A stretch of 64,000 nucleotides of DNA from positions 1-64,000 of the IMG/VR virus record IMGVR_UViG_3300010885_050982; one strand, written 5' to 3'. Within the stretch, counting starts at the first letter, position 1, and each line of letters opens with the position of its first letter. This DNA is from a virus. The notes under the pieces were generated by a model, which was not told the DNA's origin, did not search any database, and was given only the letters and a program-made list of their open reading frames with translations. Positions 1-64,000 of this stretch are shown here, one piece after another. The position numbers and the translations under genes are program-made.

Positions 1-6
1 AAAGGG

Positions 7-369
7 ATGCAGTCCGCCCCCGCCCCCACGCCGCTCGGGGGAGTTCAGTTGCTTCTTTCAGTGCTTGCGACCTTCGGGTTTTCGGGGGGCGGCGCACTGA
101 CGTGGATTCTCGAACTGTACCATAAAGGTACTGCCATTAAACCCATTGGCCCAGATGGTGAAGGCGGTCACTCTCTTTTGGGTGAGCTTAACGAAGCGTT
201 CCTGGCGTACATGGCTGACAGTACGAACACAGCGAAGAGTCGGCGATTCTGGTTTGACCTCTGTGAATTCGGAATTTCGATGGACCCGGACGATGACACG
301 AAGGTGTGGCTTCAGCAGGGAACGGAAATCCTGCGAAAAAAATACTTCCCCGTCACCCCAAAATCGTGA
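7..369 (+). CDS. Hypothetical protein with N-terminal hydrophobic segment, possibly truncated at window edge
   Basis: 120-aa ORF; frame open to window start; hydrophobic stretch LLLSVLATFGF; co-oriented with the downstream operon. Confidence 0.55.
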   Translation: MQSAPAPTPLGGVQLLLSVLATFGFSGGGALTWILELYHKGTAIKPIGPDGEGGHSLLGELNEAFLAYMADSTNTAKSRRFWFDLCEFGISMDPDDDTKVWLQQGTEILRKKYFPVTPKS

Positions 370-377
370 GGAACACA

Positions 378-719
378 ATGCGATACTTGCGATGGATGTG
401 GATCTTGCTGGCGCTGGGTTGTTATGTCACGGAGCAACCCAATGTCGACGATCGGGACCCCGCGCCACCCGCTCCTAATGTGATTGTCGTCAAGCCCCCT
501 CCTGAGTCATACTGGAATGGCCTTGCCGTTCGCGTCGAGAAACGGCTCGTCTCCAGCCCACAGGAGATGGCGAGGATTGCACGGCAACTTCAACTGGCGG
601 GTGAGATTACCTCAGAAGATCTGGCGAAACTTGGGAATGCGTTTCCCGGTATGCTGACAGACGCGAAAGCGTTCCCAAACCCGACTGCCGCAGCCGCAAC
701 CCTCCGTTCGATTAAGTGA
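378..719 (+). CDS. Putative lipoprotein/secreted protein
   Basis: ATG 378 after GAGGA SD; MRYLRWMWILLALGC resembles a signal peptide with a near-lipobox Cys; Pro-rich linker follows. Confidence 0.6.
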   Translation: MRYLRWMWILLALGCYVTEQPNVDDRDPAPPAPNVIVVKPPPESYWNGLAVRVEKRLVSSPQEMARIARQLQLAGEITSEDLAKLGNAFPGMLTDAKAFPNPTAAAATLRSIK

Positions 720-725
720 GTCAAC

Positions 726-1733
726 ATGCCAAACGATTGGTTCGTCAGCGGCTACGTCTACAACCCAAGCCGAGTTCAAGACGTAAAAGACGAGATGGTT
801 GCTGCGGGGGCCATGATCATGGCGTCTCAGCAGGAGCAGTTGCAAGGTTCATGGGCCAGAGCCAAGGCATCCGGCGTAACCGGAATTTTCCTGCGAGACA
901 AGGAGCTGGCGTTGCTGGGCCGGTATCGTCGACCGCACTTCCAGCACAGCGGCACGTGCGTTTCCAGAGGAATGACACGAGGCGGTCAAGTATCCTTGGA
1001 CTATTCGATCATCCATGGCGGATCGCTTGCGTCTCCAGTTGAGTTGTCATTCGCACCAGTTTACACGCTGGCAAGACACGAAATCGGACTCGATCGGTGC
1101 GGCTATGGCGATGGTGCGATTCTGGCCGATGCGGCGAAAGCGGTGCGGCGAGTCGGATTCGCGACCACAAAACTGTTCGAAGGAATGACGGAGCGCCAGG
1201 TCGAGGCGCTGGCTGTGAAGTTTGCCGCGCCAGGCGTTGGTACTCCGAGAAACTGGAAAGAGGCATGCATTGGTCACACTGCACTGGTGTTCTCGCCAGA
1301 AGCGTTGGAGTTGCTGTTTGACACGATTGCCGCAGGTTACGCGGTGCCTTATGCCTGCGGAAGAGTCACTGGATTGCCCGACCCCCGGACGGGACTTGCA
1401 AGACTTGGAAGCAGTGGCGGTCACTGTCGATGTTTTGTCGGGGTGTACATTGACGAGACCGGCAGAACACAACTTGAGTCTTCTGAGTCATGGGGTCGGT
1501 TCCCCGCCGGTCAACCGCAAGAAATTGACCACACGATGGACGTCATGCAAATGCCGCGAATCACAGTTCTGACAGCAGGTGGACCCATTACGCTCGCACC
1601 AGGCGACGTAGGAGTTGACGCGATGCAGTTTTGGGATTCCATCCAGAACAGCGGAGAGGCGTGGGCTGTCGGCCCACCAGATTATTTTGGTGAATCGATT
1701 GCCGATTTGACGAACGAGCCAGTCTCTGCATAG
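726..1733 (+). CDS. Papain-like (C1-type) cysteine peptidase-like protein
   Basis: Q-x-x-G-T-C-V (QHSGTCVSRG), GGHC..VG and ESWG (NSWG-like) motifs in papain order. Confidence 0.6.
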   Translation: MPNDWFVSGYVYNPSRVQDVKDEMVAAGAMIMASQQEQLQGSWARAKASGVTGIFLRDKELALLGRYRRPHFQHSGTCVSRGMTRGGQVSLDYSIIHGGSLASPVELSFAPVYTLARHEIGLDRCGYGDGAILADAAKAVRRVGFATTKLFEGMTERQVEALAVKFAAPGVGTPRNWKEACIGHTALVFSPEALELLFDTIAAGYAVPYACGRVTGLPDPRTGLARLGSSGGHCRCFVGVYIDETGRTQLESSESWGRFPAGQPQEIDHTMDVMQMPRITVLTAGGPITLAPGDVGVDAMQFWDSIQNSGEAWAVGPPDYFGESIADLTNEPVSA

Positions 1734-1743
1734 GGATGTGCAA

Positions 1744-3411
1744 ATGAAAAAATACCTTTCGATTTTTGTGGTGTTGCCGAGTATCGCGCTGGCGAGCACT
1801 CCCGATGAAGACGCGAACGCATCAATCGCGATTTGTCAGGCAATCATCACGATAGGGAAGCAACAGCCGGAACTTCCAGACAAGCCGCCGCAAGCGGTAG
1901 GTCCGGAAGTTGTTGCCCACGCAGAGACTCAGGGAATCGAGTCTGACACGCGCGCCACGACCGAAGAGGATTCGCCAAGCAGCGAAGCCTTGACGGCGGT
2001 CGACGAGACCGGGGCGCAGGATGATAACGCGAAGGCCGAATCGCCTATCGCTGAAAATATCGCATCGAGTCCTACGCCTACACCTCCAGCGAACGCTGCT
2101 TGGTCTGTAATGGTGTGTACTGCGGAAGGGTGCGACCTGAGAAATGCGGTCTACGATGGCCAGTCTCTGGTTGTGAATGACGCGGATTTTGACGTTGATC
2201 GAGCGAAGATCGCAAAAATTACGATCGTGCATGGATCAGAGAGGTTTCCAGGAAAGTACGTTTCGCACGACCCAAGCGGCGTCGTGTTTCGTGTGGCGGA
2301 AATCCAGGCCGCGACGTTTCAGACATTACCAGTTCCGCCAGTGGAATCAATGCGGCTTGTGATTGAAACTCCAATGTCGGCGACGGGTCCGCCAGCTGAG
2401 AAAATCAGATGGCGACGATACAGCAACGATGTTCTGAAAGAGTGCAAAACTACCGGAAAGCCGATCTTAGTTGTGGCCGGTGCCAAGTGGTGCCTTCCCT
2501 GTAAAGAAATGGAACGCACGACTTTTATGGACCAGTCAATTATCGATCTTATTGAATCGTCTTACCTGCCTGTTCGGATCGATCAAGAGGAAGATGCCGA
2601 AGTGTTCGGGTCGCTTAGTGTTCAAGCAATGCCAGCGATGATCCTGTTAACTCCAGACGACGCGGGAATCGTCCGGGTCAGCAAGACGCGACTCACTGGA
2701 AAGCAGTCTGTAAAGCAGCTTAAAGACTTTCTTGGTGACTCTCACCAAAATGCTTCTGAAACCGGATGTGCTGGTTCGATTTACGGTGCAGAGCATATTC
2801 ACGGCTTGTTCGATTGGTGGCGATCGCATGTCGGTGAGGGAGTGAAAGCTTCCATGCAATGGGACAGAACCGGCGGGCAATCGTTTCCTTTGTTGGCAAA
2901 CGGAGACTGGTCCGCGCTGGCGGTGTGTGGTCGGTACGGGCACGTTCAATTAACGGCAAAAGGCGCGGTCGACCTGCCGGTCGAGGCTCTTGGGTTTGGA
3001 TATCGCGTTGAGGGGGATGACATCACAATTGACGCCGACCCGATCACAATGAAGGGCGTCGGCTTGCTAATGAACCCGAATGTTAAAAAATCAGCGGTGG
3101 AACCCGCACGAGTCGGGACTGGGACAATCTTGACGATCATATCTGTGGTGCGAGGAGTTTGGTCTCTGCTACATCCGACGTGCGATTTGCAACTTGGAGG
3201 GAACGTTTCTGCGACCGGGGTACTCAATGGAAACAAGTTGTCGTTTGAGTTCCAGCAATGCCCGTCGATTAAGCTGGTAGCGTTGTTTACATTCCAAGTG
3301 GCGGTGAAACGAATTGATATCGATCTTGACCGTCAAAACGTGCATCTGGAGTTTTCAGGAAGCCGATGGTTAAAATCTCGTGATTTTGCCATCAAGTCAT
3401 TGATTCGTTAA
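1744..3411 (+). CDS. Secreted thioredoxin-fold protein
   Basis: Signal peptide MKKYLSIFVVLPSIALA; GKPILVVAGAKWCLPCKEM (WCxxC thioredoxin motif). Confidence 0.75.
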   Translation: MKKYLSIFVVLPSIALASTPDEDANASIAICQAIITIGKQQPELPDKPPQAVGPEVVAHAETQGIESDTRATTEEDSPSSEALTAVDETGAQDDNAKAESPIAENIASSPTPTPPANAAWSVMVCTAEGCDLRNAVYDGQSLVVNDADFDVDRAKIAKITIVHGSERFPGKYVSHDPSGVVFRVAEIQAATFQTLPVPPVESMRLVIETPMSATGPPAEKIRWRRYSNDVLKECKTTGKPILVVAGAKWCLPCKEMERTTFMDQSIIDLIESSYLPVRIDQEEDAEVFGSLSVQAMPAMILLTPDDAGIVRVSKTRLTGKQSVKQLKDFLGDSHQNASETGCAGSIYGAEHIHGLFDWWRSHVGEGVKASMQWDRTGGQSFPLLANGDWSALAVCGRYGHVQLTAKGAVDLPVEALGFGYRVEGDDITIDADPITMKGVGLLMNPNVKKSAVEPARVGTGTILTIISVVRGVWSLLHPTCDLQLGGNVSATGVLNGNKLSFEFQQCPSIKLVALFTFQVAVKRIDIDLDRQNVHLEFSGSRWLKSRDFAIKSLIR

Positions 3412-3549
3412 ATGATGAACGGTAAGATTCTCCGGTGAACCAAACTCTCTTGCACACGGGAAGGCGGTGATCTGTTGTCTGTTGGGTTACAGGTTCGATC
3501 ATGGATCGCAACCACAATCAAAATGGTCTTAGAAAAGGAATTTGGAGCA

Positions 3550-3783
3550 ATGGCCACACAAGCCGACCTCGACGCCGCAATTGCTGCCCTGAAAGACGAA
3601 GTCGCGACAGACGTTGCGAACGTGATGACTCAGTTGAAGGCTCTGCAAAGCGAACTTGCCACTGCTCAAGGTGGATCTTCCTCTGCTCTTGATGCGGCTG
3701 TCGCTTCCCTCAATCAAACGACCGCCGAACTGCACGCGAAGTATGCCACCGTTCCGGTGCCTACCACGACGCCAGCGTCCTGA
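3550..3783 (+). CDS. Small coiled-coil hypothetical protein
   Basis: GGAG SD then ATG 3550; heptad-like Ala/Leu pattern. Confidence 0.6.
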   Translation: MATQADLDAAIAALKDEVATDVANVMTQLKALQSELATAQGGSSSALDAAVASLNQTTAELHAKYATVPVPTTTPAS

Positions 3784-3931
3784 TTCGCAGCGAATCATGC
3801 ATTTAACCCGCATCATGATCGAATATGGTGCGGGTTTTTTCGTTTTTGATGTTCCCGCGAAATTCGATCTATGTTGTAATTGTCGCCCAGCGAGCCCAGC
3901 CATACACAACGACCCGTTTGGAGACTGCTTA

Positions 3932-4336
3932 ATGGAACCGCTATTTGCGTTTGACATCTCCACAGACGATATCATTAAGGCCGTCTGGTCGTATTGGCCA
4001 GCGATCACGACGACAATCGGAAGCGGCCTGTTGGCAATGTATTTTTTGATCCGAAAACTGTGGCGACAGTTCATTGATTTCGTCAAACCAATGATTGTCA
4101 AGCTGTATCAGCAGGGCTCAACGGGCTTTGAGAAGCATAACGCTTTGGTCGATACGTTCATTGAATATGTCCCGTTTGTGTCAAAAGAGTTGGAAAAGAC
4201 GACACAACAGCTTGAACTCCTGGCCAGTGGACAGGACGAGCAAAGCAAGGTCGTGACGGGGATTAGTAAGGCTCAAGAAGATCACGGTCAAAAGCTCGAA
4301 ACTTTACTAAAAACAATGACGGTGAAAAATGTCTGA
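3932..4336 (+). CDS. Membrane protein with coiled-coil tail (holin/spanin-region-like)
   Basis: GGAG SD; one TM segment (AITTTIGSGLLAMYFLI) then helical C-terminus. Confidence 0.5.
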   Translation: MEPLFAFDISTDDIIKAVWSYWPAITTTIGSGLLAMYFLIRKLWRQFIDFVKPMIVKLYQQGSTGFEKHNALVDTFIEYVPFVSKELEKTTQQLELLASGQDEQSKVVTGISKAQEDHGQKLETLLKTMTVKNV

Positions 4337-4604
4337 TCCAGAGATTGAAGCTTTCACCGCGCGAATCATAAATGCGGTCTGGACGCTGGTGGTCATTCAT
4401 TCTCTGGTTCTGGGGTCAATTTTGGTTGTCGGCATCGGTGTTCTGTTCGTGATTTTTGCAAACGCTCCAAGGCAAGATTTAAGAAAACCTGTCATCCAGA
4501 ACAATAACCAGAAAGTCGTTGTCGAAGATCCTCGGACAGCATTGATCAAGGAACTTGCCGAAAAAAACGGCTGGAAACGGACGCCAGATGACAAAGCCAA
4601 ATAA
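4329..4604 (+). CDS. Small membrane protein
   Basis: Long hydrophobic segment VWTLVVIHSLVLGSILVVGIGVLFVIFA; overlaps previous stop. Confidence 0.6.
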   Translation: MSDPEIEAFTARIINAVWTLVVIHSLVLGSILVVGIGVLFVIFANAPRQDLRKPVIQNNNQKVVVEDPRTALIKELAEKNGWKRTPDDKAK

Positions 4605-4944
4605 GCAGCGACTCACGGAACAGCGAAAAAAGTTCTCGCAAAACGTCAAGACGTTGTCTGAGCATTCAACGGCAATTTCCGTTCTGCGGCACAAGCTCGA
4701 TGCTCCGGTTGCTGTGCAGGCACTGGGGCGCGATTCATCATCGACAAATAAGGCGGCATGCCAGCAAATCGCGGATCAAATCGCGGCTGATCAAAACAAT
4801 GAGATTTTGTTGCTGACAGCAATTGCCATCGCGCAGGCCGAACTGATGTTGCGACAACAAGATTTACAAACAAACCTGAGTCATCAACTGTCGTTGTACG
4901 GTCAAGCGAACGCGATGGGGTGCAACTCAAACACGGGTCCATGA
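4588..4944 (+). CDS. Hypothetical coiled-coil protein
   Basis: ORF overlapping end of previous gene; Gln/Leu-rich helix. Confidence 0.5.
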   Translation: MTKPNKQRLTEQRKKFSQNVKTLSEHSTAISVLRHKLDAPVAVQALGRDSSSTNKAACQQIADQIAADQNNEILLLTAIAIAQAELMLRQQDLQTNLSHQLSLYGQANAMGCNSNTGP

Positions 4945-4948
4945 CGGT

Positions 4949-5101
4949 TTATTCTCGGCCTTTTTTGTTGAAGCTGATTGCTTCGCTTCTCTCTTTGTTC
5001 GCAGGGTCTTCTTCTCTGACGATGTTCGACACGTCCGCGAATCGAATCCGCGTAATGAAATACCGAATTGCCAGCCTCGCCATTTCGAGCGGCGTAATCA
5101 T
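4949..5101 (-). CDS. Small hypothetical protein
   Basis: ATG at 5101 lies downstream of the minus-strand TGATCC-N16-CGTAC motif (5149-5175). Confidence 0.35.
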   Translation of the reverse strand: MITPLEMARLAIRYFITRIRFADVSNIVREEDPANKERSEAISFNKKGRE

Positions 5102-5148
5102 AGTCGAGTTCTTTCGTGGATTTGTGTTATTCATTCGCCCATGCAATA

Positions 5149-5175
5149 GTACGATTTCAACCGAAAGATGGATCA
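5149..5175 (-). promoter_or_regulatory. TGATCC-N16-CGT promoter motif
   Basis: Minus strand reads TGATCC atctttcggttgaaat CGTAC; one of 13 copies. Confidence 0.55.
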
Positions 5176-5187
5176 CACGTTTCTGAA

Positions 5188-5208
5188 ATTTTCTAAGACT
5201 TAGAAAAT
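5188..5208. promoter_or_regulatory. Perfect palindrome ATTTTCTAAG-N-CTTAGAAAAT (copy 1)
   Basis: 10-bp perfect arms; recurs at 15962, 36100 and (degenerate) 54194. Confidence 0.65.
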
Positions 5209-5213
5209 CACGT

Positions 5214-5242
5214 TTGACGTTTTTGGCCCATGACTGTAGTAT
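5214..5242 (+). promoter_or_regulatory. Sigma70-type promoter upstream of ECF sigma gene
   Basis: TTGACG-N17-TAGTAT. Confidence 0.6.
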
Positions 5243-5289
5243 GCTGTCGCGTTGAAGGCTGATCAACCAACGGAATACCGAGGTGTCCA

Positions 5290-5925
5290 ATGACGGACGA
5301 AGTTTCTGACGACGTCGCGATGCTGCGACTGGCGTGCGGTGATGTGGATTCTATCACAATTCTATTTCTCCGCTACAACGAATCTCTCGTGCGAATTCTG
5401 AACTCAAAGCTGAGAGACTTTGCGGCTGCGGAAGACGCCGCGCAAACCGCGTGGTTGCGAGTGCAAGAGTTTGCCTCAGAGTATTCGCCAAACAATCGCT
5501 TTTTTTCTTGGATCAAGAAGATCGCGATCAACTCTATGATTGATGCCAAGCGTCGCGATCGGTCACGAAAATTGACGCTCTCCGAGCCATTGGATGGGGG
5601 TTCTTTGGTCGAGTTGATTGCCGATGATACAATTGATCCGATTGAAAATATGATCACACACGAGATCGCAGAGCGAATTGAATCGCTACTCCCGACGATA
5701 CCAGAAGATCAGCAGACGGTATTCACTCTGCATGTGTTCTCTGGTCTGACGATGGCCGAAATTGCTAGCCGCCTGGAGGAATCCAAGGCGACAATCAAAA
5801 GTCGATATCGACTCGCAAAACGCAAGTTGCTTGGCGAATACAGTCGTAAACGGGCGTCTGGAGATAACGGAAATGGCGAAAGTCAATCGGTCGTACGAGA
5901 AAACGATGCGAGATGCGTATCTTAA
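5290..5925 (+). CDS. ECF-family RNA polymerase sigma factor
   Basis: Region 2 (AEDAAQTAWLRV..F.SW..KIAIN..ID..RR) and region 4 HTH (IPEDQQTVF.L....GLT..EIA..L..S..TIKSR..LAKRKL); GAGG SD. Confidence 0.9.
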   Translation: MTDEVSDDVAMLRLACGDVDSITILFLRYNESLVRILNSKLRDFAAAEDAAQTAWLRVQEFASEYSPNNRFFSWIKKIAINSMIDAKRRDRSRKLTLSEPLDGGSLVELIADDTIDPIENMITHEIAERIESLLPTIPEDQQTVFTLHVFSGLTMAEIASRLEESKATIKSRYRLAKRKLLGEYSRKRASGDNGNGESQSVVRENDARCVS

Positions 5926-6367
5926 GTCGCACGAACGTGATGAAGTTTATGCGTGGCTTTCTTGTCATCGTCCCGCGAAAGATTGGATGCGAACGGATGG
6001 TCGAATAGCGCGACCTGTTCATGTTCACCACATTTTCGGCAGAGGGTCAGCGCAACGATACCATTGGTTCTGTAATCTTTGCACAACCAGCGATGCTGCA
6101 CACGCGTACGGCCACGATGTTTGTGGGGGGCAACTGGAGATCGCCTGCCTGATGGCGAAAATGTCATCGGAGAAGTCGCGAATTGCGTGCATGTCGCCGA
6201 TCCAGGACAACAAGTCTCGCTGGGTGTGGAACCCAGAAATTATGGCGATCAATATCGGTAGAGCCTCTCTCCACGGCAGGGTTTCTGAACTGCTGCAACG
6301 ACCGTCCATTAAGTCGACAATCTTCGAGGAATTCGGCGAGAAGCTTTTGGCGTTTCTTGGTGAGTGA
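5873..6367 (+). CDS. HNH-like nuclease-fold protein
   Basis: GGAG SD, ATG 5873; VHVHHIFGRG...NL.....AH...H pattern. Confidence 0.5.
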   Translation: MAKVNRSYEKTMRDAYLKSHERDEVYAWLSCHRPAKDWMRTDGRIARPVHVHHIFGRGSAQRYHWFCNLCTTSDAAHAYGHDVCGGQLEIACLMAKMSSEKSRIACMSPIQDNKSRWVWNPEIMAINIGRASLHGRVSELLQRPSIKSTIFEEFGEKLLAFLGE

Positions 6368-6455
6368 TTCGGGTTGTTTAGAATCTTGAACCCGCGTATT
6401 CTCCCGCGTCTGTTTTGCAGCAACAGCCGCCGAAAATCAGGGAGTCGCGCGAAAA

Positions 6456-6890
6456 ATGGATTTGTTACAGACTATCAAAGCAAGCCAGGAATTGCGGAAA
6501 CTGGCCGACGCTGGAAACGATGCCGGGGTGGCGCTGGAAATCAACGCGGCACTACCTCAGCCGGTTCCGATAACGTCGACATCGTTGTTGTCTGCGGCGC
6601 CGGTGACGCTGACAGCGATCAAGGCCCATGGCGACCGGCAAACGATAGCGGATGTCGGGAAATGCGTTGCACATGGCGACATTGTTGGACTCAACGTATG
6701 GGCGAATACGTTCCACCTGATGGAAACGATGCCAGACAGCGAATTTGCGGCTGTGCAGGCGTTGATTGCGGCGGCGGGCGTGGTTCAACCAGTCACGCCC
6801 GAGCAAGTCTCTGCGATCTTGGCTACCGTCCGTCCCGTTGACGAAAACGGAATGGCGAGAGCGCTCCCGATTGATTGGAGCCGCGTCTAA
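6456..6890 (+). CDS. Hypothetical (virion accessory region)
   Basis: GGGAG SD; 144-aa ORF coupled to next gene (TAATG). Confidence 0.65.
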   Translation: MDLLQTIKASQELRKLADAGNDAGVALEINAALPQPVPITSTSLLSAAPVTLTAIKAHGDRQTIADVGKCVAHGDIVGLNVWANTFHLMETMPDSEFAAVQALIAAAGVVQPVTPEQVSAILATVRPVDENGMARALPIDWSRV

Positions 6891-7243
6891 TGGAGATCCA
6901 ATTCGGCGACTCAATTCCGTTTTCCATGGTGCTCAATGATGCGAAAACACCAGCGATCGGAATATCTCCAGACGTCAGAATCATCAAGGAAGGTGGCACG
7001 GTCGAAGTTCCGTTCGGAATGGTCAACAAGCTGGGACTTGGATTCTACGCGATCGCTGCGAACAACAAGGATACTGATACGCCGGGAACACTTTGCTTGT
7101 CAGCAACACATCCCGATTGTGTGACATCGCTTTTGCAATTCACGATTCTCCCACAGGATAACCCGCGCGACATGCGCAGAACCGAGAAGTTACTCGGGAA
7201 TATCATCGAGCAAAACGACAGACTTTACGAGAGGAATTACTGA
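6890..7243 (+). CDS. Hypothetical beta-rich (Ig-like) virion-associated protein
   Basis: Translationally coupled start; LGLGFY..A....DTDT.G.L pattern typical of Ig-like phage domains. Confidence 0.55.
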   Translation: MEIQFGDSIPFSMVLNDAKTPAIGISPDVRIIKEGGTVEVPFGMVNKLGLGFYAIAANNKDTDTPGTLCLSATHPDCVTSLLQFTILPQDNPRDMRRTEKLLGNIIEQNDRLYERNY

Positions 7244-7244
7244 T

Positions 7245-7709
7245 ATGACGCTGGCCATCACTTCTCAAAATGTAATTAATTTCATCGTACAAGATTCGCG
7301 GAACGTCGGCTTCCTGTCGATCAGACAATCGTTTCCAGGTGCGAATCAACCTTTGCTTGATGCTGCAAATAACGTGTCTGGTCCAGGATTCGGGTCGGTT
7401 GCAGGTGATCCAATCTCTGCCACGGACTTTCTTGATTTGTTGGACGCGACAGAATTCAACGCTTTAACCACGGCGCAATTAGCACAGGTCAACACCCTAA
7501 TGGCCCCCGGCACGATAACCATGGGGTCGTCGAGGACGCAAGAAAAGCTCAATGCCATTCTCGCAAATTACGCGACAAGCCTTGCGGCAGTTCAAGCCAA
7601 GTACACGCGAAGCGGTTCTCCGTGGGAAATGACCTTCGGCAAAGGGTCTGTGGCAGACAACGAAACGCTCAACACGGCTCGAAACAGCGGTTCCGGCAAC
7701 AATTTTTGA
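7245..7709 (+). CDS. Hypothetical virion-associated protein
   Basis: GAGGA SD; Ala/Thr/Asn-rich 154-aa ORF. Confidence 0.65.
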   Translation: MTLAITSQNVINFIVQDSRNVGFLSIRQSFPGANQPLLDAANNVSGPGFGSVAGDPISATDFLDLLDATEFNALTTAQLAQVNTLMAPGTITMGSSRTQEKLNAILANYATSLAAVQAKYTRSGSPWEMTFGKGSVADNETLNTARNSGSGNNF

Positions 7710-7721
7710 GGATGAAAAACC

Positions 7722-8174
7722 ATGCCAGCAGTCGTCCAAACATGGCTACGCGGAACACCGTTTTCAGCGTTAACAACCGAACTTAATTCGCTTGCGAGCG
7801 GGTCGACGGCGACGTCAAGCGTTGGCGGGTCGTCAGGTGTGTTTAGCGCGACGCAGACGAGTGGATATGCTGAATGCGACATAGTGTTGGCTCCAGCAAC
7901 CGGGTCCAATATGACAGCGAATACTCTGTGTAACGGTTATTTTCTGCGGCAAGTCGATGGCAACAATTATGAAACATTAACGGCAGCCCAAGCGAGGCCA
8001 GCGGATTTTATTTTGACCATGACGGCGGCGACATCAGGATACTTCACTTCAAGCGACATACAAACGCTGCCGACCGGCAACTTCAAGGTCGCGTTGACCA
8101 ACAACAGCAATGTGGCCTTCTCGGCATCTGGAAGCGTGTTGACGATCACCCCTAAGACAAGACAGTGGAACTGA
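7722..8174 (+). CDS. Hypothetical virion-associated beta-sandwich protein
   Basis: GAGGA SD; Ser/Thr-rich; ELNSLASGS and FKVALTNNS motifs. Confidence 0.65.
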   Translation: MPAVVQTWLRGTPFSALTTELNSLASGSTATSSVGGSSGVFSATQTSGYAECDIVLAPATGSNMTANTLCNGYFLRQVDGNNYETLTAAQARPADFILTMTAATSGYFTSSDIQTLPTGNFKVALTNNSNVAFSASGSVLTITPKTRQWN

Positions 8175-8974
8175 TGGCCTTTTCACTTATACAGCAGAAG
8201 CCGAAATTCGGGTCGAAGTTTAATCCTTCGCATCCGATGTCTATCGGCATGCTTGGTGGGTGGGTTTTTAATGAGGCCGGAGGGTTAACAGCCTACGACA
8301 TAACGGGAAAAGGCAATAACCTGGCCTTCAACGGCGGCGCAACGTGGACGAATGGTAAATATGGGCCAGCCGTGAAGTTTGACGGATCGACGGGCTATCT
8401 TTTGGGGTCTGATGCTGGGTTCCCATCGGGAGGTGCAAAGCGAACATTAGTATTTTTGCTGAGCTGCCAAGCCAATCTGGGTCGTGCGTTCGCGAGCTAT
8501 GGTCGACCAGGAAATGCAACGGGCGCGGCGACGTTTCAGCAGGTTATTCCGCTGACAAACGCAAATCAGACGATCGGACTGTCGAATTATGGTTTGGCAG
8601 CAAACGGCAGTCAAACCAGGGCATTGAACACGACGCGGCAGATGGCCGTCGTGGTCAACAGTGCTAGCAGCCAGTCGCTTTATACGGACGGCGTTGCTGA
8701 CGGAACCGGGGCGATGGCTTTTACTACTGTCCTCAATGGTCGTTTTGTCTTGGGGTGTCGATGGGACGGTGACAGCAGTCGGACGGAATTCAATCAGGTC
8801 ACGATTGAAATGTCGCTGATTTACGACCGTGCATTGACGGCGGGCGAAATTGCGAAGTTAAATCAACAGCCATTTTGTTACATGCAAAGCCCTCCGACGA
8901 AAACATTTTACGCGACGGGTGCGACGGCAAGTGTGTCGCTCCTGATGCGGCGCAGAAGGGCGGCGGCGCAATGA
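8174..8974 (+). CDS. LamG / concanavalin A-like domain protein
   Basis: W.FNE..G..AYD..G.GN, GKYG.A..FDG, LY.DG, IYDRALTA.EI motifs; TGATG coupling. Confidence 0.8.
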   Translation: MAFSLIQQKPKFGSKFNPSHPMSIGMLGGWVFNEAGGLTAYDITGKGNNLAFNGGATWTNGKYGPAVKFDGSTGYLLGSDAGFPSGGAKRTLVFLLSCQANLGRAFASYGRPGNATGAATFQQVIPLTNANQTIGLSNYGLAANGSQTRALNTTRQMAVVVNSASSQSLYTDGVADGTGAMAFTTVLNGRFVLGCRWDGDSSRTEFNQVTIEMSLIYDRALTAGEIAKLNQQPFCYMQSPPTKTFYATGATASVSLLMRRRRAAAQ

Positions 8975-11295
8975 TTATTGTTCCATCTGGTAGCAACCCC
9001 ACGATCGATATCCAAGTGCTTGACGACAACGGCCTGGCTGTTACCGGACTCGTTGCAGCGACGTTCCCAGCAATTTCCTATTCTATCGCCGGGCCGAATA
9101 CGACCGTGGCCGTGACGCTGACGGACTTGGGTTCATTGACAGCAGCCTATTCCAGCGGGGGCGTCAAAGAGAGATCTGGTGGTTACTATCGGTTCGACTT
9201 GCCAGCGGCGGCAGTGTCCACGGCTGGAACGAACGTGACGGTGTTTGGGGAGGCGACGGGCAAGCACGTTTTCAATTACATCGCGGTTTCGCCAGCGATC
9301 GGAGTGGCGGCGAGCGTTACCGGGTCTGTCGGATCAGTCGTCGGAAGCGTGGGGTCAGTTGCCGGAAGTGTAGGATCGATTTCTGGCGTGACGTTCCCTG
9401 CCAACTTTAGTCTGCTTTCAGTTGACGGCTCCGGTCGTGTGCTGCTTCAGCCTACTCAAGCGGGCGTGACGATTCCGACCGTAACGTCGGTCACAAATCA
9501 GTTAACTGCGGCTCAAGTGGCAACTGGTGTTTGGCAGGATGCCACGACTGGCGACTTTACCGTTGCAAGCTCAATCGGCAAGAGCTTGTACACTTCAGGA
9601 AACGCACCTGGCTCCACGAGTGGTCTTGCGTTGGTTGGGTCGAATGTTGGCACGGCAACAAGCGTTACCGGGTCCGTGGGCTCAGTTGTTGGGTCGGTGG
9701 GCTCAGTTGTCGGGTCCGTAGGCTCAATCAGCGGCGTCACATTCCCAGTCAACTTTAATTTGCTTTCAATCGATGGATCAGGCCGAGTTCTTCTTCAACC
9801 AACCCAGACGGGAGTCACGATTCCAAATGTGACGAACGTCACCACAGTAACAGGAAACGTCAATGGAAACGTCGCAGGATCAACAGGCAGTGTCACCGGA
9901 AATGTCAATGGGAACGTTGTTGGCTCTGCCGGGTCAGTTATCGGCTCAGTGGGATCAGTTGCAGGAAGTGTGGGGGCGGTCGCAGGCAATGTTACCGGAG
10001 ATGTCCAAGGCAAGGTCCTCGGAGGTGGATCAGGCACGATCACGGGGGATGGAGTCCGCGCATCAAGCGTATCTGGCGCGGTTGGGTCCGTTACAGGAGC
10101 GGTTGGGTCCGTTACAGGAGCAGTTGGTTCGGTTGCGGGAAACGTTTCGGGGGATGTCGGCGGAAAAGTATTGGGCAGCGGGTCAAGCATTATTGCAGGG
10201 GCTGGATGCCGAGCGGACAGCGTTACAGGCAGCGTTGGATCGGTTGTCGGAAGCGTTGGCAGCGTTGCCGGAGCCGTTGGCTCGATCAGCGGAGTAACCT
10301 TCCCAAGCAATTTTGGATCGTTCTCGATTGATTCGTTGGGTCGACTGTTGTTGCAACCAGCGCAACCATCTGTCGTCATTCCAACTGTGACCAACTTAAC
10401 GAACTCTGCGGTGAATGGTGATCTCACGGCGGCGATGAAGGCCAGCGTGACGACAGCCGCGACGGCAGCGACTCCTGTTGCGGCGTCGGTGACGGGAAGC
10501 GTCGGAAGTGTTGTTGGGTCTGTCGGGTCTGTCGTCGGCAGTGTCGGGTCAATTTCTGGAGTGACGTTCCCAAGCAATTTTGGATTGCTGGTTGTTTCGC
10601 CATCCGGAATCGTATCGGCGAACTCGACTCAACTTGGTGGAACGTCGGCGACCGGGATGTTGTCGGCGACGGGCGTCGGGTCCCCAGGATTCTTTGCCAA
10701 CATTCCAGCCGCGTCCGGCCCAACCCTGAACCAAATCGTTCAAGGGGTCTGGCAAGACACGACCGCAGGTGACTTCACCGTTCCGAACTCAGCCGGTGCT
10801 TACCTCAAATCGGCTGGTGGCGGAACAATTGTCGTCCAGAACAACATCTTGATAAACCAAGCGCAAGCGCAAGCTGCAATGATTCCATACCTGTTGCCAA
10901 TCGTGATCGGTGATACACTGGGATACGACTGGAATCTAGGGACGCTGACGGGGTGGAGCAAGATCGTGCTGACGGCAAAGAAAAATATCACGGACGCCGA
11001 CAGCGCGGCGGTGTTTCAGGTCGAGGCATTGTCGGCAGGTGGTGGTGGATTGCTTGTCTTGAACGGACAGTCTGCTTCCAACCCAACGCAAGGATCGATC
11101 ACGGTTGGGGACGCGACCGTTGGACTGATTACATTGGTGATCGCGGCGGCGGCGACGAATTTGTTGCCGCAAATGAATGGTCTTGGATCGTACTCTATCA
11201 GAGTCATTTACGGGACGTCTCCAGTCACGACGAGAACCCCAGTTATAAATCAATCGTTCTCCGTAACACGGACAGCGAACACAATCGTAGCGTAG
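8971..11295 (+). CDS. Gly/Ser/Val-repeat tail fibre or decoration protein
   Basis: ATGA overlap with LamG gene; many (V/S)GSV and GNV repeats; Ig-like N- and C-terminal segments. Confidence 0.7.
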   Translation: MIIVPSGSNPTIDIQVLDDNGLAVTGLVAATFPAISYSIAGPNTTVAVTLTDLGSLTAAYSSGGVKERSGGYYRFDLPAAAVSTAGTNVTVFGEATGKHVFNYIAVSPAIGVAASVTGSVGSVVGSVGSVAGSVGSISGVTFPANFSLLSVDGSGRVLLQPTQAGVTIPTVTSVTNQLTAAQVATGVWQDATTGDFTVASSIGKSLYTSGNAPGSTSGLALVGSNVGTATSVTGSVGSVVGSVGSVVGSVGSISGVTFPVNFNLLSIDGSGRVLLQPTQTGVTIPNVTNVTTVTGNVNGNVAGSTGSVTGNVNGNVVGSAGSVIGSVGSVAGSVGAVAGNVTGDVQGKVLGGGSGTITGDGVRASSVSGAVGSVTGAVGSVTGAVGSVAGNVSGDVGGKVLGSGSSIIAGAGCRADSVTGSVGSVVGSVGSVAGAVGSISGVTFPSNFGSFSIDSLGRLLLQPAQPSVVIPTVTNLTNSAVNGDLTAAMKASVTTAATAATPVAASVTGSVGSVVGSVGSVVGSVGSISGVTFPSNFGLLVVSPSGIVSANSTQLGGTSATGMLSATGVGSPGFFANIPAASGPTLNQIVQGVWQDTTAGDFTVPNSAGAYLKSAGGGTIVVQNNILINQAQAQAAMIPYLLPIVIGDTLGYDWNLGTLTGWSKIVLTAKKNITDADSAAVFQVEALSAGGGGLLVLNGQSASNPTQGSITVGDATVGLITLVIAAAATNLLPQMNGLGSYSIRVIYGTSPVTTRTPVINQSFSVTRTANTIVA
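9313..10590 (+). repeat. Four dispersed coding repeats SVTGSVGSVVGSVGSV..SVGSISGVTFP.NF
   Basis: Copies begin near 9313, 9661, 10219 and 10486; synonymous positions diverged. Confidence 0.8.
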
Positions 11296-11304
11296 GAAGA
11301 ATTC

Positions 11305-11583
11305 ATGCAACTCACGGGACCGTGTATCGTAAATCAAGCGACAGTCGGGGTCACCGCAGTACAACTGAGGTCGTCTCTATATCCATGCATGACAGGTGTT
11401 ACAGTCAAGGCGTCTGCCGCAAACACGGGAAAAATCTATGTCGGACTGTCGTCTGGTGTAACCACTGCGAACGGGTTTCAGTTGAGTGCGAATCAATCGC
11501 AACTCTTCCCAGTGTCAGATGCGTCCGCCGTTTGGGTGATCGCGGACGCCGCCAGTCAAGTCGCGTGTTTCGCCGTAGGATAA
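11305..11583 (+). CDS. Small virion-associated beta protein
   Basis: GVTVKA..ANTG.IYVG....VT..NGF.L motif seen in phage structural proteins. Confidence 0.6.
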   Translation: MQLTGPCIVNQATVGVTAVQLRSSLYPCMTGVTVKASAANTGKIYVGLSSGVTTANGFQLSANQSQLFPVSDASAVWVIADAASQVACFAVG

Positions 11584-11914
11584 AGACTTTTTTCCGAAAA
11601 TCGTTGCAATTCACGGAACTATTGGTAATTTGATTGACAAGGATGTTGATTTGAGCACTCGACCTGAGCGAGCCGAACGCCGCCAAAGCGGAAGTCTGCT
11701 ACCGGAAAAAGACCGCGAGCAAGCCAACGTGAAAGCGATTTGCGATCTTCACAGAGACTTGGATGCCGTGCTGAAGGCATGTCTCACGGAAGATTGGCAC
11801 GGACGTATCGAGGCCGAGATTCAGATCAACTCCGGTGGGATTTTGAGATTCGAGGTCGGCCCGATTCGACTCCGAAAAACATGACGTTTTACCAATGGCA
11901 AGGGACTGCAAAGT

Positions 11915-12904
11915 ATGTACATCGATCGCCGTACAGAAATTTTGAACGCACTGAATGAAGCAACGCGAATCATGGACAACTGGATCAAAGGTCGCCAGAA
12001 AGGTGATTCGAGTATCCTCCCAGATTACGTTGTCGCTGCTCTGAAGAATGCGATCGTCGTTTGCGATGGTGACGTTCCGCGCGAATGTCGCGAAGTTTGC
12101 ATGCAAGCCCAGATTCTTGGTGAAGAGTTGCGGGCTTACTTAATCCAAAGTGAAGGGAAAGTTAACCCGAACGGTTCTCCGGTCGGGTCGTTCTGGAGTC
12201 CGATCTCGAAAATCGTTGACCTGTGCTCGAAATGTGAAACTCCGTACGTCGAGCAACTGGAGAGTGTGAAAACGCTGGTTGAGCAGAAAGTCAGTCCCGA
12301 TCAAATCGCGTTTTGCATTTACGGGACCCGAAGTGCGAACGGTGGGTACATTGGACCTTTCGTAACTCCGCATGGAACGGCGGACGTCGGTAAAATCAAT
12401 CGCGCGGCGAAGTCAGAAGAGGACCAAGAAGCCGTGCTCGGGAAAGATTGGTATCCACCTTGGAAATCGAATCCGTTTGAGCAGCGTCGCAAAGATGCCG
12501 CCGCGCGGGTCGAAGCTTACCGAAAACTGGAAGAGGGGCCAAAGCGAGTCACGGACCCAGCAACCGTCGAAGAACTCTTGAATGACGGTGCTTACGTTCA
12601 ACAAATCGAAAAAGCGAAGGGCGTGAGTCGTGCGGAAATTCTGGCAGTAGCCGATCGAATAGGAATCCCAGCTATTGATCAGCCAGGCTGGGTGAACAAA
12701 ACCCCGGCCAAGACGGTTCCCAAGACGCCAGAGGACGCCGAGAGATTGAAGTCGGCGATCGTACAGCACATGACCTCGAACCCTGACGACGGATCTGCCG
12801 AAGCGGTGGCCAGCCTCAAAGAGCAGGGGATTGAGACAACCAGCCAGCAAGTCGCCGCGATCTGGAAGGCGCACAAAGATCGGCAGGGTAAGCAGCAGAC
12901 GTGA
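11915..12904 (+). CDS. Hypothetical protein
   Basis: 329-aa ORF with AAGGGA SD; possible HTH-like segments near C-terminus. Confidence 0.7.
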   Translation: MYIDRRTEILNALNEATRIMDNWIKGRQKGDSSILPDYVVAALKNAIVVCDGDVPRECREVCMQAQILGEELRAYLIQSEGKVNPNGSPVGSFWSPISKIVDLCSKCETPYVEQLESVKTLVEQKVSPDQIAFCIYGTRSANGGYIGPFVTPHGTADVGKINRAAKSEEDQEAVLGKDWYPPWKSNPFEQRRKDAAARVEAYRKLEEGPKRVTDPATVEELLNDGAYVQQIEKAKGVSRAEILAVADRIGIPAIDQPGWVNKTPAKTVPKTPEDAERLKSAIVQHMTSNPDDGSAEAVASLKEQGIETTSQQVAAIWKAHKDRQGKQQT

Positions 12905-13633
12905 ACGTCGCAAATCGTTGTCATTGACTTGCCCGCTGCTGTTCCGCTTCTCAGGCTTCAAGAAATCCATGAAAGAATAAACCTCGACAGGTCGCGTTGA
13001 CTTGCCGAGGTTTACCAAGTTCAGAAACCGAGAGAGTGTTGACGCACTCTTGCAGACCAAGGGAGGCATGAGATGTGGCAGCGACCGTCCGGCAGGAGGT
13101 ATTGATCGTCGCGTTGATCTTGGATGCGGTCATGGTGCCTGCGACCATGACTGCCGTTATTCTTGCAGATTGGTGTCGAAAATCAATCGCGGTTCTGTCG
13201 CTCCGGGCTTTTTTGTGGTAATTCCGCGTCATCCAGACTCAGCCGTGAAAGTCAGTAGTGAACTATCAGCATATCGAAATTGTGGATCAGCAAACAGTTC
13301 GCCAAAAGCCCGAAAGTGGAATTATCGACTCGTTGTGCGAGGCGGCGATCTTTGCATTAGAGCGACGATCTGCGATTCAGTTTTACCCAGATCGATGGGA
13401 CGACCCAGTCGCGATCTCAGCATTCGACATTGTTTGTAGTATCCAAGGATTCACTCCAAGGGCGATCGGTACTTCTGAAGAAGTGCCGCTAATTCCGCCT
13501 TCCCCTCCGTGGGCAAACAGTATGCCTCTTCAATCCATCTGTAATGCGGATTGATCGCAAGAGCCGGATGGAGCCGAGAAACAAATCCATTGCGAGGCCC
13601 GTGGAGAAATCTTCACGGGTCTCGTTTTTTATG

Positions 13634-13660
13634 TGATCCAAATGGCGGGATTGTTCGTTA
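13634..13660 (+). promoter_or_regulatory. TGATCC-N16-CGTTA promoter motif upstream of small terminase
   Basis: TGATCC aaatggcgggattgtt CGTTA, intergenic. Confidence 0.6.
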
Positions 13661-13714
13661 TGGATTTTGGTTGATAGGAAGAGCAAGCGACAAACTAAAT
13701 TGTCGCAAGTCAGT

Positions 13715-13743
13715 TTGACATATCTCGAAAGCAAGTGTAATCT
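13715..13743 (+). promoter_or_regulatory. Sigma70-type promoter
   Basis: TTGACA-N17-TAATCT; preceded by inverted repeat GCGACAA-N6-TTGTCGC. Confidence 0.6.
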
Positions 13744-13805
13744 AAATAACACGTTCCGACAAATCGGATTGATGACACACAATTGACGTATGGAAACTGA
13801 CAATT

Positions 13806-14405
13806 ATGACACGGAAAGATCCGCAGAGAAACGCAAAGCCGCCAGCAGGCCCGTGGGAGCCATCGGCCCGGTTCCTGTTGTGGTATCGCCTGTATTCTGA
13901 GGACCTGAAGACGTTGCAGGAGATTGCCGAAGCATGTAAGCCGCAGGTTACGCGGCAGTCGGTGTGGAGTGCGATCCAAAAGACTGAGGAGTGGATTCGC
14001 GCTCAGGAATACGATCGAATCCAGCAGTTCAAGGTGCGGCACACAAGGACACTGGAGAAGATCGCGTCGATCGGAATGGCGAAGTTTTACGAGACCCAGG
14101 TCAAAAAGACTGTGACCGAGTCGGATGGCCAAGGGGAGGATGCCGACAAGACGTCCAGGGTCGTGAAGACTGAGGAAATTACGAGCGACGTGCAATGGCT
14201 GGATAGGGTGATGAAGGCCCAGTACGAGATCCGCAAGATCTGGGGAGCGGACGCCCCGACCAAAATGGAGATCGAAACGACCCATGCCGAGGAAATCCCC
14301 GAGTTGCCATGCTCGCAAGATTTCACCAGCCGGGCGGATTATTTGCGGGCGGCGGCGGAAGCGATCAAGGCTGTTGCCGATGCGTCGGATGGAAAAGGGA
14401 AGTGA
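13806..14405 (+). CDS. terS: Terminase small subunit-like protein
   Basis: N-terminal HTH (TLQEIAEA...VTRQSVW); C-terminal IRKIWGADAPTK (R.KLLGLDAP.K-like). Confidence 0.65.
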   Translation: MTRKDPQRNAKPPAGPWEPSARFLLWYRLYSEDLKTLQEIAEACKPQVTRQSVWSAIQKTEEWIRAQEYDRIQQFKVRHTRTLEKIASIGMAKFYETQVKKTVTESDGQGEDADKTSRVVKTEEITSDVQWLDRVMKAQYEIRKIWGADAPTKMEIETTHAEEIPELPCSQDFTSRADYLRAAAEAIKAVADASDGKGK

Positions 14406-14749
14406 TGCGACTGAGACAGGCAAGGAAGATCATGCGTAACCCGAGGTTTGTCCATGTCGGAAAGATGCTGGAAGTGGCGTTCGATCGTTGGTCGAGGTGG
14501 TTGCGGCGACGAAAGCGTAAGTGAGATTTGAGGTGAGGAAGCTGAGCAAGTCAGCATCGTTTTGAAAAAAGTTTCCACGTGCGAAATCTTCTCTTGCTTG
14601 TCGGTGTGCCGCACGTTTCTGCTCGCTTAACACCGGCGAAGGAACTGCTTTTGCGTCGATTTCTTCGATGGTCATGGGGCTTTCATTCCTTGCGTGAGGG
14701 TGAGAAAAAAGCGGGGTGGCAGTCCCCCGCGTTGGTCTGGTCGGGTTGA

Positions 14750-15250
14750 TTACTTCCAATAATTCCATGCCATCTGGAGGGCGACGTCATAAACGTAACC
14801 CAACTGAAAGCTCCCCGTTAGAACATCGGAATCAATCCCGAACGTTGCGCGAATGTCTATCCCAGTGTCACCAGCCCAAGAATTGATGGCATTGCCTGAA
14901 AAGTCGTAGGCGACTGTGGTTCTGTTTCCGACCGCGCGAACGTTTACGCGACCGGACGTGACGGAGTTGACAACGTGAACGGCTTGATGAAATACGTGGT
15001 CAGGATCTCGAAACACGACGATCGGCGAGTTCGCATCCTGCTCGATTCGCTCCAGCCTTTGCTGGATTCGACCCAAGTCGGCAATCAGGCCAAATGGATG
15101 TTGTTGAGACAAGCCGACAGGCAGCAGCTTTTCTCGGATTTTGCGAGCTACAAGAACAGCTCGCTCGTGCGCAAGAATCGCATCGTCGGCATCTGCGGAC
15201 AGCTTGCCTGCCGCGATGGCCAGTTGTTGGATTTGCTCTGAGAGATTCAT
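14750..15250 (-). CDS. Hypothetical protein
   Basis: Long ORF; probable start MNLSEQ; downstream of the minus-strand TGATCC promoter. Confidence 0.5.
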   Translation of the reverse strand: MNLSEQIQQLAIAAGKLSADADDAILAHERAVLVARKIREKLLPVGLSQQHPFGLIADLGRIQQRLERIEQDANSPIVVFRDPDHVFHQAVHVVNSVTSGRVNVRAVGNRTTVAYDFSGNAINSWAGDTGIDIRATFGIDSDVLTGSFQLGYVYDVALQMAWNYWK

Positions 15251-15458
15251 TGGAAGTTTTCTGTCTCGCGTGCTTTCCATGTTGAGCCGTGAAAAGAGTG
15301 TTCGCAACGTCATTACCGCACACAGACGGCGCGAACACTCCGCTACATAAAGTCTTGCGTCACTATGGAAGAATCATGATGCATCTCCGTTTGAGTGCGA
15401 AGATCCTGATCATTGCCTTGCGCGTAATCAGGGGCCAGCGAAACGTTCGACGCATTTA

Positions 15459-15520
15459 CAACGTGGAAAGTTTTGATTTGGATCACAAAATTTTGATCCA
15501 TGTGAAAAGTTCTTGCGTTG
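15459..15520. promoter_or_regulatory. Back-to-back TGATCC-N16-CGTTG promoters (15459-15485 minus; 15494-15520 plus)
   Basis: Both copies have exact 16-nt spacing and lie between divergent genes. Confidence 0.7.
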
Positions 15521-15572
15521 TAGGTGTCAGTATTCCGGTGTTTGACAGGTAGCGTACGAGAGAGGACTTTCC

Positions 15573-15962
15573 ATGAAGCGAGACGAAGCGAAACGGGTGG
15601 TTGAAAATTTTGAGTTCGTTAAAGCGTTTGCGGATGGCAAACGGGTTCAGCATAAGAACGACTACGATACTTGGGAAGATGGGTCCTCTCTTACGTTCAC
15701 GGATGATCCCGAGAGATACCGCATCGTCGAGCCGAAGATGCGACCGTACAACGACGAGGAGGCGGTGAAGCTAGCCGCGCATCATCCATTGCCAATGTTT
15801 CAGCACGTGGACGGCGGAGTGTTCTCGCTGACAGGATATGAATCGGCGCATTTTTACATACGAAACGGTTTGTATAGCGCGGCCCGCTTTTTGGACTCGT
15901 TTACGCACTACCCTAGCGGCGAACCATGCGGCGTAGCCGAAAGACCAGAACAGTGTCTCTGA
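15573..15962 (+). CDS. Phage hypothetical protein (paralog of 24871-25269)
   Basis: GAGGA SD; shared AFADGK.VQ....W......F...PE.YRI motif. Confidence 0.7.
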   Translation: MKRDEAKRVVENFEFVKAFADGKRVQHKNDYDTWEDGSSLTFTDDPERYRIVEPKMRPYNDEEAVKLAAHHPLPMFQHVDGGVFSLTGYESAHFYIRNGLYSAARFLDSFTHYPSGEPCGVAERPEQCL

Positions 15963-15982
15963 TTTTCTAAGGCTTAGAAAAT
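15962..15982. promoter_or_regulatory. Palindrome ATTTTCTAAG-G-CTTAGAAAAT (copy 2)
   Basis: Perfect arms; overlaps the stop codon of the upstream gene. Confidence 0.65.
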
Positions 15983-16085
15983 GGGCTTTGACCTTGCGAC
16001 TTTACCTTGACGGCAATTCTCAGCAGAATGTGAGCGTGCTATGTGGTTTATTGATGCGTGCAAGAGAGTCGCAGGAGTCGATGTC

Positions 16086-16553
16086 ATGGAAGACGAGGCG
16101 GTCAGGGTCAGGTGGATGATTCGGCGCGACATGCCGGAGGTTATGGAGATCGAGAAAGGCAGTTTCGAATTCTGCTGGACGGAGGAAGATTTCTTTTGTT
16201 GCTTGCGGCAAAGAAATTGCGTCGGAATGGTGGCGGAGCATAATGAAAATATTGTCGGTTTCATGGTTTACGAGTTGCTGAAGTCGCGACTTCATGTACT
16301 GAACTTGGCCGTGGCCCCCTGGTGTCGACGTCAGGGTGTGGGAGCGCAGATGATTGAGCGACTGGTCAATAAGTTGACGCAGCAGAGTCGACAGGAAATC
16401 ACGCTCGAAGTTCGGGAAACGAACCTCGCCGCCCAGCTCTTTTTCAAGCAGCAGGGGTTCACCGCCAAGTCTGTTATTCAGGATCACTACGAGGACACGG
16501 AAGAAGACGCCTACGTCATGTCACTGGAGATTTGGACGCATAAGGAGTTTTGA
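16086..16553 (+). CDS. rimI: RimI-like ribosomal-protein-alanine N-acetyltransferase (GNAT)
   Basis: RWMIRRDMPEV..IE..SF..W; LHVLNLAV.P..RRQGVG; LEVRETN..AQ.F....GF; Y.DT.EDAY.M. Confidence 0.9.
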   Translation: MEDEAVRVRWMIRRDMPEVMEIEKGSFEFCWTEEDFFCCLRQRNCVGMVAEHNENIVGFMVYELLKSRLHVLNLAVAPWCRRQGVGAQMIERLVNKLTQQSRQEITLEVRETNLAAQLFFKQQGFTAKSVIQDHYEDTEEDAYVMSLEIWTHKEF

Positions 16554-16909
16554 TTATGAGGTTTTGCTATTCGATGAACGGCGAGAGTTTTACGGGTGCT
16601 TTCAAAACGTGTGAGGAAGCGAAAGCCGAGGGCCATGCGATAGCGTTGGAGTGTGGACGCGATTCGTTCTGGGTCGGTGAATCGGCGTCACCTCCTCCTC
16701 CAGAGCATTCATGGTATGCCGACGAATGGCTTGAATACCTCAGCGAGTGGACTGAGGACGAGGATTGGGACAAGTCGACGAAAGAGCAACGCGAGGAACT
16801 TGAATCAGAAGTTCGCGCTTTAATGTCCAAGTGGCTCGACAAGTACGACCTGCGACCGAAGTTCTTCGTCGTTGAGAATGTGGTACAGATCAAGCAATCT
16901 CGGGACTAG
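16550..16909 (+). CDS. Phage hypothetical acidic protein
   Basis: AAGGAG SD; 119-aa ORF. Confidence 0.6.
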   Translation: MIMRFCYSMNGESFTGAFKTCEEAKAEGHAIALECGRDSFWVGESASPPPPEHSWYADEWLEYLSEWTEDEDWDKSTKEQREELESEVRALMSKWLDKYDLRPKFFVVENVVQIKQSRD

Positions 16910-17154
16910 CGAAAGGTAACAAAGTGACGGAATCAAAGCTTTCGTGCGTGTGTGGCAGTAAATTGTTTTGGCGCTCACGTCGCGTCAATGGATGGTTGAA
17001 AGAGTTAATCGACGAAAATCAACACGTCGTTGAAGACACGGATTTGTCGAACGTTCGGCATGGGCCAAATCCCAAGGCGGTGGTTTGCGCGCAATGTTCG
17101 CTGGTGCATAGTGTCATTACCGTGCCAACATCAGCAAAATAAGGGGTTCTCGAC

Positions 17155-17979
17155 ATGGATCGGAAGTTGACCGCGACCCTGCCGCTGAAGTGGCATGGTG
17201 GCAAGCAATACCTGGCCGACAGGATCATCGAATTGATGCCTCGGCACGTTCATTACGTCGAACCATATTTCGGCGGTGGCGCTGTGCTTTTCAATAAGCC
17301 GATGAATCTTGTCGAAGGACATTCGGAAGTCGTAAACGACGCCTATCCTGAGCTTGTGACGTTCTGGAAAGTTCTCCAGTCGCCTGTATGGTTCCCAGAG
17401 TTTCAACGACGGATGTCGATGACTCCGATGAGCAAGCAGGCTTTTGAAGATTCGCTGACGTCGGAAGCCCAAGATCCGTTGAACATCGCCTGCAATTTTT
17501 TCATCCGATACCGCCAGTCCCGACAGGGTCTCGGAAAAGATTTCGCGACGATGTCCAGGGCACGGACGCGGCGCGGAATGAACGAGCAGCTTTCGTCGTG
17601 GCTGTCTGCCGTAGATGGGTTACCGGAAGCCCACAAACGACTGATTCGAGTTGTCATCTTCAATGAAGATGCGGCAGGCGTGATTGAGCGGGAGGACGGG
17701 GCGGATACGTTCTTCTACGTCGATCCTCCTTATATGGCAGAAACGAGAGTCGCGAAGTCGGCGTACGAGCATGAGATGTCGCGCGAGCAGCATGCGAATC
17801 TGCTTGTCGCACTCGGTACGGCCACTGGAAAATTTATCCTGAGTGGATACAAGAGCGAACTGTATTTGGTTGCCGAGAAGCGTTATGGTTGGCAGCGAGT
17901 CGATATCGAGATCGACAACAAGGCAAGCTCGAAAAAAGTTAAGCCGATCAAGACCGAGTGTTTGTGGATGAATTATTGA
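17155..17979 (+). CDS. dam: DNA adenine methyltransferase (Dam/D12 class)
   Basis: PLKWHGGK, YVEPYFGGG, EVVND and FYVDPPY motifs. Confidence 0.92.
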   Translation: MDRKLTATLPLKWHGGKQYLADRIIELMPRHVHYVEPYFGGGAVLFNKPMNLVEGHSEVVNDAYPELVTFWKVLQSPVWFPEFQRRMSMTPMSKQAFEDSLTSEAQDPLNIACNFFIRYRQSRQGLGKDFATMSRARTRRGMNEQLSSWLSAVDGLPEAHKRLIRVVIFNEDAAGVIEREDGADTFFYVDPPYMAETRVAKSAYEHEMSREQHANLLVALGTATGKFILSGYKSELYLVAEKRYGWQRVDIEIDNKASSKKVKPIKTECLWMNY

Positions 17980-17990
17980 CCAAGGAGTGA

Positions 17991-18515
17991 GTGATGCTGG
18001 AAAATGTGATCTGTTTCGTTGTTGGAATGCTTGTTTCCGCCGTGATGATTCATGGTTACCAGAGGCACAAGCAGCGAGAGATCGAATCTTGGCTAAGCCA
18101 AGTGAAAGCGGATCGCCTAACGGCAGTCGAAAGTCTTTGTAAAAGACGGGCAACTATTGAGAGCGCTTTCGGTGACAGTGGCGAGAAGCTGAAACCCGGT
18201 GGCGAGAAGCTTGAACCGGGAGATAGGGTTGTCGTGACTCAAAAGACTCTGATTTATGGAGTCAGGGTTGGTGACGTCGGTGTCGTGATCGAAACGGAAA
18301 ACAAACTGCTTGCAACGGTCGAGTTTTCGTGGGGTCCGGCCATCATTCCGATCGTAAAGCTCGCCAAAGCGAAAGCCAGCGTCCCGAAACCAGAAGATGG
18401 GGTCGACGGTGGCAGCGGGCATTCAAGCATCGCAGTCGTCACCTCAGTCAGCCTCGGCGCGGACGGTCTGATAGTCACTTACGGCCAAGCGCGAGCCGCC
18501 GAAGTTCTGTCGTGA
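17991..18515 (+). CDS. Membrane-anchored hypothetical protein with SH3/KOW-like domain
   Basis: N-terminal TM; PGDRVVV...GDVGVV; 21-bp tandem GEKLKPG/GEKLEPG at 18180-18221. Confidence 0.55.
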   Translation: MMLENVICFVVGMLVSAVMIHGYQRHKQREIESWLSQVKADRLTAVESLCKRRATIESAFGDSGEKLKPGGEKLEPGDRVVVTQKTLIYGVRVGDVGVVIETENKLLATVEFSWGPAIIPIVKLAKAKASVPKPEDGVDGGSGHSSIAVVTSVSLGADGLIVTYGQARAAEVLS

Positions 18516-18575
18516 CAATCATCGTAAAGATGTTATCCTGAAGTGGAATTGACATGACGTCTATTCCACAAAGGA

Positions 18576-21074
18576 TTGCAATTGGCGACGTTGACGCTCA
18601 ACAAGTTGAAGGATGAACTGGCGTGTATCACGTTCCAGCCACGTCCAAATCAGCACGATCGAAACGATCAACAGCAAGCGTTTTACGATTCCGAGCATGA
18701 AGGCGTGACGTTCCTTTTGGGTGGGAATGGCGCGGGGACGACGACATGCGGGTTGGCCAAAGCCGTCAAGTTCATGACGATCGATCAGCCAGCGCCACGA
18801 AAAGACACTCCGTTCTGGATTATCGCCGGTTCTTATCCGCAAGTCATGAACGCATGCTGGAAAGAAAAGCTGCACCAAAAAGGGCATCTCGACCCCAATG
18901 CGGTCGATTGGAATCGCATCAATTGGTACAAACCGAATCAGGATTGGCCGTTCTCCGTCCCCCTGAAGCCGAGAAAGAATCATCCCGGTAAGAATTGGCT
19001 GATTTGCTTCAAGTCTTACGAGCAAGGCCGGGAAGCGATGCAGGCCGAAGCAATCGGCGGATTCTTGTTCGTTGAGCAGTTCCCTTGGGGGCTCCTGAAC
19101 GAAGTTATGCGAGGTTGCCGAGAATACTCGTTCCGGGGCAACAAGCTTGCCGAGTTCACTCCGGTCGACCCGTCGATGTCGATCGAACTCAGAGACATGG
19201 AGGAAACTGGAAAGCTACCGAAGTCGTGGGGATTGTACCGGGCGAATACTCGATGCGCTTTAGAAGCCGGTCAAATCTCGGAAAGTTGGTATCGCGACTT
19301 CTTTGCGATGATCCCAGACGCGATGAAGCCCGTTCGCGAACAAGGCTTGTGGGGCAACTTCGAAGGGGCTGTCTATCCTGAATTCTCTCCAGCGATTCAC
19401 TGTACGCCGGAAGGATGGGACATTCCGCCTGGTGCTCAGCATCGGCGAGCGGTGGACTTCGGATTCTCTCAAGAGCATGCTTTCGTTGCCTTATGGAGCT
19501 GTGCGGATGGTCGAGGTCGCGTCACGATATATGACGAATATTATTCGAAAGACACAACTCTCAGCGTCATTGACCATTGGAAAGCGATCGAAGACCGCAA
19601 TCCTTGGCCAAAAAACACTGCCGGTCGCTACGGAGTAACTTGGATGGATCATGACCTGGACGCGATCCGTACGCTCTCCAAGATCGAGCAATACACGAAC
19701 GGGGAGTACACCGCGCCGAACTGGTCACTTGCAATCAAAGCGGTCAACGAAGGGATTGAGTACGTCAAATACATGCTCAAGCCGTCCATTATCGTCGACC
19801 CGAACGAACCGCCATCGCCGAGGTTGCAGATCGTTCGGGACCGGTGCCCGAATCTGATGCGCGAAATGATCACGTATCGGCGACCGAAGCAACTTTCTGA
19901 ATCGATCAACGCAAACGCCGTGAGCCAGGACCCGGTGAAAATTGACGACGACTGTTGCTTCCCCGCTGGGTCAATGGTCGACACGCCAAATGGGCCGAGA
20001 CCTATCGAATCACTAAAAGCTGGCGACTTGGTTTATTCGCATCTTGGAATCGCGACGATCGACGTTTCTTCGATAAAAACAGGACAATCCGAAACCATCA
20101 CTATTACATTGGATGACCGACGTAGTATAGAATGTACCGCAAACCATCCAATCGCAACGGGATTTGACGGATGGTCTGAAGCGATCAATTGCGGCGGGAA
20201 GCTTTTGAATGTGAGGTTAGGATGCGAGTTGAAACAAACCGAAATGGACATACCGTTGAGATTGTCGAATACGGCGGCTTCGAGTGGAGGCGATACCCGA
20301 CACACAATGGTCATGCGACTCGGACATACTTCAGGCGACACACACGAAAAGGATCTGGACCGCTCATCCTGCACCTACTTCACCAGCAAGTCTACATCGA
20401 CAATTACGGAACAATTCCAGAAGGGCACGACGTACACCACAGGGACGAAAATCCAGGAAACAACGATCCGTCAAATCTTGTCGCGATCACAAAACAGGAA
20501 CACGGCAAGGCTCATTCAGGGAATCTCAAAAAGGCGATCATCTCCGCTGTCGACTGGCATAAAAGCGAAGAAGGTATGCAGTGGCACGCTGAGCACGGAA
20601 AAAAGTCTTGGGACAACCGAACATCTCACTCGATCGCTTGCGCTCAATGCGGCAAAGAGTTTGAAACAAGAGACGCAAAGAAAGAGACTCGATTCTGTTC
20701 AAGCAAGTGCCGACACTATGCCAGAGTCGCGTCTGGCGTTGACAATATCGATTTCACCTGCACGGTCTGCGGCGCGACGTTCAGAGCAAACCGCTACGCA
20801 AAGAAGAAGGTTTGCTCGAAAGAATGTCAATCTCGTTTCATCAGTGAGCATCGAAAAGAATACTGGAGAAAAAAACGTTTACAATCTGTCGACGAGTGAC
20901 GGAACGTATTTCGTCAATGGGGTTTTGGTTAGCAACTGTGACGCACTCAGGTACATCCTGTTTTCCGAAGCGTCGATGTCTGGGGTCACTCCTACCACAC
21001 TGGCAAAGCAACACTCAACTGGATCGACGCAACTTGATTCGCCGAAGTTCAGAAAGCGAGGGAGACGGAAATAG
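18576..21074 (+). CDS. terL: Terminase large subunit, intein-containing
   Basis: ATPase-like N-terminus (Q..F, LGGNGAG, FKSYEQGRE..Q, FTP); RNase H-like nuclease (AVDFGF, IYDEYY, CPNL..E...Y); K.DD.C|CDALRY split by the intein. Confidence 0.9.
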   Translation: MQLATLTLNKLKDELACITFQPRPNQHDRNDQQQAFYDSEHEGVTFLLGGNGAGTTTCGLAKAVKFMTIDQPAPRKDTPFWIIAGSYPQVMNACWKEKLHQKGHLDPNAVDWNRINWYKPNQDWPFSVPLKPRKNHPGKNWLICFKSYEQGREAMQAEAIGGFLFVEQFPWGLLNEVMRGCREYSFRGNKLAEFTPVDPSMSIELRDMEETGKLPKSWGLYRANTRCALEAGQISESWYRDFFAMIPDAMKPVREQGLWGNFEGAVYPEFSPAIHCTPEGWDIPPGAQHRRAVDFGFSQEHAFVALWSCADGRGRVTIYDEYYSKDTTLSVIDHWKAIEDRNPWPKNTAGRYGVTWMDHDLDAIRTLSKIEQYTNGEYTAPNWSLAIKAVNEGIEYVKYMLKPSIIVDPNEPPSPRLQIVRDRCPNLMREMITYRRPKQLSESINANAVSQDPVKIDDDCCFPAGSMVDTPNGPRPIESLKAGDLVYSHLGIATIDVSSIKTGQSETITITLDDRRSIECTANHPIATGFDGWSEAINCGGKLLNVRLGCELKQTEMDIPLRLSNTAASSGGDTRHTMVMRLGHTSGDTHEKDLDRSSCTYFTSKSTSTITEQFQKGTTYTTGTKIQETTIRQILSRSQNRNTARLIQGISKRRSSPLSTGIKAKKVCSGTLSTEKSLGTTEHLTRSLALNAAKSLKQETQRKRLDSVQASADTMPESRLALTISISPARSAARRSEQTATQRRRFARKNVNLVSSVSIEKNTGEKNVYNLSTSDGTYFVNGVLVSNCDALRYILFSEASMSGVTPTTLAKQHSTGSTQLDSPKFRKRGRRK
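19956..20936 (+). mobile_element. Intein (327 aa) in the terminase nuclease domain
   Basis: Block A CFPAGSMV..P.G.RPIE.L..GD.V; block B CTANHP; block F VYNL; ends VNGVLVSN with +1 Cys; removal restores DDDC-CDALRY. Confidence 0.92.
20222..20899 (+). CDS. HNH homing endonuclease with two Zn-ribbon repeats, in an alternate frame inside the intein
   Basis: GAGGT SD at 20213-20217; LH..VY....G.IP.G..VHH.D.N..NN...NL.....EH...H; CAQC..FCS..C and CTVC..CSKEC. Confidence 0.85.
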   Translation: MRVETNRNGHTVEIVEYGGFEWRRYPTHNGHATRTYFRRHTRKGSGPLILHLLHQQVYIDNYGTIPEGHDVHHRDENPGNNDPSNLVAITKQEHGKAHSGNLKKAIISAVDWHKSEEGMQWHAEHGKKSWDNRTSHSIACAQCGKEFETRDAKKETRFCSSKCRHYARVASGVDNIDFTCTVCGATFRANRYAKKKVCSKECQSRFISEHRKEYWRKKRLQSVDE

Positions 21075-21077
21075 TTT

Positions 21078-21104
21078 TGATCCAGTCAGTGAGATTCAGC
21101 GTTA
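21078..21104 (+). promoter_or_regulatory. TGATCC-N16-CGTTA promoter motif
   Basis: Immediately after terL stop, upstream of AAGGAG-ATG 21146. Confidence 0.65.
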
Positions 21105-22901
21105 CGGATAATGACAACGAACACAAAGTCAACAAGGAGAGAATCATGAGATACGAAGTAACGATGGAAGACGGATGGAAAGTGCGGTTAAATGCAGATT
21201 CTGAAATGAACGCGAAATCAAAAGCTGAGCAAATGAATCGGTTTGGATACAAGGCCGTGTCTGCGGTCCAGTGCGAAGATGTGAAGGTGTCACAATGAGC
21301 GAGATTACCCTCAAGGTGACTGTGCCAGTTCTCGAAGAACTGGCGAAACGAGACGGAGGATTCGTTGTTCAGCTTTCGCATGCAGCGGCGAAAGAGATTG
21401 GACAAAAATACGGGGATGCAATCCTCCAATCGGCAATCGTAAAAGGTGCGTTGGATCGTCTCGAAAAGGCAATCTTTGCTGCTCAGACTGAAGCGGGAAC
21501 TCAACTCGAAAACAAGATCGGCGAATGGGACAACAGCCGTAACACTGGGTATAGACTGCGGGCTGACGTTGTCACTTACATCGAACGGAGTTTTGAGAAG
21601 ATCATTTCCGACCGCTTCAACAAGTGGATTGAATCGAATGACGTTGGCGCGATGCTTGATAAAGCTGCCAGCGTTTATGTTGAGCGAAAGCTGAAAGAGA
21701 TCATGCAAAAACAACTCGGCGATTTCCTTCGGAAATAGCGCAACATGACTGACGCGCTCCCAAGGGCCAGTGGCGAATGTATTTGCGGAAAGTGCGGTCA
21801 GGCTTATTTCTCGCATCCGATGGAATGGCGGAAAGTCGGATACGGCAACGTGCCGTTTCTGAATGTGTTGTGTGACGGAACTCTCGTAAAACTGTGAGAC
21901 GAAATGCAAATAGTTGTAGACCAGCACGAAATGCCGACCGGGTACACGACCGTCACGCAATATGAAGACGCGAATGTTCGAGTTTGCATGGGCGGTGGTC
22001 AGCAAAAGGTTTTCTCTGTTGAGATGAAGGCGCTAAGCCTGCAAATCATCGGCGGAGAGTCGTTCAAAAAATTCGTGGAGGACGCGACCGACCCAGCCTC
22101 GATGGCGATTCTGTATGTCGCCCAAGAGCCGAGTCGCGTTTTCGGGGACATGAAGATGATTTCGAAGATCATCATGGAGTGCCTGTCGAAGCGGATGCGG
22201 TACGCAAAAGAATCCGGTCGAAGGGACAAGGCACGCGAGATTCGAGAAGCATTGGGTATCGATGATTGAATTTGTTGTTTGGGTTTTGCTGGTTGTGGCC
22301 GGTGTCCAAGTCACCGAATTTATCGCGGACTGGATCTGCGAATTCTTCAAAAAGACAAAATAGGGTATCTGGCATGTTCGTAGTCTTGTTTCGAAACGAC
22401 CCTGCCGCCCAAATTAGAATGGACACGTTCGGGGCGTATGCCGATGCGGACAAGTTCGCGTACGAGTATCTTTCGACCTGTGGCGAACGGGCGACAGCGA
22501 TTATACTGAAGTCCGTCGACAGTCGTGACGCGCCAGGTTCCAGGGAACAGCCACGATTGCATGGCAGTGTTGGGAATGCCGCAGTACAGCCGTGAGTCTT
22601 TTAACAGGAAGCTGAAATGGAATCGAAACGAAAAGCCGAACTGGAGCGAAAGTATTGCTCAGCCAACCTTCCGCAAGAAATCGACATTGAGGCCGCATCG
22701 GACGACGTCAACGAGATCCTCGACGCATTGCCAATATCTGAGCGAAACGACGCGATGCGGCGGAAGTACGCCAACAAGGCGACCGGGCGGATGGTGTTCT
22801 GGATCGCCGCCCAGGACGTCGACACGCTCCTGATGGATGTCGTGCCGATTGACCGGCGAATGGAAAATCCAGCGACAATTCCGCCGGACGAAGAAAAAGA
22901 T

Positions 22902-22928
22902 TGATCCAGTTGGTCAAGCTTCTCGTTA
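22902..22928 (+). promoter_or_regulatory. TGATCC-N16-CGTTA promoter motif (TGA is also the upstream stop codon)
   Basis: TGATCC agttggtcaagcttct CGTTA. Confidence 0.55.
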
Positions 22929-25606
22929 CGATATCACTGTTACGCAACTCGCTGATCAAGAGATTTATGTCGAGGTCAGAGGCCGCCGAAGGCAGGTTGA
23001 TACGGCGGTGGCACGATCGCATACAAAAGCCCTGCATCTGAGGGGTTGCCGGTTTGATTCCGGTCGTGTTGCGTGGCGGTTTTTATGGGAAAGTGTTTTG
23101 CGGGTTCGGTTTGGTTGGCTCAAACGCTAATGGTCGCCGCTGCTAAGCTGGGCATTGATTCCAGCCGGGTTTTGCATTAACCCGCATGTTTTTGGAAAGT
23201 ATGTAATGAGAAACGGACCACCAAATCAAAAGCCACCAACCAACCGTGAGAAAATTGTTGGCTTACTCGTGTTGTTGGCAGTGGCATTTTCGCTGTCGTG
23301 CTGGATTACGTTGGTGCGTCATTTGACGATCAATGAAGGATGGAATTAATGTGTTTGTGGGATTTAATAAACCGTAACATTCGACGTACGGACATGGCTG
23401 ATTCATTAAAGGCATTAATCCGGCGATGGATGCCAGTGGACTTTGGCCACGCGACAAACGACGCATATTTTCCAGTGCCAAGAGAGACAACCGTGAGGCA
23501 AACAGGATCAACGCTCGATGTTATCGACGCTGACGTTTGGTATGTCGAACCATTGTTTACAGTGCCAGGAGAGACAACCGCTAGACAATCGAGGAAAGTG
23601 TTCAAGTGACAAATGCAACTGCGTCAAGTAATGCGGGTGCAATCGTCGTCAAATGCCCATACTGCAAAAATGGCGTGCCGCTATTAGCGACGCTGCCGAG
23701 TCCGTGCGGATGTTGCGACGGAAAAGGATTTTTGACGGTTCGAAGCAATTAAACGGTCGTCGGTTTATGACGCGCCGCGGCAAGACCAGAGCCGTTCGAT
23801 GGAGTCGGTCCAGTTGACGACCCTTAGAGAGATATTGACTGGTGGCAGCCGGAAAGACGGCTATAGGGAAGATTACCTGGAGCGGGTGCAAGCCCCGCAA
23901 TCGAACTTCCGCAATTGGGGCCGTTTAGATGCTGAAGACCAACGAAGAAAGCGATCCGAACAGTTGCTTGAACAAGGCGATGCCCTTCGAGCGGCTGTTC
24001 ATTCTTCTCGCCAGAGATCTTGCCGCACCTGACACGATCGAATACTGGATCAGGCTGCGAGTGCGGCTTCGATTGAATTCGCTTGACGACGATCTTATGA
24101 AGGAAGCCCAGCTTTGCGCTGACTTGATGCGATCCGAGCGAGATGCCGTCCGGTCTCAAATGAACAGTCTGACTCGAAAAAACGGAGATGATGATGTCGG
24201 GAATTGAACGAGACGCCGCGAAACCGAAGTGCGGACGGTGCCACAAGGATGTTGATTCGGCCAAGAGGACGCCGATCGTCAACGCAAGCGAGGTCATCGG
24301 CTGGAGATTGACGTACAAGTGCCACGGTGAGGAGAAGTCTCTCGACGTTTTGGCGAGTTGGTTCGCGGAGCCGGGCAATGAGACGCGTCCATTTCTCGAA
24401 AATGTGTTCGAGCCGGTCGCTGTTGCCGTGCCAACCGTCGCCGAAGCTCTGAAAGATGACTTGACGGTCAAGATGCGTGACAAAGCGATGGCCGTTCGCA
24501 AGTTTATGGGCGACACGATCCGGTCAATCATTGAGTCTCAGGTTGATTTCGACGGGGACCATGCAGCATGGGCCAGTCAGCACAAAATGCTGGTTGCGAC
24601 CCAGGCACAGGATTTTGTTGATGTCAATGATGTTGAATTTCGTGTGCTGATGATTGACGACATGAAGCCGCTGGGTACATTCACGATCCCGTTGTTTTTG
24701 GATGCAATCCCTCCGCAGTGGACTCCATATCAAAGGGGGCGAATTCGGCGGGTTATGTCGCAGCGCCCTAAGAAAAAGCCGAAGGCAGTTTGATGTCCAA
24801 CTTTGGCAAGATCACGTGAGATTGGTGGTTACGACTTCAGGGCGAGTTTTTAGTGAGGAGTGCATAGAGCATGAACAGAGAACAATCCAGACAACTTTTG
24901 CGAAACCTCCCTGTTATCCAAGCGTTCGCTGATAACAAAATTGTTCAATACCATAATTCTATCCGTGGGTGGGAGTCATGTGAGGATATGACGTTCACGT
25001 CCGAGCCAGAAAAATACCGTATCATCGATAGTCTTGGTGGCGTGATTTCTTTTCACAAAGGTGCCTGTGGCGATTGCGTGACGGCAATCAGTAGTTCTGG
25101 GAGCGTTTATACGACAGTGAATGTTCCGTCAACGCTTTGTCATCTGGACCGGGCGTCGTGGATACTAGACCAATGCACGCGAATTCAAATCAATTTCGAA
25201 GGCAAGTGGCTGTTGGACGCGACGATTATTGCCGCCGTCACCGCAGCCATGCAACCAGGGGAATCGTAAATGAAGCCGACTGAATGGATTGCCGAGTTTT
25301 TTAGAAAGTCGCCGCCGTCGATTTCGGGGGTTGCCGGAGTCGCTAAGAACGTCGACTGGCAGCATCGCGTCAAGGTTCTTGAAGACGAGATCACGGCAAA
25401 GGACGAACTGCTTGGCAAGCAGTCTAAGGTCGTCGAGCAGTTGCGGGGAACGCTCGACGAGCGGGAAGAGACGATTAGCGGCCTGACAACTGATCTTGAC
25501 TACGTTCGAAAACATTTGAAAGCGTCAAGATCGTTTATCGATGAAGTTCGAACGTTGATAAATAAATTGTAAGATCGTGTTCGATATCAAACCCACCGGA
25601 GTGAGC

Positions 25607-26158
25607 ATGATGCTTGTTCGATTGTTGGTGTTGTCAGTCCTGTCCAGTTCAGCGATGGCCGACGAGGTTGACCTAAACCGATATGCGGTCAAGTTGCGGA
25701 GCGGAAGCAAGTCCCCAGCAAGCGGCGTAAACACTTCAATTGGAGTGATTACCTGCCAGCACGTTGTCGACGGATTGCTCGAAATGTCTGCCGAGTGCGA
25801 CGGGGAGACCCAGCAGGGCGAAGTGATCTGGGCGAACAGCGAGAAGGATCTTGCCGTCCTGAAAGTGAAGTGGACGAAACCGCACAGCGTTCCGAAGCTG
25901 GGAACCGTCAAGAAAACCTTGACAGTTGTCGGTCGTGGTGACAACGGGCTTCTGAGAACGTCACGACACACGTTCATTCAACTGGCCAACAACGAGATCA
26001 CATTCACGGACCCGCGTAATACCGGGTCCAGCGGAAGCGGGTTATTTAACGAGCAGGGTGAACTTGTCGGAATACTTCTCGGCAATATTGTGGACAACGA
26101 GCCGTACATTGGCCGGGCCGCGAAGATTGAAGACGTCAAGATCACGATAAGGAAGTGA
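25607..26158 (+). CDS. Secreted trypsin-like serine protease
   Basis: Signal peptide; TCQHV (His), DLAVL (Asp), GSSGSGLFN..GELVGI (Ser). Confidence 0.85.
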   Translation: MMLVRLLVLSVLSSSAMADEVDLNRYAVKLRSGSKSPASGVNTSIGVITCQHVVDGLLEMSAECDGETQQGEVIWANSEKDLAVLKVKWTKPHSVPKLGTVKKTLTVVGRGDNGLLRTSRHTFIQLANNEITFTDPRNTGSSGSGLFNEQGELVGILLGNIVDNEPYIGRAAKIEDVKITIRK

Positions 26159-27625
26159 GATGCTTTTTTTCAGTGGGGGTAATCAGATGAATCGAAGAAA
26201 CGTTTTTTCAGTCGTGCTTGCCGCGTTTGCGTCATTTCTCGGTGCTCGCAAAGCTGTCACGAAAAACGACATCATCAATGGATGCGAGTTTAGCGATAGC
26301 TCGGGGGTCAAGACCGAGTTCACCCCAATGACCTTCGCAGATTTCCGCGACATGACGCTGTCGGAGATCCGTGGGATTGTCGACGATTGCGAAAATGGAG
26401 TGACGACTTTTATTCAATGCGGAACTAACTATGTGCCAAAAAAACTACCGAATGGATCTGCGTTCTTCGAAAGAACCGGTGAAATCGACGGCCCGACATT
26501 GGCGGTCATGTGGTGGATTGAGCAGCCCATCGGGCGATCCGTAGGCGACTGTGATAAACTCAAGGAGCAGATCAATGACACCTGAAGAATACAACTTAGC
26601 GCGGGACGAGAACCGTTTGATGGCAGTTGGCATGGACCCTCAGTTGTTGACGCTTTTCCTGAACTGGGGGAGCGATCCAAAAGACGTTTATTGCCTCCCA
26701 GTTTCCGAGCGAATTCCAGAGGGAGCGAGAGTGCTGCACGTCATCTACGATCAATGGGATCGCACGATGCATGTCGTCCTCTGCCACATTTCATATGAAA
26801 AGTGTGAGCCAGGCGAGCGTATTCCGCGTTACGATCCGAAAGAGTACGTGATGTATCTTCGAAAAGTGCCAAGCGGACTGGAAAAACATAGCCTGTCGTG
26901 ACGCGTCTTCATCCTTTATTCATGGGTCACGGAAGAAGCGTCAAGGCAAGCCGAAAAGTAAATCAAAAAAGTGATGGAACAAATGAACTACCTGCCATTG
27001 CAGTCGCATGGATTGTGTAAGACCGTCGAAGTCTGGGAGCCGCCACGTAGCGGTCGTTTCGTTTCGTACGACAAGAGTGATGAATCATGGATGCGTCCAT
27101 TGGGGATCGGCAAGGTCGTAAAGAGGCCGAATCCGTTATTGCTGGTCGACCTGTATGATGTCCGAGATGAAAAGGGTGATCTTGTCGGGTATTCAGAATT
27201 GAATCCGATTGATTATTGGAATCGTGGAACCCGAGATTTGATGATCGGAGTGATCGACAGTTTTCCGCCGGTTTATCCGGTGAGGAGGTTCGATCAAACA
27301 AGCAGTGTTCGTGAAATCCGAATTCGCATTTCAAGATACTCGGTTGCATGCGAAGCTTATTTGTGTTGGCAAGTCCAGCTTTACGATGCCCCTGCTTTGA
27401 TCATGGGTAAATGGATCAAGGCAATTGGCGAGGACCGGGTACGCGAACTGGCCCACAAAGCCCACCAGCGGGCCGGGAGATATTACCGGGAGCTTTCATT
27501 AAACGGATGAAGAATGCGATTGATTCAGCGCCACAAGTACGAAACTTTCTGCCGCAGACTTGGTATCGACATTCAGCCGCAACACTCAGACAATTCTCCG
27601 ACTTCAACAATCGAGGGCGAACAAA

Positions 27626-28486
27626 ATGCGGTCTCCACTTTTCGGCAACTTCAACAACAAGAACAATAAAAAGCCCTCTACGCCACTTGGCAGCGCACCG
27701 AAGCCGTCCAGGGTCGGAAAACTCACGAACTCGCTGATGTCTAAGATCGAAAGCGGCGTGATGAAGAAGCTCGGAGGGCTTGGTACGCTCGTACAGGCGT
27801 TGCTTCAACCGTTCGGCAAGTCGCTCGCTCCAGACATCCAAAAAGAGATCGAAGCGCAGCAGGCCCTGCTGGAAGAGTTTCAAGGCGGGTCTGAGAAAGT
27901 CGATGAAGGAACCGCACGACCGAGTTGGATGCGAGCCAGGCCGGAATATCGGATCGGAACGAATCCGCCTCCGGACGACGATGACTGGAGGCAATTCGAC
28001 AAGAACAATCCAGTTGTTGAGGGACCGATTCTTGTTGAATCGTCAAACGTCTATTCGATTGCGTTCGAATGGATTAACGAAACGAATCGCGGCAACATCC
28101 TTGTCCGATTTCTTGGCGGGGAAGGAAAGCATCGAGCAGGTCCAGGTCCGCTGTACCGATATTTCGACGTTGACTACTCGCTGTTCAAGTCATTCAAGAA
28201 AGCCGCTTCGCTGGGCGGCTGGGTGTAGGACCATTTACGATTGAGAGGGTCTGTTGTCGGTCACCAAGTCGACTTCGAGCTGGCTGGACTCGGGGACGAC
28301 ACGTCATACATTCCAAGAGCGGTCGGGAACAAGCGTGGCGAGACGGGCCAATTCTACACCGAACGAACGTTTGGCGGTCGCAAGTCGACTCTGCCAGAAC
28401 GAAAGATCGGTAAGTCGCCGCGATCTAACCTCCCCGGCTGGGAAAAGCGACACAACCTCAAGTTGCGGGCAGGTGGTCGACCATAG
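27626..28486 (+). pseudogene. KTSC-domain protein interrupted by an in-frame TAG (28226-28228)
   Basis: VESSNVYSIAF..L.VRF..LY.Y.DV....F..F..A.S.G KTSC motif; the frame stays open for 85 codons after the TAG. Confidence 0.55.
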
Positions 28487-29174
28487 GCTTTTTTCTTGGC
28501 AAGTATGGAGTTGTTAGGCATTTTTCGTCACTCCACTGATTCTCCTTTCGTCCGTATAGGATGCTGATTGGTATTCCCGTTTCATCCGACCAATCTCCAA
28601 AACTTTGCGTTTTTCCCAAGTGTGTCATTGTTGTTGTGACTCGCCTGTTTCGTGTCTGCTGCTTGCCGGTTGCCCATCGGACGTTTCCAGGTTCGTAGTT
28701 GCCATTGTTGTCCGGGAAGCGGTCGATTGAATGCAACGGACTTGGTCGACGGCCAACGTCAGCGATGAAATCGAGCACGGAGTTTACCCATCGATCGCAG
28801 ACAGTTATTCCTCGACCACCATACCCGTCGTACTGCGGGTGGTTTTTGTTCGTGCATCGCTGGATGATGTTATGCAATGCGTCATACTCAACTGAGTACG
28901 ATTCTCCGTGAGTTTTTTTTAGTTCGGCGGAGGACTCTTTTTGCAGGCATCCGCAACTGCGGTTAATTTCGTTGAGAAGTGCGTGAGAGTATATCTCAAC
29001 AACTGAACCACATCGACACTTGCAAATCCAGAACGCACCGTTTTGTCGCCCAGTGTGGCCAACGGGTTTCATTCCAGCGAAACCGACAACCTCAAGTCGC
29101 TCGAATGTTTTTCCGGTAAGATTTACGAATCTCTTGCTGGTCGGCAGTGGCACAGATACGATGTCGTCAGACAT
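28458..29174 (-). CDS. Free-standing HNH homing endonuclease
   Basis: NLTGKTF.RL.V, W.CKC.CG, SCGC, YGGRGITVCDRW, SIDR..NNGNYEPGNVRWAT..QQ.RN motifs. Confidence 0.88.
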   Translation of the reverse strand: MSDDIVSVPLPTSKRFVNLTGKTFERLEVVGFAGMKPVGHTGRQNGAFWICKCRCGSVVEIYSHALLNEINRSCGCLQKESSAELKKTHGESYSVEYDALHNIIQRCTNKNHPQYDGYGGRGITVCDRWVNSVLDFIADVGRRPSPLHSIDRFPDNNGNYEPGNVRWATGKQQTRNRRVTTTMTHLGKTQSFGDWSDETGIPISILYGRKENQWSDEKCLTTPYLPRKKPMVDHLPAT

Positions 29175-29251
29175 GGCGAAGTTCCTGTTAAACTCGTTAA
29201 TGTTAGAATCGCGAGCAGGCTGGCGTCTGTTCGCGATTTGCATTTTAACGG

Positions 29252-31582
29252 TCAGGAACGAGTTTTCGCAAGATCGTCATCGCCACTCCCCAGCAAAGAT
29301 GTGCGGTCGCTACGCCTTGCCAATTCTTTTTCGGCTGACTTCCCTGATTCGAATTGGAAGCAATCCACGACGTCATCGTCATGCTGCTCGCGGAATGTCA
29401 TTTCCTTGTCGATTCCCAAATCAATTCCGTCTCGCCGTTCAAAATGAACATGGCCAAGTAGCCGACAATGATCGCCATGACGAGAAGGGCGATACCGACC
29501 GGCCAGCGGACAACCACCGACCATTGCCATAACAGTTCGCCAAGGTTCTTCAGTGTCATTGTTGTTCTTTCTGGATTATTGGGTTTCGTGGCGAGTACAA
29601 CCCATCGGCGGAGTAGTGTTCAGTCATCTCGAACGTTCATCCTCTGAACTTAGCGCCAAGACAGCATAGTAGTTCGCGGGGTCAGCACCGCTGTCTCGGC
29701 AGACCTTCCACACGGCGTCGCGAGAATCGTGGGCGTCGATTTGTCCGATGTACTTGCTGGTGCCAGTTCTGTAGATGTAGTATCGGTGCATCAGAAGTCG
29801 TCTCCGCCAGATGTAATCACGATTAATCCTTTCGATTCGTCGCCATTCGCGCGTCGGGACGACTGAGTGTCATTTGATCTGCCGTGGTTGTCCGTCTGGT
29901 GGTGGAACAAAGTCCGCTGGCAACGTGTACTGCCACATGCGCGACGTCCACCTGGAATTAGATGTTTGATGCGGCTCGCAACCGCACAAGTACCAATTTC
30001 CATTATCCGGAAAGACCCACAGGCCGCGAAGAATACTCGGCGATGGTTCCCAAACGTCCCGAACGATCAATTCGTGGCCGTTGCCACTGTAGTCGCCCCA
30101 GACTTGGATTATTGTGTCGCCATGGAGGTATTTCTCTCCGGGCTTTGGCTTTCCAATGCGAATCAATTCAACGTGATTAGGAATCGCAGATTGTTCGACT
30201 TCGACTTCAATTTTCATTCGATTTCTATCCTATTAAAACTAATCAAAAAGGAACGTCGTCCTGACTCTGCGCAACCTCGACGACAGGCTGAGAAGGGACA
30301 TAAACATAACCTTCAGGGTCAGGCCAATCGTCCACGTGTCCAGGGAATTCCGCTGGCGAAAACATCCCATCTCGATGATCGTACTGCGAATTGAAATCGG
30401 AATCGTTCGATTCTTGTTCGGCACTCCCGAACAACGCGAATTGTTCGCAATCTCGTTCGTAATCGACACCGTAGGATTCTGGCGGGACATAATCTTGGAA
30501 AGGAACCGGAGCCAACGAAGGGTCGGTGGCATAAACTTCAGACCAACCAAACCCGTCGAAAGTTGACGACCCGAACTCTCCCTGAATCCCCCAAGGACGT
30601 CGGCCATCTTCGCCGAAATCCTCGTTCTCGCGAATCCACGCCACGACAGCTTTCATCGAGTTAAATCGCTTGGTAATCCGCCCGTCGATCAAATCACGTC
30701 GAATCTTAAAAATTGCCATGATCAGGTTCTCCGTTTCGTTTATCTTTCCGTCTCCATAGATCTAAACGCACTGGGGACGGAAAGGATCACGGATTATTCG
30801 ACAAGCGGGTCGAATTCGTCGAAAAACTTGGTCAAAAAAATTACCCAGGCAAGTCTTTCGTGTCTATGATTATTCCTCGGCAGTAGGGCGACCCTTCGTC
30901 AAAAACCTCGAACGTCGCGTGCGGAACGCTGGTGATGAACGTCCACGTGAAGCTTTCGCCTCTACGGCGGCGCTGGCGAACGCTCCGAGCGGGTCGGGCG
31001 GTGGGGTCATGCAAAAGCACTTGAAGTTTTTCGGCTTTGACGGAATTGAATCCGCAGTATTCGCAATTGCACCCGCAAGTTTTTGGCAGAATGTGCGTCG
31101 ATCTCAACTTAAATTCTGTACCGTTGCCTGCATCTACAAAATCGTAAATGGCCCCGCGAAATAATATGGTGTCTTCTGAGTAACCGAAGATCGCGACGAA
31201 CCCGAGATTCTTCAATTCTGTTTCTTCTGCTTTTGTCAGCTCGTCGCCGTACTCTCGGCCAGTAATCGAGTTTGCGTAATTGTAAATTGAAATTTTCATT
31301 GCGGTATCCTTACGTCACGGTGAACTTGCTGGACAACTCTTCTTTCGTCCAGTCCGCGCTTTCTTTCTTTGGGATTCCAATTCCATTCGTGCATTGCGAG
31401 TCAAACCTGTAGTCACCGCACCATTTTTCGAGAGACGTCATCGGCCACTGGTTACTGACCGTGTCGCGAGGCAATGTAGGTGCCCTGAATCGACACTCCA
31501 TGAGCGTGAATTTCTCGGCGATAATTGTTGGTCGAGCAAAAAAGCAATTCGCGCAACATTCGGTAATTTTCTCAGCAGACAT
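29252..31582 (-). other. Minus-strand accessory ORF block (29870-30217, 30243-30719, 30841-31299, 31310-31582)
   Basis: Co-oriented ORFs with SD sites, downstream of TGATCC motifs at 30764-30789 and 31628-31654. Confidence 0.6.
30764..30789 (-). promoter_or_regulatory. TGATCC-N15-CGTTT promoter motif
   Basis: Minus strand GTGATCCTTTCCG..GTGCGTTT, nearly identical to the 51506 copy; upstream of GGAG-ATG 30719. Confidence 0.7.
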
Positions 31583-31627
31583 CGGTAACCACCTTGAATC
31601 TAAATCGGTATCGTGCAATCATCCCTG

Positions 31628-31654
31628 TAACGAATCCAGGGCGAGACTGGATCA
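31628..31654 (-). promoter_or_regulatory. TGATCC-N16-CGTTA promoter motif
   Basis: Minus strand TGATCC agtctcgccctggatt CGTTA. Confidence 0.6.
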
Positions 31655-31980
31655 AACAATATTTCTAAAACGTGAGGGAAGTCAGCCTCCCTCATTGCCC
31701 CATGCGACTCGTGACCCTCCGTTGCATGGGGCTTTCCTTTTCGTCAGTGGCCCCTTCGCGTTTTGGGCCAACCCATCGCATCCCGAGCGTTGCGTCTGGA
31801 ATCCATCCACCTTTCCACGGTACTGGGTGAACTCTGTGTTGATGCCGTGAAACCGCTTTGATTGTAAAGACTCATATTGACTTCTGAAATCGAGCATCGC
31901 ACAATCTCCCCACTCACACACCCAGCGCAGAAGAACCGTACATTTGCAGGGCTTGGTGTGTGAGAACTCTGAGTGATGCA

Positions 31981-32023
31981 AAGCCCGGTCTGGCAGATGT
32001 CAGGCCGGGCTTTTTTCGTTTTT
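31981..32023 (+). terminator. Rho-independent terminator
   Basis: AGCCCGGTCTG..CAGGCCGGGCT stem followed by TTTTTT. Confidence 0.65.
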
Positions 32024-32783
32024 AGGGGACGCTTAAGCATGTCGCGAATCGAATTTATGAAGTCTTTATTGTTGCTTCCATTTTCATTGCTGTCAGGGGT
32101 TCCTTCTCGCCGTGAACCTCAGCAGCGTGTCAAATGGGCAACTCACTATGATGAGTTTGGGACTCCAGTTCCGAAAGGTGAGCGAGTGTGGATTGAGACG
32201 ATGTGTTTCCTAGATAGCGATCGACATTACAATTTCTTCGCGATCAAAGACCCAACCGCCAAACTTGGCGTCCGAGTAATAATGGAAGCGGAGGAGACGT
32301 TCTCTCATCGGCTTTTGCCGTAAATTTATGGCGATTTCCATAAATCGGTAACGACAAAACAGCCCGCGATGCGGTGATCCGTGAAGAGTTGGAAACGAGA
32401 TTGCTTCAGGGTCGACTTGGCATTAGGATATGCAGTCGACAAGCAGTCCGGTTATCGACCTGAACTGTCTTCGAGAAAGTGACTTCCAGAACCATTGAAC
32501 GTACCGCGATCCGTCAGGCATTTTATGCCCTTCCTTGTTGTGCTCGTGCTTGGGAAGTCCTGCCAAGAACTTTTGATCCCTTGCTTGAGCGTGTAGTGGG
32601 GCTAACTATGAGAACTCGCATCGGACCCGTGTCGGTGCGAGTTTCTTCTTTTACTAATCTCCAAAGACGAAAAAAACCGCAGACCCTAAGCAGGGTTGCG
32701 GCTCGTTTGCACGTTGCCTAAATGTAGAGACGAAAAAAGCCGTCCCTTCGTTACTGTGAGGCGGCGACAAGCCATCTTGTCGT

Positions 32784-33089
32784 TCACCCCCACCAGATCA
32801 CTTCCTTTTTCTTTATGTTTTGAGGCCCAAGGGAACGTCTTCGCTTTTCAAGATACTCATGGAACGCCATCGCCCCGCGTTCATTGTTGCACGGAAAGCA
32901 ACTCAGCTTCAAGTTTTCGATATTCCAGCCGCCACCTTTAGAAACGGGGATGATGTGCTCGATTGTCGCTGAAACAACAGACAGGCTCTTCAGGCAAAAG
33001 CAACACTTCGCGCCGCGACCAGCACCGAGCCGAAGCCGAATCAATTGCCGTTGCCGTGAGTTTCGACTCCGGTTGTTTTTTCTGGTCAT
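32784..33089 (-). CDS. Small HNH endonuclease (McrA-like)
   Basis: CCFC...TIEHIIP.SKGG....NL..SC..CN..RG. Confidence 0.85.
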   Translation of the reverse strand: MTRKNNRSRNSRQRQLIRLRLGAGRGAKCCFCLKSLSVVSATIEHIIPVSKGGGWNIENLKLSCFPCNNERGAMAFHEYLEKRRRSLGPQNIKKKEVIWWG

Positions 33090-33600
33090 CGAAGATTCCT
33101 TAGCCGGGTCTTTAGTCGCTTGTTTTCCGAGCGCAACTCACGGACCACGTCAATCGAGCACGTCTGGCAGTAGAGCAGATGATCTGTCTCTGGCCATTCA
33201 TGCGATGCGGTCAAGCACAGCGACACGCGGCAGCGGCGGCATCGTTTTTCTTGGTTGCTGCCAGTTTTTTCGGCGTTTGCACAAGCAGCGACCCAGTCGT
33301 CCCATTCCAAAGAACTCATTCAATCACCTCAGCCTCTCTGGTGCAATCAATTTCAGGTCGGCAGTCGAAACCGCAGTCGTTACATTCCCATCCCGTATCA
33401 AGCTCTCCGCCGCACTCTGGGCAGGTGTCGTCTTCGATCAGTTGCGACCGAGTCTTCCCGGCCTTAATCGCGTCAAAGCAACGTTCGAGGCTGGTTTTGT
33501 CGGTCATCGAAGCTGGTCCCCCATTTGGTAGTACGCTGTCTTAACTTTGTCGTTGAATCGCTGATCCAGCAGTCTTTAAGGAAGTGGATTGCTTGACTCG

Positions 33601-34185
33601 TTACAATCTCCTACTCGGATCAGGAATTCCAGGCTCGCTATGATGCGTCACGAACCACTTGATCGCTTCTCGCAACCAAAGGAATCGTGGCGTGTAGTCA
33701 CTCCAGTTTGGCGGGTCGCTTCCGTTCGTGAGTTCGTGAAGTTTTTCTCGAAAATAACCCTCGCCCCGCCAGTCGTCGAATCCATCTTCGAGCGTACGCT
33801 CAATCAATTCGCGATGCGCGGAACTGGGTTGTTCGTATCCTTCTTCGGGATTCAGTTCACCCTTCAGCCACTCCTCCAATCTCTCGGGCGAGAACTCCGT
33901 CGTCGGAAAGTCTCGCGAAACCTTCTCCGCAAAGTAGTCGATCGACCGAATCAATCCTCGACACCACGGAAGCATGTCGTACGATCGACTGACGATCATG
34001 TCGCCCAGGTCGCCGGTAATGATCAGTGATCCGGGGATCGTCGTGATATCGAACCAGAAACAGCCTTCATCCGGGTTGTGACATCGCCACGACCGATAGA
34101 CCCCGTTCCGCGATCGCTCTTCGACAACGTGGTGCTCGAAAGCCTTCTTTGCGCGTTCGGCGCATTCGTCTTCTCTACGTGCCAT
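33601..34185 (-). CDS. Phage hypothetical protein
   Basis: 194-aa ORF; WFDITTIPGSLIITGDLG and Y.AEK motifs; downstream of TGATCC motif 34267-34293. Confidence 0.65.
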   Translation of the reverse strand: MARREDECAERAKKAFEHHVVEERSRNGVYRSWRCHNPDEGCFWFDITTIPGSLIITGDLGDMIVSRSYDMLPWCRGLIRSIDYFAEKVSRDFPTTEFSPERLEEWLKGELNPEEGYEQPSSAHRELIERTLEDGFDDWRGEGYFREKLHELTNGSDPPNWSDYTPRFLWLREAIKWFVTHHSEPGIPDPSRRL

Positions 34186-34266
34186 TGAAATGCATCCTGA
34201 AGTCAGAGTTCCTTTTTCTTGCCGAGCCGTTTAAGCAGCTGAACATTCGACCTGACGATCGCCTAA

Positions 34267-34293
34267 TAACGCAAGACTCCCTGCGTTGGATCA
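34267..34293 (-). promoter_or_regulatory. TGATCC-N16-CGTTA promoter motif
   Basis: Minus strand TGATCC aacgcagggagtcttg CGTTA, divergent from the portal. Confidence 0.6.
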
Positions 34294-34356
34294 AAACAAA
34301 TTCCGCTTTCGCCTCAATTCCTTATCCGATAGACTTCCAAAGCAAAATGAGGCAAC

Positions 34357-36099
34357 GTGAAAACGAGCCGAAACGCGACCAATGTCGACGGTTCGGCTTT
34401 TCTCTTGATGGGTTCCCCGATGAACGGACAGGTCGATAACCTCAGCAACGCACTCCGCGCCGGGGTCGAGATCCTGTTGACGGACAGCAACGGCGGCAAG
34501 AACTGGGTCGCGCCCCATCAAGGCAAGTACCCTATCGGCCACACGGAAACGTTCTTAAATCGTTACACTTCAATGGCTAGGGTGTACCGAGATTATGACG
34601 AGTCGATTATCGATTCGCGAGACAACGCTCGCTTCATGTGGAATGACGTCGGAATTCGCGAGTGCATCGACAGCCGCATGCGATCGGTTTCTCTGCTCAA
34701 CTGGCATTTAGAGCCAGAAGACGAGTTAAGCCCAGACCAAGCAGCGTTTTGCACGTTTTTGGAAAAAGTGATCCGCAAGATTCGGTACTTCACAAAATAC
34801 CGACAGTCGATGCAATTGGCGATCTGGCTTGGCAAGCAAGGAATGAATCATCGCTGGCGATCCGATATGGTTGGTGGAACCGCAGTTTGGAAACCGACTG
34901 GGATTCATCAGGACGATTTCGGGTGGCGTCCGATTCACGGAGACAAACTTGTTTTTCGTATGGATCGACCAATTGGCGTTCCGGGTGCCTACGCCGGTCA
35001 ATTGGGTGTTCGCGTCGGAGCTTGGGGGCACAAAGCTGGAGATGTGATCAACGATCGCTGGAGGCTCGAATCGACAGATTACGGACTTGCCTACTTCCTG
35101 TCCCCGGCAGAGCGTCGGTTGCTGGCTGTGCATCGCCACAACATCGAAGATGCCGCGTACGAAGACGGGGTCCGGGCAGGCGTGATCAACGGAACCGGTA
35201 TTCGATCGGTCGTCTACTGGGAATGGGTTCAATCCAAGGAAGCAATGGCTTTCATGGTTGAGTTCGTCGAGCGTATGGCTGGCGGGGTACAGATCTGGAA
35301 GTATCCACAGGGTAATCAGCAAGCATTGGCGGAAGCGAAAGCAGCAGCCGAGAATTACAACTCAGGCCAAGAGCACATCATGCTTGTGCCGGTCCCAATC
35401 GGCGAAAACGGATCGCAATACGGGGTTGATGTCGTCGAGCCGGGATTTCAAGGGGTCGAGACTCTTCAACATCTGATCAAGGATTATTTCGGCGATCGGA
35501 TCAAACGGTACATTCTCGGGCAGAAACTGTCGTCCGAAGCCGAAGCGACCGGCATGGGGTCTGGGGTCGCTGAACTCCATCTGGACACGCTGTTGCAGAT
35601 CCTCCGAAGCGACGCGACCGCGCACGAAGAATGCCTGACGTCGGAACTGGTCGAGACTCTGATCAAAATCAACGTCCAGAAAAAAGCGTTCATGCATCCG
35701 GGTTTCATTCCGCGATTCGTCGTTGAAACTGAAGAACCGGACGTCGATAAGAAGCTCGAAGGGTGCGTCACGGCAGCGAAGGAACTCGGATTGAAATTCC
35801 GTAAGAAAGATATTTACGAGCTTGTCGGCATGGCGATGCCGGGTCCGGGTGACGACGTTACCGAACCCCTATCGGCAGGCGGAGCAGGTCCCGGCGGGGA
35901 AAATCCACCAGGCCAAGAAGAGCAGCAACCGGTCGATGTTGCCCCGCCATCGGAAAGCAAAGAGCCGAAAGACGGGACGGACTCGAAAGAGGATGACACC
36001 GCACGGGATGATAACGGCGGGCACGGTGTATCGAAATCGAGCCTCCAGCGGTACGCAAAAACCATACTTCATCGGTACGGCGGACTGAAACGGACGTGA
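34357..36099 (+). CDS. Portal protein (DUF935 / Mu gp29-like)
   Basis: I..R...V..L.W.LEP; KYP.G; I.RYILGQ.LSS......G.G.A.LH...DA......L...LV..L..IN; acidic C-terminal tail. Confidence 0.8.
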   Translation: MKTSRNATNVDGSAFLLMGSPMNGQVDNLSNALRAGVEILLTDSNGGKNWVAPHQGKYPIGHTETFLNRYTSMARVYRDYDESIIDSRDNARFMWNDVGIRECIDSRMRSVSLLNWHLEPEDELSPDQAAFCTFLEKVIRKIRYFTKYRQSMQLAIWLGKQGMNHRWRSDMVGGTAVWKPTGIHQDDFGWRPIHGDKLVFRMDRPIGVPGAYAGQLGVRVGAWGHKAGDVINDRWRLESTDYGLAYFLSPAERRLLAVHRHNIEDAAYEDGVRAGVINGTGIRSVVYWEWVQSKEAMAFMVEFVERMAGGVQIWKYPQGNQQALAEAKAAAENYNSGQEHIMLVPVPIGENGSQYGVDVVEPGFQGVETLQHLIKDYFGDRIKRYILGQKLSSEAEATGMGSGVAELHLDTLLQILRSDATAHEECLTSELVETLIKINVQKKAFMHPGFIPRFVVETEEPDVDKKLEGCVTAAKELGLKFRKKDIYELVGMAMPGPGDDVTEPLSAGGAGPGGENPPGQEEQQPVDVAPPSESKEPKDGTDSKEDDTARDDNGGHGVSKSSLQRYAKTILHRYGGLKRT

Positions 36100-36124
36100 C
36101 GATTTTCTAAGACTTAGAAAATCG
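36100..36124. promoter_or_regulatory. Palindrome CGATTTTCTAAG-A-CTTAGAAAATCG (copy 3)
   Basis: 12-bp perfect arms starting 1 nt after the portal stop. Confidence 0.7.
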
Positions 36125-36165
36125 ACGATCGCGCAGATGGCAACTTATTTGTGGATCAAGAATCA

Positions 36166-39100
36166 ATGAAAACCATTCAAGAGCGAATCCAAGACTCCAT
36201 CGAACGATATTCGGCTACCGAAGGGCGATGGATAACGATCAACGGCACTCACGTCCAGTTGGACAAGAGCGGGATTGTCGTGTCTGGCCCTGATCGGCTT
36301 CGGGGTCGCATGAAAGCGCCGGAAGCCCCGTCGTGGTTTCGAGGAAAGAGAAAGTCTCCTCCTCAAGACACCCCGGAGATTGAATTCAAATCAGCGGAAA
36401 AACCAAAGCTGAAAGCCAATCTTGGTGCGGACATCTACAAAATGATGCTCGCGCATCAGGCCGCAGAAAAGCAGAAAAAGGACGACGCGGAAGCGAGCAG
36501 GGAATTTGACCGAAAGGACGCCATTGCGCGAAAGTTGCCACCAGCCGCGAAAGACGTGAAACATTCCGGCCTGAATGCGATCAAAAAACAGATCAAGGGA
36601 GGTAAGCGGGCGGATGGTCAGTTCTTCTCACCTGAAGAAATGGACGAACTGTATCGCACCTTCTTGTTCACAATGCGAAAAGCAATGGGCATGACGGAAC
36701 CGACCGCACGAGACCAGCAAGCATTCCGGGACAATCCAGATCACGTCCTAAGCAAGTTTTCAAAGCGATTTACCGAAGCGTATGCAAAGTCGAAAGCCAA
36801 ACTTGCAGCGGGACAGAAAAGCCTGTTTGATGACGACTTCGAGGATTTCCCGGTCCCCGCGATTCCTGTCGCCGAGATTCCGGCCCCAAAAGAAGAGAAA
36901 AAGACGGTCGTGACGGAAAAGTTCGTCGCGAAACCGAAAGTCACCACATTCAAGGAAGCGAGATCCGAGAAGCCATCCAAGCCTGTAGCCAAGCACGGCA
37001 CTCCAAAAGGGAGGCACTGGATTACGCTCCATCACGGCGCTCTTGGCGGCAAAGGGTCGCGGGTGCAGATCGATGACGACGGAACGATCGTTCTGGGTCA
37101 CCCGTCGCTTGTGGGTAAAAATCTCAGCGATATGAAGAAAGTCACAGAATCGGTCAAGCCTGATCAAGAGGAATCGACAGGCGAAGACCGGTCTGCGGAT
37201 CTTCGGTTGGCCGACAAGCTTGCCGACAGGCTTGCGTCGGGAGAGGATCTGTCCGCGAAAGAGTTGTTCGCAATCGCCAATGAAAATCACGGCGGAACAC
37301 GAGCCGAAAACAAATACGGACAGTCCCAAGCGTACGACTCGCTGGAATATGCGATCAACAAAAACCTGGAAGGGGAAACCGATCCACGGGCGAAGCTGTA
37401 TTCAGCGGTCGAGCAGGCTCGTCAAATGGCGAAAACTGTCGATCAGCTGCCCACTCAAACGAACCGAGACGGCAACAAAGTTTTGATGCAGCAGTTTTCG
37501 ACCCCGCCGCACTTCGCCTATGCGGTAAATTGGTTGGCAAACATCGAGCCGGGCGACAAGGTGCTCGAACCATCCGCTGGAACTGGATCTCTCGTCGTTC
37601 ACGCAAAAAATGCGGGCGGGGACGTCTACGCAAATGAACTCGACCCGGATCGCGCTCAGTATCTGGAGGACATGCTCGGAAAAGGGAAAGTCTCCGTTGA
37701 GAATGCGGAGCAGATTGCCGGTATCCTTCCGGGTCGGGGCGTCCCCAAATTTGACACGATCGTCATGAATCCGCCATTCTCGTCCACGGCAGGTCGAACA
37801 GACAGCAAAGACATCCTTACTGGCGCAAAGCACATTGAGGAAGCGGCGATGTTGCTGAAGGATGGGGGGCGGCTTGTCTCCATTGTTGGCGGCGGAATGG
37901 GTCCGGACCGATCGCGGTATCGAGACTTTTTTAAGAAAATGCAAGAAAATGGTTTGATCCTTCGTGCAAACGTTCTCGTTAGCGGGGAAGATATCTACTC
38001 CAAATATGGAACGAAGTTTGATTCGAGAGTTTTGGTCTTCGACAAGACATCAAAAGAAGATCGACTTTCTGAAAAACCGGTTTTCGGCGAAGTTGATGAC
38101 ATTTCAGATTTGATGGAACTTTTAGAAGGGGTCCGAAATGACCGAACTCGAATTGATGAACCATCCAGCGAACAAGCTGGCGACGAAACTGATCAAGCAA
38201 ACGGGGGAAAATCCGAACCCGGAGATTCTGCCGATTCTTCGGCTGGCGCAAGTGTTTCTGGAGACGAAAGTGACGCCATCCCTGGAGATGACGGAACTGG
38301 CGAATTCGGCGTATCAGATGGAGGCACAACCGAAAGAGACAGTGGCGTGCCTGCTGACGTCGGACCCGGAGCAACTGGATCTGGATCGAGCGGAGAATCC
38401 GAAGCTCTCCAGTCAGCTATTAAGCGACGCACTGGACGTTCTCGAAAGGGAAATGCGGGAGGAAAAGGAGCATCCGGGAAGGATACCGGCGGAAAACCTC
38501 CAGAACAGTCTGATGCTGATAAACAGCGGCTTCGACCTCCAGAGCCTGTAGCATTCGAGTCCGATTCGTCTGGTCCCGTCGACAAGACTGGCGAGGGGGA
38601 TGTTGCGACTCAGTCTGATCTCGGCGAGTCGCTGTATGATCTCTATAAACCGCAAGCACTGGTAAAGGGCGCCCACCCGCACGCCACGGCGCTCGTCGAA
38701 TCGGCGGCGATGGCAGCAGTCAAGCCTCCGGTCGCGACGTATCGCCCTGTTTTGTCTCCGGACATCGTCGAAAAAGGAATGCTGTCGGCTGCGGCACTCG
38801 AAACAGTCGTGTATGCGGGGCAATCGCACTCACAGATGCTGGAAGCCGACCCTGGCAAGCCCGAAATGCGTAGGGGGTACTTTATCGGCGATGGCACGGG
38901 TGCCGGGAAGGGAAGGGAGTTGTCCGGGGTCATTACCGACAACTTCAATCAAGGCCGGAAGAAAGCCGTCTGGTTGACGAAATCGCAAGGACTGATCAAC
39001 GATGCTGTCCGGGATTGGGTGGACGTCGGGAATGATAAATCGGACATTTTCCATTTCGACAAGATCCGGAAAGGGAACAACGTACCTGATGACGGGATTG

Positions 39101-42100
39101 CGTTCATTACTTACTCTACATTGCGATCGAAACCGAAGGATGCGAGCAAGAAATCAAACATCGACCAGCTTGTTGACTGGCTTGGGCCTGATTTTGATGG
39201 CGTGATCGCTTTCGATGAAGCCCACCTGATGGCAAACGCCATGAACACTGAGGGTGAGCGGGGAATCAAAAAAGCGAGCCAGCAGGCATTGGCCGGGATT
39301 GAATTGCAGCAGCGACTTCCAAGCGCGAGAGTCGTGTATTCGTCGGCAACCGGAGCAACCGAGCTTGGTAACTTGGCCTATGCCGAACGTCTCGGTATCT
39401 GGGGTCGCGGAACGCCATTCGCGGACAAGAATTCGTTCATCAACGACATGTCCGAGGGCGGGGTCGCTGCGATGGAACAAATCGCTCAGTCACTCAAGGC
39501 AACCGGAAGCTACTGCTCACGCGCAATCGCGATGGATGACGGTACGCCTAACGGCAAGGTGACATACGATCGATTGACGCATCACCTGAGCGACGATCAG
39601 CACGAACAGTACAACGCATTGGCGGATGGCTGGCAGAGTGTTTTGGAAAATATCGACAAAGCATTGGAAATGACGGGCGGCAGCGATAGCCCACAAGCAA
39701 AATCAGCCGCCAGTTCGGCTTTCTGGGGGGCGCAACAGAGATTCTTCAATCAAGTCATGACGTCGATGCAGACACCGGCGGTCATTGAGGCGATGTCGGC
39801 TGACATTAAAGAAGGTCGGTCACCGGTCATCCAACTCGTCAACACGATGGAAGCCTCTACGAAACGAGCGTTGGCCGAACGCGGCGAGGACGACGAAGAT
39901 GCCGATATCGACGTCTCGCCTCGCAAGATCCTTCAGCAGTACCTTGCCACGTGCTTCCCAACGGAGCGGTACGAAAGCTACACCGACGAGGACGGGAACG
40001 AGCGGTCGCGCATGGTCACGCAAGTGAAGCGTGACGAGCACGGAAAGCCCACGACCAATGACAAGGGTGAAGTCTTGATGGAACCGGTCCACGACCCACG
40101 GGCGGTCGCGTTGCGTGACAAAATGCTTCAGGACGTTGCCGCTTACCGAATTCCAGATCCACCAATCGATCAGATCATCAACCATTTCGGTCACGAAAAA
40201 GTTGCTGAAATAACCGGACGGTCGATTCGCAAGATTAAGATGGAGGAAGATGACGAGCCGAAGTTCTATCCGCGAAACTCAGCGGTCGCGAATCAGGCGG
40301 AGTCCAAAGCGTTTCAAGATAACCAGAAAAACATCCTGATTTTTTCGGGGGCTGGGGACACAGGCTTTTCGTACCACGCTGCGCGAAACATCAAAAACCA
40401 AGGTCGTCGTGTCCATTACATGCTTCAGCCAGGCTGGCGTGCGGACGCTGCCGTGCAAGGATTCGGTCGAACGAACCGAACCAACCAATCGTCGGCACCG
40501 CATTATCGGCTTGTTGAAATCGACGAGTTGAAGGGTCAAAAGCGTTTCATCTCGACAATCGCTCGACGACTGGATCAACTGGGCGCGATCACCAAGGGTC
40601 AACGTCAGACCGGCGGTGGCGGACTTTTCGCCGCCAGCGACAACTTGGAAAGCACCGAAGCGAAAGCCGCGCTGGAACAATTCTTCCACAACCTCAAGGC
40701 CGGTGCGATTGAAGGGTTGGATCACACTGACGTCATGCGTCAGTTGGGCCTTGCAAAAAAAGAAGAGTCCAACCGAAAACAGGGCAAGGATACTCCTCCT
40801 CCAGAAATGGGGCAGTTCTTGAATCGCATGCTGTCCATGCGCGTCGGGATGCAGGGGAAAGTGTTCGAAGCGTACGAAAAGCAGCTTCAGCAAGTTGTCG
40901 CCAAGGCAATCGAAGACGGCACGCTCGACTCAGGGGTCGAGAATTACCCAGCAAGCCAGATCAACCGAAAACAAGACTCGGTCGTTTTCAGGGAGCCGAA
41001 GAGCGGCGCGGAAGCTCGGCACATCATCGCGAAGTGCAAAACCAAGTCCGACAAAATGCCGTTCAAGGAAATCGAATCCAAATCAAAACAGCCGGAGAAG
41101 TTTGTCCGAAACAAGCAATCTGGTCACGTCTACGCTGCTTACAAGGGCGTCAACGAAACCGACCCAAAAACCGGCGAAGTCAAAGAGACGTACGTTTTGG
41201 TTGGTGCATCTGGAAATCGTCGATCGGGAGTAGAGAAAGCTGACTTAGAAGGCGATTGGACAGCACGTCGATACAAGGACTGGAAACAGCCGAAGTTCGA
41301 CAAGCTCGACAAAGACGAAGCGGAGCGACTTTGGAAAGATCAGTACGACAAGATTCCAGACTTCAGCGAATCGGATCAGCATTTTCTGACAGGTGCGCTG
41401 CTGCCGATCTGGGACCGAATCCCAGGGAATAAGCCGAAGATCTATCGCATGCGTCTCGAAGACGGTCAAACGATCGTCGGTCGGCACATTCCAGCAAAGC
41501 ACGTCCCAGAAATGCTCCAGCGACTTGGGGCACATGTGGAAGCCGAATCTCACACGGCAGCGGGAACACATTCCGCACTCACTGGAGGCCGACATCGAGC
41601 CGTGCTGGCAAACGGATGGAAACTCAAGCCGGTCATGGTGCAGGGTGAGCGGCGAATTGAGTTGGTTGGACCATCCTCAATGTCCGAGGTGCGCCAGATC
41701 GAAGCAGACGGAGTCAAGAAGGAACTCAAGGGTGGGTACGATCCGCACTATTACGTCCCGGTCGGTGAGGATGGCGTGAAAGTTCTGGAGAGACTGACGA
41801 AATCACGTCCGATTACGGAAGTGGCTGAAATCGAGAAGAGCAAGTATTCGCGACCGGCAACCACAGAAGGACGAATCCAGGCGGCACGGGCAACTGTGAT
41901 GCACGCCGTCGAGTTTGTCGCGATGCCTCGACGAGAGTTTTTCCAACAAGCGGCGGTGCCGAAATCCCGGTTCGAGATGGCGAAAGAGCGTTACGCCCGC
42001 CACAAGCCCGCGTCAGGGCAAATGTCGATGGAAAGCCACTGGATCACTCTCCACGGGGGCAGCGAAGGCGGCGGAACTCACGTTGAGGTCGACGGGAAAG

Positions 42101-44277
42101 GGAATATCACGAAAGGTCCGGCTGGATTGGCAGAGAAGGGGATTAAAAATCTCTCTGATTTCAAAAAAACCGAAGATAAAGAACCTGAATACCCAGCGAG
42201 AGACGATGGCCGACACATTAAAGAAGTGTGGCAAATGACAAAAGCGGAGCACGCCAAGATTTATGGAGGGAAACATGGAAATCATCGACTTGGAAGCGAA
42301 GTGGGCACGCATCTTTCCGGAGACACAACACTGAAGCCGAATCAAGTAGATTTTGATTTTGCTGGGTCTTCACTTGGGATATCTGCATCCGAAGCAAAGC
42401 GGGCATGGAACCAGTTTACTTGGGGCACGGAACTTCCGCCTGTAGACGTCGACAAGCGACACAAGCACCTTGTCGAGCAAGCCGTTCTTGCCGGAAAGAA
42501 TGTTCCGGACCACATCTTGGCTGATTACCCGGATATTGCGAAACTGCGGAATACGAATCGGAAGCCTGTCACCGATGGAGATCTGGATCGCCTAGCCGAC
42601 AACGGGATCGACATCGTCAAACATCCAAAAGGCGGCTGGACCGCCGAGAGGGATAGTCATGACGAAAAGGGACCGTACCGGGAGCACATTGGCCAGTCGT
42701 TCGCGTCTCAGCAGGAAGCTGCGGACGCGGCGTTGAACTGGGCACAGCCGGAGAAAATCAAAGATCCATCACAAACAAAGCCTCACGAACTGTCCATGGG
42801 CGAATCCACAGAGAAAAGCTTGGGTGAGTTGAGAACAGAATTCAAATCGAAAATGGACGAGGTCGACAAGCGACTAGAGGCCACGACTCGACAACTCCAA
42901 GGAGAAAAGTCGCGGGCCGGACGAAACATATCGAAAATCGAAGATATCGAAAATCGATATAAGCGAGCCAAACAGGAAGCAAGCGACGAAAAACAGAAAA
43001 TCGTCAGTCATTATAGTCCGCGAATGATTAACCACCCGGAACACAAAGCCCAGCAGGCAAAAGACGCGGAATCTTGGCGGACAAAGAAAGAGCAAGAAAA
43101 CAAGAAGATTGCCGACAACGACAAGCTCATGAGAAAAGAGCAGTGGGACAAAATACAATCGTCCGGCGGGGTTGATGCCGCCAAGAAAACGGTTCAAGAG
43201 AATCTCAGGCAGTTGCAAATCAAGCACAATCGAACGAAAGAATCAAACCGCTGGAAACTGCCAAAACCAGAACGATTCAATCGCGAATTGGAGTATCTTG
43301 AAGATTTACAGAAAGAGTTTGGTGGCGAAAGCGGGATCGACAGGGCACAGGAGGCAAAGTCGTCACCAGCGGTCAACCGAGAAGAACTCGAAGGGCAAAT
43401 GTTGATGTACAAGGACGCTATCGCAATCAAAAAAGCGAAAGGCGAACCTATTCCGCAAAAGTGGCTGGACGGAATGGCTGATATTTCCGACAAGCGTGGC
43501 GGGCGAACTCCAGAAACAGGTCTGGTCGCATCAAATCATGTTTTCGGTCACCCAGAAACAACGCAAGACCCGAAGTATGCAAACCTGATTCCGATCCGGG
43601 TCGGCGACATTGAAAGCGTGAACCGAAAGACCGAGCAAGCACAGGAAATCTACAATCAGTTGGCGTCGAAGATATCAACTGCACAGTGGCAGGAGAAAAA
43701 CAAGAAGACTAACCCAAAGGCCGCTAAAGCAGCGTCAGCGTATCTTCAGAGTCATGAAGGCCAAAGTGATATCCAGAATCGTGACATGCTTCGCAACGAG
43801 ACGATGCCGGAGCTTCAGCGGTTGCGTCGTGAATTAGCTGGGCAGAAACAATCGCCCCCCGAGCCAATCAATGGCGAGTATCACTCAAAAGACGTAGCCG
43901 ACAAGCCGATCTCAAATGAAGTCTACGCCCAAGAAATGCGGAAGATGATCGAACTGGCAAATCAGCCGAAAGGCACGCTTTCCGGTAGAGCGAAAGAAGA
44001 TTTCGACAGTTACAAGCCGATCATGGAGCGGGACGTAAATAAAGAAGTTACCCCGCGCAAACGGGCGAACGCGGCGATGTACGCGATGCATGACTTACAC
44101 CCAGACGCACAGCAGGCATTGTCAGATCACCTGAAAACGATCGCACCGGAAGCACATCAGCACTTCCATGCGAACAAGCCGATTCATTTTGCGAATGTGA
44201 AAGCAGGAGACGACTCTCCAGAAAAGACGAAATACTCCAGAATCGCCAATGCTCGCATCCGATTTTGCGGTCGATGA
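36166..44277 (+). CDS. Giant polyvalent protein: leader modules, N6-adenine methyltransferase, Strawberry-notch (AAA_34/Helicase_C_4) SF2 helicase and C-terminal modules
   Basis: MTase QQFSTP, LEPSAGTG, MNPPF (37768); helicase GDGTGAGKGR, FDEAH, YSSATGA, EITGR, QGFGRTNRTNQ; WQMT and H...V..A...GK.VP..IL.DYPD motifs. Confidence 0.88.
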   Translation: MKTIQERIQDSIERYSATEGRWITINGTHVQLDKSGIVVSGPDRLRGRMKAPEAPSWFRGKRKSPPQDTPEIEFKSAEKPKLKANLGADIYKMMLAHQAAEKQKKDDAEASREFDRKDAIARKLPPAAKDVKHSGLNAIKKQIKGGKRADGQFFSPEEMDELYRTFLFTMRKAMGMTEPTARDQQAFRDNPDHVLSKFSKRFTEAYAKSKAKLAAGQKSLFDDDFEDFPVPAIPVAEIPAPKEEKKTVVTEKFVAKPKVTTFKEARSEKPSKPVAKHGTPKGRHWITLHHGALGGKGSRVQIDDDGTIVLGHPSLVGKNLSDMKKVTESVKPDQEESTGEDRSADLRLADKLADRLASGEDLSAKELFAIANENHGGTRAENKYGQSQAYDSLEYAINKNLEGETDPRAKLYSAVEQARQMAKTVDQLPTQTNRDGNKVLMQQFSTPPHFAYAVNWLANIEPGDKVLEPSAGTGSLVVHAKNAGGDVYANELDPDRAQYLEDMLGKGKVSVENAEQIAGILPGRGVPKFDTIVMNPPFSSTAGRTDSKDILTGAKHIEEAAMLLKDGGRLVSIVGGGMGPDRSRYRDFFKKMQENGLILRANVLVSGEDIYSKYGTKFDSRVLVFDKTSKEDRLSEKPVFGEVDDISDLMELLEGVRNDRTRIDEPSSEQAGDETDQANGGKSEPGDSADSSAGASVSGDESDAIPGDDGTGEFGVSDGGTTERDSGVPADVGPGATGSGSSGESEALQSAIKRRTGRSRKGNAGGKGASGKDTGGKPPEQSDADKQRLRPPEPVAFESDSSGPVDKTGEGDVATQSDLGESLYDLYKPQALVKGAHPHATALVESAAMAAVKPPVATYRPVLSPDIVEKGMLSAAALETVVYAGQSHSQMLEADPGKPEMRRGYFIGDGTGAGKGRELSGVITDNFNQGRKKAVWLTKSQGLINDAVRDWVDVGNDKSDIFHFDKIRKGNNVPDDGIAFITYSTLRSKPKDASKKSNIDQLVDWLGPDFDGVIAFDEAHLMANAMNTEGERGIKKASQQALAGIELQQRLPSARVVYSSATGATELGNLAYAERLGIWGRGTPFADKNSFINDMSEGGVAAMEQIAQSLKATGSYCSRAIAMDDGTPNGKVTYDRLTHHLSDDQHEQYNALADGWQSVLENIDKALEMTGGSDSPQAKSAASSAFWGAQQRFFNQVMTSMQTPAVIEAMSADIKEGRSPVIQLVNTMEASTKRALAERGEDDEDADIDVSPRKILQQYLATCFPTERYESYTDEDGNERSRMVTQVKRDEHGKPTTNDKGEVLMEPVHDPRAVALRDKMLQDVAAYRIPDPPIDQIINHFGHEKVAEITGRSIRKIKMEEDDEPKFYPRNSAVANQAESKAFQDNQKNILIFSGAGDTGFSYHAARNIKNQGRRVHYMLQPGWRADAAVQGFGRTNRTNQSSAPHYRLVEIDELKGQKRFISTIARRLDQLGAITKGQRQTGGGGLFAASDNLESTEAKAALEQFFHNLKAGAIEGLDHTDVMRQLGLAKKEESNRKQGKDTPPPEMGQFLNRMLSMRVGMQGKVFEAYEKQLQQVVAKAIEDGTLDSGVENYPASQINRKQDSVVFREPKSGAEARHIIAKCKTKSDKMPFKEIESKSKQPEKFVRNKQSGHVYAAYKGVNETDPKTGEVKETYVLVGASGNRRSGVEKADLEGDWTARRYKDWKQPKFDKLDKDEAERLWKDQYDKIPDFSESDQHFLTGALLPIWDRIPGNKPKIYRMRLEDGQTIVGRHIPAKHVPEMLQRLGAHVEAESHTAAGTHSALTGGRHRAVLANGWKLKPVMVQGERRIELVGPSSMSEVRQIEADGVKKELKGGYDPHYYVPVGEDGVKVLERLTKSRPITEVAEIEKSKYSRPATTEGRIQAARATVMHAVEFVAMPRREFFQQAAVPKSRFEMAKERYARHKPASGQMSMESHWITLHGGSEGGGTHVEVDGKGNITKGPAGLAEKGIKNLSDFKKTEDKEPEYPARDDGRHIKEVWQMTKAEHAKIYGGKHGNHRLGSEVGTHLSGDTTLKPNQVDFDFAGSSLGISASEAKRAWNQFTWGTELPPVDVDKRHKHLVEQAVLAGKNVPDHILADYPDIAKLRNTNRKPVTDGDLDRLADNGIDIVKHPKGGWTAERDSHDEKGPYREHIGQSFASQQEAADAALNWAQPEKIKDPSQTKPHELSMGESTEKSLGELRTEFKSKMDEVDKRLEATTRQLQGEKSRAGRNISKIEDIENRYKRAKQEASDEKQKIVSHYSPRMINHPEHKAQQAKDAESWRTKKEQENKKIADNDKLMRKEQWDKIQSSGGVDAAKKTVQENLRQLQIKHNRTKESNRWKLPKPERFNRELEYLEDLQKEFGGESGIDRAQEAKSSPAVNREELEGQMLMYKDAIAIKKAKGEPIPQKWLDGMADISDKRGGRTPETGLVASNHVFGHPETTQDPKYANLIPIRVGDIESVNRKTEQAQEIYNQLASKISTAQWQEKNKKTNPKAAKAASAYLQSHEGQSDIQNRDMLRNETMPELQRLRRELAGQKQSPPEPINGEYHSKDVADKPISNEVYAQEMRKMIELANQPKGTLSGRAKEDFDSYKPIMERDVNKEVTPRKRANAAMYAMHDLHPDAQQALSDHLKTIAPEAHQHFHANKPIHFANVKAGDDSPEKTKYSRIANARIRFCGR
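38138..38551 (+). CDS. Nested out-of-frame gene (137 aa, helical) within the linker of the giant protein
   Basis: GAAGGGG SD 38125-38131; coincides with the low-complexity D/E/G/S linker of the host frame. Confidence 0.55.
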   Translation: MTELELMNHPANKLATKLIKQTGENPNPEILPILRLAQVFLETKVTPSLEMTELANSAYQMEAQPKETVACLLTSDPEQLDLDRAENPKLSSQLLSDALDVLEREMREEKEHPGRIPAENLQNSLMLINSGFDLQSL

Positions 44278-44337
44278 AATTCCCGGAAACAGATAAACTC
44301 TGCCAGCGACAATTTACCCAGAAGGGACACGATAAGC

Positions 44338-47115
44338 ATGACGATCGATACAGAAATCGCAAAACGTATTCAGGCGGCAAGGGTTGCGTACGATCATCAG
44401 CGTGAACTGTATGCGGGTCCGACACGGTGGATTACGGTCGGCGCGGTCGATCATCACGGCGGCACTCACGTCGAGATTGACGGACAAGGCAACATTTCCA
44501 AAGGTCCTTCCGGGATGAAGGGCAGTAATATTGCAAACCTGAAGAAGCCAGCATCAGTGGGGATTCCCGGACATCGACCGCCATCGAATGTGGGGATTCC
44601 TGGACATCGACCGCCATCGAATGTGGGGATTCCCGGACATCGACCGCCATCGAATGTGGGGATTCCTGGACATCGACCGCCATCGAATGTTGGAATGCCT
44701 GGCATGCGACCACCCAACCAAGACGGAATTCCAGGTCATAGGCCACCGTCCGGGCAGTCGATGCCGGGGAATCGAAATGCGGTTCCACCACAGCAGGCGC
44801 AGCCAGCCGGGCAGAATCCGCAAGAGAAGCCAATTCCAGGCGAACCCGCCCCTTTGAAGCAAGCGGTGGAGCAACTTGGAGCGCAGCAGCAACCGACGAC
44901 GCCACCGCCACCGGGACGACTGTATTCGCCGAACCCAGCGTTTGGAGAAGCGGCAAGAGTCGGGGTTCCCGGCAATAAAACTCCTCCATTGCCGCCGCTT
45001 GAATACTTCAGACTGCCAAACCTGAACCCAGAAGAACGTGCAGTCGAAAAGGGTTTTATGGATCAGTACCAGTCCGATCCTGACGGCCAGGCCGATGCGA
45101 TGATCCAAGCGATGGCAAAAGGCATGGGCGACGGTCCAAACATTTTCGCAACCGACGAGGCGAAAGGCTTGGTCAAGGAATGGAAGGGGACAAAAGTCCC
45201 TGAAATGGGGCCGGATGGAAAGCAAGCTGTCGACAAGGATGGGAATCCGAAATGGGATCTCAGTCCTGAAACAAAAGAGTATCGATCAAAGTACAACACG
45301 GCGCTTCACCAGACAGCGAACGCATTGGCGAAGCGAGCGTTCTTGAAATACCTCGATACCGTTGTTGCAAACGGTCCACCGGAAAAGAGAAACATTCTCG
45401 TTACTGCTGGTGGAGTTGCCTGTCACGGTAGAGGCACTCCTGTCGTGATGTTCGACGGAACCCTCAAGAATGTCGAAGATGTCGTTGAGGGCGATAAACT
45501 AATGGGTCCAGATTCAACTGAACGAACTGTAATGCTGACGCATTCAGGTCGCGACATGCTTTACAACGTAACTCCGCATCGTGGCGACTCGTTTACGGCG
45601 AATGGTTCTCACGTTTTGGCGATTCACGCTCAGTTGCGACGAAAAGTGAATGGCGTCGAGATTCCGTATTCTGGCAAGATCACGATTACTGTTGACGACT
45701 ATCTTGCGAAAAGCGGTCGATTCAAGGCGAATTGCTATTTGTATCGAAGAGGGATTGAGTTTGCCGAGTCTCGTGTTCCGCTTGATCCATACTTCTTGGG
45801 ATTGTGGCTTGGGGATGGAACGCATTGCCTGCCAGCGGTCACGTCTGCCGATCCAGAAATCGCGGAGTTCATGCAGCAGTTCACTCGCAAGCAACCACGA
45901 ATGAAGCTGATGGTTCACGCAAAGCCGGACAATGCCGCATCCGTGTATCAAATGTCGTATCTGGATTCGACGCCACAGAAAGGCGATGGATACCGAAAAG
46001 GGTGTCGCCCAAATCCAATCACGGCAAGACTGAAGGAGGCGGGTGTTTTAAGAAACAAACACATTCCTCAACAGTATTTAGCCAACTCCAGCTCCGTGAG
46101 GCTTCAATTGCTTGCTGGGTTGCTAGATTCAGATGGGTCGTACAATGCTGACCGGAAATCGTTTGAGATTACCACCAAAATCGAGCGTATGGCGAAAGAG
46201 ATTCAGTTCCTTGCCAGATCAATTGGATTCCAAGCGTCGATCAATGAGAAGATCGTGAGAAATAATTGGACCGGGAAGTCAGGCGTCTATTTCCGTCTTC
46301 ACATCGGCGGAAACGATCTTGAATTGATTCCGACAAAGATCCTGAGAAAGCAGGCGGAGTCAAGACCAGCAGAGCGAACAGACGGAAGGGTGTCTCGCGA
46401 CGTTCGGCACTCAAGTTTCAGGGTCGATCCAATCGGAGAAGATGAGTTCTTCGGTTTCACGCTGAATAAAGATCATCTGTACTTGCTTGGCGACTTTACG
46501 GTTACCCACAATTCAGGCAAGGGGTTCGCGCTTGAGAATGTTGACCAGACGAAGAGCTTGCAAAAAATGGCTGGTGCTGTGTGGGACACTGCCGGAGAGC
46601 AGAACAGCACCGAACTCGGATGGGTCGCCGAAGAGTGCAAGAAACGTGGACTGAAGATGCACGCCGTATTCGTTCACTCCAAGCCAAGCGAGACATGGGA
46701 AAACCCGGAGCGAGGTGTGATCGAGCGAGCCAATAAAAAGGGCCGCATGGTCGACGCCAGAGCGTTCGCGGACTCTTACACGTATGGCGCGCAGAACTTC
46801 CACAAGTTTTCCCAGAAGTACGCGAACGACCCTAACGTTCACGTTACCGTTCTCGACAACACTCGGCCACCGGTGCCAGATCTGGACGAAAACGGAGTTC
46901 AGAAGATCGACAAAAAGGGAAAGCCAGCCAAAAAGCCGGACGTCGTCGCGATCCCGTCTGTCCCGCAAGAAATGTTGTCGATGGACCCGGATGCATTGTA
47001 CGCTCATTGCATCGAAGCACTGGCAAAATTCCCAGCCTCAGATGCCGTCAAGCAGGGCGGTTCCGCAGGTACAAGAATTTGGCCGGAAACGCTGACGGGC
47101 GGTCGAAAACAGTGA
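44338..47115 (+). CDS. Polyvalent protein: leader, Pro-rich repeats and zeta-toxin-like P-loop kinase, intein-containing
   Basis: Spliced Walker A ILVTAGGVA|SGKG; VWDT, AVFVH..P...ERA...GRMV....F..SY zeta-like motifs. Confidence 0.8.
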   Translation: MTIDTEIAKRIQAARVAYDHQRELYAGPTRWITVGAVDHHGGTHVEIDGQGNISKGPSGMKGSNIANLKKPASVGIPGHRPPSNVGIPGHRPPSNVGIPGHRPPSNVGIPGHRPPSNVGMPGMRPPNQDGIPGHRPPSGQSMPGNRNAVPPQQAQPAGQNPQEKPIPGEPAPLKQAVEQLGAQQQPTTPPPPGRLYSPNPAFGEAARVGVPGNKTPPLPPLEYFRLPNLNPEERAVEKGFMDQYQSDPDGQADAMIQAMAKGMGDGPNIFATDEAKGLVKEWKGTKVPEMGPDGKQAVDKDGNPKWDLSPETKEYRSKYNTALHQTANALAKRAFLKYLDTVVANGPPEKRNILVTAGGVACHGRGTPVVMFDGTLKNVEDVVEGDKLMGPDSTERTVMLTHSGRDMLYNVTPHRGDSFTANGSHVLAIHAQLRRKVNGVEIPYSGKITITVDDYLAKSGRFKANCYLYRRGIEFAESRVPLDPYFLGLWLGDGTHCLPAVTSADPEIAEFMQQFTRKQPRMKLMVHAKPDNAASVYQMSYLDSTPQKGDGYRKGCRPNPITARLKEAGVLRNKHIPQQYLANSSSVRLQLLAGLLDSDGSYNADRKSFEITTKIERMAKEIQFLARSIGFQASINEKIVRNNWTGKSGVYFRLHIGGNDLELIPTKILRKQAESRPAERTDGRVSRDVRHSSFRVDPIGEDEFFGFTLNKDHLYLLGDFTVTHNSGKGFALENVDQTKSLQKMAGAVWDTAGEQNSTELGWVAEECKKRGLKMHAVFVHSKPSETWENPERGVIERANKKGRMVDARAFADSYTYGAQNFHKFSQKYANDPNVHVTVLDNTRPPVPDLDENGVQKIDKKGKPAKKPDVVAIPSVPQEMLSMDPDALYAHCIEALAKFPASDAVKQGGSAGTRIWPETLTGGRKQ
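44557..44754 (+). repeat. 33-bp coding tandem repeat (VGIPGHRPPSN): 4 near-perfect and 2 degenerate units
   Basis: Units at 44557, 44590, 44623, 44656 (Pro codon alternates CCC/CCT), then 44689 and 44722. Confidence 0.9.
45421..46512 (+). mobile_element. Intein (364 aa) with in-frame LAGLIDADG homing endonuclease, inserted in the kinase P-loop
   Basis: CHGRGTPVVMFDG start; LGLWLGDG and LLAGLLDSDG motifs; ends FTVTHN with +1 Ser. Confidence 0.95.
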
Positions 47116-47139
47116 TCCAACCGTTCTTCAGAGACGTTT
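47113..47139 (+). promoter_or_regulatory. TGATCC-N16-CGTTT promoter motif (TGA is the stop of the zeta-like gene)
   Basis: Directly upstream of GAGGA-ATG 47181. Confidence 0.6.
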
Positions 47140-47180
47140 AGTCTTACGTGAGAACGAAACCCATAAGAAAAGAGGAAGTT

Positions 47181-47420
47181 ATGTCAGTTGGAACCATGCA
47201 AGGGCCTCCAGCGTACAAGTTCCCGGAAGCGCAAGCCCAAGCTGAAGCGATTATGTCAAATTTGTCCCAGAGTGACGACGAAATGGATGCCGTTGAAGAG
47301 CGAAAGCACGCTCGGGACGTTGCTCGGGCAGAGGGTGGCGACAGCGGCCCCCAGATTGACCCTGAAAAGTCCAATCGAATCGACAAAGCGAAAACATCGT
47401 TCGACGTACGAGGTTTCTGA
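47181..47420 (+). CDS. Small acidic hypothetical protein
   Basis: GAGGA SD; TGATG coupling to the next gene. Confidence 0.6.
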   Translation: MSVGTMQGPPAYKFPEAQAQAEAIMSNLSQSDDEMDAVEERKHARDVARAEGGDSGPQIDPEKSNRIDKAKTSFDVRGF

Positions 47421-48712
47421 TGCTCAATATTCGCGACAGGATTGCGTCTGCCATCGAGCGATACCAGAAAGAACACTGGATCACGCTTCGGGGGACTCAC
47501 GTACTGATCGACGAAGATGGGGAGATCCTAAAGGGTCCTCCGGCGCTCAAGGGTATTCAACTCGGGAAACCGGTCCCGAAGCGAAAGGCAGACGAATCAG
47601 AAAAGCAGTGGCTGAAACGTATTGCTCCTGATTTGCCAGCCCCAAGGCGACTTCCTGAAAATCATAGCGATTATTTCAACATGGATCGGGCGGACGCGAC
47701 GGTATCGATCGGTCGACTGAAAAGTACGAAGACCGACGCCGAAAACGAAAAAGGCGGCGGGAACGCTCCAAAGTTCATGGATCTGTCGCGACGTGGATTG
47801 ACCGGGAAACGTGATCCGATCACGGTTCGACCGAACGACAGCGGCGGCTATGACGTTGTCGACGGGAATGGAACATTCACTGGTGCGAAACATTACGGTT
47901 GGAAAACACTTCCAGTTCAGATCGAGAAGAAGCTTCCCGAAGAAAATCGGAAGCCATTCTTTACCGATGAGGAAATGAGTTTACCGAAAGAAAGACTTCA
48001 GCCGGTCGCGCAAGATGCTGGTTATGACGTGTTGGCTGCAAAAGCGAAAGTTGCCGATCATCAGTTGCGAACACTATTGGACTTCGGAAAGGGCCTTGGC
48101 GCGCAGCTTGGGTATGAGACCATCCTTCCGGGGGTCATGAAGTTGGATGAAATTGTAGAGCGGTGCAAGAAGCCAGGAGGTATCGTCTGGATTGGCGGCT
48201 TGAAGCCGGAAGCATCAGCGAAACGAAAAGTCCGGGACGATTACAATGGTCACTGGAATCGGCTTTTGGATATTGCGAGGGCAACTGTCGTCGTTGACGC
48301 GATTGACGATGTGCATAAGGTCATCGACAAAGCGAGGGCGATGGGGGCAAAATTGGCTCGTCGGCCAAAAGACCACATAACTAATCCAATACCCGATACG
48401 CATTACCGAGATATCAACATGAATCTGGAGATGCCAAACGGGATGATCGTGGAAATGCAAATCAATCTGAAACCGATGATCATCGCGAAGAAAACTGGGC
48501 ACTTGGACTATGAAATCATTCGGGAAATATCAGGAAAACTTCACGCAGAAGGGGACCGAGAACCGACAGCGAGCGAGAAGTCGCGTCTTCAGCAGGCTCT
48601 CAACGCAAACGTGAAGCTCTACGATGCCGCTTGGGAAAAATGCTTGGGATCGAAAGAGAAATACTCTCGACGTTGCGAACTGGCTGAGTCGAGATTTCGG
48701 AAGATGTTTTGA
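47420..48712 (+). CDS. Polyvalent protein: leader, ParB-like domain and RelA/SpoT-like nucleotidyltransferase
   Basis: DPI.V.....GY.VVDGN (ParB-like); LK...SA.RK, L.DI.R..VV, YRD.N, EMQI, GH..YE..R (RelA/SpoT-like). Confidence 0.8.
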   Translation: MLNIRDRIASAIERYQKEHWITLRGTHVLIDEDGEILKGPPALKGIQLGKPVPKRKADESEKQWLKRIAPDLPAPRRLPENHSDYFNMDRADATVSIGRLKSTKTDAENEKGGGNAPKFMDLSRRGLTGKRDPITVRPNDSGGYDVVDGNGTFTGAKHYGWKTLPVQIEKKLPEENRKPFFTDEEMSLPKERLQPVAQDAGYDVLAAKAKVADHQLRTLLDFGKGLGAQLGYETILPGVMKLDEIVERCKKPGGIVWIGGLKPEASAKRKVRDDYNGHWNRLLDIARATVVVDAIDDVHKVIDKARAMGAKLARRPKDHITNPIPDTHYRDINMNLEMPNGMIVEMQINLKPMIIAKKTGHLDYEIIREISGKLHAEGDREPTASEKSRLQQALNANVKLYDAAWEKCLGSKEKYSRRCELAESRFRKMF

Positions 48713-48720
48713 GGTGGATC

Positions 48721-48936
48721 ATGGACAAAAATGCGCGATACGATTATTACGAATACGGCGATGACCTGCTGGCGAGGAAGATTGCCGGGGCTGGCGAGTT
48801 TTCCCTGTTTGACGTTTGGAAAATCGACCACTGGGAAAAGTCTTCAGACATGGCGAGATTCGTGTCGACCGCCACCAGGATTCGAGACGTGGACGAGTAT
48901 TTGAAAGCGAATCCGCGATTTTTGGCGGCGATTTGA
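48721..48936 (+). CDS. Small hypothetical protein downstream of the RelA/SpoT-like gene
   Basis: GAGGTGG SD then ATG 48721. Confidence 0.55.
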   Translation: MDKNARYDYYEYGDDLLARKIAGAGEFSLFDVWKIDHWEKSSDMARFVSTATRIRDVDEYLKANPRFLAAI

Positions 48937-49153
48937 GAAACGCAAAAGGCAAAACATGAGTGTCTACCTGCCGGGAACCTGCTTCCGTTGTTTGAAGAGG
49001 ATGAAACCGAAGACGGATATGCGTGCCAGAGCCAGTACGGGTTATTTGAGGCATTGATAGAAATGGCCCCTCGTTTGACGGTTCGAATTCCGCTTACCAC
49101 TGCGGACACTCCACTGCTGCCGCGTTGAATCCTGTCGCGGTCCGTTGGTTTTT

Positions 49154-52100
49154 TCATTTGACCTCCTGCAAGCGCTGCAATGCAGCGAGAATTCGCGCGT
49201 TGCGCTCTCGGTGGTCGAATTTCTGTCGATGTTCCAGGTACGACAGAAATCGAGACTCGTGATCGCGAGCGACTATGTCGCGACATTCTTGGGCGATCGG
49301 GGCGAGCACAAGCCCGACAAAACAGCAAGCGAGAACGTAGAGTATTTCTTTCATGATTTCATTCCGTATCTTTTAAGTGTTCCGCATCACAGGCGTCGTC
49401 AATTTCGGCGTGAGTCATGTTCGGGTATCGTGTGTGAGTTGGACATCGGTATCCGAACCCCATTTCATGGGACCACCCTGCTTTGAGTATCTCGCCTTTT
49501 GCGACTCCGTTAAACCAGGCCCGATTGTCGCGGAACTCAGCACAGGCGCAGCATGCAGGTTCATCGCAGGATATTATGGCAACTAAGTCAATTCTGAATC
49601 CCATCTCGGAAGCATCCTTCATTCATTACGTTTGAATTGCCAAATTCCGGGATATTGAGACTCAATATATTCTATTCTGTCAACCACCCAATTGGCTCTA
49701 TCTTCCGACGTGGCCGACAATGCTTGAGGAATATCCTCGGACAACACTACGCGTCCGTCGCGCGTCGTGAATTTAATTGATATGAACTGGTCGCGACTGT
49801 CGCGTCCGATTTGAACAATCCCGCCGCCGTCCATGAAACGCCCCTCTCGTGAGACCATTACTTTCAAACATTGGCAGAGTAAAGATCAGTAACTGACGAC
49901 TCGACCTGCTTGGGCGCGAACCGCGCCAAGAACTCGGCAACGGACCCATAGGGCCGACGTCGATTGATCACGCCATACGCTTTGATCCCGTAAACTCGCC
50001 GGGTTTCCATGTCGACCATGTAGTATCCCGACCCGTTGTAGTCGATATTGACGTATTTCCGGCCTCGCTTCAGGATGACTTTCGTTCCCCAGTGAGCATC
50101 CATTGGGCAGTCGTCGTGTTTTTGTCGTTCGATCGCTCGGGCCAACGCAACCAGTTCCGCGTCGAATTCGTCAGCCGTTGGGGCGACATGCTTCGGGACC
50201 GGGTCGGTTTCCTTGCGAGGAGCCTCGAAGAACTCGTATTCGCTCTCCAAGGGAAAATGGCTGAACTCGTAAGACTTGACGATCCATCCGCTATACCGAT
50301 GGTCGCCAATCCAGTTGCCCTCACCGAACGAGTAGTTGTCCCGGTGCTCGTGATCTTTTCCGTAGTGAGCAGTGGGAGGGAACTTGCTTGCGGCGTCCAA
50401 CATCTGTTTGAACGATTCACGCGAGCCATACCCGAAGCCGATCACGACTTCGCGAACAGTCCTGCCGTATGACAACTGGATGATGTTTGTTGATGCTATT
50501 CATCGATCCGGACCACAAATAAAGATACTTGCGACCGATTTTCGCGACTCTCACTGTTTCGATGATCGGTTCCGGGTTGCTAGACAACTTTCTTGTGCTT
50601 CTGCGATACGATTGATCCACCTCGCGGTACAGCACGTCACCAACCTTGATCGGTGGCAGTTCAAGCGGCGTTTTCGTCATGGCGTTTCCTTAGCAGGGGA
50701 AGTCGTTTTGAAACAATATCAGCAGCAACAATGTTCGCCGGGCAACCAAACAAATCCGCTAACAAGCAAGTGGAAACGAGACCAGCCACCTCGGTACTGT
50801 CAAGGCAATCAGGTTCGTCGTTTAACGCAATCCACTCAACGCCGAACCAATAAGACGGCGTCTTGTACTTTCGCTTTCGGTCGTACACCTTCAAATCGGC
50901 TCCGCTTTTCGACATGCCAGATTTCCTTTAACAGCAGGGGAATTGAGTTGGAATTAAAATTCGGACAAGATCGTTTTCAGGACCAAGTCGAAAAGAGATC
51001 GCATCCAAGCAAGGTCCGTCAGTTGCCAGTGAGATATCCAATGATCGTATCGCAAGATCTCATCATCTTTGGGGACGCGAACTTCAACTCCTTACAATTC
51101 GATCGCATGCCCATGCTTCGCTGCAAGTTCGCGACCCGCATCAGTGAAGTCGACGTACATGTCCTTGGCGCGACCCTTTCCTTCATTGTCGTGGATTACG
51201 ATGAGCCCCTTCTTGACAAGGTCCGACAGGTTTCCACGATGCTCTTTCGTTGGAGCGATGTTCCCGCAGGATACCCAGGGGGTTCCTGACCAATTACCGG
51301 CGTCGGCGGCATACATCAGGAAAGTTGCCAGCGATGCGTCGGTCAATTCGAGTGATTTGTCTGACATTTTTCGTCTCCTCAATTTGCTGCTTTTCTCATC
51401 CCCCACGTTATTGCAAACGCACGTCAGCACGGAAGGATCACGAACAGGGACAAGAATTTTTGAGAATTCATGAAATTGTTTTTTCAATTTTCTTTCCAAT
51501 TTCCGTGATCCTTTCCGGCCTCGGTGCGTTTGCCCTTATGTGGGGACAATAAAAACGAAAACGAGAAGCGGAGAGAATCATGAAACGTAAAGAGATGTCG
51601 CTTCGAGACTATCACAACTCTCTGAAAAACGGAGCGGAGTACTTGTGGGTGTGCGGCATCGGTTATCCAACAGGATGCGATTTCCGTAACAACCTTGAAG
51701 AGTCGGAGTCGATGGAATACTGCGACCTGAACGAGATTATCGATCAGCTTGGGTTGTGGGACCTGAATGGGATTGTTGACCAAAATAACCGCTGGGAGTG
51801 GGACGGGGCCGGAAACCCAGTTGACCATCAAGGAAATTCGATACTCAACATCAAGGCTATGCCTTAGGGAGCGGGATCATGAAGGAACGATGGGAAGTCT
51901 ACGTCAGCGGCGGGAAGCATCAACTTGAAATCGAGTCGGAACGAGACGAGCACTCCGTCCGAATCGAAGCGGCGGGAATGATCGGTGTCGACGTCATGAA
52001 AGTGTCTGTCGCGATGATCGCCTACTGCAATCGCAAGATGGACGGAAAACGGGTCGACGGTGTTGTTGTTCCGCGAAGATACTCCAAGGAATCGCTTGCG

Positions 52101-52388
52101 AACGGGCGAATGTTTCAACTCGGGAACGACTGGGAGGTTATCCCCAGTGGAGACGGCGGCTGGCATGTGGCGAAGACCGTAGAAAAGAAGGGTTACGTCT
52201 ACGAATCGAAAGACAGCGAGAACAACATTACGTCTCGGGTGTACAAGAAAGATAACGGGGCGTATTCAGTTCGCACGATCGACGGCGATTCAGGACAACC
52301 GATCGAAATCCGCAACGGGTATCGATCGGAAGACGACGCCAAGAGACACGCAAACAAAATGACTGGGAAAGGAAGTGAAACCAGATGA
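49154..52388. other. Divergently transcribed accessory block (minus: 49154-49354, 49359-49622, 49619-49867, 49864-50475, 50661-50915, 51092-51367; plus: 51580-51867, 51879-52388)
   Basis: Small coupled ORFs diverging from twin promoters at 51415-51531. Confidence 0.65.
51415..51531. promoter_or_regulatory. Divergent TGATCC-N15-CGTTT promoters (51415-51440 minus; 51506-51531 plus)
   Basis: Both read CGTGATCCTT..GTGCGTTTGC; each is followed by a GGAG SD and ATG. Confidence 0.72.
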
Positions 52389-52598
52389 GCCATTCACCGG
52401 GGCCGTGGAAGATAGGTCAAAAGTTTTCTGGCAATATGGATGAAATCGAACAGCCAGACGGGCGAGCTATTGCTGTTGTATGGACGAGGATACTCGACCT
52501 ACTGTCGCGCTAATTTTTGAGATTCTGGCAAAAAACCTAATTTGATATGCTCGCCGGTCAATACCGAGCGAGCATTTTCATTTTTCGGACGATCAGCC

Positions 52599-54209
52599 AT
52601 GCTTTCCAATGCCGAACGAATCGAACAGGCAAAAGATCGATACAAAAAGCACATTGAAAGCGGTCCAGGACAGAGGGATTTGTTCACGGGCGAGACTCGG
52701 AAGTCGGCGAAAACGCAAGGGAAATTCCACTGGATCACGCTAAAGTCTCACGATGGAGAACCGACAACTCACGTCGAGATCAGCGACGATGGCAAGGTTC
52801 GCAAGGGTCCTGCGGGACTGACCGGGAAATCGCTTTTCGATCACGAATCGAAATCGCCGGATACTGAGAAACCGAAAATCGTCAAAGTTCCTGCTCGGCC
52901 TGCTGTTCATCATGGTACGGCACGACGGGAACCGGCGGCACCGGCGTCTCATTTACGGCATTTGCCAGACGGTCGAGTTGTTGGACCGACCGTTATGTCG
53001 ATCGACGATTTGCACGTCGACCCCGAGCGATTCCAGTACAAGGTCAGTGGGATTAACAAGGAAACCGGGACCAATTCCGAGATTCGCGACAACACGATCT
53101 ACAACCCCGAGTTGGGCGGACAGTTGCTGGTCTGGAAAGATCCTGCTGACGGCAAGACGTACGTCGTCAACGGTCACCACCGCGCAGAGTTGGCGAAAAA
53201 ATCTCCACGGTCGAGCGAAATCGGAGAGTTCAACGGGTCGCATCCCGTCTACTACATCAACGCCAGGGACCACGTGGAGGCCCGCGCGCACGGAGCGTTG
53301 GCCAATATTGCCGAGGGACGCGGGACAGCGACTGACGCGGCGAAATTCATGCGAGACATGGGCGTCGGTCCCGAACATTTCAAAAAGCACGGAATCAGCC
53401 ACAAGGGCGCTCTGGCTGCGGCGGCGATGGAGTTGAAAAAGCTTTCACCGATGATCTTCCAGAAGTTGACGAATGGGATGATTTCGGAAGGCCGGGCGGC
53501 GATGATCGGAAAGCACCTTCCGAACGAAGACGCCCAGGATCAGCTCTACCGATGGATCGAGAAACACGAAAAGCAACCCGGCGACTATTCCGACCGGAAA
53601 GTTGCCGAAATGGCAAAGTCGACGGCGGCAATGAAACCGAAGCAAGCCGGTATGGGTGGCGGACTGCTCGGGGACTGGTTCGATGAGTTTCCGATCGAAC
53701 AAAGAGCCGACATCGCCGACCATGTTGCTCGAACCCTGTCAGGCGAAACGAAATCGCTTCGAGACGCATCGTCAGAACGTCGCAAGGGAGTGATCGAAGC
53801 CGAAGGGGACAATAAGATTGACGCGGTCACCAATCGTGCCAGGGCGATGAAATCGGCGGCGGCACTGGAAGAATTCGATCACCGCGTGAACGCTCAAGGA
53901 CATCCGATCGCACAGCTTTTAGACCAATATGCAGAAAGGCTCGCAAGTGAACCAAAAAAACGAACAGCCATCCTCAAAGAAGCCCTCGCAGAAGTCAGGA
54001 AACTCGCTGAAGCTGGATCGGGAGGGAAAACCGATGACGGAGCAGCAGATCGAACACATGTTCGGCCACTTCAAGGAGATGGTCCGGGACGGCGCGATTC
54101 AGAACAGCCAGCTTCAAATGGAGTGAGTCGGTTTTCCAGGCTGGAGGCGGCAGAGGCTAATTATCGGTATTATTGCGAGAGAGTCGCCGGTAAGAATTCT
54201 CAGTCTTAG
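52599..54209 (+). CDS. Polyvalent protein: leader and ParB-like domain
   Basis: ERIEQAKDRYK, GQRDLF, HWITL..THVEI.DDG.V.KGPAGL; DP.RFQYK, LLVW.D..DGK.YVVNGHHR. Confidence 0.78.
   Translation: MLSNAERIEQAKDRYKKHIESGPGQRDLFTGETRKSAKTQGKFHWITLKSHDGEPTTHVEISDDGKVRKGPAGLTGKSLFDHESKSPDTEKPKIVKVPARPAVHHGTARREPAAPASHLRHLPDGRVVGPTVMSIDDLHVDPERFQYKVSGINKETGTNSEIRDNTIYNPELGGQLLVWKDPADGKTYVVNGHHRAELAKKSPRSSEIGEFNGSHPVYYINARDHVEARAHGALANIAEGRGTATDAAKFMRDMGVGPEHFKKHGISHKGALAAAAMELKKLSPMIFQKLTNGMISEGRAAMIGKHLPNEDAQDQLYRWIEKHEKQPGDYSDRKVAEMAKSTAAMKPKQAGMGGGLLGDWFDEFPIEQRADIADHVARTLSGETKSLRDASSERRKGVIEAEGDNKIDAVTNRARAMKSAAALEEFDHRVNAQGHPIAQLLDQYAERLASEPKKRTAILKEALAEVRKLAEAGSGGKTDDGAADRTHVRPLQGDGPGRRDSEQPASNGVSRFSRLEAAEANYRYYCERVAGKNSQS
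54034..54126 (+). CDS. Nested out-of-frame 30-aa ORF within the C-terminal linker
   Basis: GGAGG SD at 54021-54025; MTEQQIEHMFGHFKEMVRDG looks amphipathic-helical; the host frame here is a G/D/R linker. Confidence 0.4.
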   Translation: MTEQQIEHMFGHFKEMVRDGAIQNSQLQME

Positions 54210-54215
54210 AAAATC
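54194..54215. promoter_or_regulatory. Degenerate copy 4 of the TTCTAAG-N-CTTAGAAAAT palindrome
   Basis: Right arm CTTAGAAAATC perfect and contains the gene's TAG stop; left arm GAATTCTCAG. Confidence 0.45.
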
Positions 54216-54233
54216 AAGCTTTGGAGCAAGATC

Positions 54234-54419
54234 GTGAGTTTCGACAAGAAATACCCTAAAAGGAAAGATCATCGACGGCAGTACGTCTCCGGTTCGCGTC
54301 GATTCGACCGTACTTGCCGTACTGGAGGATCATGCCCGCACTGCATTGGAAACCGGCTCCACAACAGTCGAGTACGGTCGGAAAAGGCGTCAATTTCCAT
54401 GTATCTGAGGGAAGACTGA
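54234..54419 (+). CDS. Small basic Cys-containing phage protein
   Basis: GGAG SD; D..CR..G.C..C..NRLH. Confidence 0.6.
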   Translation: MSFDKKYPKRKDHRRQYVSGSRRFDRTCRTGGSCPHCIGNRLHNSRVRSEKASISMYLRED

Positions 54420-54420
54420 G

Positions 54421-54732
54421 ATGCGATTGAGCGAGTTGGAGCCAAGGTGGATTCACCCCAGCATGTTCGTTTTCAAGTGTCCCTGTTGCCGTAATGTCTG
54501 GTTGACATGCAAGAGCAGTCCGATGACCCGGCAGGAAACATGGAATATCTTGAGAAGTGGACTCGGCGAGGACTGGAATCAAATTGTCGTTCCCCCGAGC
54601 CCGGAAACGCAATGGTCAATTTCCAATAACGTCCCAAGAGGATTCGCGGATAACATTTCGGTTACGCCCTCGATCGACGCCAGCGCATCCGGTCATTGGC
54701 ATGGGTTCATCACCAATGGGGAAATCAAGTGA
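54421..54732 (+). CDS. DUF6527-like protein
   Basis: F.CPCC ... SVTPSI ... HWHGFITNG motif. Confidence 0.6.
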   Translation: MRLSELEPRWIHPSMFVFKCPCCRNVWLTCKSSPMTRQETWNILRSGLGEDWNQIVVPPSPETQWSISNNVPRGFADNISVTPSIDASASGHWHGFITNGEIK

Positions 54733-55847
54733 TGTCTATTGCTGAGCGAATCCAGGTGGCCAAAACACGATTCTTGTCGTGGCCAGACCAGTACGCAAAG
54801 TTCAAAGTTGCGCATGGCCAAAAATCGTTGTGGGGCGAAGAGGATGAGGTAAAGCATCCCCGTAACGAAATCGGCGAATTCGCAAAAAAAGACTCTCCAG
54901 CAGTGATCCGAGCGGATAAGGGTAACGTTTCTCCTATTGGTGACGAAAACAAACCTAACGGAGAAAAGAAAATGGAAGCGAAAGAATTCACTGGAAATGG
55001 CGGCGCGAAAGCAGTTGTAAAACCAGCAAGCGACGGCAACGGACATTCAGCCGTTATTGAATGGAAAGCTGGAAACAGCCTTCATCGCGACATCGCTGGA
55101 AAGGATTTCAAGGGGCGGCTTGTTCGGTTCGGTGCCGATGGCGTGCAGCACGTGATGACCGGGCATGGTGAAGTCATGCTGGATATCGGTATCGTTAAGA
55201 TCGAAGGTAAATCGCGGGCGATGAAGGTTCGCGTTTCCGACAAGCCGGAGCTGCAAGCTGCGGCGGAAGTATTGCTGCCGGAATACAAAGCTGGGTGGGA
55301 AAAACACCTAAAGACACAAGCGGATCTTGAGCAGCAAGAAAAACAACGCCGCGAAGCTACGAGAAGCGATTCGCACAAGATCGCTCCGATTTACCATGAC
55401 GGCGAATACCTGAGCGGATATCAAGTATACGGCGATGAAGCCGAAATACTGAAGGATCTTGGGTTGGCAAAGCATGTCAGCGGGTGGGGTTACGAAGTCT
55501 CGCAAAAGGTCATCAAAGATCTTGGAAAAGAGTTCACCGTTGAGCAAGCCAAGGCGTACGCCAAGCCTGCAATGGACGCCAAAGCCGAATCTGACGCCAC
55601 GCGAGAAGAGGCAAACAAAGCTAAACGTGAAGTCATCGAAAATAAGAAGTCGGAAATGGTTGACGCCGGAAAGTCGTTCGCGACTCCAAAGCAGATCGCG
55701 GTGATCGAACGAGCAAGACGAGACTGGTTCGATATTTTCGACGGCGCGGGCGGCTATGGAATGAACGGGCCAACCGACGAACAGTTGGAGTTGATGACCA
55801 AAGACGAAGCGTCGAGCCTGATTTCAGAAATCTTGGCTTCACGATAA
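54732..55847 (+). CDS. Polyvalent protein: leader fused to a cargo domain of unknown function
   Basis: AERIQVAKTRF..QYAK, GQKSLW, E.KHPRN..GEF; C-terminal ATPKQI...TK.EAS.LI motif. Confidence 0.75.
   Translation: MSIAERIQVAKTRFLSWPDQYAKFKVAHGQKSLWGEEDEVKHPRNEIGEFAKKDSPAVIRADKGNVSPIGDENKPNGEKKMEAKEFTGNGGAKAVVKPASDGNGHSAVIEWKAGNSLHRDIAGKDFKGRLVRFGADGVQHVMTGHGEVMLDIGIVKIEGKSRAMKVRVSDKPELQAAAEVLLPEYKAGWEKHLKTQADLEQQEKQRREATRSDSHKIAPIYHDGEYLSGYQVYGDEAEILKDLGLAKHVSGWGYEVSQKVIKDLGKEFTVEQAKAYAKPAMDAKAESDATREEANKAKREVIENKKSEMVDAGKSFATPKQIAVIERARRDWFDIFDGAGGYGMNGPTDEQLELMTKDEASSLISEILASR
54904..54930 (+). promoter_or_regulatory. Intragenic TGATCC-N16-CGTTT promoter motif
   Basis: Followed by GGAG (54960) and in-frame ATG 54972. 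Confidence 0.55.
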
Positions 55848-55862
55848 TCGAGGACGCCTTGC

Positions 55863-58800
55863 ATGGAAACGACCGAACGAATCGCCAGAGCGATGGAACG
55901 ATACTCGAAGGAATTCGAGTCGAAGCATCCCCGCGATCAGGATGGGATGTTTGCTGAAAAAATAGAGTCGACAGCAGCGATGGCAGACGGGGCATTCAAT
56001 CCATCCTGGAGCGTCCGTAAGCATGGTCGCATGGACTGCTTGATGCCAGTCAACCACGACAGCAAGCCGTTTGTTGCAGAGCTGCAAAGAATCAGCAGTT
56101 CGCTATATGATCTCGATAAAGACGATCCTGAGCAAAAGTTCGCAATCGACATCGAGAATCGCATAGGACAGGCTGTCCACGAATTCACATTCAGGAACGT
56201 TCACACGGAATACGGAAACGAAAAGTCGGCATTTGGCGTCACTGGGACTGGATCTGCCACGGAGGTCGTCAAGAATGCTGCGGCATGCTTAATCAAGGCG
56301 ATCAAGTTGTATTCGCACGCTCTTCCTGTAATCTACTTCACTGCCGCAGAGAGAAGCCGAATTGGCTTGTATTCGCTGCTTTCTAAACGGGCTGAAAAAG
56401 TGACTGGATATATTGGATACCGCGTTGATCTTGGAAATTCCGATCATGCGCTGTTTGCTCTTGTCGACCCAAGCAAGGCGACGGAGTTCGAGTCTGTAAT
56501 CAGACGCCAAAATGCTAAAGTTGAGCGATACCAGAAATGGGACGAGTCGAAGCACGTTCGCGACGAAGTCGGAAAGTTCGCAAATAAATCGTCATCAGGT
56601 TCGATCAGCGAATCCGACAAAGTTGCGATGCCGTTCGATCCATTCCCGAAAACATTCAAGGAAATGAAGAACCGGGATTATGTCGACGTATGGCATGGAA
56701 CAACATTACAGCGGCTTGAGAAGATTATCGAAAGCGGTAAGACGAAAACTGGCGAGCGAGGTCAGTTTTTGGTGTCCCCAAGATTCCGCCATGCAAGCCA
56801 ATATCCAGAGTTCCCTGGAGAAGACGAAGATCCAATCGTCGTCTCGATTCGAGTTCCAGTGAGCAATCTCCTTCCAGACGAAAATGATCAACCGGGAATT
56901 AGCCTTGAGCAATCGCTTTTTGGCAATCACTTCGGGCTTGCTGCTGATGTCGATGGAGGAATAGACATCTCTCAGATTCGCGGAGTCTACGGTGAGTCTG
57001 TCGATGATGCATGGACAGTTGCTGAAACTGGCAGGCATGTTGCCGAATCAATTCTCAAAAACAAGTCGAATCGGCTCGATCCTGTCGAGTCTGCTCGCAT
57101 TGATTACGCCGAAAACGGCACGAAATCAAAAGCGTTTAAGGCATGGTTCGGCGACTCGAAGGTTGTCGATTCCGATGGCGAGCCACAAGAAACGCACGGG
57201 ACCGCGAAACCGGTCTACCACGGGACCCCGCATGACTTCGAAGCTTTCGACAGCAGTACGCAAGACTGGTCGTGCGAGGTCGGGAAAGGGTTCTACTTCA
57301 CGGACAACGAAGAACTGGCGAGATCAGAATATTCGAAGGGCGGAAAAGTCATCGCCGCGTACCTGAAGATTGACAAGCCTTTGGATTTGGACAAACCAAT
57401 CTCCGACTCTGATCGTGACGCGATCATGGAAGCGGGCAAGAAAAAATTCAATCATGTCGACTGGAACGCTCCCAGCGGACTGACCGGGGACGGCATTCAC
57501 AGGTGGATCGACAATCAGCTCGGAACAGCATTCGTCAACGACGTCATTGAGGCTGCTGGTTTCGATGGGATCACTCACATTGCGAGAAATAAACTGGGGG
57601 GTCGCGATAAAAAGAAGATGGATGACTTCGGTCGCGTCTGGATTGCGTTTGCCCCCTCGCAAGTGAAAAGTACTGACAATCGAGGGACGTTTGACCCGAA
57701 AGACAATCGCATGGCATATTCCAAGAGAATTGCGAATGCTATCGAGATGTATTCGTTCGACCCAAGTCAACCACGGGACAAGTCTGGCCAATGGACAGCC
57801 TACGACATCGGCCACAAATCGGGGATGAACGGGTTTGTCAGCAAAAGAGAAAGGCAAAAAGCCCTTCGCGAAAACGGGCACGATATTGCTGATTCAAAAG
57901 TGATGCAAGAGTTCAATCGTGGGCACAGCGATGCTATAAGCCAAAAGCAGAACGAAAGGGAGCAGGCGAAGAATCTGCGACTCGCCCCATTCATAGAGGC
58001 TGCGAGGAAAAACTGGAAGCCTGGAGATTTCGACATTGACGATAGCGATACGCAAGCATGGGAGGCGAAATTAAAATCGATCGCTGAGGAAGATGCAGAC
58101 AATGCAGACAATGAAATGGATGCTGAGAACGAAAAACAGCAACAAATCAATCGAGACATGAAAAAACACCTTGTTTCCGAAGAAGTTACATCAAGAGCCA
58201 GAAAGATTGTTGGCGATTGGGCGAAAGATCATGGATGGGAAGTATCGAACGAACATTCGTCTCGAACGAATTCGCATTACTGCACCCTTGCGAAAAGAAA
58301 CGGAGACGAGGAGGAATCGTTTACTGTTCGCGTTTCGGATCATCACGCACCGCATGGAAGCGGCTTCAATGAGGCTAAGCAGGAGTACCATGAGCCATCT
58401 GATGTGAATATTGTTCCTGAACTACCACCTTATGATGACGAATCAGACTGGAAAGAGTTTGACGTTAAGTCTGGCCCGGATTGGTCAAGATTCACCGTTG
58501 ACACCACTGAACTTGATAAGATGGCGAGAGGCGATGCCACAGACAGGCAGTCCTATTCCAAGAGAATCCAATCCGTCCTTGAACGGTACTCGAAAAAACC
58601 AGGCGAGAAGAAAGAGCACAAATTCAGTTCGACTCAAATCGACGTTCCACCAGAGATCGCAGAGAAAATCAGGAAACTTGCCGAGCGAATCCCGGACAAT
58701 CAGCTTGCCGACGATGGTCGCGAAACAGACTTCCACATTACGGCGCTTTTCGGCCTGCACACGAACGATCCTGACGACGTGAAGGAAGTTCTGTACGGCC

Positions 58801-60326
58801 AGCGTCCAGTAACGATCGTCTTTGGGAAGACGTCAATCTTCTCGAATGCCGATGCGGACGTCCTGAAACTCGAGATACTGGGCGACGGTATTCGGGAATT
58901 GAACAAGCGGCTGAAGAAAGGATGCGAACACACAGAAACTCACCCGACGTACCAGCCGCATTGTACGGTCGCCTATCTCAAGCCGGGGAAAGGCCACTTC
59001 TGGGTCGGCGGCGAAATGTTCGATCAATTGAAGTTCGATGCTGATGAAGTACAGTTCTCGAATAAGCAGCGGGAAAAGACGCCGATCTATTTGGTTTCAG
59101 AATCGAAGGAAATCGACGGTCGGATAATTCGAGCGAAAGAGTTGTACGCCAAGCATAAACCAGCAGCAGGGCAATCTTCGTTCAACTGGGATGAATCAAG
59201 AGTCACAAGGGATGATGAAGGGAAATTTGAGCACTGGAACACCGGCGAAGTGTCGGCATCGGCGCGTCCGCTTATCGTCGATTTTGAACGACAAAATGAT
59301 CGAGTGGAATTCAAACCACCGTCGCAATGGACAGATTCCGATAAGAGAAAAGCGAAACGACTGATCGCAGGTGCAAAAGCGGCAATGGAAGATCCACATT
59401 CAACAGGTCCATCGCTGTCGCATCCGATCCATACCAAGGAGTCTGCCGAAAAAGCAATGTGGAAAGCGTTGGAGGTCAGGAATTTTGGGACAGCCATGAG
59501 CAATCGATACGACGGCGATGATGGCGGACTGGAGAGCCTTGGACGCAAAATGCTTCAAGCTGCCAAGGACGAGATGGAATATGGTTATGAGAAACGTCAG
59601 TTGGCGACACTGAAGAAGCCAAGGCAGAAAACAGGATTTGACCGGGAACTGGAAATCATGTTTGCAGCAGACAACTACTCAAGAGCCAAGCAGATCGTCG
59701 AAATCTACGGGAAGAAACCCGCAGGCGGACAACGGTCAATGTTTGACGAAGAGGATCATCCACGGGACCCGGCAAGCGGTGAGTTCGTCGAAAAGGATGG
59801 CGGCGCGGCCGCGAACGCATGGAAACCAGAGAATCACGTCAAAATCGCAGCCGATTCGATCGAGCGACTGCGCGGCGGAGACGTGTATCGGCTTCTCGAT
59901 TCGTCCCCGCCGGGAAACATGAATCAGATGGCTGAGTACATCCGTAAAAGCAGGCCGGACCTCGCCGGGCATGTTCAGGAAGCGACGGACGACATCAACG
60001 AAGATCGCGGAACGAAACCGCCAGAGCCGAAGCCAATGGAGCGTGTCGGCGTGCCAGGCATGCAAAAGAACCTGTTCGACGAAGAGCCGAGCGGACAAAA
60101 GCAGTTGTTCGACTACATCGCACCCAGCAAGAAAGACGTCAAGAAAGCGAAACAGGAAGACTTGCTTGCTGGCGTCAACTCTCGACTGAAGGAGCAACTT
60201 AAAAACAAGGAAACTCTGTCACCGGCGGACCTGCTCACGAACGTAACTCATGAGCCTCTCGCCGGGCAGCGTGATTTATTCACAAAGCGATTCGATATCG
60301 CTAAAGAACGGTTCAATCGGAAGTAA
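55863..60326 (+). CDS. Polyvalent protein with ~6 modules, including two ADP-ribosyltransferase-like domains and an Acb1-like 2H phosphoesterase
   Basis: VWHGTT..LVSP..HA.QY (ART-like); FKAWFGDSKVVD..YHGT..GFYFTD..GFDGI..QVKS..N.GTFD (ART-PolyVal-like); HIT..FG and PHCTVAY (2H). Confidence 0.85.
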   Translation: METTERIARAMERYSKEFESKHPRDQDGMFAEKIESTAAMADGAFNPSWSVRKHGRMDCLMPVNHDSKPFVAELQRISSSLYDLDKDDPEQKFAIDIENRIGQAVHEFTFRNVHTEYGNEKSAFGVTGTGSATEVVKNAAACLIKAIKLYSHALPVIYFTAAERSRIGLYSLLSKRAEKVTGYIGYRVDLGNSDHALFALVDPSKATEFESVIRRQNAKVERYQKWDESKHVRDEVGKFANKSSSGSISESDKVAMPFDPFPKTFKEMKNRDYVDVWHGTTLQRLEKIIESGKTKTGERGQFLVSPRFRHASQYPEFPGEDEDPIVVSIRVPVSNLLPDENDQPGISLEQSLFGNHFGLAADVDGGIDISQIRGVYGESVDDAWTVAETGRHVAESILKNKSNRLDPVESARIDYAENGTKSKAFKAWFGDSKVVDSDGEPQETHGTAKPVYHGTPHDFEAFDSSTQDWSCEVGKGFYFTDNEELARSEYSKGGKVIAAYLKIDKPLDLDKPISDSDRDAIMEAGKKKFNHVDWNAPSGLTGDGIHRWIDNQLGTAFVNDVIEAAGFDGITHIARNKLGGRDKKKMDDFGRVWIAFAPSQVKSTDNRGTFDPKDNRMAYSKRIANAIEMYSFDPSQPRDKSGQWTAYDIGHKSGMNGFVSKRERQKALRENGHDIADSKVMQEFNRGHSDAISQKQNEREQAKNLRLAPFIEAARKNWKPGDFDIDDSDTQAWEAKLKSIAEEDADNADNEMDAENEKQQQINRDMKKHLVSEEVTSRARKIVGDWAKDHGWEVSNEHSSRTNSHYCTLAKRNGDEEESFTVRVSDHHAPHGSGFNEAKQEYHEPSDVNIVPELPPYDDESDWKEFDVKSGPDWSRFTVDTTELDKMARGDATDRQSYSKRIQSVLERYSKKPGEKKEHKFSSTQIDVPPEIAEKIRKLAERIPDNQLADDGRETDFHITALFGLHTNDPDDVKEVLYGQRPVTIVFGKTSIFSNADADVLKLEILGDGIRELNKRLKKGCEHTETHPTYQPHCTVAYLKPGKGHFWVGGEMFDQLKFDADEVQFSNKQREKTPIYLVSESKEIDGRIIRAKELYAKHKPAAGQSSFNWDESRVTRDDEGKFEHWNTGEVSASARPLIVDFERQNDRVEFKPPSQWTDSDKRKAKRLIAGAKAAMEDPHSTGPSLSHPIHTKESAEKAMWKALEVRNFGTAMSNRYDGDDGGLESLGRKMLQAAKDEMEYGYEKRQLATLKKPRQKTGFDRELEIMFAADNYSRAKQIVEIYGKKPAGGQRSMFDEEDHPRDPASGEFVEKDGGAAANAWKPENHVKIAADSIERLRGGDVYRLLDSSPPGNMNQMAEYIRKSRPDLAGHVQEATDDINEDRGTKPPEPKPMERVGVPGMQKNLFDEEPSGQKQLFDYIAPSKKDVKKAKQEDLLAGVNSRLKEQLKNKETLSPADLLTNVTHEPLAGQRDLFTKRFDIAKERFNRK
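58620..59090 (+). other. 2H phosphoesterase domain (Acb1/T4 gp57B-like)
   Basis: Two HxT motifs at 58734 and 58959 with DGRE..H and Y.PH.T.AY..PG context. Confidence 0.75.
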
Positions 60327-60937
60327 AATACTTTTGGTGCAAAATACGCGGCAATCCATCCAAAATCATCACGCGATAACCTGGATCTCCCTGTCGCGCC
60401 AGTTCCGCGCAACGAGTTCGGCAGACAGCGAATTCTCCGTCGTTGCGTGTACTCGGAGCGTCTTCAACGGGGGTCCCCGCCGGAAATGTGCGATGGTACT
60501 CGGTCCCGTCTTCGTGGCGGTCAATGAAGACGAGGTTTTGGATCAGTTTTGGCATTCTCCATCCAGTAAAAAAGCGTCAGGAAGCTTCTCGATGCTCAAT
60601 GACGTCATTGATCGTCATCCAGTACAGTGAATTCGCGCGACATCCAGTATTCACGTACCAGACGGTCACCAATTCGATACGTGACAAAGTGTCCTTTGGT
60701 GGATTCGTAGTGGCCAAGATGGTAGCCGATTATTCCGGTCAGGTGCCTGCATCGAGTTCGCGTCATGTACAATTGGCAAGACGTTTCGTTGTACCTTGGG
60801 AATGGCGAGTCATCTGGAGAATCCGGTTGTTGCCGTGGCCAAACAGCCATCGCCCCGAAAACCAGACCGATGATGCATGCGTATGCACCGAAAGCGACAC
60901 GGGTGAAGGTTTTGATTTGCACATAATCCCTTTTCAT
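60313..60937 (-). other. Two small minus-strand ORFs (60313-60555; 60605-60937 with TM segment)
   Basis: ORFs convergent with the polyvalent cluster. Confidence 0.5.
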
Positions 60938-61014
60938 TCGTAGGTGGCGTTAGTCAGATGGCATCATTCGCTTCAACTTGAATGCGGCCATGAGTCGACG
61001 ACCGTGAAGTTTCG

Positions 61015-62787
61015 TCACGGCTTCACCTGTTTAACTTTCAGTGAATAAAGTTCGTTTCCACGGAAAAAATGAGTGTTTAACCCTTCCGCCGAAAGTGTCA
61101 TGTCTGTGGAAATCATAGGGTCGCTGAAAACGCTCAGCTTCGTTGGATCGTCAAGTCTCAGGCCCTCCAACAATCCGTCGCGGACGATTTGTGTGAACGT
61201 CCCCCGTCCGTTGACCGTGAAGTTCAATCCTTCGCTGGTGCAATTTCCGTCAGTGATCACGAGCTTTAATTCGTCGTTGTGACCGGCGAAATAAAGATAG
61301 CGAGAGTACACGCCTTTCTTCTCACTAAGAACCATCAGGGCGCCATTGTCGTACTTTGCGTCAACAATCTGACCGCCCTCGCAATCGATCAATCGCGTCA
61401 TCACGCACCGACCTGGAATCGGGAACGTTGAGCATCGCCACGAACCCAGCATGTTTTGAATAATGCATCCTGGGAATGCTCGGGTCGCGTTTGGCATGTC
61501 GACGACTTGGCCGACCTGTTTTGTGCGAACGGTAACAGTCCCGTCTCCACGAAGATCAATTAACTCGACCTCCAAGGCTTGTGAGTTGCTAATGGCAATC
61601 AGTCGACCGTCAGTTGTCGAGACCACAGAAGACGCATTGATGACAGTTCGGTCGAAGCTGTTCAGGCCAGAATCACGCAAGCAAAGGCGACCGGATTCGA
61701 CCCATGCCAGAATCGGATTGTCCTTGTTTGTGTAAGCGACGACGACATCCGCCGGAGAGACGCCTTTCGGGTAATCGTGAGCCTGATTGTCGATAAACCA
61801 TTTCTGTGTCGTCAGGATTGTCCGCTTCAGGTTCGGCTTGGATACCGAAATGATGTCCCCGACTGCGGTAAACAGGCGAACGATGTCAAACTTCGCACTG
61901 CTGTTCAGAACGTCCGTTTTTCGGACTGCTGCCACGATCTCGAAATCGACCGGCGGCGGCACTCGGACGTCAGACTCCAGTGTTGATTGAATCCAGCGAC
62001 GGAGCGCGGCTGGGATCGAATCCAGTGGATAGCAGGCCCGGTTGAGCGCGCATTCAGGCCGGAAGAAAGACACCCGATCTTGCATCATCGCTTCCATTCT
62101 CGGGCGACGATTGATTCCGTTGTCGATCGTCGCCTTCAGGAGTGACATGTATTTCGGATGGTCGCACTCGAACGGATGTTTTCCGATATACAGATTGGCG
62201 AGAAGGATTGCGTGGGCGTACCAGTCCGCGCCGCTGCCAGGCTTATTGAACGGGTCCTTGATGTTCAGCATGATCATCGTCGACGGAAACGATGGCGTCT
62301 GCCAATTGCCGGTGTCGATCGCGAAAACGGATTTGAAATCGTTCGAAAGCAACCAGTTGTTTTCGTTGTTGTCGACGATGAAGATATCGTGTTTATGAGC
62401 ATCCTCAACGATCAAATTCATGATCTTGGTGATGGCTGCAATCTTCCTTTCGTCCAGTCCGTGTTTTTTTCTAAACGTCATCGTGAAAAGGCTCGTCAGG
62501 ACCCACGGATCTTGAACGGCAAGCATCGTCTCGCCGACCCGCTTGGAAGACTTGTAAAGCAACCCATGTGGTTTAATGATTCCGGGATGCGTCAACACGG
62601 ACAACTCGGCACACTTGGCTTCGGGCATCACGCATTTTGGATCGTGATAAACTCCCAGCGCAAGCTGCCCTTTGACGTAGATTGATTTCTCGCCGCCGCG
62701 ACCCTTGAAATCTTTCGTCTCGTCAACGGAGAGTTCCGTTTTCGCTCCGGTCGCCAAATTCATTTCCGTGTATTTTGGCATTCTCAA
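61015..62787 (-). CDS. Ser/Thr protein kinase-like protein (TerY-P-type) with C-terminal extension
   Basis: GRGGE..IY, HPGII.P, IVDNNENN.LL, IDTGNWQ, DWYA.AIL...L..G.HPF. Confidence 0.8.
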   Translation of the reverse strand: MRMPKYTEMNLATGAKTELSVDETKDFKGRGGEKSIYVKGQLALGVYHDPKCVMPEAKCAELSVLTHPGIIKPHGLLYKSSKRVGETMLAVQDPWVLTSLFTMTFRKKHGLDERKIAAITKIMNLIVEDAHKHDIFIVDNNENNWLLSNDFKSVFAIDTGNWQTPSFPSTMIMLNIKDPFNKPGSGADWYAHAILLANLYIGKHPFECDHPKYMSLLKATIDNGINRRPRMEAMMQDRVSFFRPECALNRACYPLDSIPAALRRWIQSTLESDVRVPPPVDFEIVAAVRKTDVLNSSAKFDIVRLFTAVGDIISVSKPNLKRTILTTQKWFIDNQAHDYPKGVSPADVVVAYTNKDNPILAWVESGRLCLRDSGLNSFDRTVINASSVVSTTDGRLIAISNSQALEVELIDLRGDGTVTVRTKQVGQVVDMPNATRAFPGCIIQNMLGSWRCSTFPIPGRCVMTRLIDCEGGQIVDAKYDNGALMVLSEKKGVYSRYLYFAGHNDELKLVITDGNCTSEGLNFTVNGRGTFTQIVRDGLLEGLRLDDPTKLSVFSDPMISTDMTLSAEGLNTHFFRGNELYSLKVKQVKP

Positions 62788-62793
62788 TCTTCC

Positions 62794-63165
62794 TCATGTG
62801 TATAATTCTACCGCCCAGCGTTGACGCAAATACAACTCGTCCGCCAGCTCGTCGACAGAATCGTGATCTATCCAAAGCTGGTACTTCAGTACCAGCAAAA
62901 ACTTCTGGTAAACTTCGGGGCACATCGTGAAACTACCATCTTCGTGATGCCCGACTGGATGATCAACGAGCGGAACGATTGGCTGTTTTGGCTCAGCGAC
63001 AGCGGGAACAGCATAAAGCCCGCGAGACTCTGCTCGTTCAGTTGCGATCAGTTGACTCAATGCAGATTTGCAATCAGCACAATCCGGGTCGAGTCTCGGC
63101 GTGTGCGCATGGCAACTACCGGCACGATTCAAATAAGCAATTCTGGTTTCTTCCACGATTCTCAC
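62794..63165 (-). CDS. Hypothetical protein between phosphatase and kinase
   Basis: 123-aa ORF; GTGA overlap with the PP2C stop. Confidence 0.5.
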   Translation of the reverse strand: MRIVEETRIAYLNRAGSCHAHTPRLDPDCADCKSALSQLIATERAESRGLYAVPAVAEPKQPIVPLVDHPVGHHEDGSFTMCPEVYQKFLLVLKYQLWIDHDSVDELADELYLRQRWAVELYT

Positions 63166-63998
63166 TCCACGTAAATCGCCGCCATTGAAAAGTCGTCGGT
63201 ATGAACAATCCCCTGTTCGGCATATTCCCGCAAAACCATTCGAGCCTTACGGTACACGAACTCGCCTCTCAATCCCTTGATGTCGAGAAAAGGCTTGATT
63301 GCGTCAATCACCGGTAAAGAAGTCGGCTGGTCCCCTGGAGTCTTCTTGACGAAGCTTCCGATGCCGTCCGAGAACATTGCAACCATGTCGCATCTTTCGA
63401 TAGGCACCCACCCTCTGATGCAGGGGATAAGTACAGGGCTGTGTCCGTGCTTAACCCTCCACTCGCTTTCGATGGAAAAGTCAGGTCGCAGGTTGTATTT
63501 TGTCGAGAAGACACCTTTCGAGCTATCCGCGAACCACTTTTCGCGGTCGCTTTTGTTAAGCTCGTAGCGCAAGTAGTATGGCGATCCTGAATCGTAATTA
63601 ACGCTGTCGACGCTCCAAGCCTTGGATTCCCGCAGCCTGAATGCGACAACACCATCGCCAACCATGAACCAACGGATGGCATCTTCGTCGATGTGACAAA
63701 AAAGAAGAGTAGCCGAAAGCGAATTGAGGCCGATTCTTGTTGCGTCGGCCATCGAAGACGCCAGCCACGCGATCTGAGTTAGCGTTGGGCTTTCGCCAAA
63801 TAAACTATCGTAGTCGCCACAAAATCGCTGCTGAGTGGCGAGTGCCAAGAACCGGCTGCCGAAGTCCGTCCGAGCGGAGATCGGCTCACCGGCGCTGTTC
63901 AGGCAAAGCGAGCAGCCGTCCGAAAGAACGGCATGGCACCTGTTCGCCGCCAACGTCGACCCAGATGAGTCCGCATAGTCTTCGCAAACTTTGTGCGA
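63162..63998 (-). CDS. PP2C-family protein phosphatase (5' end beyond the window)
   Basis: SHKVCEDYA, AVLSDGCS, VGDG, MFSDG and DDFS motifs; frame open to the window edge. Confidence 0.85.
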   Translation of the reverse strand, partial: SHKVCEDYADSSGSTLAANRCHAVLSDGCSLCLNSAGEPISARTDFGSRFLALATQQRFCGDYDSLFGESPTLTQIAWLASSMADATRIGLNSLSATLLFCHIDEDAIRWFMVGDGVVAFRLRESKAWSVDSVNYDSGSPYYLRYELNKSDREKWFADSSKGVFSTKYNLRPDFSIESEWRVKHGHSPVLIPCIRGWVPIERCDMVAMFSDGIGSFVKKTPGDQPTSLPVIDAIKPFLDIKGLRGEFVYRKARMVLREYAEQGIVHTDDFSMAAIYVE

Positions 63999-64000
63999 CG

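Follow-up and report, generated by a model that had tools for sequence, protein, structure and literature searches.

The analyzed window is a stretch of 64,000 nucleotides (positions 1-64,000 of IMG/VR record IMGVR_UViG_3300010885_050982, a metagenome-derived virus). It contains a gene for the large subunit of terminase, terL, represented by an ORF of 832 aa at 18576-21074 on the plus strand without a single stop codon across its full length. This ORF is interrupted at 19956-20936 by a class-1 HINT intein of 327 aa, in frame with terL. Wholly within the intein, in the -1 frame relative to it, lies a gene for an HNH nuclease (Table 1). Both the intein and the nuclease in the overlapping frame had been proposed in an initial annotation made from the letters of the DNA alone, and both were confirmed.

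Table 1. Features of the interrupted terL gene, with positions in the analyzed window.
Feature	Position	Strand	Description
terL N-extein	18576..19955	+	ATPase domain and most of the RNase H-like nuclease domain; ends ...VKIDDDC
Intein N-terminal splicing lobe, residues 1-89	19956..20222	+	Block A (Cys1), block B (T61-x-x-H64)
Shine-Dalgarno-like GAGGT	20213..20217	+	4 nt 5' of the HNH ATG at 20222
Putative HNH_3 homing-endonuclease gene	20222..20899	+	-1 frame; 225 aa and TGA
Intein-frame 'shadow' linker, residues 90-287	20223..20816	+	Stop-free, 45% S/T/R/K, predicted disordered
Intein C-terminal splicing lobe, residues 288-327	20817..20936	+	Blocks F and G
terL C-extein	20937..21074	+	Cys+1 (TGT, 20937), then DALRY; 45 aa and stop

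The host gene was identified by the match of its product to phrog_2 'terminase large subunit' (E 2.9e-11). The window protein itself scores below the Pfam cut-off; its relatives match the Pfam families Terminase_6N, Terminase_6C, and Terminase_3C. A profile of these relatives (A3) matched the large terminase of PDB entry 5oe8 (E 2.6e-7); this match came by profile, and a phmmer search of PDB with one intein-free relative returned none. The 120 analyzed TerL relatives are mostly of about 500 aa and without an intein, and in the intein-free proteins the sequence DDHA-V/C-DALRY is uninterrupted. The intein is inserted exactly in this nuclease motif, at DDH-A^(V/C)-DALRY, and splits its H from its D; the motif aligns with NDHQLDADRY of 5oe8.

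The intein begins with Cys1 (TGC, 19956) and ends with Asn327 (AAC, 20934-20936), followed by Cys+1 of the C-extein. Its splicing blocks, initially annotated as intact, were indeed found so: block A is CFPAGSMVDT, block B is CTANH (TxxH), and blocks F/G are VYNLSTSDGTYFVNGVLVSN. In alignment A2, C1 and H64 are invariant and T61 is at least 90% conserved. The N-terminal lobe matches the Pfam family Hint_2 with an E-value of 3e-6, just under the Pfam cut-off. In the AlphaFold2 model, pLDDT is 79-93 for the N-terminal lobe and about 90 for the C-terminal lobe, which forms strands at residues 291-326. Taken together, the two ordered lobes superpose on mini-inteins with Z-scores of 20.7-15, the best match being gp41-1 (6riz; Z 20.7, rmsd 1.3 A, 122 aa), alongside NpuDnaB (4o1r; Z 19.9); over these two, the rmsd is 1.3-1.4 A. 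In total, 30 intein or Hedgehog structures match the lobe model at a Z-score of at least 8. The window also contains a second intein, which is canonical, as had been noted: in the ORF at 44338-47115, the domains Hom_end_hint, LAGLIDADG_3, and Hom_end are all in frame. Another ORF considered as the holder of this second intein, at 8875-11295, was rejected, having no Pfam match.

The product of the HNH gene has a beta domain at its N-terminus, followed by the HNH core and two zinc-ribbon modules of the Cys4 type. The latter, of the form CxxC...CxxxC, correspond to the two zinc ribbons described initially. The protein matches the Pfam family HNH_3 (E 8e-14, 51.4 bits versus a cut-off of 24.8) and phrog_15471 'HNH endonuclease' (E 1.6e-33), and the closest HNH sequence, P0121, is 66% identical to it. 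The AlphaFold2 model of the protein has a pLDDT of 92.6. Its best match in PDB is the homing endonuclease I-HmuI (1u3e; Foldseek probability 0.99), followed by other HNH domains; the superposition on 1u3e gave a modest score (VIA Z 6.8, 80 aa, rmsd 3.7 A).

A Shine-Dalgarno (SD) sequence of its own had been ascribed to the HNH gene, and a GAGGT does precede the ATG, with a short spacer. This is the SD type of the window phage itself, found also 5' of the ATGs of the genes at 5290 and 47420; by chance, a core SD is expected before about 10% of all ATGs. Comparable SDs precede the HNH start in the homologous elements L037, L003, L006, L027, and L002. The RNA around the HNH start is unstructured (z +1.18). 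In a search for an internal promoter before the HNH gene, neither a sigma-70-like site nor a copy of the TGATCC motif of the window was found.

Between the splicing lobes, the intein frame encodes a linker with pLDDT below 50, which begins one base past the A of the HNH ATG and coincides with the HNH ORF. The earlier description of the intein middle as a stop-free string rich in S, T, R, and K and devoid of endonuclease motifs was accurate: the linker is 198 codons long and matches no Pfam family. The shadow peptide is matched by phrog_30251 and phrog_35162; a tblastn search of phages with the intein-frame peptide gave no match, probably because of low-complexity filtering. The initial claim of dual coding over about 680 bp stands insofar as the HNH gene overlaps an open intein frame along its length. 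It does not stand for two folded products, since two folded segments are encoded together only in about 80 nt (20817-20899), where the DNA for the C-terminal lobe also encodes the last 27 HNH residues and the stop. Outside this segment, the HNH-overlapped intein frame is merely read through.

Selection on the two frames was gauged by codon-position conservation and two-frame identity. Among the 14 elements compared, all 14 have no stops in the intein frame, versus 0.6-5 expected, and the third frame contains 1-33 stops. Permuting the synonymous codons of the window HNH ORF closed the intein frame in all but 4% of trials; for the 13 homologous elements, the frame stayed open in 0.02-48%. About 2 stops are expected in the frame at +1 to the HNH ORF and about 13 in the other frame, which makes -1 the less costly arrangement. 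Mean pairwise identity is 34.6% for the HNH frame, 19.6% for the intein frame, and 17.7% for the untranslated third frame, the HNH frame being more identical than the others in every one of the 91 pairs. Nucleotide identity at positions 1, 2, and 3 of the HNH codons is 0.48, 0.53, and 0.33, respectively. A close DNA relative was sought and none was found, the nearest being L035 (47% HNH identity); a metagenome scan yielded at most 34%. The selection at the sequence level acts on the HNH frame, and the intein frame is kept open by selection against stops only.

The same terL site with an HNH gene at -1 was found in at least 16 other sequences, in a survey that included a DNA pattern search of genomes: four cultured phages (Tetrasphaera phage TJE1, Acinetobacter phage Highwayman, Clostridium phage phiCDHM19, and Rhodobacteraceae phage LS06-2018-MD07), 11 distinct IMG/VR contigs (12 loci, L023 and L036 being near-identical), and one MAG of Gemmatimonadales. 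Besides this MAG, the family includes phages of Actinomycetota, Pseudomonadota, and Bacillota. These counts leave out P0121 and 10 intein-bearing TerL relatives (P0002, P0008, P0017, P0038, P0041, P0046, P0047, P0057, P0073, and P0096). Among the tblastn matches listed for the window HNH and for its TJE1 copy, no actinophages other than TJE1 were found. In 15 of the 16 measured elements, the HNH stop precedes the splice junction by 37-61 nt; in L019, it overlaps the junction. Since the layout recurs in at least 16 other phage sequences across several phyla, it is real and mobile.

The insert in terL is probably a composite mobile element consisting of a class-1 HINT intein and a separate HNH_3 cistron in the -1 frame. 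This reading is based on the anatomy of the locus, conservation, frame statistics, predicted folds, and patchy distribution. The HNH_3 gene occupies the slot where canonical inteins hold their in-frame endonuclease domain. Ribosomes reading terL would cross the HNH gene while still in the intein frame and produce the linker as a disordered loop of 198 residues, while residues 1-89 and 288-327 would fold as a mini-intein and excise the whole insert of 327 aa, leaving a TerL of 505 aa with the restored motif DDDC-CDALRY. A minority of ribosomes would start at the ATG behind GAGGT and synthesize the HNH enzyme as a free protein of 225 aa. In a mixed infection, this enzyme would cut or nick intein-free terL alleles near the nuclease motif, and repair templated by the intein-bearing allele would copy the intein and the HNH gene jointly, which amounts to homing.

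An alternative is that the element is a decaying relic, in which the HNH ORF is unexpressed or inactive, its open frame only reflects the recent past, and the intein persists because its precise loss is rare. Such stages are predicted by the homing cycle, mini-inteins of the same family occupy the same site, and no SD was found in four homologous elements. Against decay, none of the 16 measured elements has a broken HNH ORF, although their pairwise identities are only 30-47%; the residues H72, H73, N81, N85, and H94 together with the zinc ligands are invariant in 27 sequences (alignment A1), and conservation is lowest at third codon positions. Long-term purifying selection on the HNH protein is needed to produce such a pattern, and we consider a relic improbable.

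The distribution of the intein bears on the role of the enzyme. Among the 120 close TerL relatives, 11 carry the intein, which corresponds to 10 gains or losses when mapped on the tree of the exteins. Well-supported branches impose at least 9 of these changes, and the fit to the tree was no better than with shuffled labels. In a Mantel test, HNH identities correlated with those of the splicing lobes and those of the extein about equally well (r 0.49 and 0.56), which is compatible with horizontal as well as vertical descent. Several carriers have very close sisters free of the intein and the HNH gene, for example P0016 beside the carrier P0002 and P0074 beside the carrier P0038. The enzyme is therefore dispensable for packaging by this type of terminase, which argues against the HNH protein being a packaging accessory nuclease lodged in the intein rather than a homing enzyme. 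Such a role is suggested by free-standing homologues directly adjoining terS, terL, or portal genes in phages BP10, CL2, and PAE1; in HK97-like phages, HNH proteins reportedly help terminases to cleave cos. Such a role is nonetheless unlikely here, as the enzyme is of the HNH_3 type with zinc ribbons, is nearest to the homing enzyme I-HmuI, and always accompanies an intein or a split intein.

Recoding was considered as well. Programmed -1 ribosomal frameshifting could fuse the HNH protein to the N-terminal lobe or to the whole intein, given that the gene lies at -1 to the intein and that its frame is open at 20180-20899, that is, for 14 codons upstream of the ATG in the window. Several observations make this very unlikely. 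The slippery heptamer X_XXY_YYZ is absent from the relevant stretch in 13 of the 14 elements, and nothing is conserved there. In 6 elements, a stop closes the HNH frame only 1-4 codons 5' of the start. The ATG or GTG stands at a conserved position (as in P0121, L035, L027, and L037), and an SD is present in 6 of the 14 elements, which favors initiation. The HNH protein is thus presumed to be translated from its own internal start.

Some features of the window intein may make its splicing unusual. Its C-terminus is ...NGVLVSN, with Ser instead of His as the penultimate residue, as noticed initially. Block F, VYNLSTSDG-TYF, has no His, and its Asp is replaced by Asn. Three residues usually aiding Asn cyclization are consequently absent in the window subgroup: the penultimate His, the block-F His, and the block-F Asp. 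These are common but non-obligatory features of inteins; with all three missing, the splicing chemistry may be atypical or slow. In the four cultured-phage elements, which were found independently of the VLVSN search pattern, the intein ends with SN in three and with HN in Highwayman. The lack of both His residues could also mean that splicing fails and that TerL tolerates the insert as a loop on its surface, similar to the out-of-frame HNH insertion described for ShiLan in phage methylases (PMC11855218). This is very unlikely: the intein retains Cys1, TxxH, the terminal Asn, and Cys+1, the predicted structure of its lobes is a complete HINT fold, and an insert of 327 aa would be hardly tolerable within the terminase nuclease motif. 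With these residues and this fold, and since the insert interrupts an essential motif of terL, the intein is predicted to splice.

Finally, two compensating frameshift errors of assembly or sequencing masking a canonical in-frame HNH intein, which the initial annotation named as the case that could overturn it and which the metagenomic source of the record might suggest, are excluded by the identical -1 offset and boundaries in 16 other independent assemblies (4 of them isolate genomes), by the upstream HNH-frame stops in 6 elements and the conserved position of the start codon, and by the lack of any in-frame version of the window HNH among the tblastn matches.

Related arrangements at the same site bear on the origin of the composite element. 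Mini-inteins of 145 aa, of the same family and at the same terL site, were found in 16 IMG/VR contigs and in a MAG of Acidobacteria; the L016 group and L095 are carriers of such mini-inteins. Free-standing HNH homologues are the neighbors of terminase genes in phages BP10 and CL2 mentioned above. In Vibrio phage 1.238.A, this terL site holds a split intein, and the homologous HNH gene inside it is likewise in the -1 frame. There, the intein frame contains 14 stops and the C-terminal part has a separate SD and ATG, so that this phage provides a natural control. The initial view of a -1-frame HNH gene with its own start inside a mini-intein is supported, the ordered parts matching mini-inteins and the linker coinciding with the HNH ORF. 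The further suggestion, that a free-standing HNH gene invaded a mini-intein, is plausible in the light of the mini-inteins, the free-standing homologues, and the split form, though the change may have run in either direction, by invasion or by loss.

Out-of-frame intein endonucleases were previously described in actinophages, with terL among the genes concerned, and invasion of an intein by a free-standing endonuclease was proposed as their origin (Gosselin et al., 2025, preprint). The suspicion that the arrangement is rare rather than unique was therefore correct: the general kind was already described in 2025, for a nuclease unrelated to the HNH_3 enzyme of the window. As in the actinophage inteins, the endonuclease gene of the window shares its strand with the splicing domain but is in 'frame 3' (that is, -1) relative to it, and the middle of the intein frame has no recognizable structure. 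In contrast, the enzyme of Gosselin et al. (2025) is of the Endonuclease_7 type with the motif CVDHDH..TG..RGLLC..CN, which is absent in the window HNH_3 protein, and their intein is of about 265 aa ending with NGLVSHN, versus 327 aa ending with VSN. The window family, unlike the actinophage inteins, crosses phyla, often has a clear SD, and has a split-intein sibling. The title of another preprint (10.64898/2026.09.14.751524) names an out-of-frame endonuclease of dnaX.

Other known systems share single features with the window element. In 'fractured genes' (Dassa et al., 2009, PMC2677866), an endonuclease cistron is likewise located between the N- and C-terminal splicing lobes, but the window intein frame is open, and one polypeptide with cis-splicing is expected; the fractured form was found only in the Vibrio phage 1.238.A sibling. 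ShiLan (Arsenault et al., 2025, PMC11855218) resembles the window element in having an HNH ORF hidden in another frame of an open host gene, patchy distribution, and presumed homing. However, it has no splicing domains and no detectable ribosome-binding site, whereas the window HNH gene is flanked by HINT lobes and has an SD before its ATG. The window enzyme shares the HNH_3 family and fold with canonical HNH inteins and I-HmuI, and its place between the two lobes is also the canonical one. The nuclease of canonical HNH inteins belongs to the intein polypeptide as an in-frame domain and is not, as here, the product of a separate frame. I-HmuI (1u3e) is intron-encoded and has a helix-turn-helix tail, in place of which the window HNH protein has its two C-terminal Cys4 modules. 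Compared with the mini-inteins gp41-1 and NpuDnaB, the window intein has an additional translated-through loop of 198 residues.

These findings indicate that an intein and a homing endonuclease can be two genes on one stretch of DNA, and that the out-of-frame layout is limited neither to actinophages nor to one family of nucleases. They also support the acquisition of endonucleases by inteins through invasion by free-standing genes. For annotation, the layout means that gene callers give only the long terL ORF and overlook the HNH gene, while protein families come to include the shadow peptide. The family supplies compact terL mini-intein lobes apparently tolerating a loop of about 200 residues, and a set of putative site-specific HNH enzymes directed against a conserved terminase motif. 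Tentatively, and with considerable doubt, these elements can be read jointly as one old lineage that crosses phyla and has all its stages coexisting at a single terL site. Those stages would be the mini-intein, the free-standing HNH gene beside terminase genes, the read-through composite, and the split intein. In the same tentative reading, the overlap may be regulatory as well: terL-translating ribosomes crossing the HNH start would throttle synthesis of the nuclease and tie it to late-gene expression. If the lineage is real, it would provide a natural series in which to test both the 'splicing first, endonuclease later' view of how inteins arose and the origin of split inteins.

The window, part of a 103-kb IMG/VR virus record, contains a terL gene interrupted by an intein, inside which an HNH endonuclease gene is found in the -1 frame. 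This out-of-frame HNH gene is a real finding, and its interpretation in the initial annotation was essentially right. ORF and motif inspection confirmed the coordinates proposed there for the intein and HNH gene, the two zinc-ribbon motifs of the HNH protein and the penultimate Ser of the intein (C-terminus ...VLVSN). Cys+1 and then DALRY follow directly after the intein Asn (...NGVLVSN/C DALRY; slashes mark splice junctions). Since the intein accounts for 327 aa of the 832-aa ORF, the predicted spliced TerL has 505 aa, the same length as most relatives. The HNH product also matches phrog_15471, annotated as "HNH endonuclease" (E 1.6e-33). The second intein in the window, previously described as canonical, was borne out as such and, judged by its domains, is a canonical LAGLIDADG intein, because all three are in frame.

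Features of the window in and around the terL region and the other genes mentioned
Feature	Position	Strand	Description
Thioredoxin-like domain protein	1738-3411		557 aa
D12-class Dam-like N6-adenine methyltransferase	17155-17979		Just upstream of the terminase region
terL ORF	18576-21074	+	832 aa; terminase large-subunit families matched, phrog_2 E 2.9e-11
HINT intein	19956-20936	+	327 aa; starts CFPAGSMVDT, block B CTANH, C-terminus ...NGVLVSN
SD-like GAGGT	20213-20217	+	5' of HNH ATG 20222
HNH ORF	ATG 20222 to TGA 20899	+, -1 frame	225 aa; Pfam HNH_3 E 8e-14 (over cut-off)
Mu-type portal	34357-36099		Upstream of both giant "polyvalent" proteins
Giant "polyvalent" protein	36151-44277		2708 aa; AAA_34 and Helicase_C_4 (Strawberry-notch-like helicase)
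Second intein	In ORF 44338-47115		Residues ~362-800 of 925 aa; Hom_end_hint, LAGLIDADG_3, Hom_end in frame
Giant "polyvalent" protein	55863-60326		1487 aa; ART-PolyVal and 2',5'-RNA-ligase domain

The intein was modeled with AlphaFold2 on an alignment of 12 inteins. Residues 1-89 and 288-327 are ordered in the model (pLDDT ~90), and residues 90-287 have pLDDT <50. The HNH start codon marks the beginning of this predicted disordered loop (nt 20223-20816), and the HNH ORF extends 83 nt past its end, overlapping the coding sequence for the initial strands of the C-terminal splicing lobe. After removal of the loop, the model could be superposed on mini-inteins, the top match being gp41-1 (6riz; Z 20.7 and rmsd 1.3 A for 122 residues), with NpuDnaB at Z 19.9 and 30 intein or Hedgehog chains at Z >= 8. 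The HNH protein model (pLDDT 92.6) is closest among solved structures to the homing endonuclease I-HmuI (Foldseek probability 0.99, VIA Z 6.8, 80 residues), followed by other HNH domains, and its C-terminal modules match small zinc fingers.

The same layout was found in other sequences. A tblastn search of 50,697 phage records with the HNH revealed, among the matches listed, homologues that lie beneath genes annotated as terL in four cultured phages: Tetrasphaera phage TJE1, Acinetobacter phage Highwayman, Clostridium phage phiCDHM19, and Rhodobacteraceae phage LS06-2018-MD07. Each of these four HNH genes is -1 relative to terL and is contained in an intein at the corresponding terL motif. Twenty-eight IMG/VR contigs match a degenerate DNA pattern for VLVSN/CDALRY. 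Homologous HNH genes, -1 in every case, were found at 12 of these loci (11 distinct, L023 and L036 being near-identical), and the other 16 contigs have a 145-aa mini-intein at the same terL site. In 185,579 genomes, this pattern was found in a Gemmatimonadales MAG, which has the full layout, and in an Acidobacteria MAG, which has the mini-intein. The HNH stop lies 37-61 nt upstream of the splice junction in all elements except the one at locus L019, where it overlaps the junction. Free-standing HNH homologues adjoin terminase genes in Acinetobacter phage BP10 and Lactobacillus phage CL2. An assembly artefact, in which two compensating frameshift errors displaced an in-frame HNH, was excluded because 16 independent assemblies share the same -1 offset.

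Vibrio phage 1.238.A (NC_055735.1) has the same -1 HNH at the same terL site, but with 14 stops in the intein frame; its C-terminal lobe and C-extein have their own SD and ATG. This arrangement makes the element a "fractured gene" split intein. In the terL region of this phage (152-3880), the split intein with the -1 HNH at the nuclease motif is accompanied by a second intein, an in-frame LAGLIDADG-type insert located in the ATPase domain; the C part of the split one is annotated merely as "hedgehog/hint domain protein". In Clostridium phage phiCD119 (NC_007917.1, 778-2595), terL is annotated in pieces and the HNH frame as a hypothetical protein. The intein frame ends after ...SYINGL, where phiCDHM19 continues; this interruption reflects an old sequencing error, or else the copy is broken or split.

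To analyze selection, synonymous codons were permuted within each HNH ORF in 14 elements. After permutation, 0.6-5 stops are expected in the intein frame, which stays free of stops in 0.02-48% of trials (4% in the window). No intein-frame stops were observed in any of the 14 elements; the third frame has 1-33, as expected. The test errs on the conservative side, since stop-forming combinations have already been purged from the codon pool. The -1 offset is explained by codon structure, which leaves the frame +1 to the HNH ORF nearly stop-free (~2 stops expected in the window vs. ~13 in the other frame). Over 91 pairs, the HNH frame has 34.6% amino-acid identity, the intein frame 19.6%, and the third frame 17.7%, and nucleotide identity at HNH codon positions 1, 2, and 3 is 0.48, 0.53, and 0.33. 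These identities point to selection on protein sequence in the HNH frame and, in the intein frame, only for staying open. All 27 HNH family members compared share H72, H73, N81, N85, H94, and, in the first zinc ribbon, the four Cys. The phrog_30251 and phrog_35162 profiles match the intein-frame peptide across the HNH gene (TerL residues 642-792); these families therefore partly represent an off-frame reading of an HNH gene, and much of phrog_35162 ("unknown function") may be of this artefactual kind.

The HNH start codon is at a conserved position: it closely follows the final strand of the N-terminal splicing lobe and, in 12 of the 14 elements, lies 3-15 codons 5' of the first conserved strand. 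A good SD was found in six elements (AGGAG, AAAGGAG, GGAGG, GGAG, AGGTG, and GAGGT of the window). By chance, ~10% of all ATGs have a core SD. The ATGs of the window genes at 5290 and 47420 are likewise preceded by GAGGT. Compared with shuffled controls, RNA at the HNH start has less structure (z +1.18), and no promoter-like site was found inside the intein. Production of the HNH as a frameshift fusion is unlikely, because the start region lacks a slippery heptamer in 13 of the 14 elements and the HNH frame is closed 1-4 codons upstream of the start in six. Internal initiation on the terL mRNA is the reading that best fits these features.

Intein-free TerL relatives have ...PLKKDDHA-V/C-DALRY (V or C) at the insertion site, and carriers have DDHA/C...N/CDALRY. 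Terminase_6C and Terminase_3C RNase H-like domains were matched in relatives up to this motif. In an alignment based on a profile of intein-free relatives, the motif corresponds to residues 404-413 (NDHQLDADRY) of the large terminase 5oe8, a solved structure. The His-x-x-Asp of this motif probably belongs to the terminase nuclease metal site. On a tree of 120 TerL relatives built from extein columns only, 11 intein carriers require 10 state changes, at least nine of them forced by well-supported branches, a count indistinguishable from shuffled labels. Very close intein-free sisters of carriers include the pairs P0002/P0016, P0038/P0074, and P0046/P0064. Frequent gain and loss of a homing element would be expected to give such a patchy distribution. 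HNH and splicing-lobe identities are correlated (Mantel r 0.49), and both also co-vary with the extein (r 0.56), so the correlation is compatible with horizontal as well as vertical descent. Some intein-free alleles (e.g., P0016, P0032, P0065, P0076, and P0100) have Cys at +1, where Val is usual (DDHA-C-DALRY); such a Cys may be the trace of a lost intein or may make the site a pre-adapted target. The intein of P0073 at the same site ends with Gln rather than Asn (...NGVLSAQ/C), and P0002 and P0041 have, besides the nuclease-site intein, a mini-intein-like insert directly after Walker A (GGNGAG/C...HHN/TS).

Out-of-frame intein endonucleases, partly in terL genes of actinophages, were described by Gosselin et al. 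(2025), who termed the arrangement previously unreported and proposed that free-standing endonucleases invade inteins. The enzyme in their example is endonuclease VII-like and encoded in frame 3; the supplementary alignment shows the Endonuclease_7 motif CVDHDH..TG..RGLLC..CN and a ~265-aa intein ending NGLVSHN. In contrast, the nuclease of the window belongs to HNH_3. Searches with the window HNH and the TJE1 copy gave no actinophages other than TJE1 among the matches listed. A methylase insertion with a hidden out-of-frame HNH has no splicing domains (Arsenault et al., 2025, PMC11855218). Split inteins with free-standing endonucleases are known from Dassa et al. (2009), as cited in the discussion of the 2025 preprint, and a 2026 preprint concerns a dnaX intein (10.64898/2026.09.14.751524). 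No mention of an intein in terL of TJE1, phiCDHM19, or Highwayman was found in the literature searched.

For this element, splicing (notably with Ser as the penultimate residue in place of His, and with no His in block F) is inferred, as are expression of the HNH, its cleavage target, and homing. The architecture is of a kind previously described and not categorically new. The element of the window is an unreported variant of it, distinguished by a different endonuclease family, a recognisable RBS, and occurrence in several bacterial phyla, and its components also occur in mini-intein, free-standing, read-through, and split forms.

Follow-up and report, generated by a model that had tools for sequence, protein, structure and literature searches.

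Genes and features of the cargo locus

The uncultured phage has a genome of 103 kb, and the window analyzed here comprises positions 1 to 64,000 (64,000 nucleotides) of IMG/VR record IMGVR_UViG_3300010885_050982. Downstream of a Mu-type portal gene lies a 24-kb array encoding six large enzyme-bearing cargo proteins, A–F (Table 1); genes for the terminase, a protease-scaffold protein, and the major head protein are also present in this genome. Traits of the polyvalent type can be recognized: cargo genes sit among the late/virion genes of a portal-terminase phage, and single polypeptides carry at least two unrelated effector domains (MTase-like and AAA_34/Helicase_C_4 in A, ART-PolyVal and 2H in F). 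The members of the gene pairs A/B and E/F are in frame, with one stop codon between them. Among the cargo identities proposed in a preliminary description of this DNA, the Sno-type helicase of A (AAA_34, 9e-105; Helicase_C_4, 5e-82) and the ART-PolyVal (3e-20) and 2H (2_5_RNA_ligase2, 3e-7) domains of F were recovered by Pfam, with ART-PolyVal accounting for one of the two ART-like modules, whereas the MTase (a weak MTS match in A), ParB_N, RelA_SpoT, and Zeta_toxin stayed below Pfam cut-offs. The C-extein of B matches Zeta_toxin at E=0.025, and the intein splitting this domain matches Pfam Hom_end_hint, LAGLIDADG_3, and Hom_end. Cargo D matches phrog_21 (E=1.3e-64) over the C-terminal part of that profile; for cargo E, no family match was obtained in Pfam or PHROG.

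Table 1. Portal, cargo genes, and junction elements (positions within the window unless indicated).
Feature	Position	Strand	Content	Evidence
Portal protein, Mu type	34357–36099	+	580 aa	Pfam Portal_Mu E=1.3e-29, phrog_113
Portal C-terminal tail	36043–36081	+	Tyr sites R-Y-A-K and R-Y-G flank short helix	
Cargo A	36166–44277	+	about 2703 aa from ATG 36166; MTase + Strawberry-notch-type helicase unit	
A leader	36166–36291	+	leader helix + box A	
A internal junction	36757–37101	+	Tyr site, G-Q-K-S-L-F, spacer, box A (helix 36757–36828)	
A internal junction	41962–42120	+	helix with E-R-Y-A-R, degenerate GQ element, box A (helix 41962–42030)	
A C-terminal trailer	44230–44265	+	K-Y-S-R, helix, R-F	14.8 bits, scaffold-derived matrix
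Cargo B	44338–47115	+	925 aa; leader (from 44338), box A, Pro-rich repeats, P-loop (weakly zeta-like) domain split by intein	
Small ORF	47148–47420	+	90 aa; C-terminal trailer 47373–47402 as sole feature	
Cargo C	47420–48712	+	430 aa; leader (from 47420), box A, ParB_N-like and RelA/SpoT-like regions, trailer 48659–48697	weak Pfam matches
Block between C and D	48713–52598	.	3.9 kb; seven small ORFs, mostly minus strand	ORF map
Cargo D	52599–54209	+	536 aa; leader (from 52599), G-Q-R-D-L-F, box A, ParB-like domain, trailer 54129–54164	
Cargo E	54732–55847	+	372 aa; leader (from 54732), Tyr site, G-Q-K-S-L-W, box B, domain without family	
Cargo F	55863–60326	+	1487 aa; about seven modules including ART-PolyVal and 2H phosphoesterase, junction cassettes between	
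F leader	55863–55952	+	leader + box B	16.7 bits, best match of scaffold-derived matrix
F junction 1	56520–56579	+	E-R-Y-Q-K, then box B	
F junction 2	57714–57794	+	adjoins ART-PolyVal 3' end; helix between two Tyr sites, degenerate box B	
F junction 3	58551–58595	+	immediately ahead of 2H domain; helix between two Tyr sites	21.6 bits, leader matrix
F junction 4	59118–59228	+	immediately past 2H domain; helix, L-Y-A-K, GQ element, degenerate box B	
F junction 5	59673–59786	+	double Tyr site, G-Q-R-S-M-F, box B	
F C-terminal region	60060–60314	+	three GQ-type elements, terminal trailer helix (60264–60314)	
Protease-scaffold protein	genome 72016–73908, outside window		N-terminal domain: predicted head-maturation protease	

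Composition and distribution of the junctions

The leaders of all six cargo ORFs follow the pattern M-x(4-8)-[EDK]-R-I-x-x-A-x-x-R-[YF]. The variants of E-R-I-x-x-A-x-E-R-Y with which, according to the preliminary description, six ORFs open were all found in place, as were the strings reported between domains, at cargo C-termini, and at the end of the portal. The leader-to-Met spacing is constant in five of the six ORFs and longer by 3–4 residues in B. The helix recurs inside A and F, and C-terminal copies are found in the portal and five cargo ORFs. In the composite junction, a Tyr site, E-R-Y-[SA]-[KR], is followed by a GQ element, G-Q-x-x-L-F, and then by one of two boxes: box A, which is a W-I-T beta-meander, or box B, with the pattern [WF]-D-E-x-x-H-P-R-x3-G-x-F. 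An amphipathic helix, also modelled as a helix, is capped by the Tyr site; I, A, I/M, and Y make up its hydrophobic stripe, and a second site, Y-S-[KR], is often located on its other side. In cargo A, which contains three copies of box A, the junction cassettes occupy residues 1–47, 203–317, and 1938–1990 and the trailer residues 2694–2705; the AF2 model of the last internal junction (41962–42120) displays a helix followed by a three-stranded meander, with a mean pLDDT of 65. No Pfam model covers the junction. The GQ element, box A, and box B are limited to the six cargo proteins among the 140 ORFs of the genome; these elements, the intein in B, and the motif in the protease-scaffold protein outside the window go beyond the preliminary description.

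With a loose regular expression, the motif was found in the first 45 residues of 6/8 portal/cargo ORFs vs 8/132 others (Fisher p = 8e-6) and in the last 25 residues of 6/8 vs 5/132 (p = 1.3e-6). When trained on nothing but the six leaders, a matrix recovers the internal copies of F at 14.8–21.6 bits. The search of the scaffold and of related phages envisaged in the preliminary description located the motif in the protease-scaffold protein and in representative proteins, above the level of shuffled controls: among 147 unrelated representative proteins, the leader matrix gave 10 matches of at least 14 bits vs 0.2 in shuffles. The C-terminal trailers showed no enrichment in related phages.

The junctions delimit evolutionary modules as well as functional units of the cargo. 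The cassettes of F are the start and end points of its homology blocks, and in a relative, C and D form one chain (protein P0004), to which C is 47% identical over residues 1–478 and D 53% identical over residues 466–1001, with a single internal junction matching the trailer of C and the leader of D. It is exactly at the position of this continuous junction that the 3.9-kb block is situated in the present phage. The notion of plug-in effectors, put forward in the preliminary description, agrees with both observations. They could also be explained by a passive linker or recombination scar, a flexible connector retained where modules shuffle and carrying no assembly signal, for which the homology-block ends, the C–D fusion parted here by an insertion inside the junction, and the in-frame A/B and E/F pairs can be cited. 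However, leader and junction DNA is merely 40–67% identical, too low for driving homologous exchange, and conservation is at the protein level, the motif being kept among proteins whose mutual identity is below 50%. Moreover, the same core occurs in the protease-scaffold protein, which is non-modular, and the three tags are strictly cargo-specific. The linker or scar explanation is considered improbable.

The tyrosine motif in the protease-scaffold protein

In an alignment of the protease-scaffold protein with 28 homologues, [ER]-[RK]-Y-[SA]-[KR] occupies 5–6 separate conserved columns, situated directly past the protease domain, within scaffold helices, and near the C-terminus. Across 36 distinct homologous sequences, a few of which are fragments, Y-[SAG]-[KR] occurs 70 times vs 14.4 expected, an excess that is overstated due to the non-independence of the columns. 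A transfer matrix trained solely on the scaffold Tyr sites of other phages gave, at a threshold of at least 9 bits, 18 matches in this genome vs 2.4 in shuffles; junctions of cargo A, C, and F account for ten of them and the phage's own scaffold for three. In this matrix, conservation peaks at the three positions around Tyr and not on the helix face. One conserved Tyr site lies in a loop modelled at low confidence, precisely where the protease and scaffold domains meet. Several others fall within predicted long helices, so they would be poor protease substrates unless unfolded.

The protease domain itself (residues 30–240) was modelled at pLDDT >90. The best solved folds were T4 gp21 (Z 5.8, 116 residues aligned) and herpesvirus proteases (Z 4–5.7), VIA Z-scores that are modest, and Atlas search leads were Mu-like_Pro, GPO, and S78, at 0.83–0.87; neither a Pfam match nor a significant Foldseek match was obtained for the domain. 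Across 29 homologues, no variation is seen at His158, Ser216, or Glu218 and almost none at His104, with a putative catalytic role for the conserved His and Ser. On the basis of these features, it is plausible that the protease-scaffold protein is an active protease.

Portal fusions and portal type in related phages

Homologues of the Mu-type portal are C-terminally fused to cargo in 14/150 representatives and at many IMG/VR loci. In the 14 representatives, x-Y-[AS]-[RK] comes first past the disordered portal tail, with GQ and box A or B behind it; the Tyr sites in the portal tail of the present phage occupy the same place. Ejection of cargo that is joined to the portal requires its prior detachment. 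The upstream element also varies with the portal. In HK97/SPP1-type portal phages, Lys-Ser replaces the Tyr site before box A, while box A stays. In a comparison whose PF04860 side consists of six proteins only, x-Y-[SAG] was found at most 45 residues before box A in 22/41 modules of phages with a Mu-type portal vs 1/12 of the PF04860-portal fusions (Fisher p = 0.007), and K-S directly before W-I-T in 1/41 vs 7/12 (Fisher p = 4e-5).

These data bear on the proposal that the Tyr-ending helix acts in docking only, as an uncleaved cargo-loading peptide that attaches to the scaffold, to the inside of the capsid, or to the portal, comparable to encapsulin targeting peptides or to the coat-binding helix of scaffolds; the scaffold would then carry the motif because it uses the same binding site as the cargo. 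The location of the helix at the very start and end of cargo ORFs, the usual places of targeting peptides, its hydrophobic stripe and helical model, and the position of scaffold copies in helices are consistent with docking, and P1 DarB has an N-terminal targeting signal whose cleavage was not demonstrated (PMC9024508). However, in relatives the motif persists right behind covalently fused portals, where docking is needless, and for this reason targeting cannot be its sole role. Docking also does not account for the conserved copy in the loop at the protease/scaffold boundary, the peak of conservation around Tyr, the switch of the element with portal/head type while box A is unchanged, or the lack of trailer enrichment in related phages. 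Overall, docking alone seems unlikely, if the least so of the alternatives considered.

Proposed function of the junctions

The comparative data favor a reading in which the Tyr motif is a cut site of the head protease, the N-terminal leader resembles a T4 capsid-targeting sequence, and boxes A and B are cargo tags; we give it a probability of about one half. The 24-kb array would encode head-cargo (“polyvalent”) proteins assembled from exchangeable enzyme modules, with a composite junction at each boundary. Because the motif also marks the head protease-scaffold protein, the capsid is probably where the cargo enzymes are both packed and cut into modules, and the Tyr motif is most likely recognized and cut by the phage's own head-maturation protease, the N-terminal domain of that protein. 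The preliminary description had suggested a packaging and/or protease-cleavage signal; it is the protease half that gains comparative support, from the core shared with the scaffold, the transfer matrix, and the portal-type switch.

It is proposed that cargo first enters the procapsid, in relatives by covalent portal fusion and here via the N-terminal leader and/or the tags. The protease would then trim the portal tail, degrade the scaffold, and cut the cargo into single functional units, with the MTase-helicase unit of A remaining uncut. Finally, the freed modules, each headed by GQ and a box A or B tag, would exit with the DNA. It follows from this proposed sequence that the leader would be short and removable and end in a protease site, like the T4 capsid-targeting sequence. 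Some observations count against the cut-site reading: about half of the box A modules are without a recognizable upstream Tyr site, scaffold sites are found in helices, and there are C-terminal helices. A pure cut-site model leaves the full helix at the extreme C-terminus of the portal and five cargo ORFs without obvious use.

The motif might instead act after injection, for example as a site on which a host protease or an enzyme that modifies tyrosine acts, or as a localization or ejection-unfolding signal, and not in head assembly. Processing of polyvalent proteins after delivery has been proposed (PMC5512222), and boxes A and B, which have no assigned function, would head each released module. 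This explanation leaves the co-variation with portal type and the conservation of the motif at 5–6 scaffold positions without reason, and it is the least probable of those considered. In other tailed phages, the scaffold protein is degraded and out of the head before DNA packaging.

Relation to known head-packaged proteins

In the literature searched, no description of the tyrosine-ended junction motif was found. Phage polyvalent proteins, including P1 DarB, are giant multi-domain products of portal-adjacent genes, for which head packaging and injection have been predicted (Iyer, Burroughs, Anand, de Souza, Aravind 2017, PMC5512222). Like A–F, they contain the MTase-SF2 helicase dyad, ART-PolyVal, 2H, ParB-like, and RelA/SpoT-like domains, and portal-fused forms exist. 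That work is a catalogue of globular domains, whereas short junction motifs are a feature of the present phage; a word search of it returned no linker, short-motif, spacer, or disorder terms, and its “cleavage” passages describe no such motif. The metallopeptidase (MPTase) domain it proposes for processing was not found in the present cargo. From their domain content and the polyvalent-protein literature, we infer that A–F would be present in virions, injected, and active in counter-defence. Virions of phi24B contain a polyvalent protein in abundance (bioRxiv 10.64898/2026.04.10.717836). The N-terminal 30 residues of P1 DarB, a 250-kDa protein, are enough for capsid targeting (PMC9024508); this signal of at most 30 residues is on MTase-helicase cargo, and A, cargo of the same kind, has a putative N-terminal signal. 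The P1 Dar proteins are without a common consensus, whereas the present six proteins share one that extends to hundreds of metagenomic proteins.

The T4 leader ends in [LI]-x-E, a motif at which scaffold-core proteins are cut by the head protease as well. In T4, Alt and the internal proteins have a capsid-targeting sequence that is taken off by the prohead protease gp21 (PMC9024508, PMC9026906). The present phage is similar in that several putative head-internal proteins (6/6 cargo ORFs) have a conserved short N-terminal leader, but its protease lineage differs, and the element is also found between domains and at C-termini, with additional cargo-only tags behind it. Membership in the T4-type [LI]-x-E/gp21 class was rejected on the consensus, E-R-Y-[SA]-[KR], which makes the system an analogue and not a member. 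In phiKZ and SPN3US, the prohead protease processes many of the ejection proteins inside the head, cutting at a short consensus (PMC10052503, PMC7411985); however, these are giant phages with T4-like proteases cutting after Glu, and tagged domain-by-domain polyproteins are undescribed there. The MuF/SPP1 gp7 head proteins, which are fused to toxins (Jamet 2017, PMC5576092), resemble the present cargo in portal-adjacent gene position and in the joining of effector domains to a head-incorporation module, but here short motifs would take the place of the MuF domain in incorporation. MuF (Phage_Mu_F) membership was rejected, as no PF04233 match was found in A–F at E ≤0.01 (Pfam). If the cut-site reading is true, the boundaries of enzyme modules in phage head cargo would be cut-and-tag junctions.

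Genomic setting and relatives

The window covers positions 1 to 64,000 of one contig, which is 103,387 bp long. The six ORFs 3' of the portal are named here cargo A to F and are listed below with the other features of this genome.

Positions of the features considered in this analysis (genome, whole-contig coordinates; L001, the rest of the same genome beyond the window)
Feature	Position	Remarks
Large terminase, with intein	window 18576-21074	Hint_2, Intein_splicing matches
Portal, Mu type	window 34357-36099	Pfam Portal_Mu, E=1.3e-29
Two Tyr sites at the portal's end	window 36043-36081	R-Y-A-K and R-Y-G
Cargo A	starts at 36166
A|B spacer	44275-44340	same frame, single stop TGA, 60-nt open spacer
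Cargo B	starts at 44338
Pro-rich repeats in B	window 44545-44775	directly 3' of box A
Intein in B	window 45390-46530	residues ~350-730; Hint + LAGLIDADG homing endonuclease
Cargo C	starts at 47420
Block between C and D	48713-52598	3.9 kb; seven small ORFs, mostly opposite (minus) strand
Cargo D	starts at 52599
Cargo E	starts at 54732
E|F spacer	55845-55865	same frame, single stop TAA, 15-nt spacer
Cargo F	starts at 55863
DNA polymerase III beta sliding clamp	L001:4226-5323 (genome 68226-69326)	all three Pfam domains present
79-residue ORF	L001:7457-7693 (genome 71457-71696)	just upstream of the protease-scaffold gene
Protease-scaffold gene	genome 72016-73908
Major head protein	genome 74476-75573	phrog_1005

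So far, only metagenomes have yielded members of this lineage. A near-identical DNA search of isolate phages and plasmids gave no match to the portal-to-B stretch, and tblastn of isolate phages gave none to the portal or to the D junction. Single-protein searches of viral contigs with the portal or with the metagenomic representative protein P0004 also returned no match, whereas alignment-based searches did, placing related portals in 80 IMG/VR contigs at 31-46% identity. The annotation of 10 representative homologues was either absent or 'hypothetical protein'. The phage has at least two inteins, one in the terminase and one in cargo B, and it encodes a full sliding clamp.

A shared leader and a composite junction

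The preliminary description claimed that the six cargo ORFs start with variants of one motif, which recurs between domains and at C-termini. Both parts of this claim held: 6/6 begin with M-x(4-8)-[EDK]-R-I-x-x-A-x-x-R-[YF], and the internal and C-terminal copies were found at the positions proposed. When a loose pattern is used, the motif occurs in the first 45 residues of 6/8 portal/cargo ORFs vs 8/132 other ORFs (p = 8e-6), and in the last 25 residues of 6/8 vs 5/132 (p = 1.3e-6). A matrix derived only from the six N-terminal copies (leaders) recovers three internal copies in F and, applied to 147 unrelated proteins, gives 10 matches of at least 14 bits vs 0.2 in shuffles. The DNA coding for the leaders is only 40-67% identical; the motif is thus conserved on the protein level, and a DNA-level recombination hotspot was rejected on this ground. 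One motif-like match, in an isochorismatase-like ORF (65783-66748), falls within a globular enzyme and was taken as chance.

Reading and mutual comparison of the proteins revealed a fixed order of elements in the junctions: often Y-S-[KR], then the helix R-I-x-x-A-x-E-R-Y-[SA]-[KR] (Tyr helix), the GQ element G-Q-[KR]-x-L-[FW], and one of two boxes. Box A (H-W-I-T-L-x-G-x-H-V-x-I-D-x-x-G-x-I-x-x-G-P) is present in three copies in A and one each in B, C and D, and box B ([WF]-D-E-x-x-H-P-R-x3-G-x-F) in one copy in E and four or five in F. Among the 140 ORFs of the whole genome, both boxes and the GQ element are found only in the six cargo proteins. None of the three has a Pfam model, and searches with the junction pieces alone, at E up to 10, gave only noise. 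The AF2 model of one junction module, a helix and a three-stranded meander (mean pLDDT 65), had no significant PDB match.

In cargo B, box A is followed by about six Pro-rich 11-residue repeats (G-I-P-G-H-R-P-P-S-N-V), with a weak blastp match (34% over 85 residues) to the Pro-rich linker in the protease-scaffold protein. The intein of B interrupts an apparent zeta-toxin-like P-loop domain (C-extein, Zeta_toxin E=0.025); the location of an intein within a putative injected effector is unusual.

Junctions as evolutionary seams

The blocks of F that are homologous to other phages' proteins start just after the cassettes (Tyr helix, GQ element and box) and end at them: the ART-PolyVal block ends at residues 620-649, the 2H block extends from 912-920 up to 1077-1090, and the one after it starts at 1315-1323. 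In A, a 1570-residue MTase-helicase unit is flanked by cassettes and has no confident internal junction; a lone I-Y-S-K occurs at residue 615. In P0004 (1002 aa; encoded on a 104-kb contig), residues 1-478 correspond to C (47% identity) and residues 466-1001 to D (53%), in a single chain. The one internal helix of this chain can be aligned with the C-terminal copy (trailer) of C as well as with the leader of D, so leader, internal junction and trailer are one element. The block that separates C from D in the present genome looks like a moron-like insertion into the cargo polyprotein; a family search for one of its ORFs (50372-51289) found none.

A nonsense mutation that recently split the genes, or a low level of readthrough, could underlie the in-frame arrangement at A|B and E|F, which is not significant against chance. 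The joining of ORFs by stop-codon recoding is unlikely, given that two different stops lie between the portal and A and that an ORF of 2708 codons is open under code 11. Trailers were also considered as a general feature of the family. In the related loci they are not enriched (4/69 vs 21/587 ORFs), which makes them a peculiarity of this genome.

Distribution of the grammar and its fusion to portals

A profile of the leader and box A matched 467 proteins at E <=0.001 among 1.84 billion representatives (50% clustering). The best 150 of them have a median length of ~1050 residues, with 2-5 copies in over half. In the 60 residues upstream of box A there is a 5- to 9-fold enrichment of the tripeptides ERY, RYA, YAK, KYA, QYA and RYS. 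Pfam scanning of 37 proteins identified a portal domain in six and phage-type polyvalent domains in the rest; the polyvalent domains of the scanned set are 2H, InPase, LPD1, ART-PolyVal, DarA_C, Zeta toxin and Acb1. Of the portal ORFs in the IMG/VR loci whose portals are related, roughly one in two extends on by 700-2700 residues, and the same grammar stands at the start of many ORFs downstream of the portal, the N-terminal tags occurring in 19/98 ORFs between portal and protease vs 18/508 elsewhere (p = 3e-7).

Fourteen of the best 150 representatives are Mu-type portals fused to cargo, matching the portal of the window at E-values as low as 4e-154. In these fusions the portal core gives way to a disordered stretch; x-Y-[AS]-[RK] is the first element that can be recognised beyond it, and GQ and then one of the two boxes come next. 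The window's own portal has two such sites at its end. Cargo fused to a portal needs no targeting signal and has to be detached to exit via the portal channel, which argues for a cleavage role of the site. The Mu portal gpH undergoes C-terminal trimming that depends on gpI.

Six representatives (P0017, P0003, P0093, P0031, P0076 and P0136) have a portal of the HK97/SPP1 type (PF04860). Their fusions keep box A, with K-S directly before the box and the Tyr motif almost never present. In this small sample of six proteins, x-Y-[SAG] was found within 45 residues upstream of 1/12 boxes A vs 22/41 in the Mu-type set (Fisher p = 0.007), and K-S within 6 residues upstream of 7/12 vs 1/41 (Fisher p = 4e-5). 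The K-S form constitutes a second dialect of the junction grammar. The HK97 protease cleaves its capsid protein at a Lys-Ser bond. The element preceding the box varies with head type and box A does not, so the former behaves as a protease site should.

In relatives, cargo is covalently strung on the portal; here it is split into eight genes, and the same helix ends the portal and five cargo ORFs and begins six cargo ORFs. In such a setting the helix might be, beyond a cut site, a self-associating connector, each trailer pairing with the next leader to rebuild a non-covalent, portal-anchored effector chain whose copy number and ejection order would be fixed until release by the protease. We consider this improbable.

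The Tyr motif in the protease-scaffold protein

In the structure model of the 630-residue protease-scaffold protein, an N-terminal domain (residues 30-240 at pLDDT above 90) is joined through a disordered linker rich in Pro and Gln to a set of C-terminal helices. Among solved structures, the N-terminal domain best matches T4 gp21 (Z 5.8) and the proteases of herpesviruses (Z 4-5.7), and Atlas leads were Mu-like_Pro, GPO and S78; Foldseek gave nothing significant and Pfam no match for this domain. His158, Ser216 and Glu218 are invariant across 29 homologues. The protein is probably a protease-scaffold fusion of the Mu gpI / P2 gpO kind.

In the scaffold alignment the Tyr pattern of the junctions recurs, as [ER]-[RK]-Y-[SA]-[KR], in five to six separate conserved columns: three immediately C-terminal to the protease domain, one or two within the helical scaffold part and another ~50 residues short of the protein's end. 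Among 36 distinct homologous sequences, Y-[SAG]-[KR] was observed 70 times vs 14.4 expected, although these occurrences are not independent events because the sites lie in conserved columns. A matrix derived solely from the scaffold sites of other phages gave 18 matches of at least 9 bits in this genome vs 2.4 in shuffles. Ten of the 18 fall on the A, C and F junctions, among them the best match, which is the F leader; three others lie in the scaffold of the phage itself. With the same matrix, the 79-residue ORF upstream of the protease-scaffold gene, which has Cys-x-x-C pairs, shows an R-H-R-Y-A-K match of 12.6 bits.

In a related phage (L014:12674-14833), the protease-scaffold protein has an insertion of ~190 residues opened by a Tyr site and box B. 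This box-B-tagged insertion is placed directly after one of the conserved scaffold Tyr positions, and it suggests that cargo may be strung onto the scaffold too.

The best-supported reading of these sequence patterns is that the Tyr motif would act as a cleavage signal of the phage's head protease, common to the scaffold, the tail of the portal and the cargo. Within the procapsid, the cargo polyproteins would then be cut into functional units, each released module being headed by the GQ element and box A or B, for which capsid retention, docking and ejection are candidate roles. By analogy, the N-terminal leader is best interpreted as a counterpart of the T4 capsid-targeting sequence. The main rival explanation assumes that the Tyr helix is an uncleaved docking peptide. 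It accounts better for the terminal positions and the helical scaffold copies, but worse for the portal fusions, the site at the protease/scaffold boundary and the co-variation with portal type. The cleavage and docking roles could also be combined, as in T4.

Relation to known systems and significance

Cargo A-F are phage-type polyvalent proteins (PMC5512222); the junction motifs present in them are not described in that work, nor in the MuF toxin paper (PMC5576092). In P1, DarB carries a targeting signal at its N-terminus, yet no consensus is common to the Dar proteins (PMC9024508), whereas here six proteins share one. In phi24B virions a polyvalent protein is abundant (bioRxiv 10.64898/2026.04.10.717836). 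The literature searched contained neither a description of junction motifs nor a published cleavage specificity for Mu-type head proteases.

Iyer et al. 2017 (PMC5512222) raised the processing of giant polyvalent proteins and proposed the MPTase domain for it. The present data suggest the head protease instead of a built-in peptidase. If this is true, software could divide polyvalent proteins into their working units. Leaders and tags would also be usable as handles to load foreign proteins into capsids, for which the targeting sequences of T4 and P1 have already been used. A large group of uncultured phages would then have a readable capsid-loading rule, composed of a site matched to the phage's own protease and a protease-independent cargo tag, and their injected effectors, many of them likely anti-defence enzymes, would be predictable from sequence alone.

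Follow-up and report, generated by a model that had tools for sequence, protein, structure and literature searches.

Box A, a conserved leader element of cargo modules encoded beside phage portal genes

What role could be played by a short element that recurs at the head of unrelated enzyme modules in the genes following a phage portal gene? This question is raised by a window of 64,000 nucleotides (the whole stretch of DNA analysed) from a phage genome of 103,387 bp, in which the motif W-I-T…G-T-H-V-x-I-D-x-x-G-x-I-x-K-G-P, hereafter Box A, occurs six times over four genes downstream of a Mu-type portal gene. To our knowledge, how effectors are chosen for packaging in the head, how they are separated from one another and how they pass through the tail is understood only for a few model phages (T4, P1, N4). 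Box A provides a testable and cargo-independent sequence handle on how large effectors enter phage heads.

Six Box A copies behind a Mu-type portal gene

A six-frame search with a regular expression placed the Box A W codons at 36229, 37018, 42040, 44428, 47477 and 52731 and retrieved no seventh copy in the window. A profile built from these six copies and scanned over the entire 103,387-bp genome returned the same six with 43–77 bits, and no other match above 5 bits. Both searches confirmed, position for position, the six repeats over four genes reported in the first-pass annotation. Three copies are located in an ORF of 2708 aa (36151-44277) and the ORFs 44338-47115, 47420-48712 and 52542-54209 contain one each; every one of the six opens a module. 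The main features of the locus are as follows:

34357..36099, + strand: Mu-type portal gene (Pfam Portal_Mu, E 1.3e-29), directly 5' of the first box gene
36151..44277, + strand: polyvalent protein P0001, with three boxes; likely true start at the ATG at 36166
36223..36321, + strand: Box A copy 1 (GRWITINGTHVQLDKSGIVVSGP...), 43 bits, near the N-terminus of the 2708-aa polyvalent protein
37012..37140, + strand: Box A copy 2 (RHWITLHHGALGGKGSRVQIDDDGTIVLGHP...), 69 bits, leading the methylase/Sbno-helicase module
42034..42168, + strand: Box A copy 3 (SHWITLHGGSEGGGTHVEVDGKGNITKGP...NLSDFKK), 68 bits, leading the C-terminal third of the 2708-aa protein; modelled with AlphaFold2
44338..47115, + strand: box-led P-loop (zeta-like) protein, with a Hint/LAGLIDADG intein at ~45421-46521
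44422..44547, + strand: Box A copy 4, 75 bits, leader of the intein-bearing zeta-kinase-like protein
47420..48712, + strand: box-led ParB_N + RelA_SpoT-like protein P0003, both domains below the Pfam cut-offs
47471..47575, + strand: Box A copy 5, 54 bits, leader of the ParB-like/RelA-SpoT-like protein; modelled with AlphaFold2
52599..54209, + strand: box-led DdrB-ParB-like protein P0004, with an ATG start (the ORF is open from the TTG at 52542)
52725..52850, + strand: Box A copy 6, 77 bits, leader of the DdrB-type ParB-like protein
54696..60326, + strand: two Box B-led cargo genes, with modules headed by the non-homologous motif HPRD..G.F and not by Box A

P0001 combines a methylase, an Sbno-type helicase and a third module, with the Pfam domains MTS, AAA_34 and Helicase_C_4 encoded 3' of copy 2. 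The intein of the zeta-like protein interrupts its Walker A motif, and the homologue P0125 is intein-free. Further downstream, the Box B-led ORF 55863-60326 encodes ART-PolyVal plus 2H domains, so that toxin-like enzymes (zeta, ART, RelA/SpoT-like) are found among the cargo. P0001, P0003 and ORF 55863-60326 each carry at least two unrelated effector domains in a single polypeptide and, together with the linkage to head genes (Portal_Mu directly 5'), this matches the phage-type polyvalent proteins, which the main text of PMC5512222 describes as multi-effector proteins encoded beside head genes, including effector-portal fusions. The partner set given there is also the same: ART-PolyVal, 2H, InPase, DdrB-ParB, RelA/SpoT, zeta, MTase plus SNF2/Sbno helicase, LPD1/3/5 and PBECR3. 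A zincin peptidase domain was proposed in that text for the processing of polyvalent proteins, whereas the window proteins contain no zincin HExxH peptidase. A term search of the main text of PMC5512222 turned up no mention of Box A, although its supplement may hold an unnamed LPD equivalent.

A metagenomic family with a predicted beta fold

Searched against 1.84 billion representatives, the Box A profile matched 477 protein clusters at E<=1e-3, all of them metagenomic, with a best E-value of 8e-36 and up to six copies per protein. All 27 matches of a DNA pattern in viral contigs were likewise genuine boxes. Among prokaryotic genomes, a first pattern gave four matches, all due to chance, and a second one retrieved three genuine boxes in MAG bins (two Planctomycetota, one Cellulosilyticum), which hints that cultivable members may be sought in Planctomycetota such as Schlesneria. 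Judged from these sequence matches, Box A is a real family of several hundred metagenomic relatives. Two box variants run by tblastn against cultured phages and plasmids yielded no matches or matches at chance level, and the Portal_Mu protein of this phage likewise had no match among cultured phages. Broad occurrence in non-phage proteins, which the first-pass annotation had named as an outcome that would speak against its reading, was not what we found. Apart from portals, the partner domains of the boxes are phage-type polyvalent effectors. The motif is short and the first profile was made from the six copies themselves, but chance likeness or a recent, functionless duplication within the genome can practically be dismissed, the former because foreign proteins match down to the E-value and in the number of clusters given above, the latter because the copies share only ~50% codon identity at conserved residues.

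Conservation is strong in the core of the element (W 100%, T 99%, two G 100%, P 90%) and the conserved unit continues past KGP as L-x-G-K-x-I-x-x-L. AlphaFold2 predicted a three-stranded beta-meander for copies 3 and 5, with pLDDT values of 81–89 in the strands and low confidence for the helices beside the sheet. From these models, Box A is probably a small, self-folding beta domain of ~45 residues. The beta structure suggested by the first-pass annotation is thereby supported, but not its description as a ~30-aa hairpin, since the unit spans ~42–50 residues and has three predicted strands. A dsRBD-like alpha-beta3-alpha topology, considered from the first model, was dropped as it depends on the low-confidence helices.

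Comparisons with known families were largely negative. No box matched Pfam, even at E<=10, including the LPD models deposited there (LPD1/3/5 are found elsewhere within box proteins), nor NCBIfam at E<=1; PHROGs matches were confined to cargo domains, the ESM Atlas gave no significant match, and profile matches to PDB sequences were at chance level (E ~1). With the predicted structure as query, and with dsRBD-like, AP2/integrase-N-like and SH3-like proteins as the known small beta folds of interest, the best E-value was 2.1 in a Foldseek search of the PDB and the best Z-score was 3.5 in a wide fold search with VIA. The best BFVD match (E 0.025) was an uncharacterised DUF5710 phage protein; the top BFVD matches, with E 0.025-0.13 and probability 0.92-0.98, come from viromes, are likewise uncharacterised and may belong to the family. 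Several activities were also considered and rejected. A catalytic or self-cleaving element does not fit the replacement of the His by Pro or Arg in about one third of the copies and the variable Asp, and metal binding through the His/Gly loop does not fit the 56 of 209 boxes that have no His. DNA binding, one of the functions proposed in the first-pass annotation, is disfavoured by a roughly neutral core (net charge of about -0.02 per residue).

Box A as the leader of shuffled cargo modules

Homologous modules with their box were seen as stand-alone genes, as internal modules of polyproteins or directly behind portals. Thus, P0044 and P0047 correspond to the third P0001 module as stand-alone genes, beginning at the helix plus box; P0021 is a P0003-like module joined to a P0004-like module at the leader; and P0017 is a portal followed by a box and a P0004-like module. 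At the sequence level, this module shuffling demonstrates that Box A is the N-terminal leader of each cargo module. Across 152 proteins with 253 boxes, the median gap between boxes was 416 residues and a median of 294 residues followed the last box. At the DNA level, the window copies are too dissimilar to serve as recombination sites. Conserved elements bordering swappable effector domains are also known as pre-toxin boundary motifs in polymorphic toxins (VENN in CdiA, DPxGL in Rhs), but these are parts of secretion systems instead of phage heads and are unrelated to Box A in sequence.

The modules are also tightly linked to portals. Of 139 foreign box proteins, 23 have a portal domain N-terminal to their boxes, in some of them immediately adjacent, and the fused portals come from three portal families. 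At least 14 of the 27 viral contigs have a portal fused to the box gene or within ~5 kb of it; portal or head-morphogenesis/terminase genes thus adjoin box genes in viral contigs besides that of this phage. The association with portals and MuF that the first-pass annotation had proposed to look for was therefore found for portals, whereas MuF rarely occurs in the same protein as a box (2/139). Most often (four of five other box genomes), MuF is encoded as a separate gene, and it is absent from the whole genome of this phage. Two ideas relating both elements were discarded: Box A as a degenerate MuF relative, because the Phage_Mu_F profile (PF04233) does not match it, and Box A as a MuF replacement, because other box genomes carry MuF separately. 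A protein already fused to a portal would hardly need a signal for loading, and yet Box A is retained there, a point against a role in loading.

Candidate roles of a proposed two-part leader

Box A is surrounded by Gly-rich loops and flexible linkers, and in 95% of N-terminal boxes it is preceded by a presequence of at least 14 residues. In this phage, this segment contains short Tyr helices, predicted with low confidence:

36166-36213, + strand: Tyr helix, preceding a box
41965-42003, + strand: Tyr helix, preceding a box
44353-44415, + strand: Tyr helix, preceding a box
47420..47473, + strand: N-terminal Tyr helix (MLNIRDRIASAIERYQKE), preceding a box; helix predicted with low confidence
52599-52652, + strand: Tyr helix, preceding a box

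The ERY junction that had been described before Box A is borne out in a looser form, as an R/A-Y motif lying 6–31 residues before five of the six copies; copy 2 has none. The pattern Y[AS][KR] occurs 6.35 times per 1000 aa in the protease-scaffold protein and 2.3 times in the cargo, compared with 0.54 times in all remaining proteins of the phage. The protease-scaffold gene occupies 71998-73905 of the genome, and the gene for the major capsid protein 74452-75570. Segments upstream of boxes are more similar within a protein (16.5%) than between proteins (8.1%) and, on sequence grounds, the segment before Box A is a lineage-specific Tyr motif. Since Y[AS][KR] is found within 40 residues upstream of only ~20% of the foreign boxes, a two-part reading of the junction rests on motifs that differ between lineages. 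With its upstream partner lineage-specific and Box A the same across three portal families, the upstream part appears to be the better candidate for contacting the capsid or the protease, and a specific contact of Box A with the portal is not obviously expected. Box A may act later than the upstream motif, during exit or in the host.

Because it heads enzyme modules adjoining or fused to a portal, Box A probably marks proteins that the virus packages in its head and passes on to the host. We consider the chances about even that a two-part leader heads the head-associated polyvalent cargo modules and that Box A, as its conserved half, would act as a generic loading and delivery handle. The mobile evolutionary unit would consist of a short Tyr-containing helix, Box A, a flexible Lys-rich linker and an effector domain. 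The head machinery of the same phage would recognise the lineage-specific Tyr helix as a cut site for the prohead protease, as a capsid-targeting signal of the scaffold type, or as both, each module would be released by cleavage inside the head, and Box A would be retained at the new N-terminus as a cargo-independent handle. What this handle would then do is a more tentative matter: it could retain the cargo for loading inside the head, near the portal, or, with comparable reserve on our part, be the first part of the chain to leave and to refold on ejection.

[quoted passage not shown] Box A resembles it as an N-terminal leader of unrelated proteins. However, the T4 signal is short and cut off, whereas Box A is a predicted domain of 45 residues, shared across lineages, repeated in polyproteins and more likely retained. 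If the two-part leader is correct, the T4-like part in this phage would be the upstream Tyr helix. In P1, DarA and Hdf line the inner capsid surface, DarB and DdrB are cargo loaded via the DarA-Hdf lattice, the prohead protease cleaves the DarA N-terminus, and the Dar proteins exit with the DNA (PMC12810830, PMC9024508). Matching cargo types are present here, namely a DarB-like methylase-helicase and a DdrB-type ParB, and a box protein of the viral contig L002 contains DarA_C; DarA and Hdf themselves were not recognised among those window ORFs that a general scan covered. As tblastn found no member in cultured phages or plasmids, we infer packaging, cleavage and ejection of the box proteins from gene context and from knowledge of polyvalent and P1 Dar proteins (PMC5512222, PMC12810830).

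Three other explanations are, in our opinion, each unlikely. Box A could be an exosite for the prohead protease at each junction, with a role in processing and none after the cut. It is always found at module boundaries, beside a motif enriched in the protease-scaffold protein, and it persists in fusions with portals, whose release would require cleavage; that the window proteins lack a zincin HExxH peptidase of their own also fits. A protease-specific element would, however, be expected to co-vary with its protease, and it is the upstream motif that varies by lineage, while Box A is near-identical across three portal families that probably have different proteases. Moreover, a short non-homologous tag can substitute for it at the same junction.

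Similarly improbable to us is a passive spacer or folding insulator that travels with the modules and binds nothing specifically. The absence of an enzymatic or metal signature (a His missing from some boxes, no conserved Cys), the loops and linkers around the element and the lack of any fold or family match pointing to a function would all suit such a spacer, but on either face of the predicted strands the residues hardly vary among 246 copies with unrelated cargo. Box A also opens single-module proteins, where insulation is needless, and is limited to portal-linked proteins, unlike a general linker.

A role exerted only after delivery, through a universal host partner or a defined N-terminal fate, seems to us hardly more convincing than these two. 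An aromatic N-terminus could be read, for example, by the N-end-rule pathway, limiting the lifetime of toxic effectors. The independence of the Box A sequence from phage lineage, portal type and cargo would fit a universal partner; the first residue is aromatic in both Box A and Box B, the residue before the Box A W is basic in 77% of the foreign copies, and part of the cargo is toxin-like. Nevertheless, nothing points to a cut directly before the W or to a host partner, DNA binding is disfavoured by the neutral charge, and the tight genomic linkage with portals would be left unexplained.

Under the two-part leader reading, a box plus its upstream site would tell where a module begins and that its effector is probably delivered by the virion, an annotation rule that would flag many 'hypothetical' proteins of viromes as anti-defence or host-takeover proteins. 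If the leader suffices for loading, chosen proteins could be put into phage capsids.

Box B resembles Box A in that it follows a lineage-specific site and heads each cargo module, but it is a linear motif of ~14 residues instead of a 45-residue beta domain. A common origin of both was rejected by hhalign (probability of homology 0.4%). It is conceivable, if speculative, that they are interchangeable, cargo-independent address labels in a general loading and delivery code of tailed phages, in which a lineage-specific cut or targeting site plus a label would direct a protein into the head beside the portal, where it would be cut free and then enter the host before or with the DNA. Were this true, elements of 15-45 residues would be sufficient and portable signals for packaging foreign proteins in phage heads. 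Box A and Box B occur at different junctions of the same protein in at least 15 proteins and, after homologous ART modules ending in GTFDPxDNRMxY, P0012 carries Box A where this phage carries Box B.

Cargo genes led by Box A downstream of the portal

A six-frame regex scan confirmed the six copies of the WIT...GTHVxIDxxGxIxKGP domain (Box A) that the first-pass annotation had placed across four genes (at ~36229, ~37018, ~42040, ~44428, ~47477 and ~52731; copies 1-6), with none elsewhere in the window. A profile built from these copies found no other in the whole genome of the 103,387-bp virus record (next-best score 5 bits). Only about half of the codons at residues conserved among the copies are identical, which argues that the copies are old and have been maintained by protein-level selection. 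The portal gene is followed on the plus strand by a series of large genes:

34357-36099, plus strand: Mu-type portal gene (Pfam Portal_Mu, E 1.3e-29)
36151-44277, plus strand: 2708-aa ORF in which a methylase region precedes a Strawberry-notch-type helicase (AAA_34 at 9e-105, Helicase_C_4 at 5e-82); the C-terminal third is without assignment
44338-47115, plus strand: 925-aa ORF, P-loop protein interrupted by a Hint/LAGLIDADG intein
47420-48712, plus strand: 430-aa ORF with ParB_N and RelA_SpoT matches, both weak and under Pfam cut-offs
52542-54209, plus strand: ORF with a match to PHROG 21 'portal protein' (1e-64), on that family's non-portal C-terminal part, and a weak one to the ParB-like phrog_1033 (E 9e-4)
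54696-55847 and 55863-60326, plus strand: two more cargo genes (ART-PolyVal and 2H)

These effector (cargo) genes share their domain set with the proteins named phage-type polyvalent proteins by Iyer et al. 2017 (PMC5512222). We read the ORF at 52542-54209 as a DdrB-type ParB-like module, joined to portals in other phages. The intein in the zeta-like P-loop protein (Hint + LAGLIDADG, C...HN|S; 45421-46521, inside ORF 44338-47115) splits its Walker A motif (GGVA-[intein]-SGKGF). The ~3.8 kb between 48713 and 52541 hold small ORFs, several of them on the minus strand, with no Pfam or PHROG match; the flanking cargo genes form a single fused polyprotein in a relative (P0021), and the segment resembles an insert placed precisely between two modules. 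Elsewhere in the window, an 832-aa ORF (18576-21074) matches Hint_2 under the Pfam cut-off (E 5e-6), and a 263-aa ORF on the minus strand (63162-63953) matches the PP2C_2 phosphatase (E 1.3e-6).

Distribution, sequence and predicted fold of Box A

Scored against 1.84 billion cluster representatives, a Box A profile of 42 positions matched 477 proteins at E<=1e-3, of which 55 reached E<=1e-10; the best foreign match (E 8e-36) was a 2505-aa protein with six boxes. The best 150 of the 477 matches were examined more closely, and local re-scoring located 253 boxes in 152 retrieved proteins. Three degenerate DNA patterns matched 27 stretches in IMG/VR, all 27 with true boxes, and two pattern scans of prokaryotes (one genome per species) yielded only three true boxes, all from MAG bins (Schlesneria, Tepidisphaerales, Cellulosilyticum). 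There was no significant match in Pfam (E<=10), NCBIfam (E<=1), PDB sequences or the ESM Atlas, and tblastn gave none either, whether against cultured phages (50,697) or plasmids (72,556); the ten clusters looked up were metagenomic only and 'hypothetical' or nameless. The Box A family is real and widespread and seemingly undescribed, unless an unnamed equivalent sits in the supplement of PMC5512222.

The consensus of 246 foreign boxes reads [E/G]-[R/H/K]-W(100%)-[I/V]-T(99%)-[I/L]-loop-G(93%)-T-[H 60% / P 24% / R 9%]-V(87%)-x-[I/V/L]-D(64%)-x-x-G(100%)-x-I(88%)-x-[K/A]-G(100%)-P(90%)-x-x-L-x-G-K-x-[I/V/L]-x-x-L, with a Gly-rich loop of 1-14 residues. The variability of His and Asp rules out a catalytic triad, and an obligatory metal site is excluded because 56 of 209 boxes contain no His at all. 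The core is about neutral in charge; the 40 residues after it are slightly basic, with few hydrophobic side chains, which suggests a linker-like segment. A degenerate variant (G-W-Q-[RK]-V-G-G-A-x-V-F-V-x-x-x-G-K-I-x-x-G-C-P-G-L) occurs in a viral contig (L002) and four foreign proteins (P0025, P0026, P0027, P0039), where it leads a conserved module (...TGLTAG...YxDxS...DTPAxVWExIREGK) that stands behind canonical boxes in P0007 and contig L010.

Box A had been proposed to form a beta-hairpin. AlphaFold2 models from a 30-row alignment retained the beta structure but not the simple hairpin, predicting for copy 3 three antiparallel strands (HWITL, GTHVEV, NITK; pLDDT 81-89) and for copy 5 the same three (pLDDT about 87), with flanking helices of low confidence. 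Fold comparison gave nothing significant (Foldseek against the PDB, best E 2.1; VIA-align wide, best Z 3.5). The top BFVD fold matches were uncharacterised virome proteins, one with DUF5710, which may belong to the family.

Module leaders and two-part junctions

By position, Box A is a module's N-terminal leader. In the retrieved proteins, 95 of 253 boxes begin within the first 100 residues, at least 14 residues precede the W in 95% of N-terminal copies, a median of 294 residues follows the last box, and boxes are spaced by a median of 416 residues (5th percentile 125). Natural fusions and fissions make the unit of exchange visible. P0021, from a 104-kb contig, joins a module like the product of ORF 47420-48712 (47% identity, full length) to one like that of ORF 52542-54209 (53%), and the fusion point is exactly the helix plus box of the latter. 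In P0017, a portal 45% identical to that of the window phage is followed directly by a box and the ORF 52542-54209-like module. Where the third module of the 2708-aa protein starts, it is matched by two stand-alone genes, P0044 and P0047, each beginning at helix plus box. P0125 carries Box A, an ORF 52542-54209-like module, Box B and a zeta module with contiguous extein halves, which makes it an intein-free allele.

Every cargo gene of the window phage opens with a helix R-I-x-x-A-x-E-R-Y-[S/A/Q]-K, followed by Box A or by the 14-residue Box B, [W/F]-D-E-x-x-H-P-R-D-x-x-G-x-F. This pair recurs at most internal junctions; copy 2 of Box A has no nearby Tyr motif. The six copies of Box B (54837-59790, ORFs 54696-55847 and 55863-60326) each stand behind an ERYSK-type Tyr helix. 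Homology between the boxes was rejected (hhalign probability 0.4%), and they nevertheless take the same place: homologous ART modules ending in GTFDPxDNRM[A/D]Y are followed by Box A in P0012 and by Box B in the window phage. Both boxes also occur together, at different junctions, in at least 15 foreign proteins. The segment ahead of the box is lineage-variable and repeated inside one protein (KFARRF..EKYA in P0009, NLS in P0040, KDEK in P0043), its identity being 16.5% within proteins vs 8.1% between them.

Portal association and possible role

The expected link to head genes held for portals, with MuF rare in the same protein. In Pfam tallies of 139 foreign box proteins, 23 carried portal domains (Portal_Mu 15, Phage_portal 5, Phage_portal_3 3) but only two Phage_Mu_F. 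Other partners were InPase (10), 2H (8), LPD1 (8), ART-PolyVal (7), ADPrib_exo_Tox (4), Topoisom_I, zeta and NUDIX (3 each), together with SNF2/Sbno helicases, PBECR3, DRAT, Acb1 and DarA_C; domains of the conjugation type, such as relaxase or ArdC, were absent. The portal is N-terminal in all 17 mapped fusions, with the boxes behind, in some only 17-40 residues past the portal domain. Of 27 other viral contigs, at least 14, even with little flanking DNA, have the portal fused to the box gene or no more than about 5 kb away, and in a 146-kb phage the box gene has 'head morphogenesis' genes and the gene for the large terminase as neighbours. MuF (PF04233) matched nowhere in the 103-kb record (CheckV completeness 82%) or in another box genome (G004), and is a separate gene in four others. 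In the genome of the window phage, the box-led polyvalent gene sits after the portal, at the place of MuF in Mu-like phages.

Box A is alike across three portal families and any cargo and is retained even in portal fusions, which points to a generic handle that would sit at the mature N-terminus of each piece. The lineage-specific upstream part is a natural candidate for contacts co-evolving with the phage's own protease, scaffold or capsid, and hence for a cut site and/or targeting helix; it recalls the T4 capsid-targeting sequence and the protease-cleaved N-terminus of P1 DarA (PMC12810830). For Box A itself, we rate the odds that it helps to load or deliver cargo carried in the head as about even, half of this for a tether close to the portal and half for a lead in exit or refolding. 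A passive spacer seems improbable, and so, to the same degree, do a purely post-delivery role and a docking element for the protease.

The motif Y[AS][KR] turns up in the 40 residues ahead of 21% of foreign boxes vs 3% in the background. In the genome of the window phage its density per 1000 aa is 2.3 in the cargo and reaches 6.35 in the protease-scaffold protein, vs 0.54 elsewhere. That protein is encoded outside the window:

71998-73905 (genome coordinates): protease-scaffold ORF with four Y[AS][KR] motifs, three in the last 170 residues

Its C-terminus reads ...PERYSRGG...DIDRYRRE, and its Y[AS][KR] motifs look like the cargo junction motif.

Follow-up and report, generated by a model that had tools for sequence, protein, structure and literature searches.

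The gene described here, P0001, lies in a window of 64,000 nucleotides of phage DNA, within a same-strand array headed by a Mu-type portal (Table 1). This array, which links P0001 to the portal-terminase packaging genes, encodes ART-PolyVal, ParB-like, RelA/SpoT-like, methylase and Sbno-helicase domains. Upstream, the DUF6527 gene ends in a TGA that overlaps the start ATG of P0001; downstream, only 15 nt, with no terminator, separate the end of P0001 from the gene for a 1487-residue protein. A second sample contains the same ORF with a single substitution (P0161). P0001 opens with a leader module, continues through a polar linker and ends in a cargo region; within the linker, promoter-like elements, a Shine-Dalgarno (SD)-like GGAG and an in-frame ATG follow one another. 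An earlier note on this DNA had described TGATCC-N16-CGTT, GGAG and the in-frame ATG inside the coding sequence, and direct reading confirms each of them in place: the cassette elements exist, and they are not a product of chance. The −10-like element spans 54926–54930 if its bracketed last base, CGTT(T), is counted. Translation beginning at Met81 is predicted to give a product of 291 residues (P0002).

Table 1. Position of P0001, its internal elements and the related features of the window
Feature	Position	Strand	Basis
ECF-type sigma factor gene, likely reader of TGATCC-N15/16-CGTT	5290..5925	+	TIGR02937
Comparison cassette of a small stand-alone gene (promoter, SD, ATG)	21078..21148	+	
Mu-type portal, head of the same-strand array that includes P0001	34357–36099		
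DarB-like methylase-helicase giant	36151–44277		
Comparison cassette of a small stand-alone gene, N15 class (promoter, SD, ATG)	51506..51582	+	
DUF6527-like gene; stop overlaps the P0001 ATG (translational coupling, predicted)	54421..54732	+	
P0001, 371 codons: leader module and recruited cargo	54732..55847	+	direct reading
Leader module, residues 1–92	54732..55007	+	homology to P0141/P0159/P0160
Leader motif, ERI helix	~54741–54773		
Leader motif, GQKSLW	54816–54833		
Leader motif, HPR..G.F; then polar linker to KKM...TGNG	54855–54881		
−35-like element TGATCC, across codons V58, I59 and R60	54904..54909	+	
−10-like element CGTT, across codons N65 and V66, 16 nt past TGATCC	54926..54929	+	
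CCTATTGGT, codons P68, I69 and G70; putative initial transcribed region element	54933..54941	+	
GGAG, SD-like, with an 8-nt gap to the internal ATG	54960..54963	+	
Internal ATG (Met81), in frame with the ATG at 54732	54972..54974	+	
Cargo, residues 107–371	55050..55847	+	homology, AlphaFold2
YHDGEYLSGY/VSGWG core of the cargo	~55377–55631	+	
Small helical C-domain of the cargo	~55668–55844	+	
1487-aa polyvalent-type gene (ART-PolyVal, 2H phosphoesterase), same leader kind	55863..60326	+	

The leader comprises about 55 residues and a 40-residue linker, and its motifs (ERI helix, GQxxLW and HPRxxxGxF) recur between the domains of the neighbouring giant proteins. Six ORFs after the Mu-type portal, the neighbours of P0001 among them, begin with ERI..A..RY variants of the leader, placing a short N-terminal sequence on otherwise unrelated proteins near head genes. 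Residues 2–92 of P0001, cassette included, align with residues 3–93 of P0141, P0159 and P0160 (47% identity, E 8e-19), members of a family of 251-residue proteins which beyond the common TGNG have an unrelated C-terminal part of 160 residues. The module joint is visible here: one leader module sits on two unrelated cargos, joined at TGNG. The likeness is significant for the linker alone (p ≤ 0.0005), and the cassette-bearing residues 58–92 are thus homologous to proteins with a different cargo. Word-indexed searches with residues 1–97 and searches with the module alignment returned only P0001 and P0141 as carriers of the module.

Because residues 2–92 are common to a family with an unrelated C-terminal part, the cassette is not the cargo's own 5′ region, contrary to the proposal of the earlier note; on this homology, it belongs to the reusable leader module and not to the recruited gene. 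The linker identities in P0159 and P0160 include all five codons contained entirely within the −35, −10 and 9-mer sequences (V58, I59, V66, P68 and I69), while residues 60–65, which make up most of the promoter spacer, differ in six out of six positions (p ~0.007, a post hoc hypergeometric estimate). Judging from these residues, the cassette may also be conserved at the nucleotide level in the P0141 family; alternatively, the conserved hydrophobic residues could be a peptide motif. Scans of viral, metagenome and genome contigs gave no match to P0141-family DNA. Met81 itself has only an approximate counterpart in the P0141 family, a Met between KP and TGNG that is displaced by 2–4 residues depending on gap placement, in a comparison of two families at the protein level.

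The family to which the cargo belongs comprises more than 200 clusters, and a leader is absent from nearly all of them. HMMER returned 228 matches, nearly all of them leaderless proteins of 180–260 residues with the core at approximately residues 50–190, and four IMG/VR loci carry cargo relatives as stand-alone genes of 186–258 residues. P0001 retains the conserved core positions (G224, E225, L227, W252, G253, G265 and F268) and departs from the usual stand-alone form by 106 extra N-terminal residues. Since the family is almost always stand-alone and leaderless, the view of the earlier note that an ordinary accessory gene was fused to the leader is supported, and by homology P0001 is a chimera of a reusable leader and a cargo from a widespread stand-alone family. 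This family appears behind the leader once in this phage. Other fused forms are few (P0131, P0066, P0123, P0059 and P0020, in addition to P0001): in P0131, a lambda-type portal is joined via HPR-type linkers to a C-terminal cargo core, and P0066 and P0123 are large proteins ending in the same core, a pattern that speaks for repeated recruitment.

The cargo starts with an N-domain rich in beta structure. Two long helices flank the YHDGEYLSGY/VSGWG core that follows, and the C-domain is small and helical; AlphaFold2 modelled residues 150–371 with pLDDT >90. Neither Pfam, PHROG, NCBIfam nor PADLOC matched the cargo, and Foldseek gave no match at E ≤ 0.001 against PDB and BFVD. The best hit of the wide VIA-align search (Z 4.8) covered only the small C-terminal helical part, and the Atlas search returned only winged-helix regulators at TM 0.2–0.37. 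A search of 50,697 phage records with tblastn and blastn for cultured relatives returned no match.

The closest relatives that span the N-terminal domain show where the cargo begins. In BLAST alignments, residue 2 of P0014 falls on residue 107 of P0001 (E 6e-33) and residue 4 of P0015 on residue 109, from which it follows that Met1 of these relatives is equivalent to residue 106, 25 codons past Met81. The earlier note had proposed a search for leaderless homologues beginning at MEAKEF; none of the homologues found begins there or with the MEAKEF...TGNG stretch. Met81 was also considered as the ancestral start, since MAFFT had placed the stand-alone Met1 there, and was rejected as an end-gap artefact: the placement splits the IAGK.F match and disagrees with BLAST.

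The internal promoter belongs to a motif family that is strongly enriched in this phage. TGATCC-N16-CGTT occurs at 17 sites in the 103-kb genome, against ~0.43 expected per offset as estimated from all other spacings, and at 13 sites within the window against 0.29 expected; the earlier note's own pattern has 7 matches against 0.44 expected. The likely reader is the ECF-type sigma factor, whose TIGR02937 match scores 92 bits against a cut-off of 42.9. Outside the intergenic family members, a further core-only TGATCC/CGTT match lies within an ORF at 19309, and a promoter-like site at 37955, inside a 2708-residue ORF, has no in-frame ATG downstream. The site at 54904–54929 fits the TGATCC-N15/16-CGTT consensus with N16, and its SD and start follow within the ~40–50 nt after the −10 that are typical of the family. 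From the −10 to the internal ATG there are 42 nt, exactly as in the gene at 21146 (TGATCC at 21078, N16, CGTT); the corresponding distance is 49 nt in the gene at 51580 (TGATCC at 51506, N15, CGTT). These two genes thus have the same layout as the internal site.

Likeness to the family extends downstream of the core. Scored with a matrix built from the other promoter sites, the 24 nt after the internal CGTT lie at the 99.9th percentile and, with a leave-one-out score of 6.4 bits, rank top of all sites. The 9-mer CCTATTGGT is common to the internal site and to a genuine promoter at 71898 on the minus strand, at an identical offset. Upstream, the family likeness is absent: the 15 nt 5′ of the internal TGATCC reach only the 35th percentile of background, and the hexamer is followed by G, unlike the intergenic members, in which an A/T-rich stretch and TT precede TGATCC and an A follows. 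The description "complete promoter" goes slightly too far, since the internal site lacks the A/T-rich stretch and TT; the absence of this flank may leave the internal promoter weak or dead. Given the protein, synonymous codon choice would seldom produce the match (core, p = 0.015; 9-mer, p = 0.010; joint, 1.5e-4). By these measures the cassette truly belongs to the promoter-to-ATG family of this phage. What stands out is the dual coding of a single stretch of ~70 nt, which appears constrained in its role as linker of the protein and also in that of promoter, RBS and start.

At Met81, an in-frame start is combined with an SD at working distance and an accessible context. Internal ATGs that are in frame and follow a GGAG or GAGG are rare, at 14 per 22,008 codons (6.4e-4 per codon), and among 324 internal ATG contexts the 60-nt one around Met81, folding at −1.6 kcal/mol, falls in the 0.3% with the least structure. 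This openness was ruled out as a sign of selection: shuffled sequences fold equally weakly, and the A-rich composition suffices to explain it (z = 0.87). Two isoforms, a tagged one of 371 residues and an untagged one of 291, are plausible products of P0001. Between 51400 and 60700, no plus-strand terminator was found and sigma-70-type promoters gave 1 match against 6.3 expected; transcription of the unit that includes P0001 probably starts from the 51506 cassette. As this promoter shares the core motif of the internal one, separate timing of the short form is not indicated.

Our preferred reading, to which we give about an even chance, is that P0001 is a chimera whose leader module brings its own nested promoter/RBS/ATG cassette, most likely still working. 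The codons of the polar linker also spell a −35, a 16-nt spacer, a −10, an initial transcribed element, an A-rich leader, GGAG and ATG. Transcripts from the upstream promoter (P51506) would yield the tagged protein of 371 residues via coupling to the DUF6527 gene; the open GGAG–ATG site, together with transcripts from the internal promoter, would yield the leaderless protein of 291. With a 15-nt gap and no terminator, the internal promoter would also feed the 1487-residue gene and raise its transcription. The chimeric architecture, the membership of the cassette in the family at the nucleotide level, the sigma gene and the open start context are results of the sequence analysis, whereas promoter firing, internal initiation and a packaging role of the leader are inferences. 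A bolder version, tentative and with the chances rather against it, is that the module works as a portable device with two outputs. It would be a tag for head targeting, with an in-frame, sigma-specific promoter, RBS and start encoded in its linker, such that any cargo recombined behind TGNG would be made both tagged (virion-loaded) and untagged (intracellular); selection would have kept the device in two or more phage lineages whose cargos differ.

It is also conceivable, if unlikely, that the cassette is an inactive remnant of the origin of the leader module and that the 371-residue protein alone is made in meaningful amounts. In that case the leader would have been joined just 5′ of the −35 in the promoter region of some gene, before the P0001 and P0141 lineages split. 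A match that begins exactly at TGATCC with the promoter flank gone is what an old fusion joint would look like, and the presence of the module in two families agrees with such an age. However, the modules have diverged to 47% identity and yet all 10 core bases and the 9-mer are intact in P0001, which argues against an unselected relic, as this should have decayed; the SD spacing and the open context are kept as well.

Distinctly improbable is the recent capture of a cargo gene that was fused behind the leader together with its own promoter, RBS and ATG. The stand-alone, leaderless state of the cargo relatives, the layout equal to that of the genes at 21146 and 51580 and the end of the family match at the −35 would all suit it. 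Against it stand the homology of residues 58–92 to P0141-family proteins with other cargo, the start of the nearest stand-alone relatives 25 codons after Met81 and the lack of MEAKEF...TGNG at the start of any relative found. As far as sequence can decide, recent capture is already refuted by the P0141 homology. The P0141-family homology and the residue-106 starts therefore make the "snapshot" of a recent capture, as the earlier note saw it, unlikely.

Operons often have promoters within the coding region of an upstream gene, and the internal promoter could be real and serve the 1487-residue gene, with the GGAG–ATG unused or used trivially. The short, terminator-free junction with that gene would favour this, but the full promoter-to-ATG layout at the family's 42 nt, its ATG in frame and its SD open, leaves it only a slim prospect. 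A coincidence of a 10-base core match with purine-rich Lys/Glu codons that happen to read GGAG...ATG is very unlikely, at the edge of what deserves consideration: ~0.43 core matches are expected per genome, the ORF at 19309 holds another and the open RNA is a composition effect, but the joint expectation (core ~0.2 on the gene sense strand, downstream similarity ~1e-3, in-frame SD–ATG within 20–70 nt ~1e-2) is ~1e-6 to 1e-5, and the joint codon-level p value given above also speaks against it.

Phages load counter-defence proteins into their heads, and how new ones join this set, and how their dose and timing are set, is poorly known. P0001 offers a clean case of recruitment: its cargo family, with over 200 stand-alone clusters, sits behind a leader here, and elsewhere it forms the C-terminal part of giants that are fused to a portal or bear ParB. 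Should the nested start be active, a single gene would provide one activity twice, with the virion and by fresh synthesis, and nature would have a simple way of making tagged/untagged pairs. Nested in-frame genes occur in other phages (lambda C/Nu3, T7 gene 4A/4B), where, as would be the case here, an internal SD and ATG in frame give an N-terminally shorter protein. P0001 differs from these in that the omitted part is a candidate packaging tag, the internal start has its own putative sigma-specific promoter and the putative device sits in a module common to different cargos.

A similar logic, by analogy only, applies to T4 Alt, a packaged paralog of ModA/ModB (Alt is described in PMC5512222): one activity is delivered from the virion at injection and again from synthesis during infection. 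Alt and ModA/ModB are separate genes, whereas a single gene would supply both forms here. The polyvalent proteins of phages and conjugative elements, effectors predicted to be packaged and injected, have freely shuffled modules (Iyer et al., 2017, PMC5512222), and the portal-linked array and the cargo cores that end large multi-domain proteins elsewhere (P0131, P0066) resemble them. In contrast to these, P0001 has one cargo only, a single recruited protein of three sub-domains without a Pfam polyvalent domain, and the arsenal is split into six leader-headed genes; the neighbouring genes do qualify as polyvalent, with at least two effector domains. The terms "leader," "linker" and "internal promoter" do not occur in the text of PMC5512222.

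The closest parallels to the leader itself are found in T4, whose diverse internal defence proteins have nothing but the CTS conserved between them (PMC3012670), and in P1, where a reporter enters heads when it carries no more of DarB than its first 30 residues (PMC9024508). In all three, a short conserved N-terminal sequence heads otherwise unrelated, fast-changing proteins near head genes, and the P0001 leader may likewise direct packaging into the head. Compared with the CTS and DarB sequences, the leader is longer and has its own motifs, and its packaging role is putative; neither PMC3012670 nor PMC9024508 describes a nested promoter or start for CTS or DarB. An indirect hint at loading into heads comes from P0131, where HPR-type linkers like those of the leader connect the lambda-type portal to the cargo core.

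Direct reading of the 371-codon ORF P0001, a leader module followed by recruited cargo, bears out the earlier note's claim of a promoter, ribosome-binding site and in-frame ATG within it: TGATCC and CGTT(T) separated by 16 nt, then GGAG and an ATG in frame with the ORF opening at ATG 54732. The claimed likeness to two stand-alone genes also holds, with 42 nt between −10 and ATG in P0001 versus 42 nt (TGATCC 21078, N16, CGTT, ATG 21146) and 49 nt (TGATCC 51506, N15, CGTT, ATG 51580). The TGATCC-N16-CGTT core occurs 13 times in the window versus 0.29 in shuffles, and 17 times genome-wide versus a mean of 0.43 over other spacings (0 to 79 without 14–17). Copies lie mostly 5′ of genes, several in divergent pairs, and have in common an A/T-rich stretch upstream, a TT preceding TGATCC, an A following it, and T-richness ahead of CGTT. 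We take this layout to be an ECF sigma promoter type, going by the Bacillus subtilis SigW/SigX/SigM consensus, and the phage carries an ECF sigma factor gene (Sigma70_r2 and r4_2 above cut-off; TIGR02937 at 92 bits, cut-off 42.9).

Coordinates of features in the window
Feature	Position	Strand	Remark
ECF sigma factor gene	5290–5925		
Mu-type portal	34357–36099	same as large genes behind it	
Methylase + Strawberry-notch-type helicase gene	36151–44277	+	2708 aa; after portal
Gene with Hint/LAGLIDADG intein	44338–47115	+	925-aa ORF; after portal
ParB_N + RelA/SpoT-like gene	47420–48712	portal strand	
ParB-like gene	52542–54209	portal strand	
P0001	54732–55847	+	371 codons
P0001 TGATCC	54904–54909		
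P0001 CGTT(T)	54926–54930		
P0001 9-mer CCTATTGGT	54933–54941		
P0001 GGAG	54960–54963		
P0001 nested ATG	54972–54974		in frame
P0001 module–cargo joint	54990–55076		residues 87–115
ART-PolyVal + 2H phosphoesterase gene	55863–60326	portal strand	1487 aa

Beyond the two hexamer-like boxes, family promoters (71898(−) in the genome; 30789(−), 51506(+) and 51440(−) in the window) share CTAT(T)GG, a probable start-region element, 4–12 nt after CGTT, and the window's three N15 copies, 30789(−), 51440(−) and 51506(+), share the longer consensus CGTGATCCTT(T)CCG...GTGCGTTT. An N16 site at 37955–37980 (+), just past the methylase part of the methylase–helicase ORF, has a good upstream flank and a score among the best (7.0); no in-frame ATG follows it, and it may be an internal promoter. 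The core matches at 19309 (+) and 11987 (−) lie inside ORFs with both flanks background-like and are likely chance members of the site list.

The leader module of P0001 recurs in front of different cargo. P0141 (251 aa), from the HMMER list, matches residues 2–92 of P0001 and nothing else (47% identity, E 8e-19) and has two close variants, P0159 and P0160, all from Logan assemblies only. The match runs through the linker up to a shared TGNG (linker alone, p ≤ 0.0005 versus shuffles), past which P0001 and P0141 are unrelated; a module common to genes with different cargo therefore contains the codons for TGATCC, CGTT, CCTATTGGT, GGAG and ATG. Because P0141 keeps the leader from its first residues, the leader is judged to be under selection as protein. 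Conservation of the cassette in the P0141 family was judged by residues, not DNA: P0159 and P0160 both keep the five residues whose codons lie wholly within the −35, −10 and 9-mer (V58, I59, V66, P68, I69); at the two codons that these elements cover in part they have L for R and S for N, residues that can keep the base, and all six of residues 60–65, most of the promoter spacer, differ. Identity holds at 15 of the 37 linker columns, and for all five of these residues to fall among them a post hoc hypergeometric estimate gives p ~0.007. A Met between KP and TGNG occurs in both the P0001 and P0141 families, weak evidence given its gap-dependent shift of 2–4 residues. This residue pattern is that expected of a conserved promoter, and a hydrophobic peptide motif is also compatible with it. 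It seems unlikely that the cassette is an inactive relic from the origin of the module.

The earlier note had proposed, as a snapshot of cargo recruitment, the fusion of an accessory gene, with its own 5′ region, to the leader. The cargo's relatives do mostly stand alone, but the cassette belongs to the module shared with P0141 and cargo homology begins only at residue 107, residues 93–106 lying in neither module nor cargo; such a recent capture, cassette included, is improbable. In the closest relatives covering the N-terminal domain, P0014 and P0015, residue 2–4 aligns to P0001 residue 107–109 (BLAST, E 6e-33 and 7e-29), and no leader-less homolog beginning at MEAKEF was found among the relatives. 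A MAFFT alignment equating Met81 with the relatives' Met1 conflicts with the BLAST result and is an artefact of end gaps. At the joint, the short stretch TGNGGAKAVV is followed by the similar DGNGHSAVI, perhaps a small duplication that arose where recombination took place.

In the mechanism we propose, the 371-aa form would start at ATG 54732, whose overlap with the TGA stop of a DUF6527-like gene implies coupled translation, while the nested cassette would give extra transcripts from near 54935–54940, a 291-aa leaderless form from its open SD–ATG, and increased transcription of the next gene (1487 aa). No + strand terminator was found from the 51506 promoter to the end of that gene. Judged from sequence, a working nested start is an even prospect; a nested promoter serving the downstream gene only seems distinctly unlikely. 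A small gene and coupled cargo are arranged at 47113–47420 (+) just as the DUF6527-like gene and P0001 are: the TGA of a TGATCC promoter doubles as the stop of the 925-aa intein-bearing ORF, and a 75-codon ORF, opened by SD and ATG at 47193, runs at its end into the ATG of the ParB/RelA-SpoT-like gene, which bears a leader.

Under an initial matrix in which the upstream flank weighed most, the P0001 site looked like background. With the flanks scored apart, the 15 nt upstream of TGATCC are background-like (35th percentile) and the 24 nt after CGTT have the top leave-one-out score among 21 sites (99.9th percentile of genome positions). The 9-mer lies at the same offset after the −10 as in promoter 71898(−), which precedes SD and ATG, and the cassette leader, as far as the SD, aligns with the leader of promoter 30789(−) (z = 4.4). 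Few internal in-frame ATGs follow a GGAG or GAGG (14 in 22,008 codons). Given the residues and phage codon usage, V-I-R...N-V spells the promoter core with p = 0.015 and P-I-G the 9-mer with p = 0.010, so that the protein sequence does not account for the cassette match. Coincidence, to which the ~0.43 core matches expected per genome and the first matrix might point, is very unlikely, since core, downstream similarity and SD–ATG together have an expectation of ~1e-6 to 1e-5. The 60 nt around ATG 54972 fold at −1.6 kcal/mol versus a mean of −13.7 ± 4.1 for 324 internal in-frame ATGs; low structure beyond composition was ruled out, this being an effect of the A-rich linker, and the context is accessible despite that origin.

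The source record is one sequence of 103,387 bp (CheckV completeness 82%), the window being its first 64 kb. Its portal-linked large genes have the domain repertoire of polyvalent proteins, for which head packaging and injection were predicted by Iyer et al. (PMC5512222). Variants of an ERI..A..RY helix open all the listed large genes after the portal as well as P0001, followed in several leader-bearing genes by GQxxLF/W and then a HWITL or HPRxxxGxF box. From its position, its recurrence at the starts of portal-linked genes, the portal-fused relative P0131 and the precedents of T4 CTS (PMC3012670) and DarB N30 (PMC9024508), we infer a role for the leader in loading proteins into heads. A YS.R....A..R[YF] helix ends the portal, methylase–helicase, ParB_N/RelA-SpoT-like and ART-PolyVal proteins and starts others; the “leader” helix thus occurs at C-termini and between domains too. 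In the intein-bearing ORF, the leader precedes a run of near-identical GIPGHRPPSNV-type repeats and then the intein, which PHROG matches to terminase large subunit probably reflect. Leaders that target variable cargo to the head, arrays of polyvalent effectors and nested in-frame starts all have precedents individually; neither a search of the Iyer et al. paper (PMC5512222) by terms nor literature searches yielded a description of a leader module with its own in-frame promoter, RBS and start, common to different cargos.

An exhaustive HMMER search returned 228 relatives. The cargo core (~residues 195–300 of P0001; motifs YHDGEYLSGY and VSGWG) almost always lies at ~residues 50–190 of leaderless proteins of 180–260 aa. 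At four IMG/VR loci the cargo genes stand alone (186–258 aa), three of them adjoining integrase-like or SNF2-helicase-like ORFs, as judged by reading translations. P0001 shares a C-terminal helical domain with P0003 (254 aa) and P0004 (256 aa). Its cargo had no match in Pfam, PHROGs, NCBIfam or PADLOC, and a confident predicted model of residues 150–371 matched no solved or viral fold. Fused forms are few (P0131, P0066, P0123, P0059, P0020). The cargo core is joined to a ParB-like part in P0066 (1854 aa) and to a HWITL box in P0123 (533 aa); P0131 (1607 aa, among the HMMER relatives) has a lambda-family portal (Pfam, residues 98–412), HPRxxGxF-type linkers and a long tail ending in a YRDGE.LSG/GWG core. 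The cargo family has thus been drawn repeatedly into head-linked multi-domain proteins. In P0131, the portal covalently carries P0001-type cargo.
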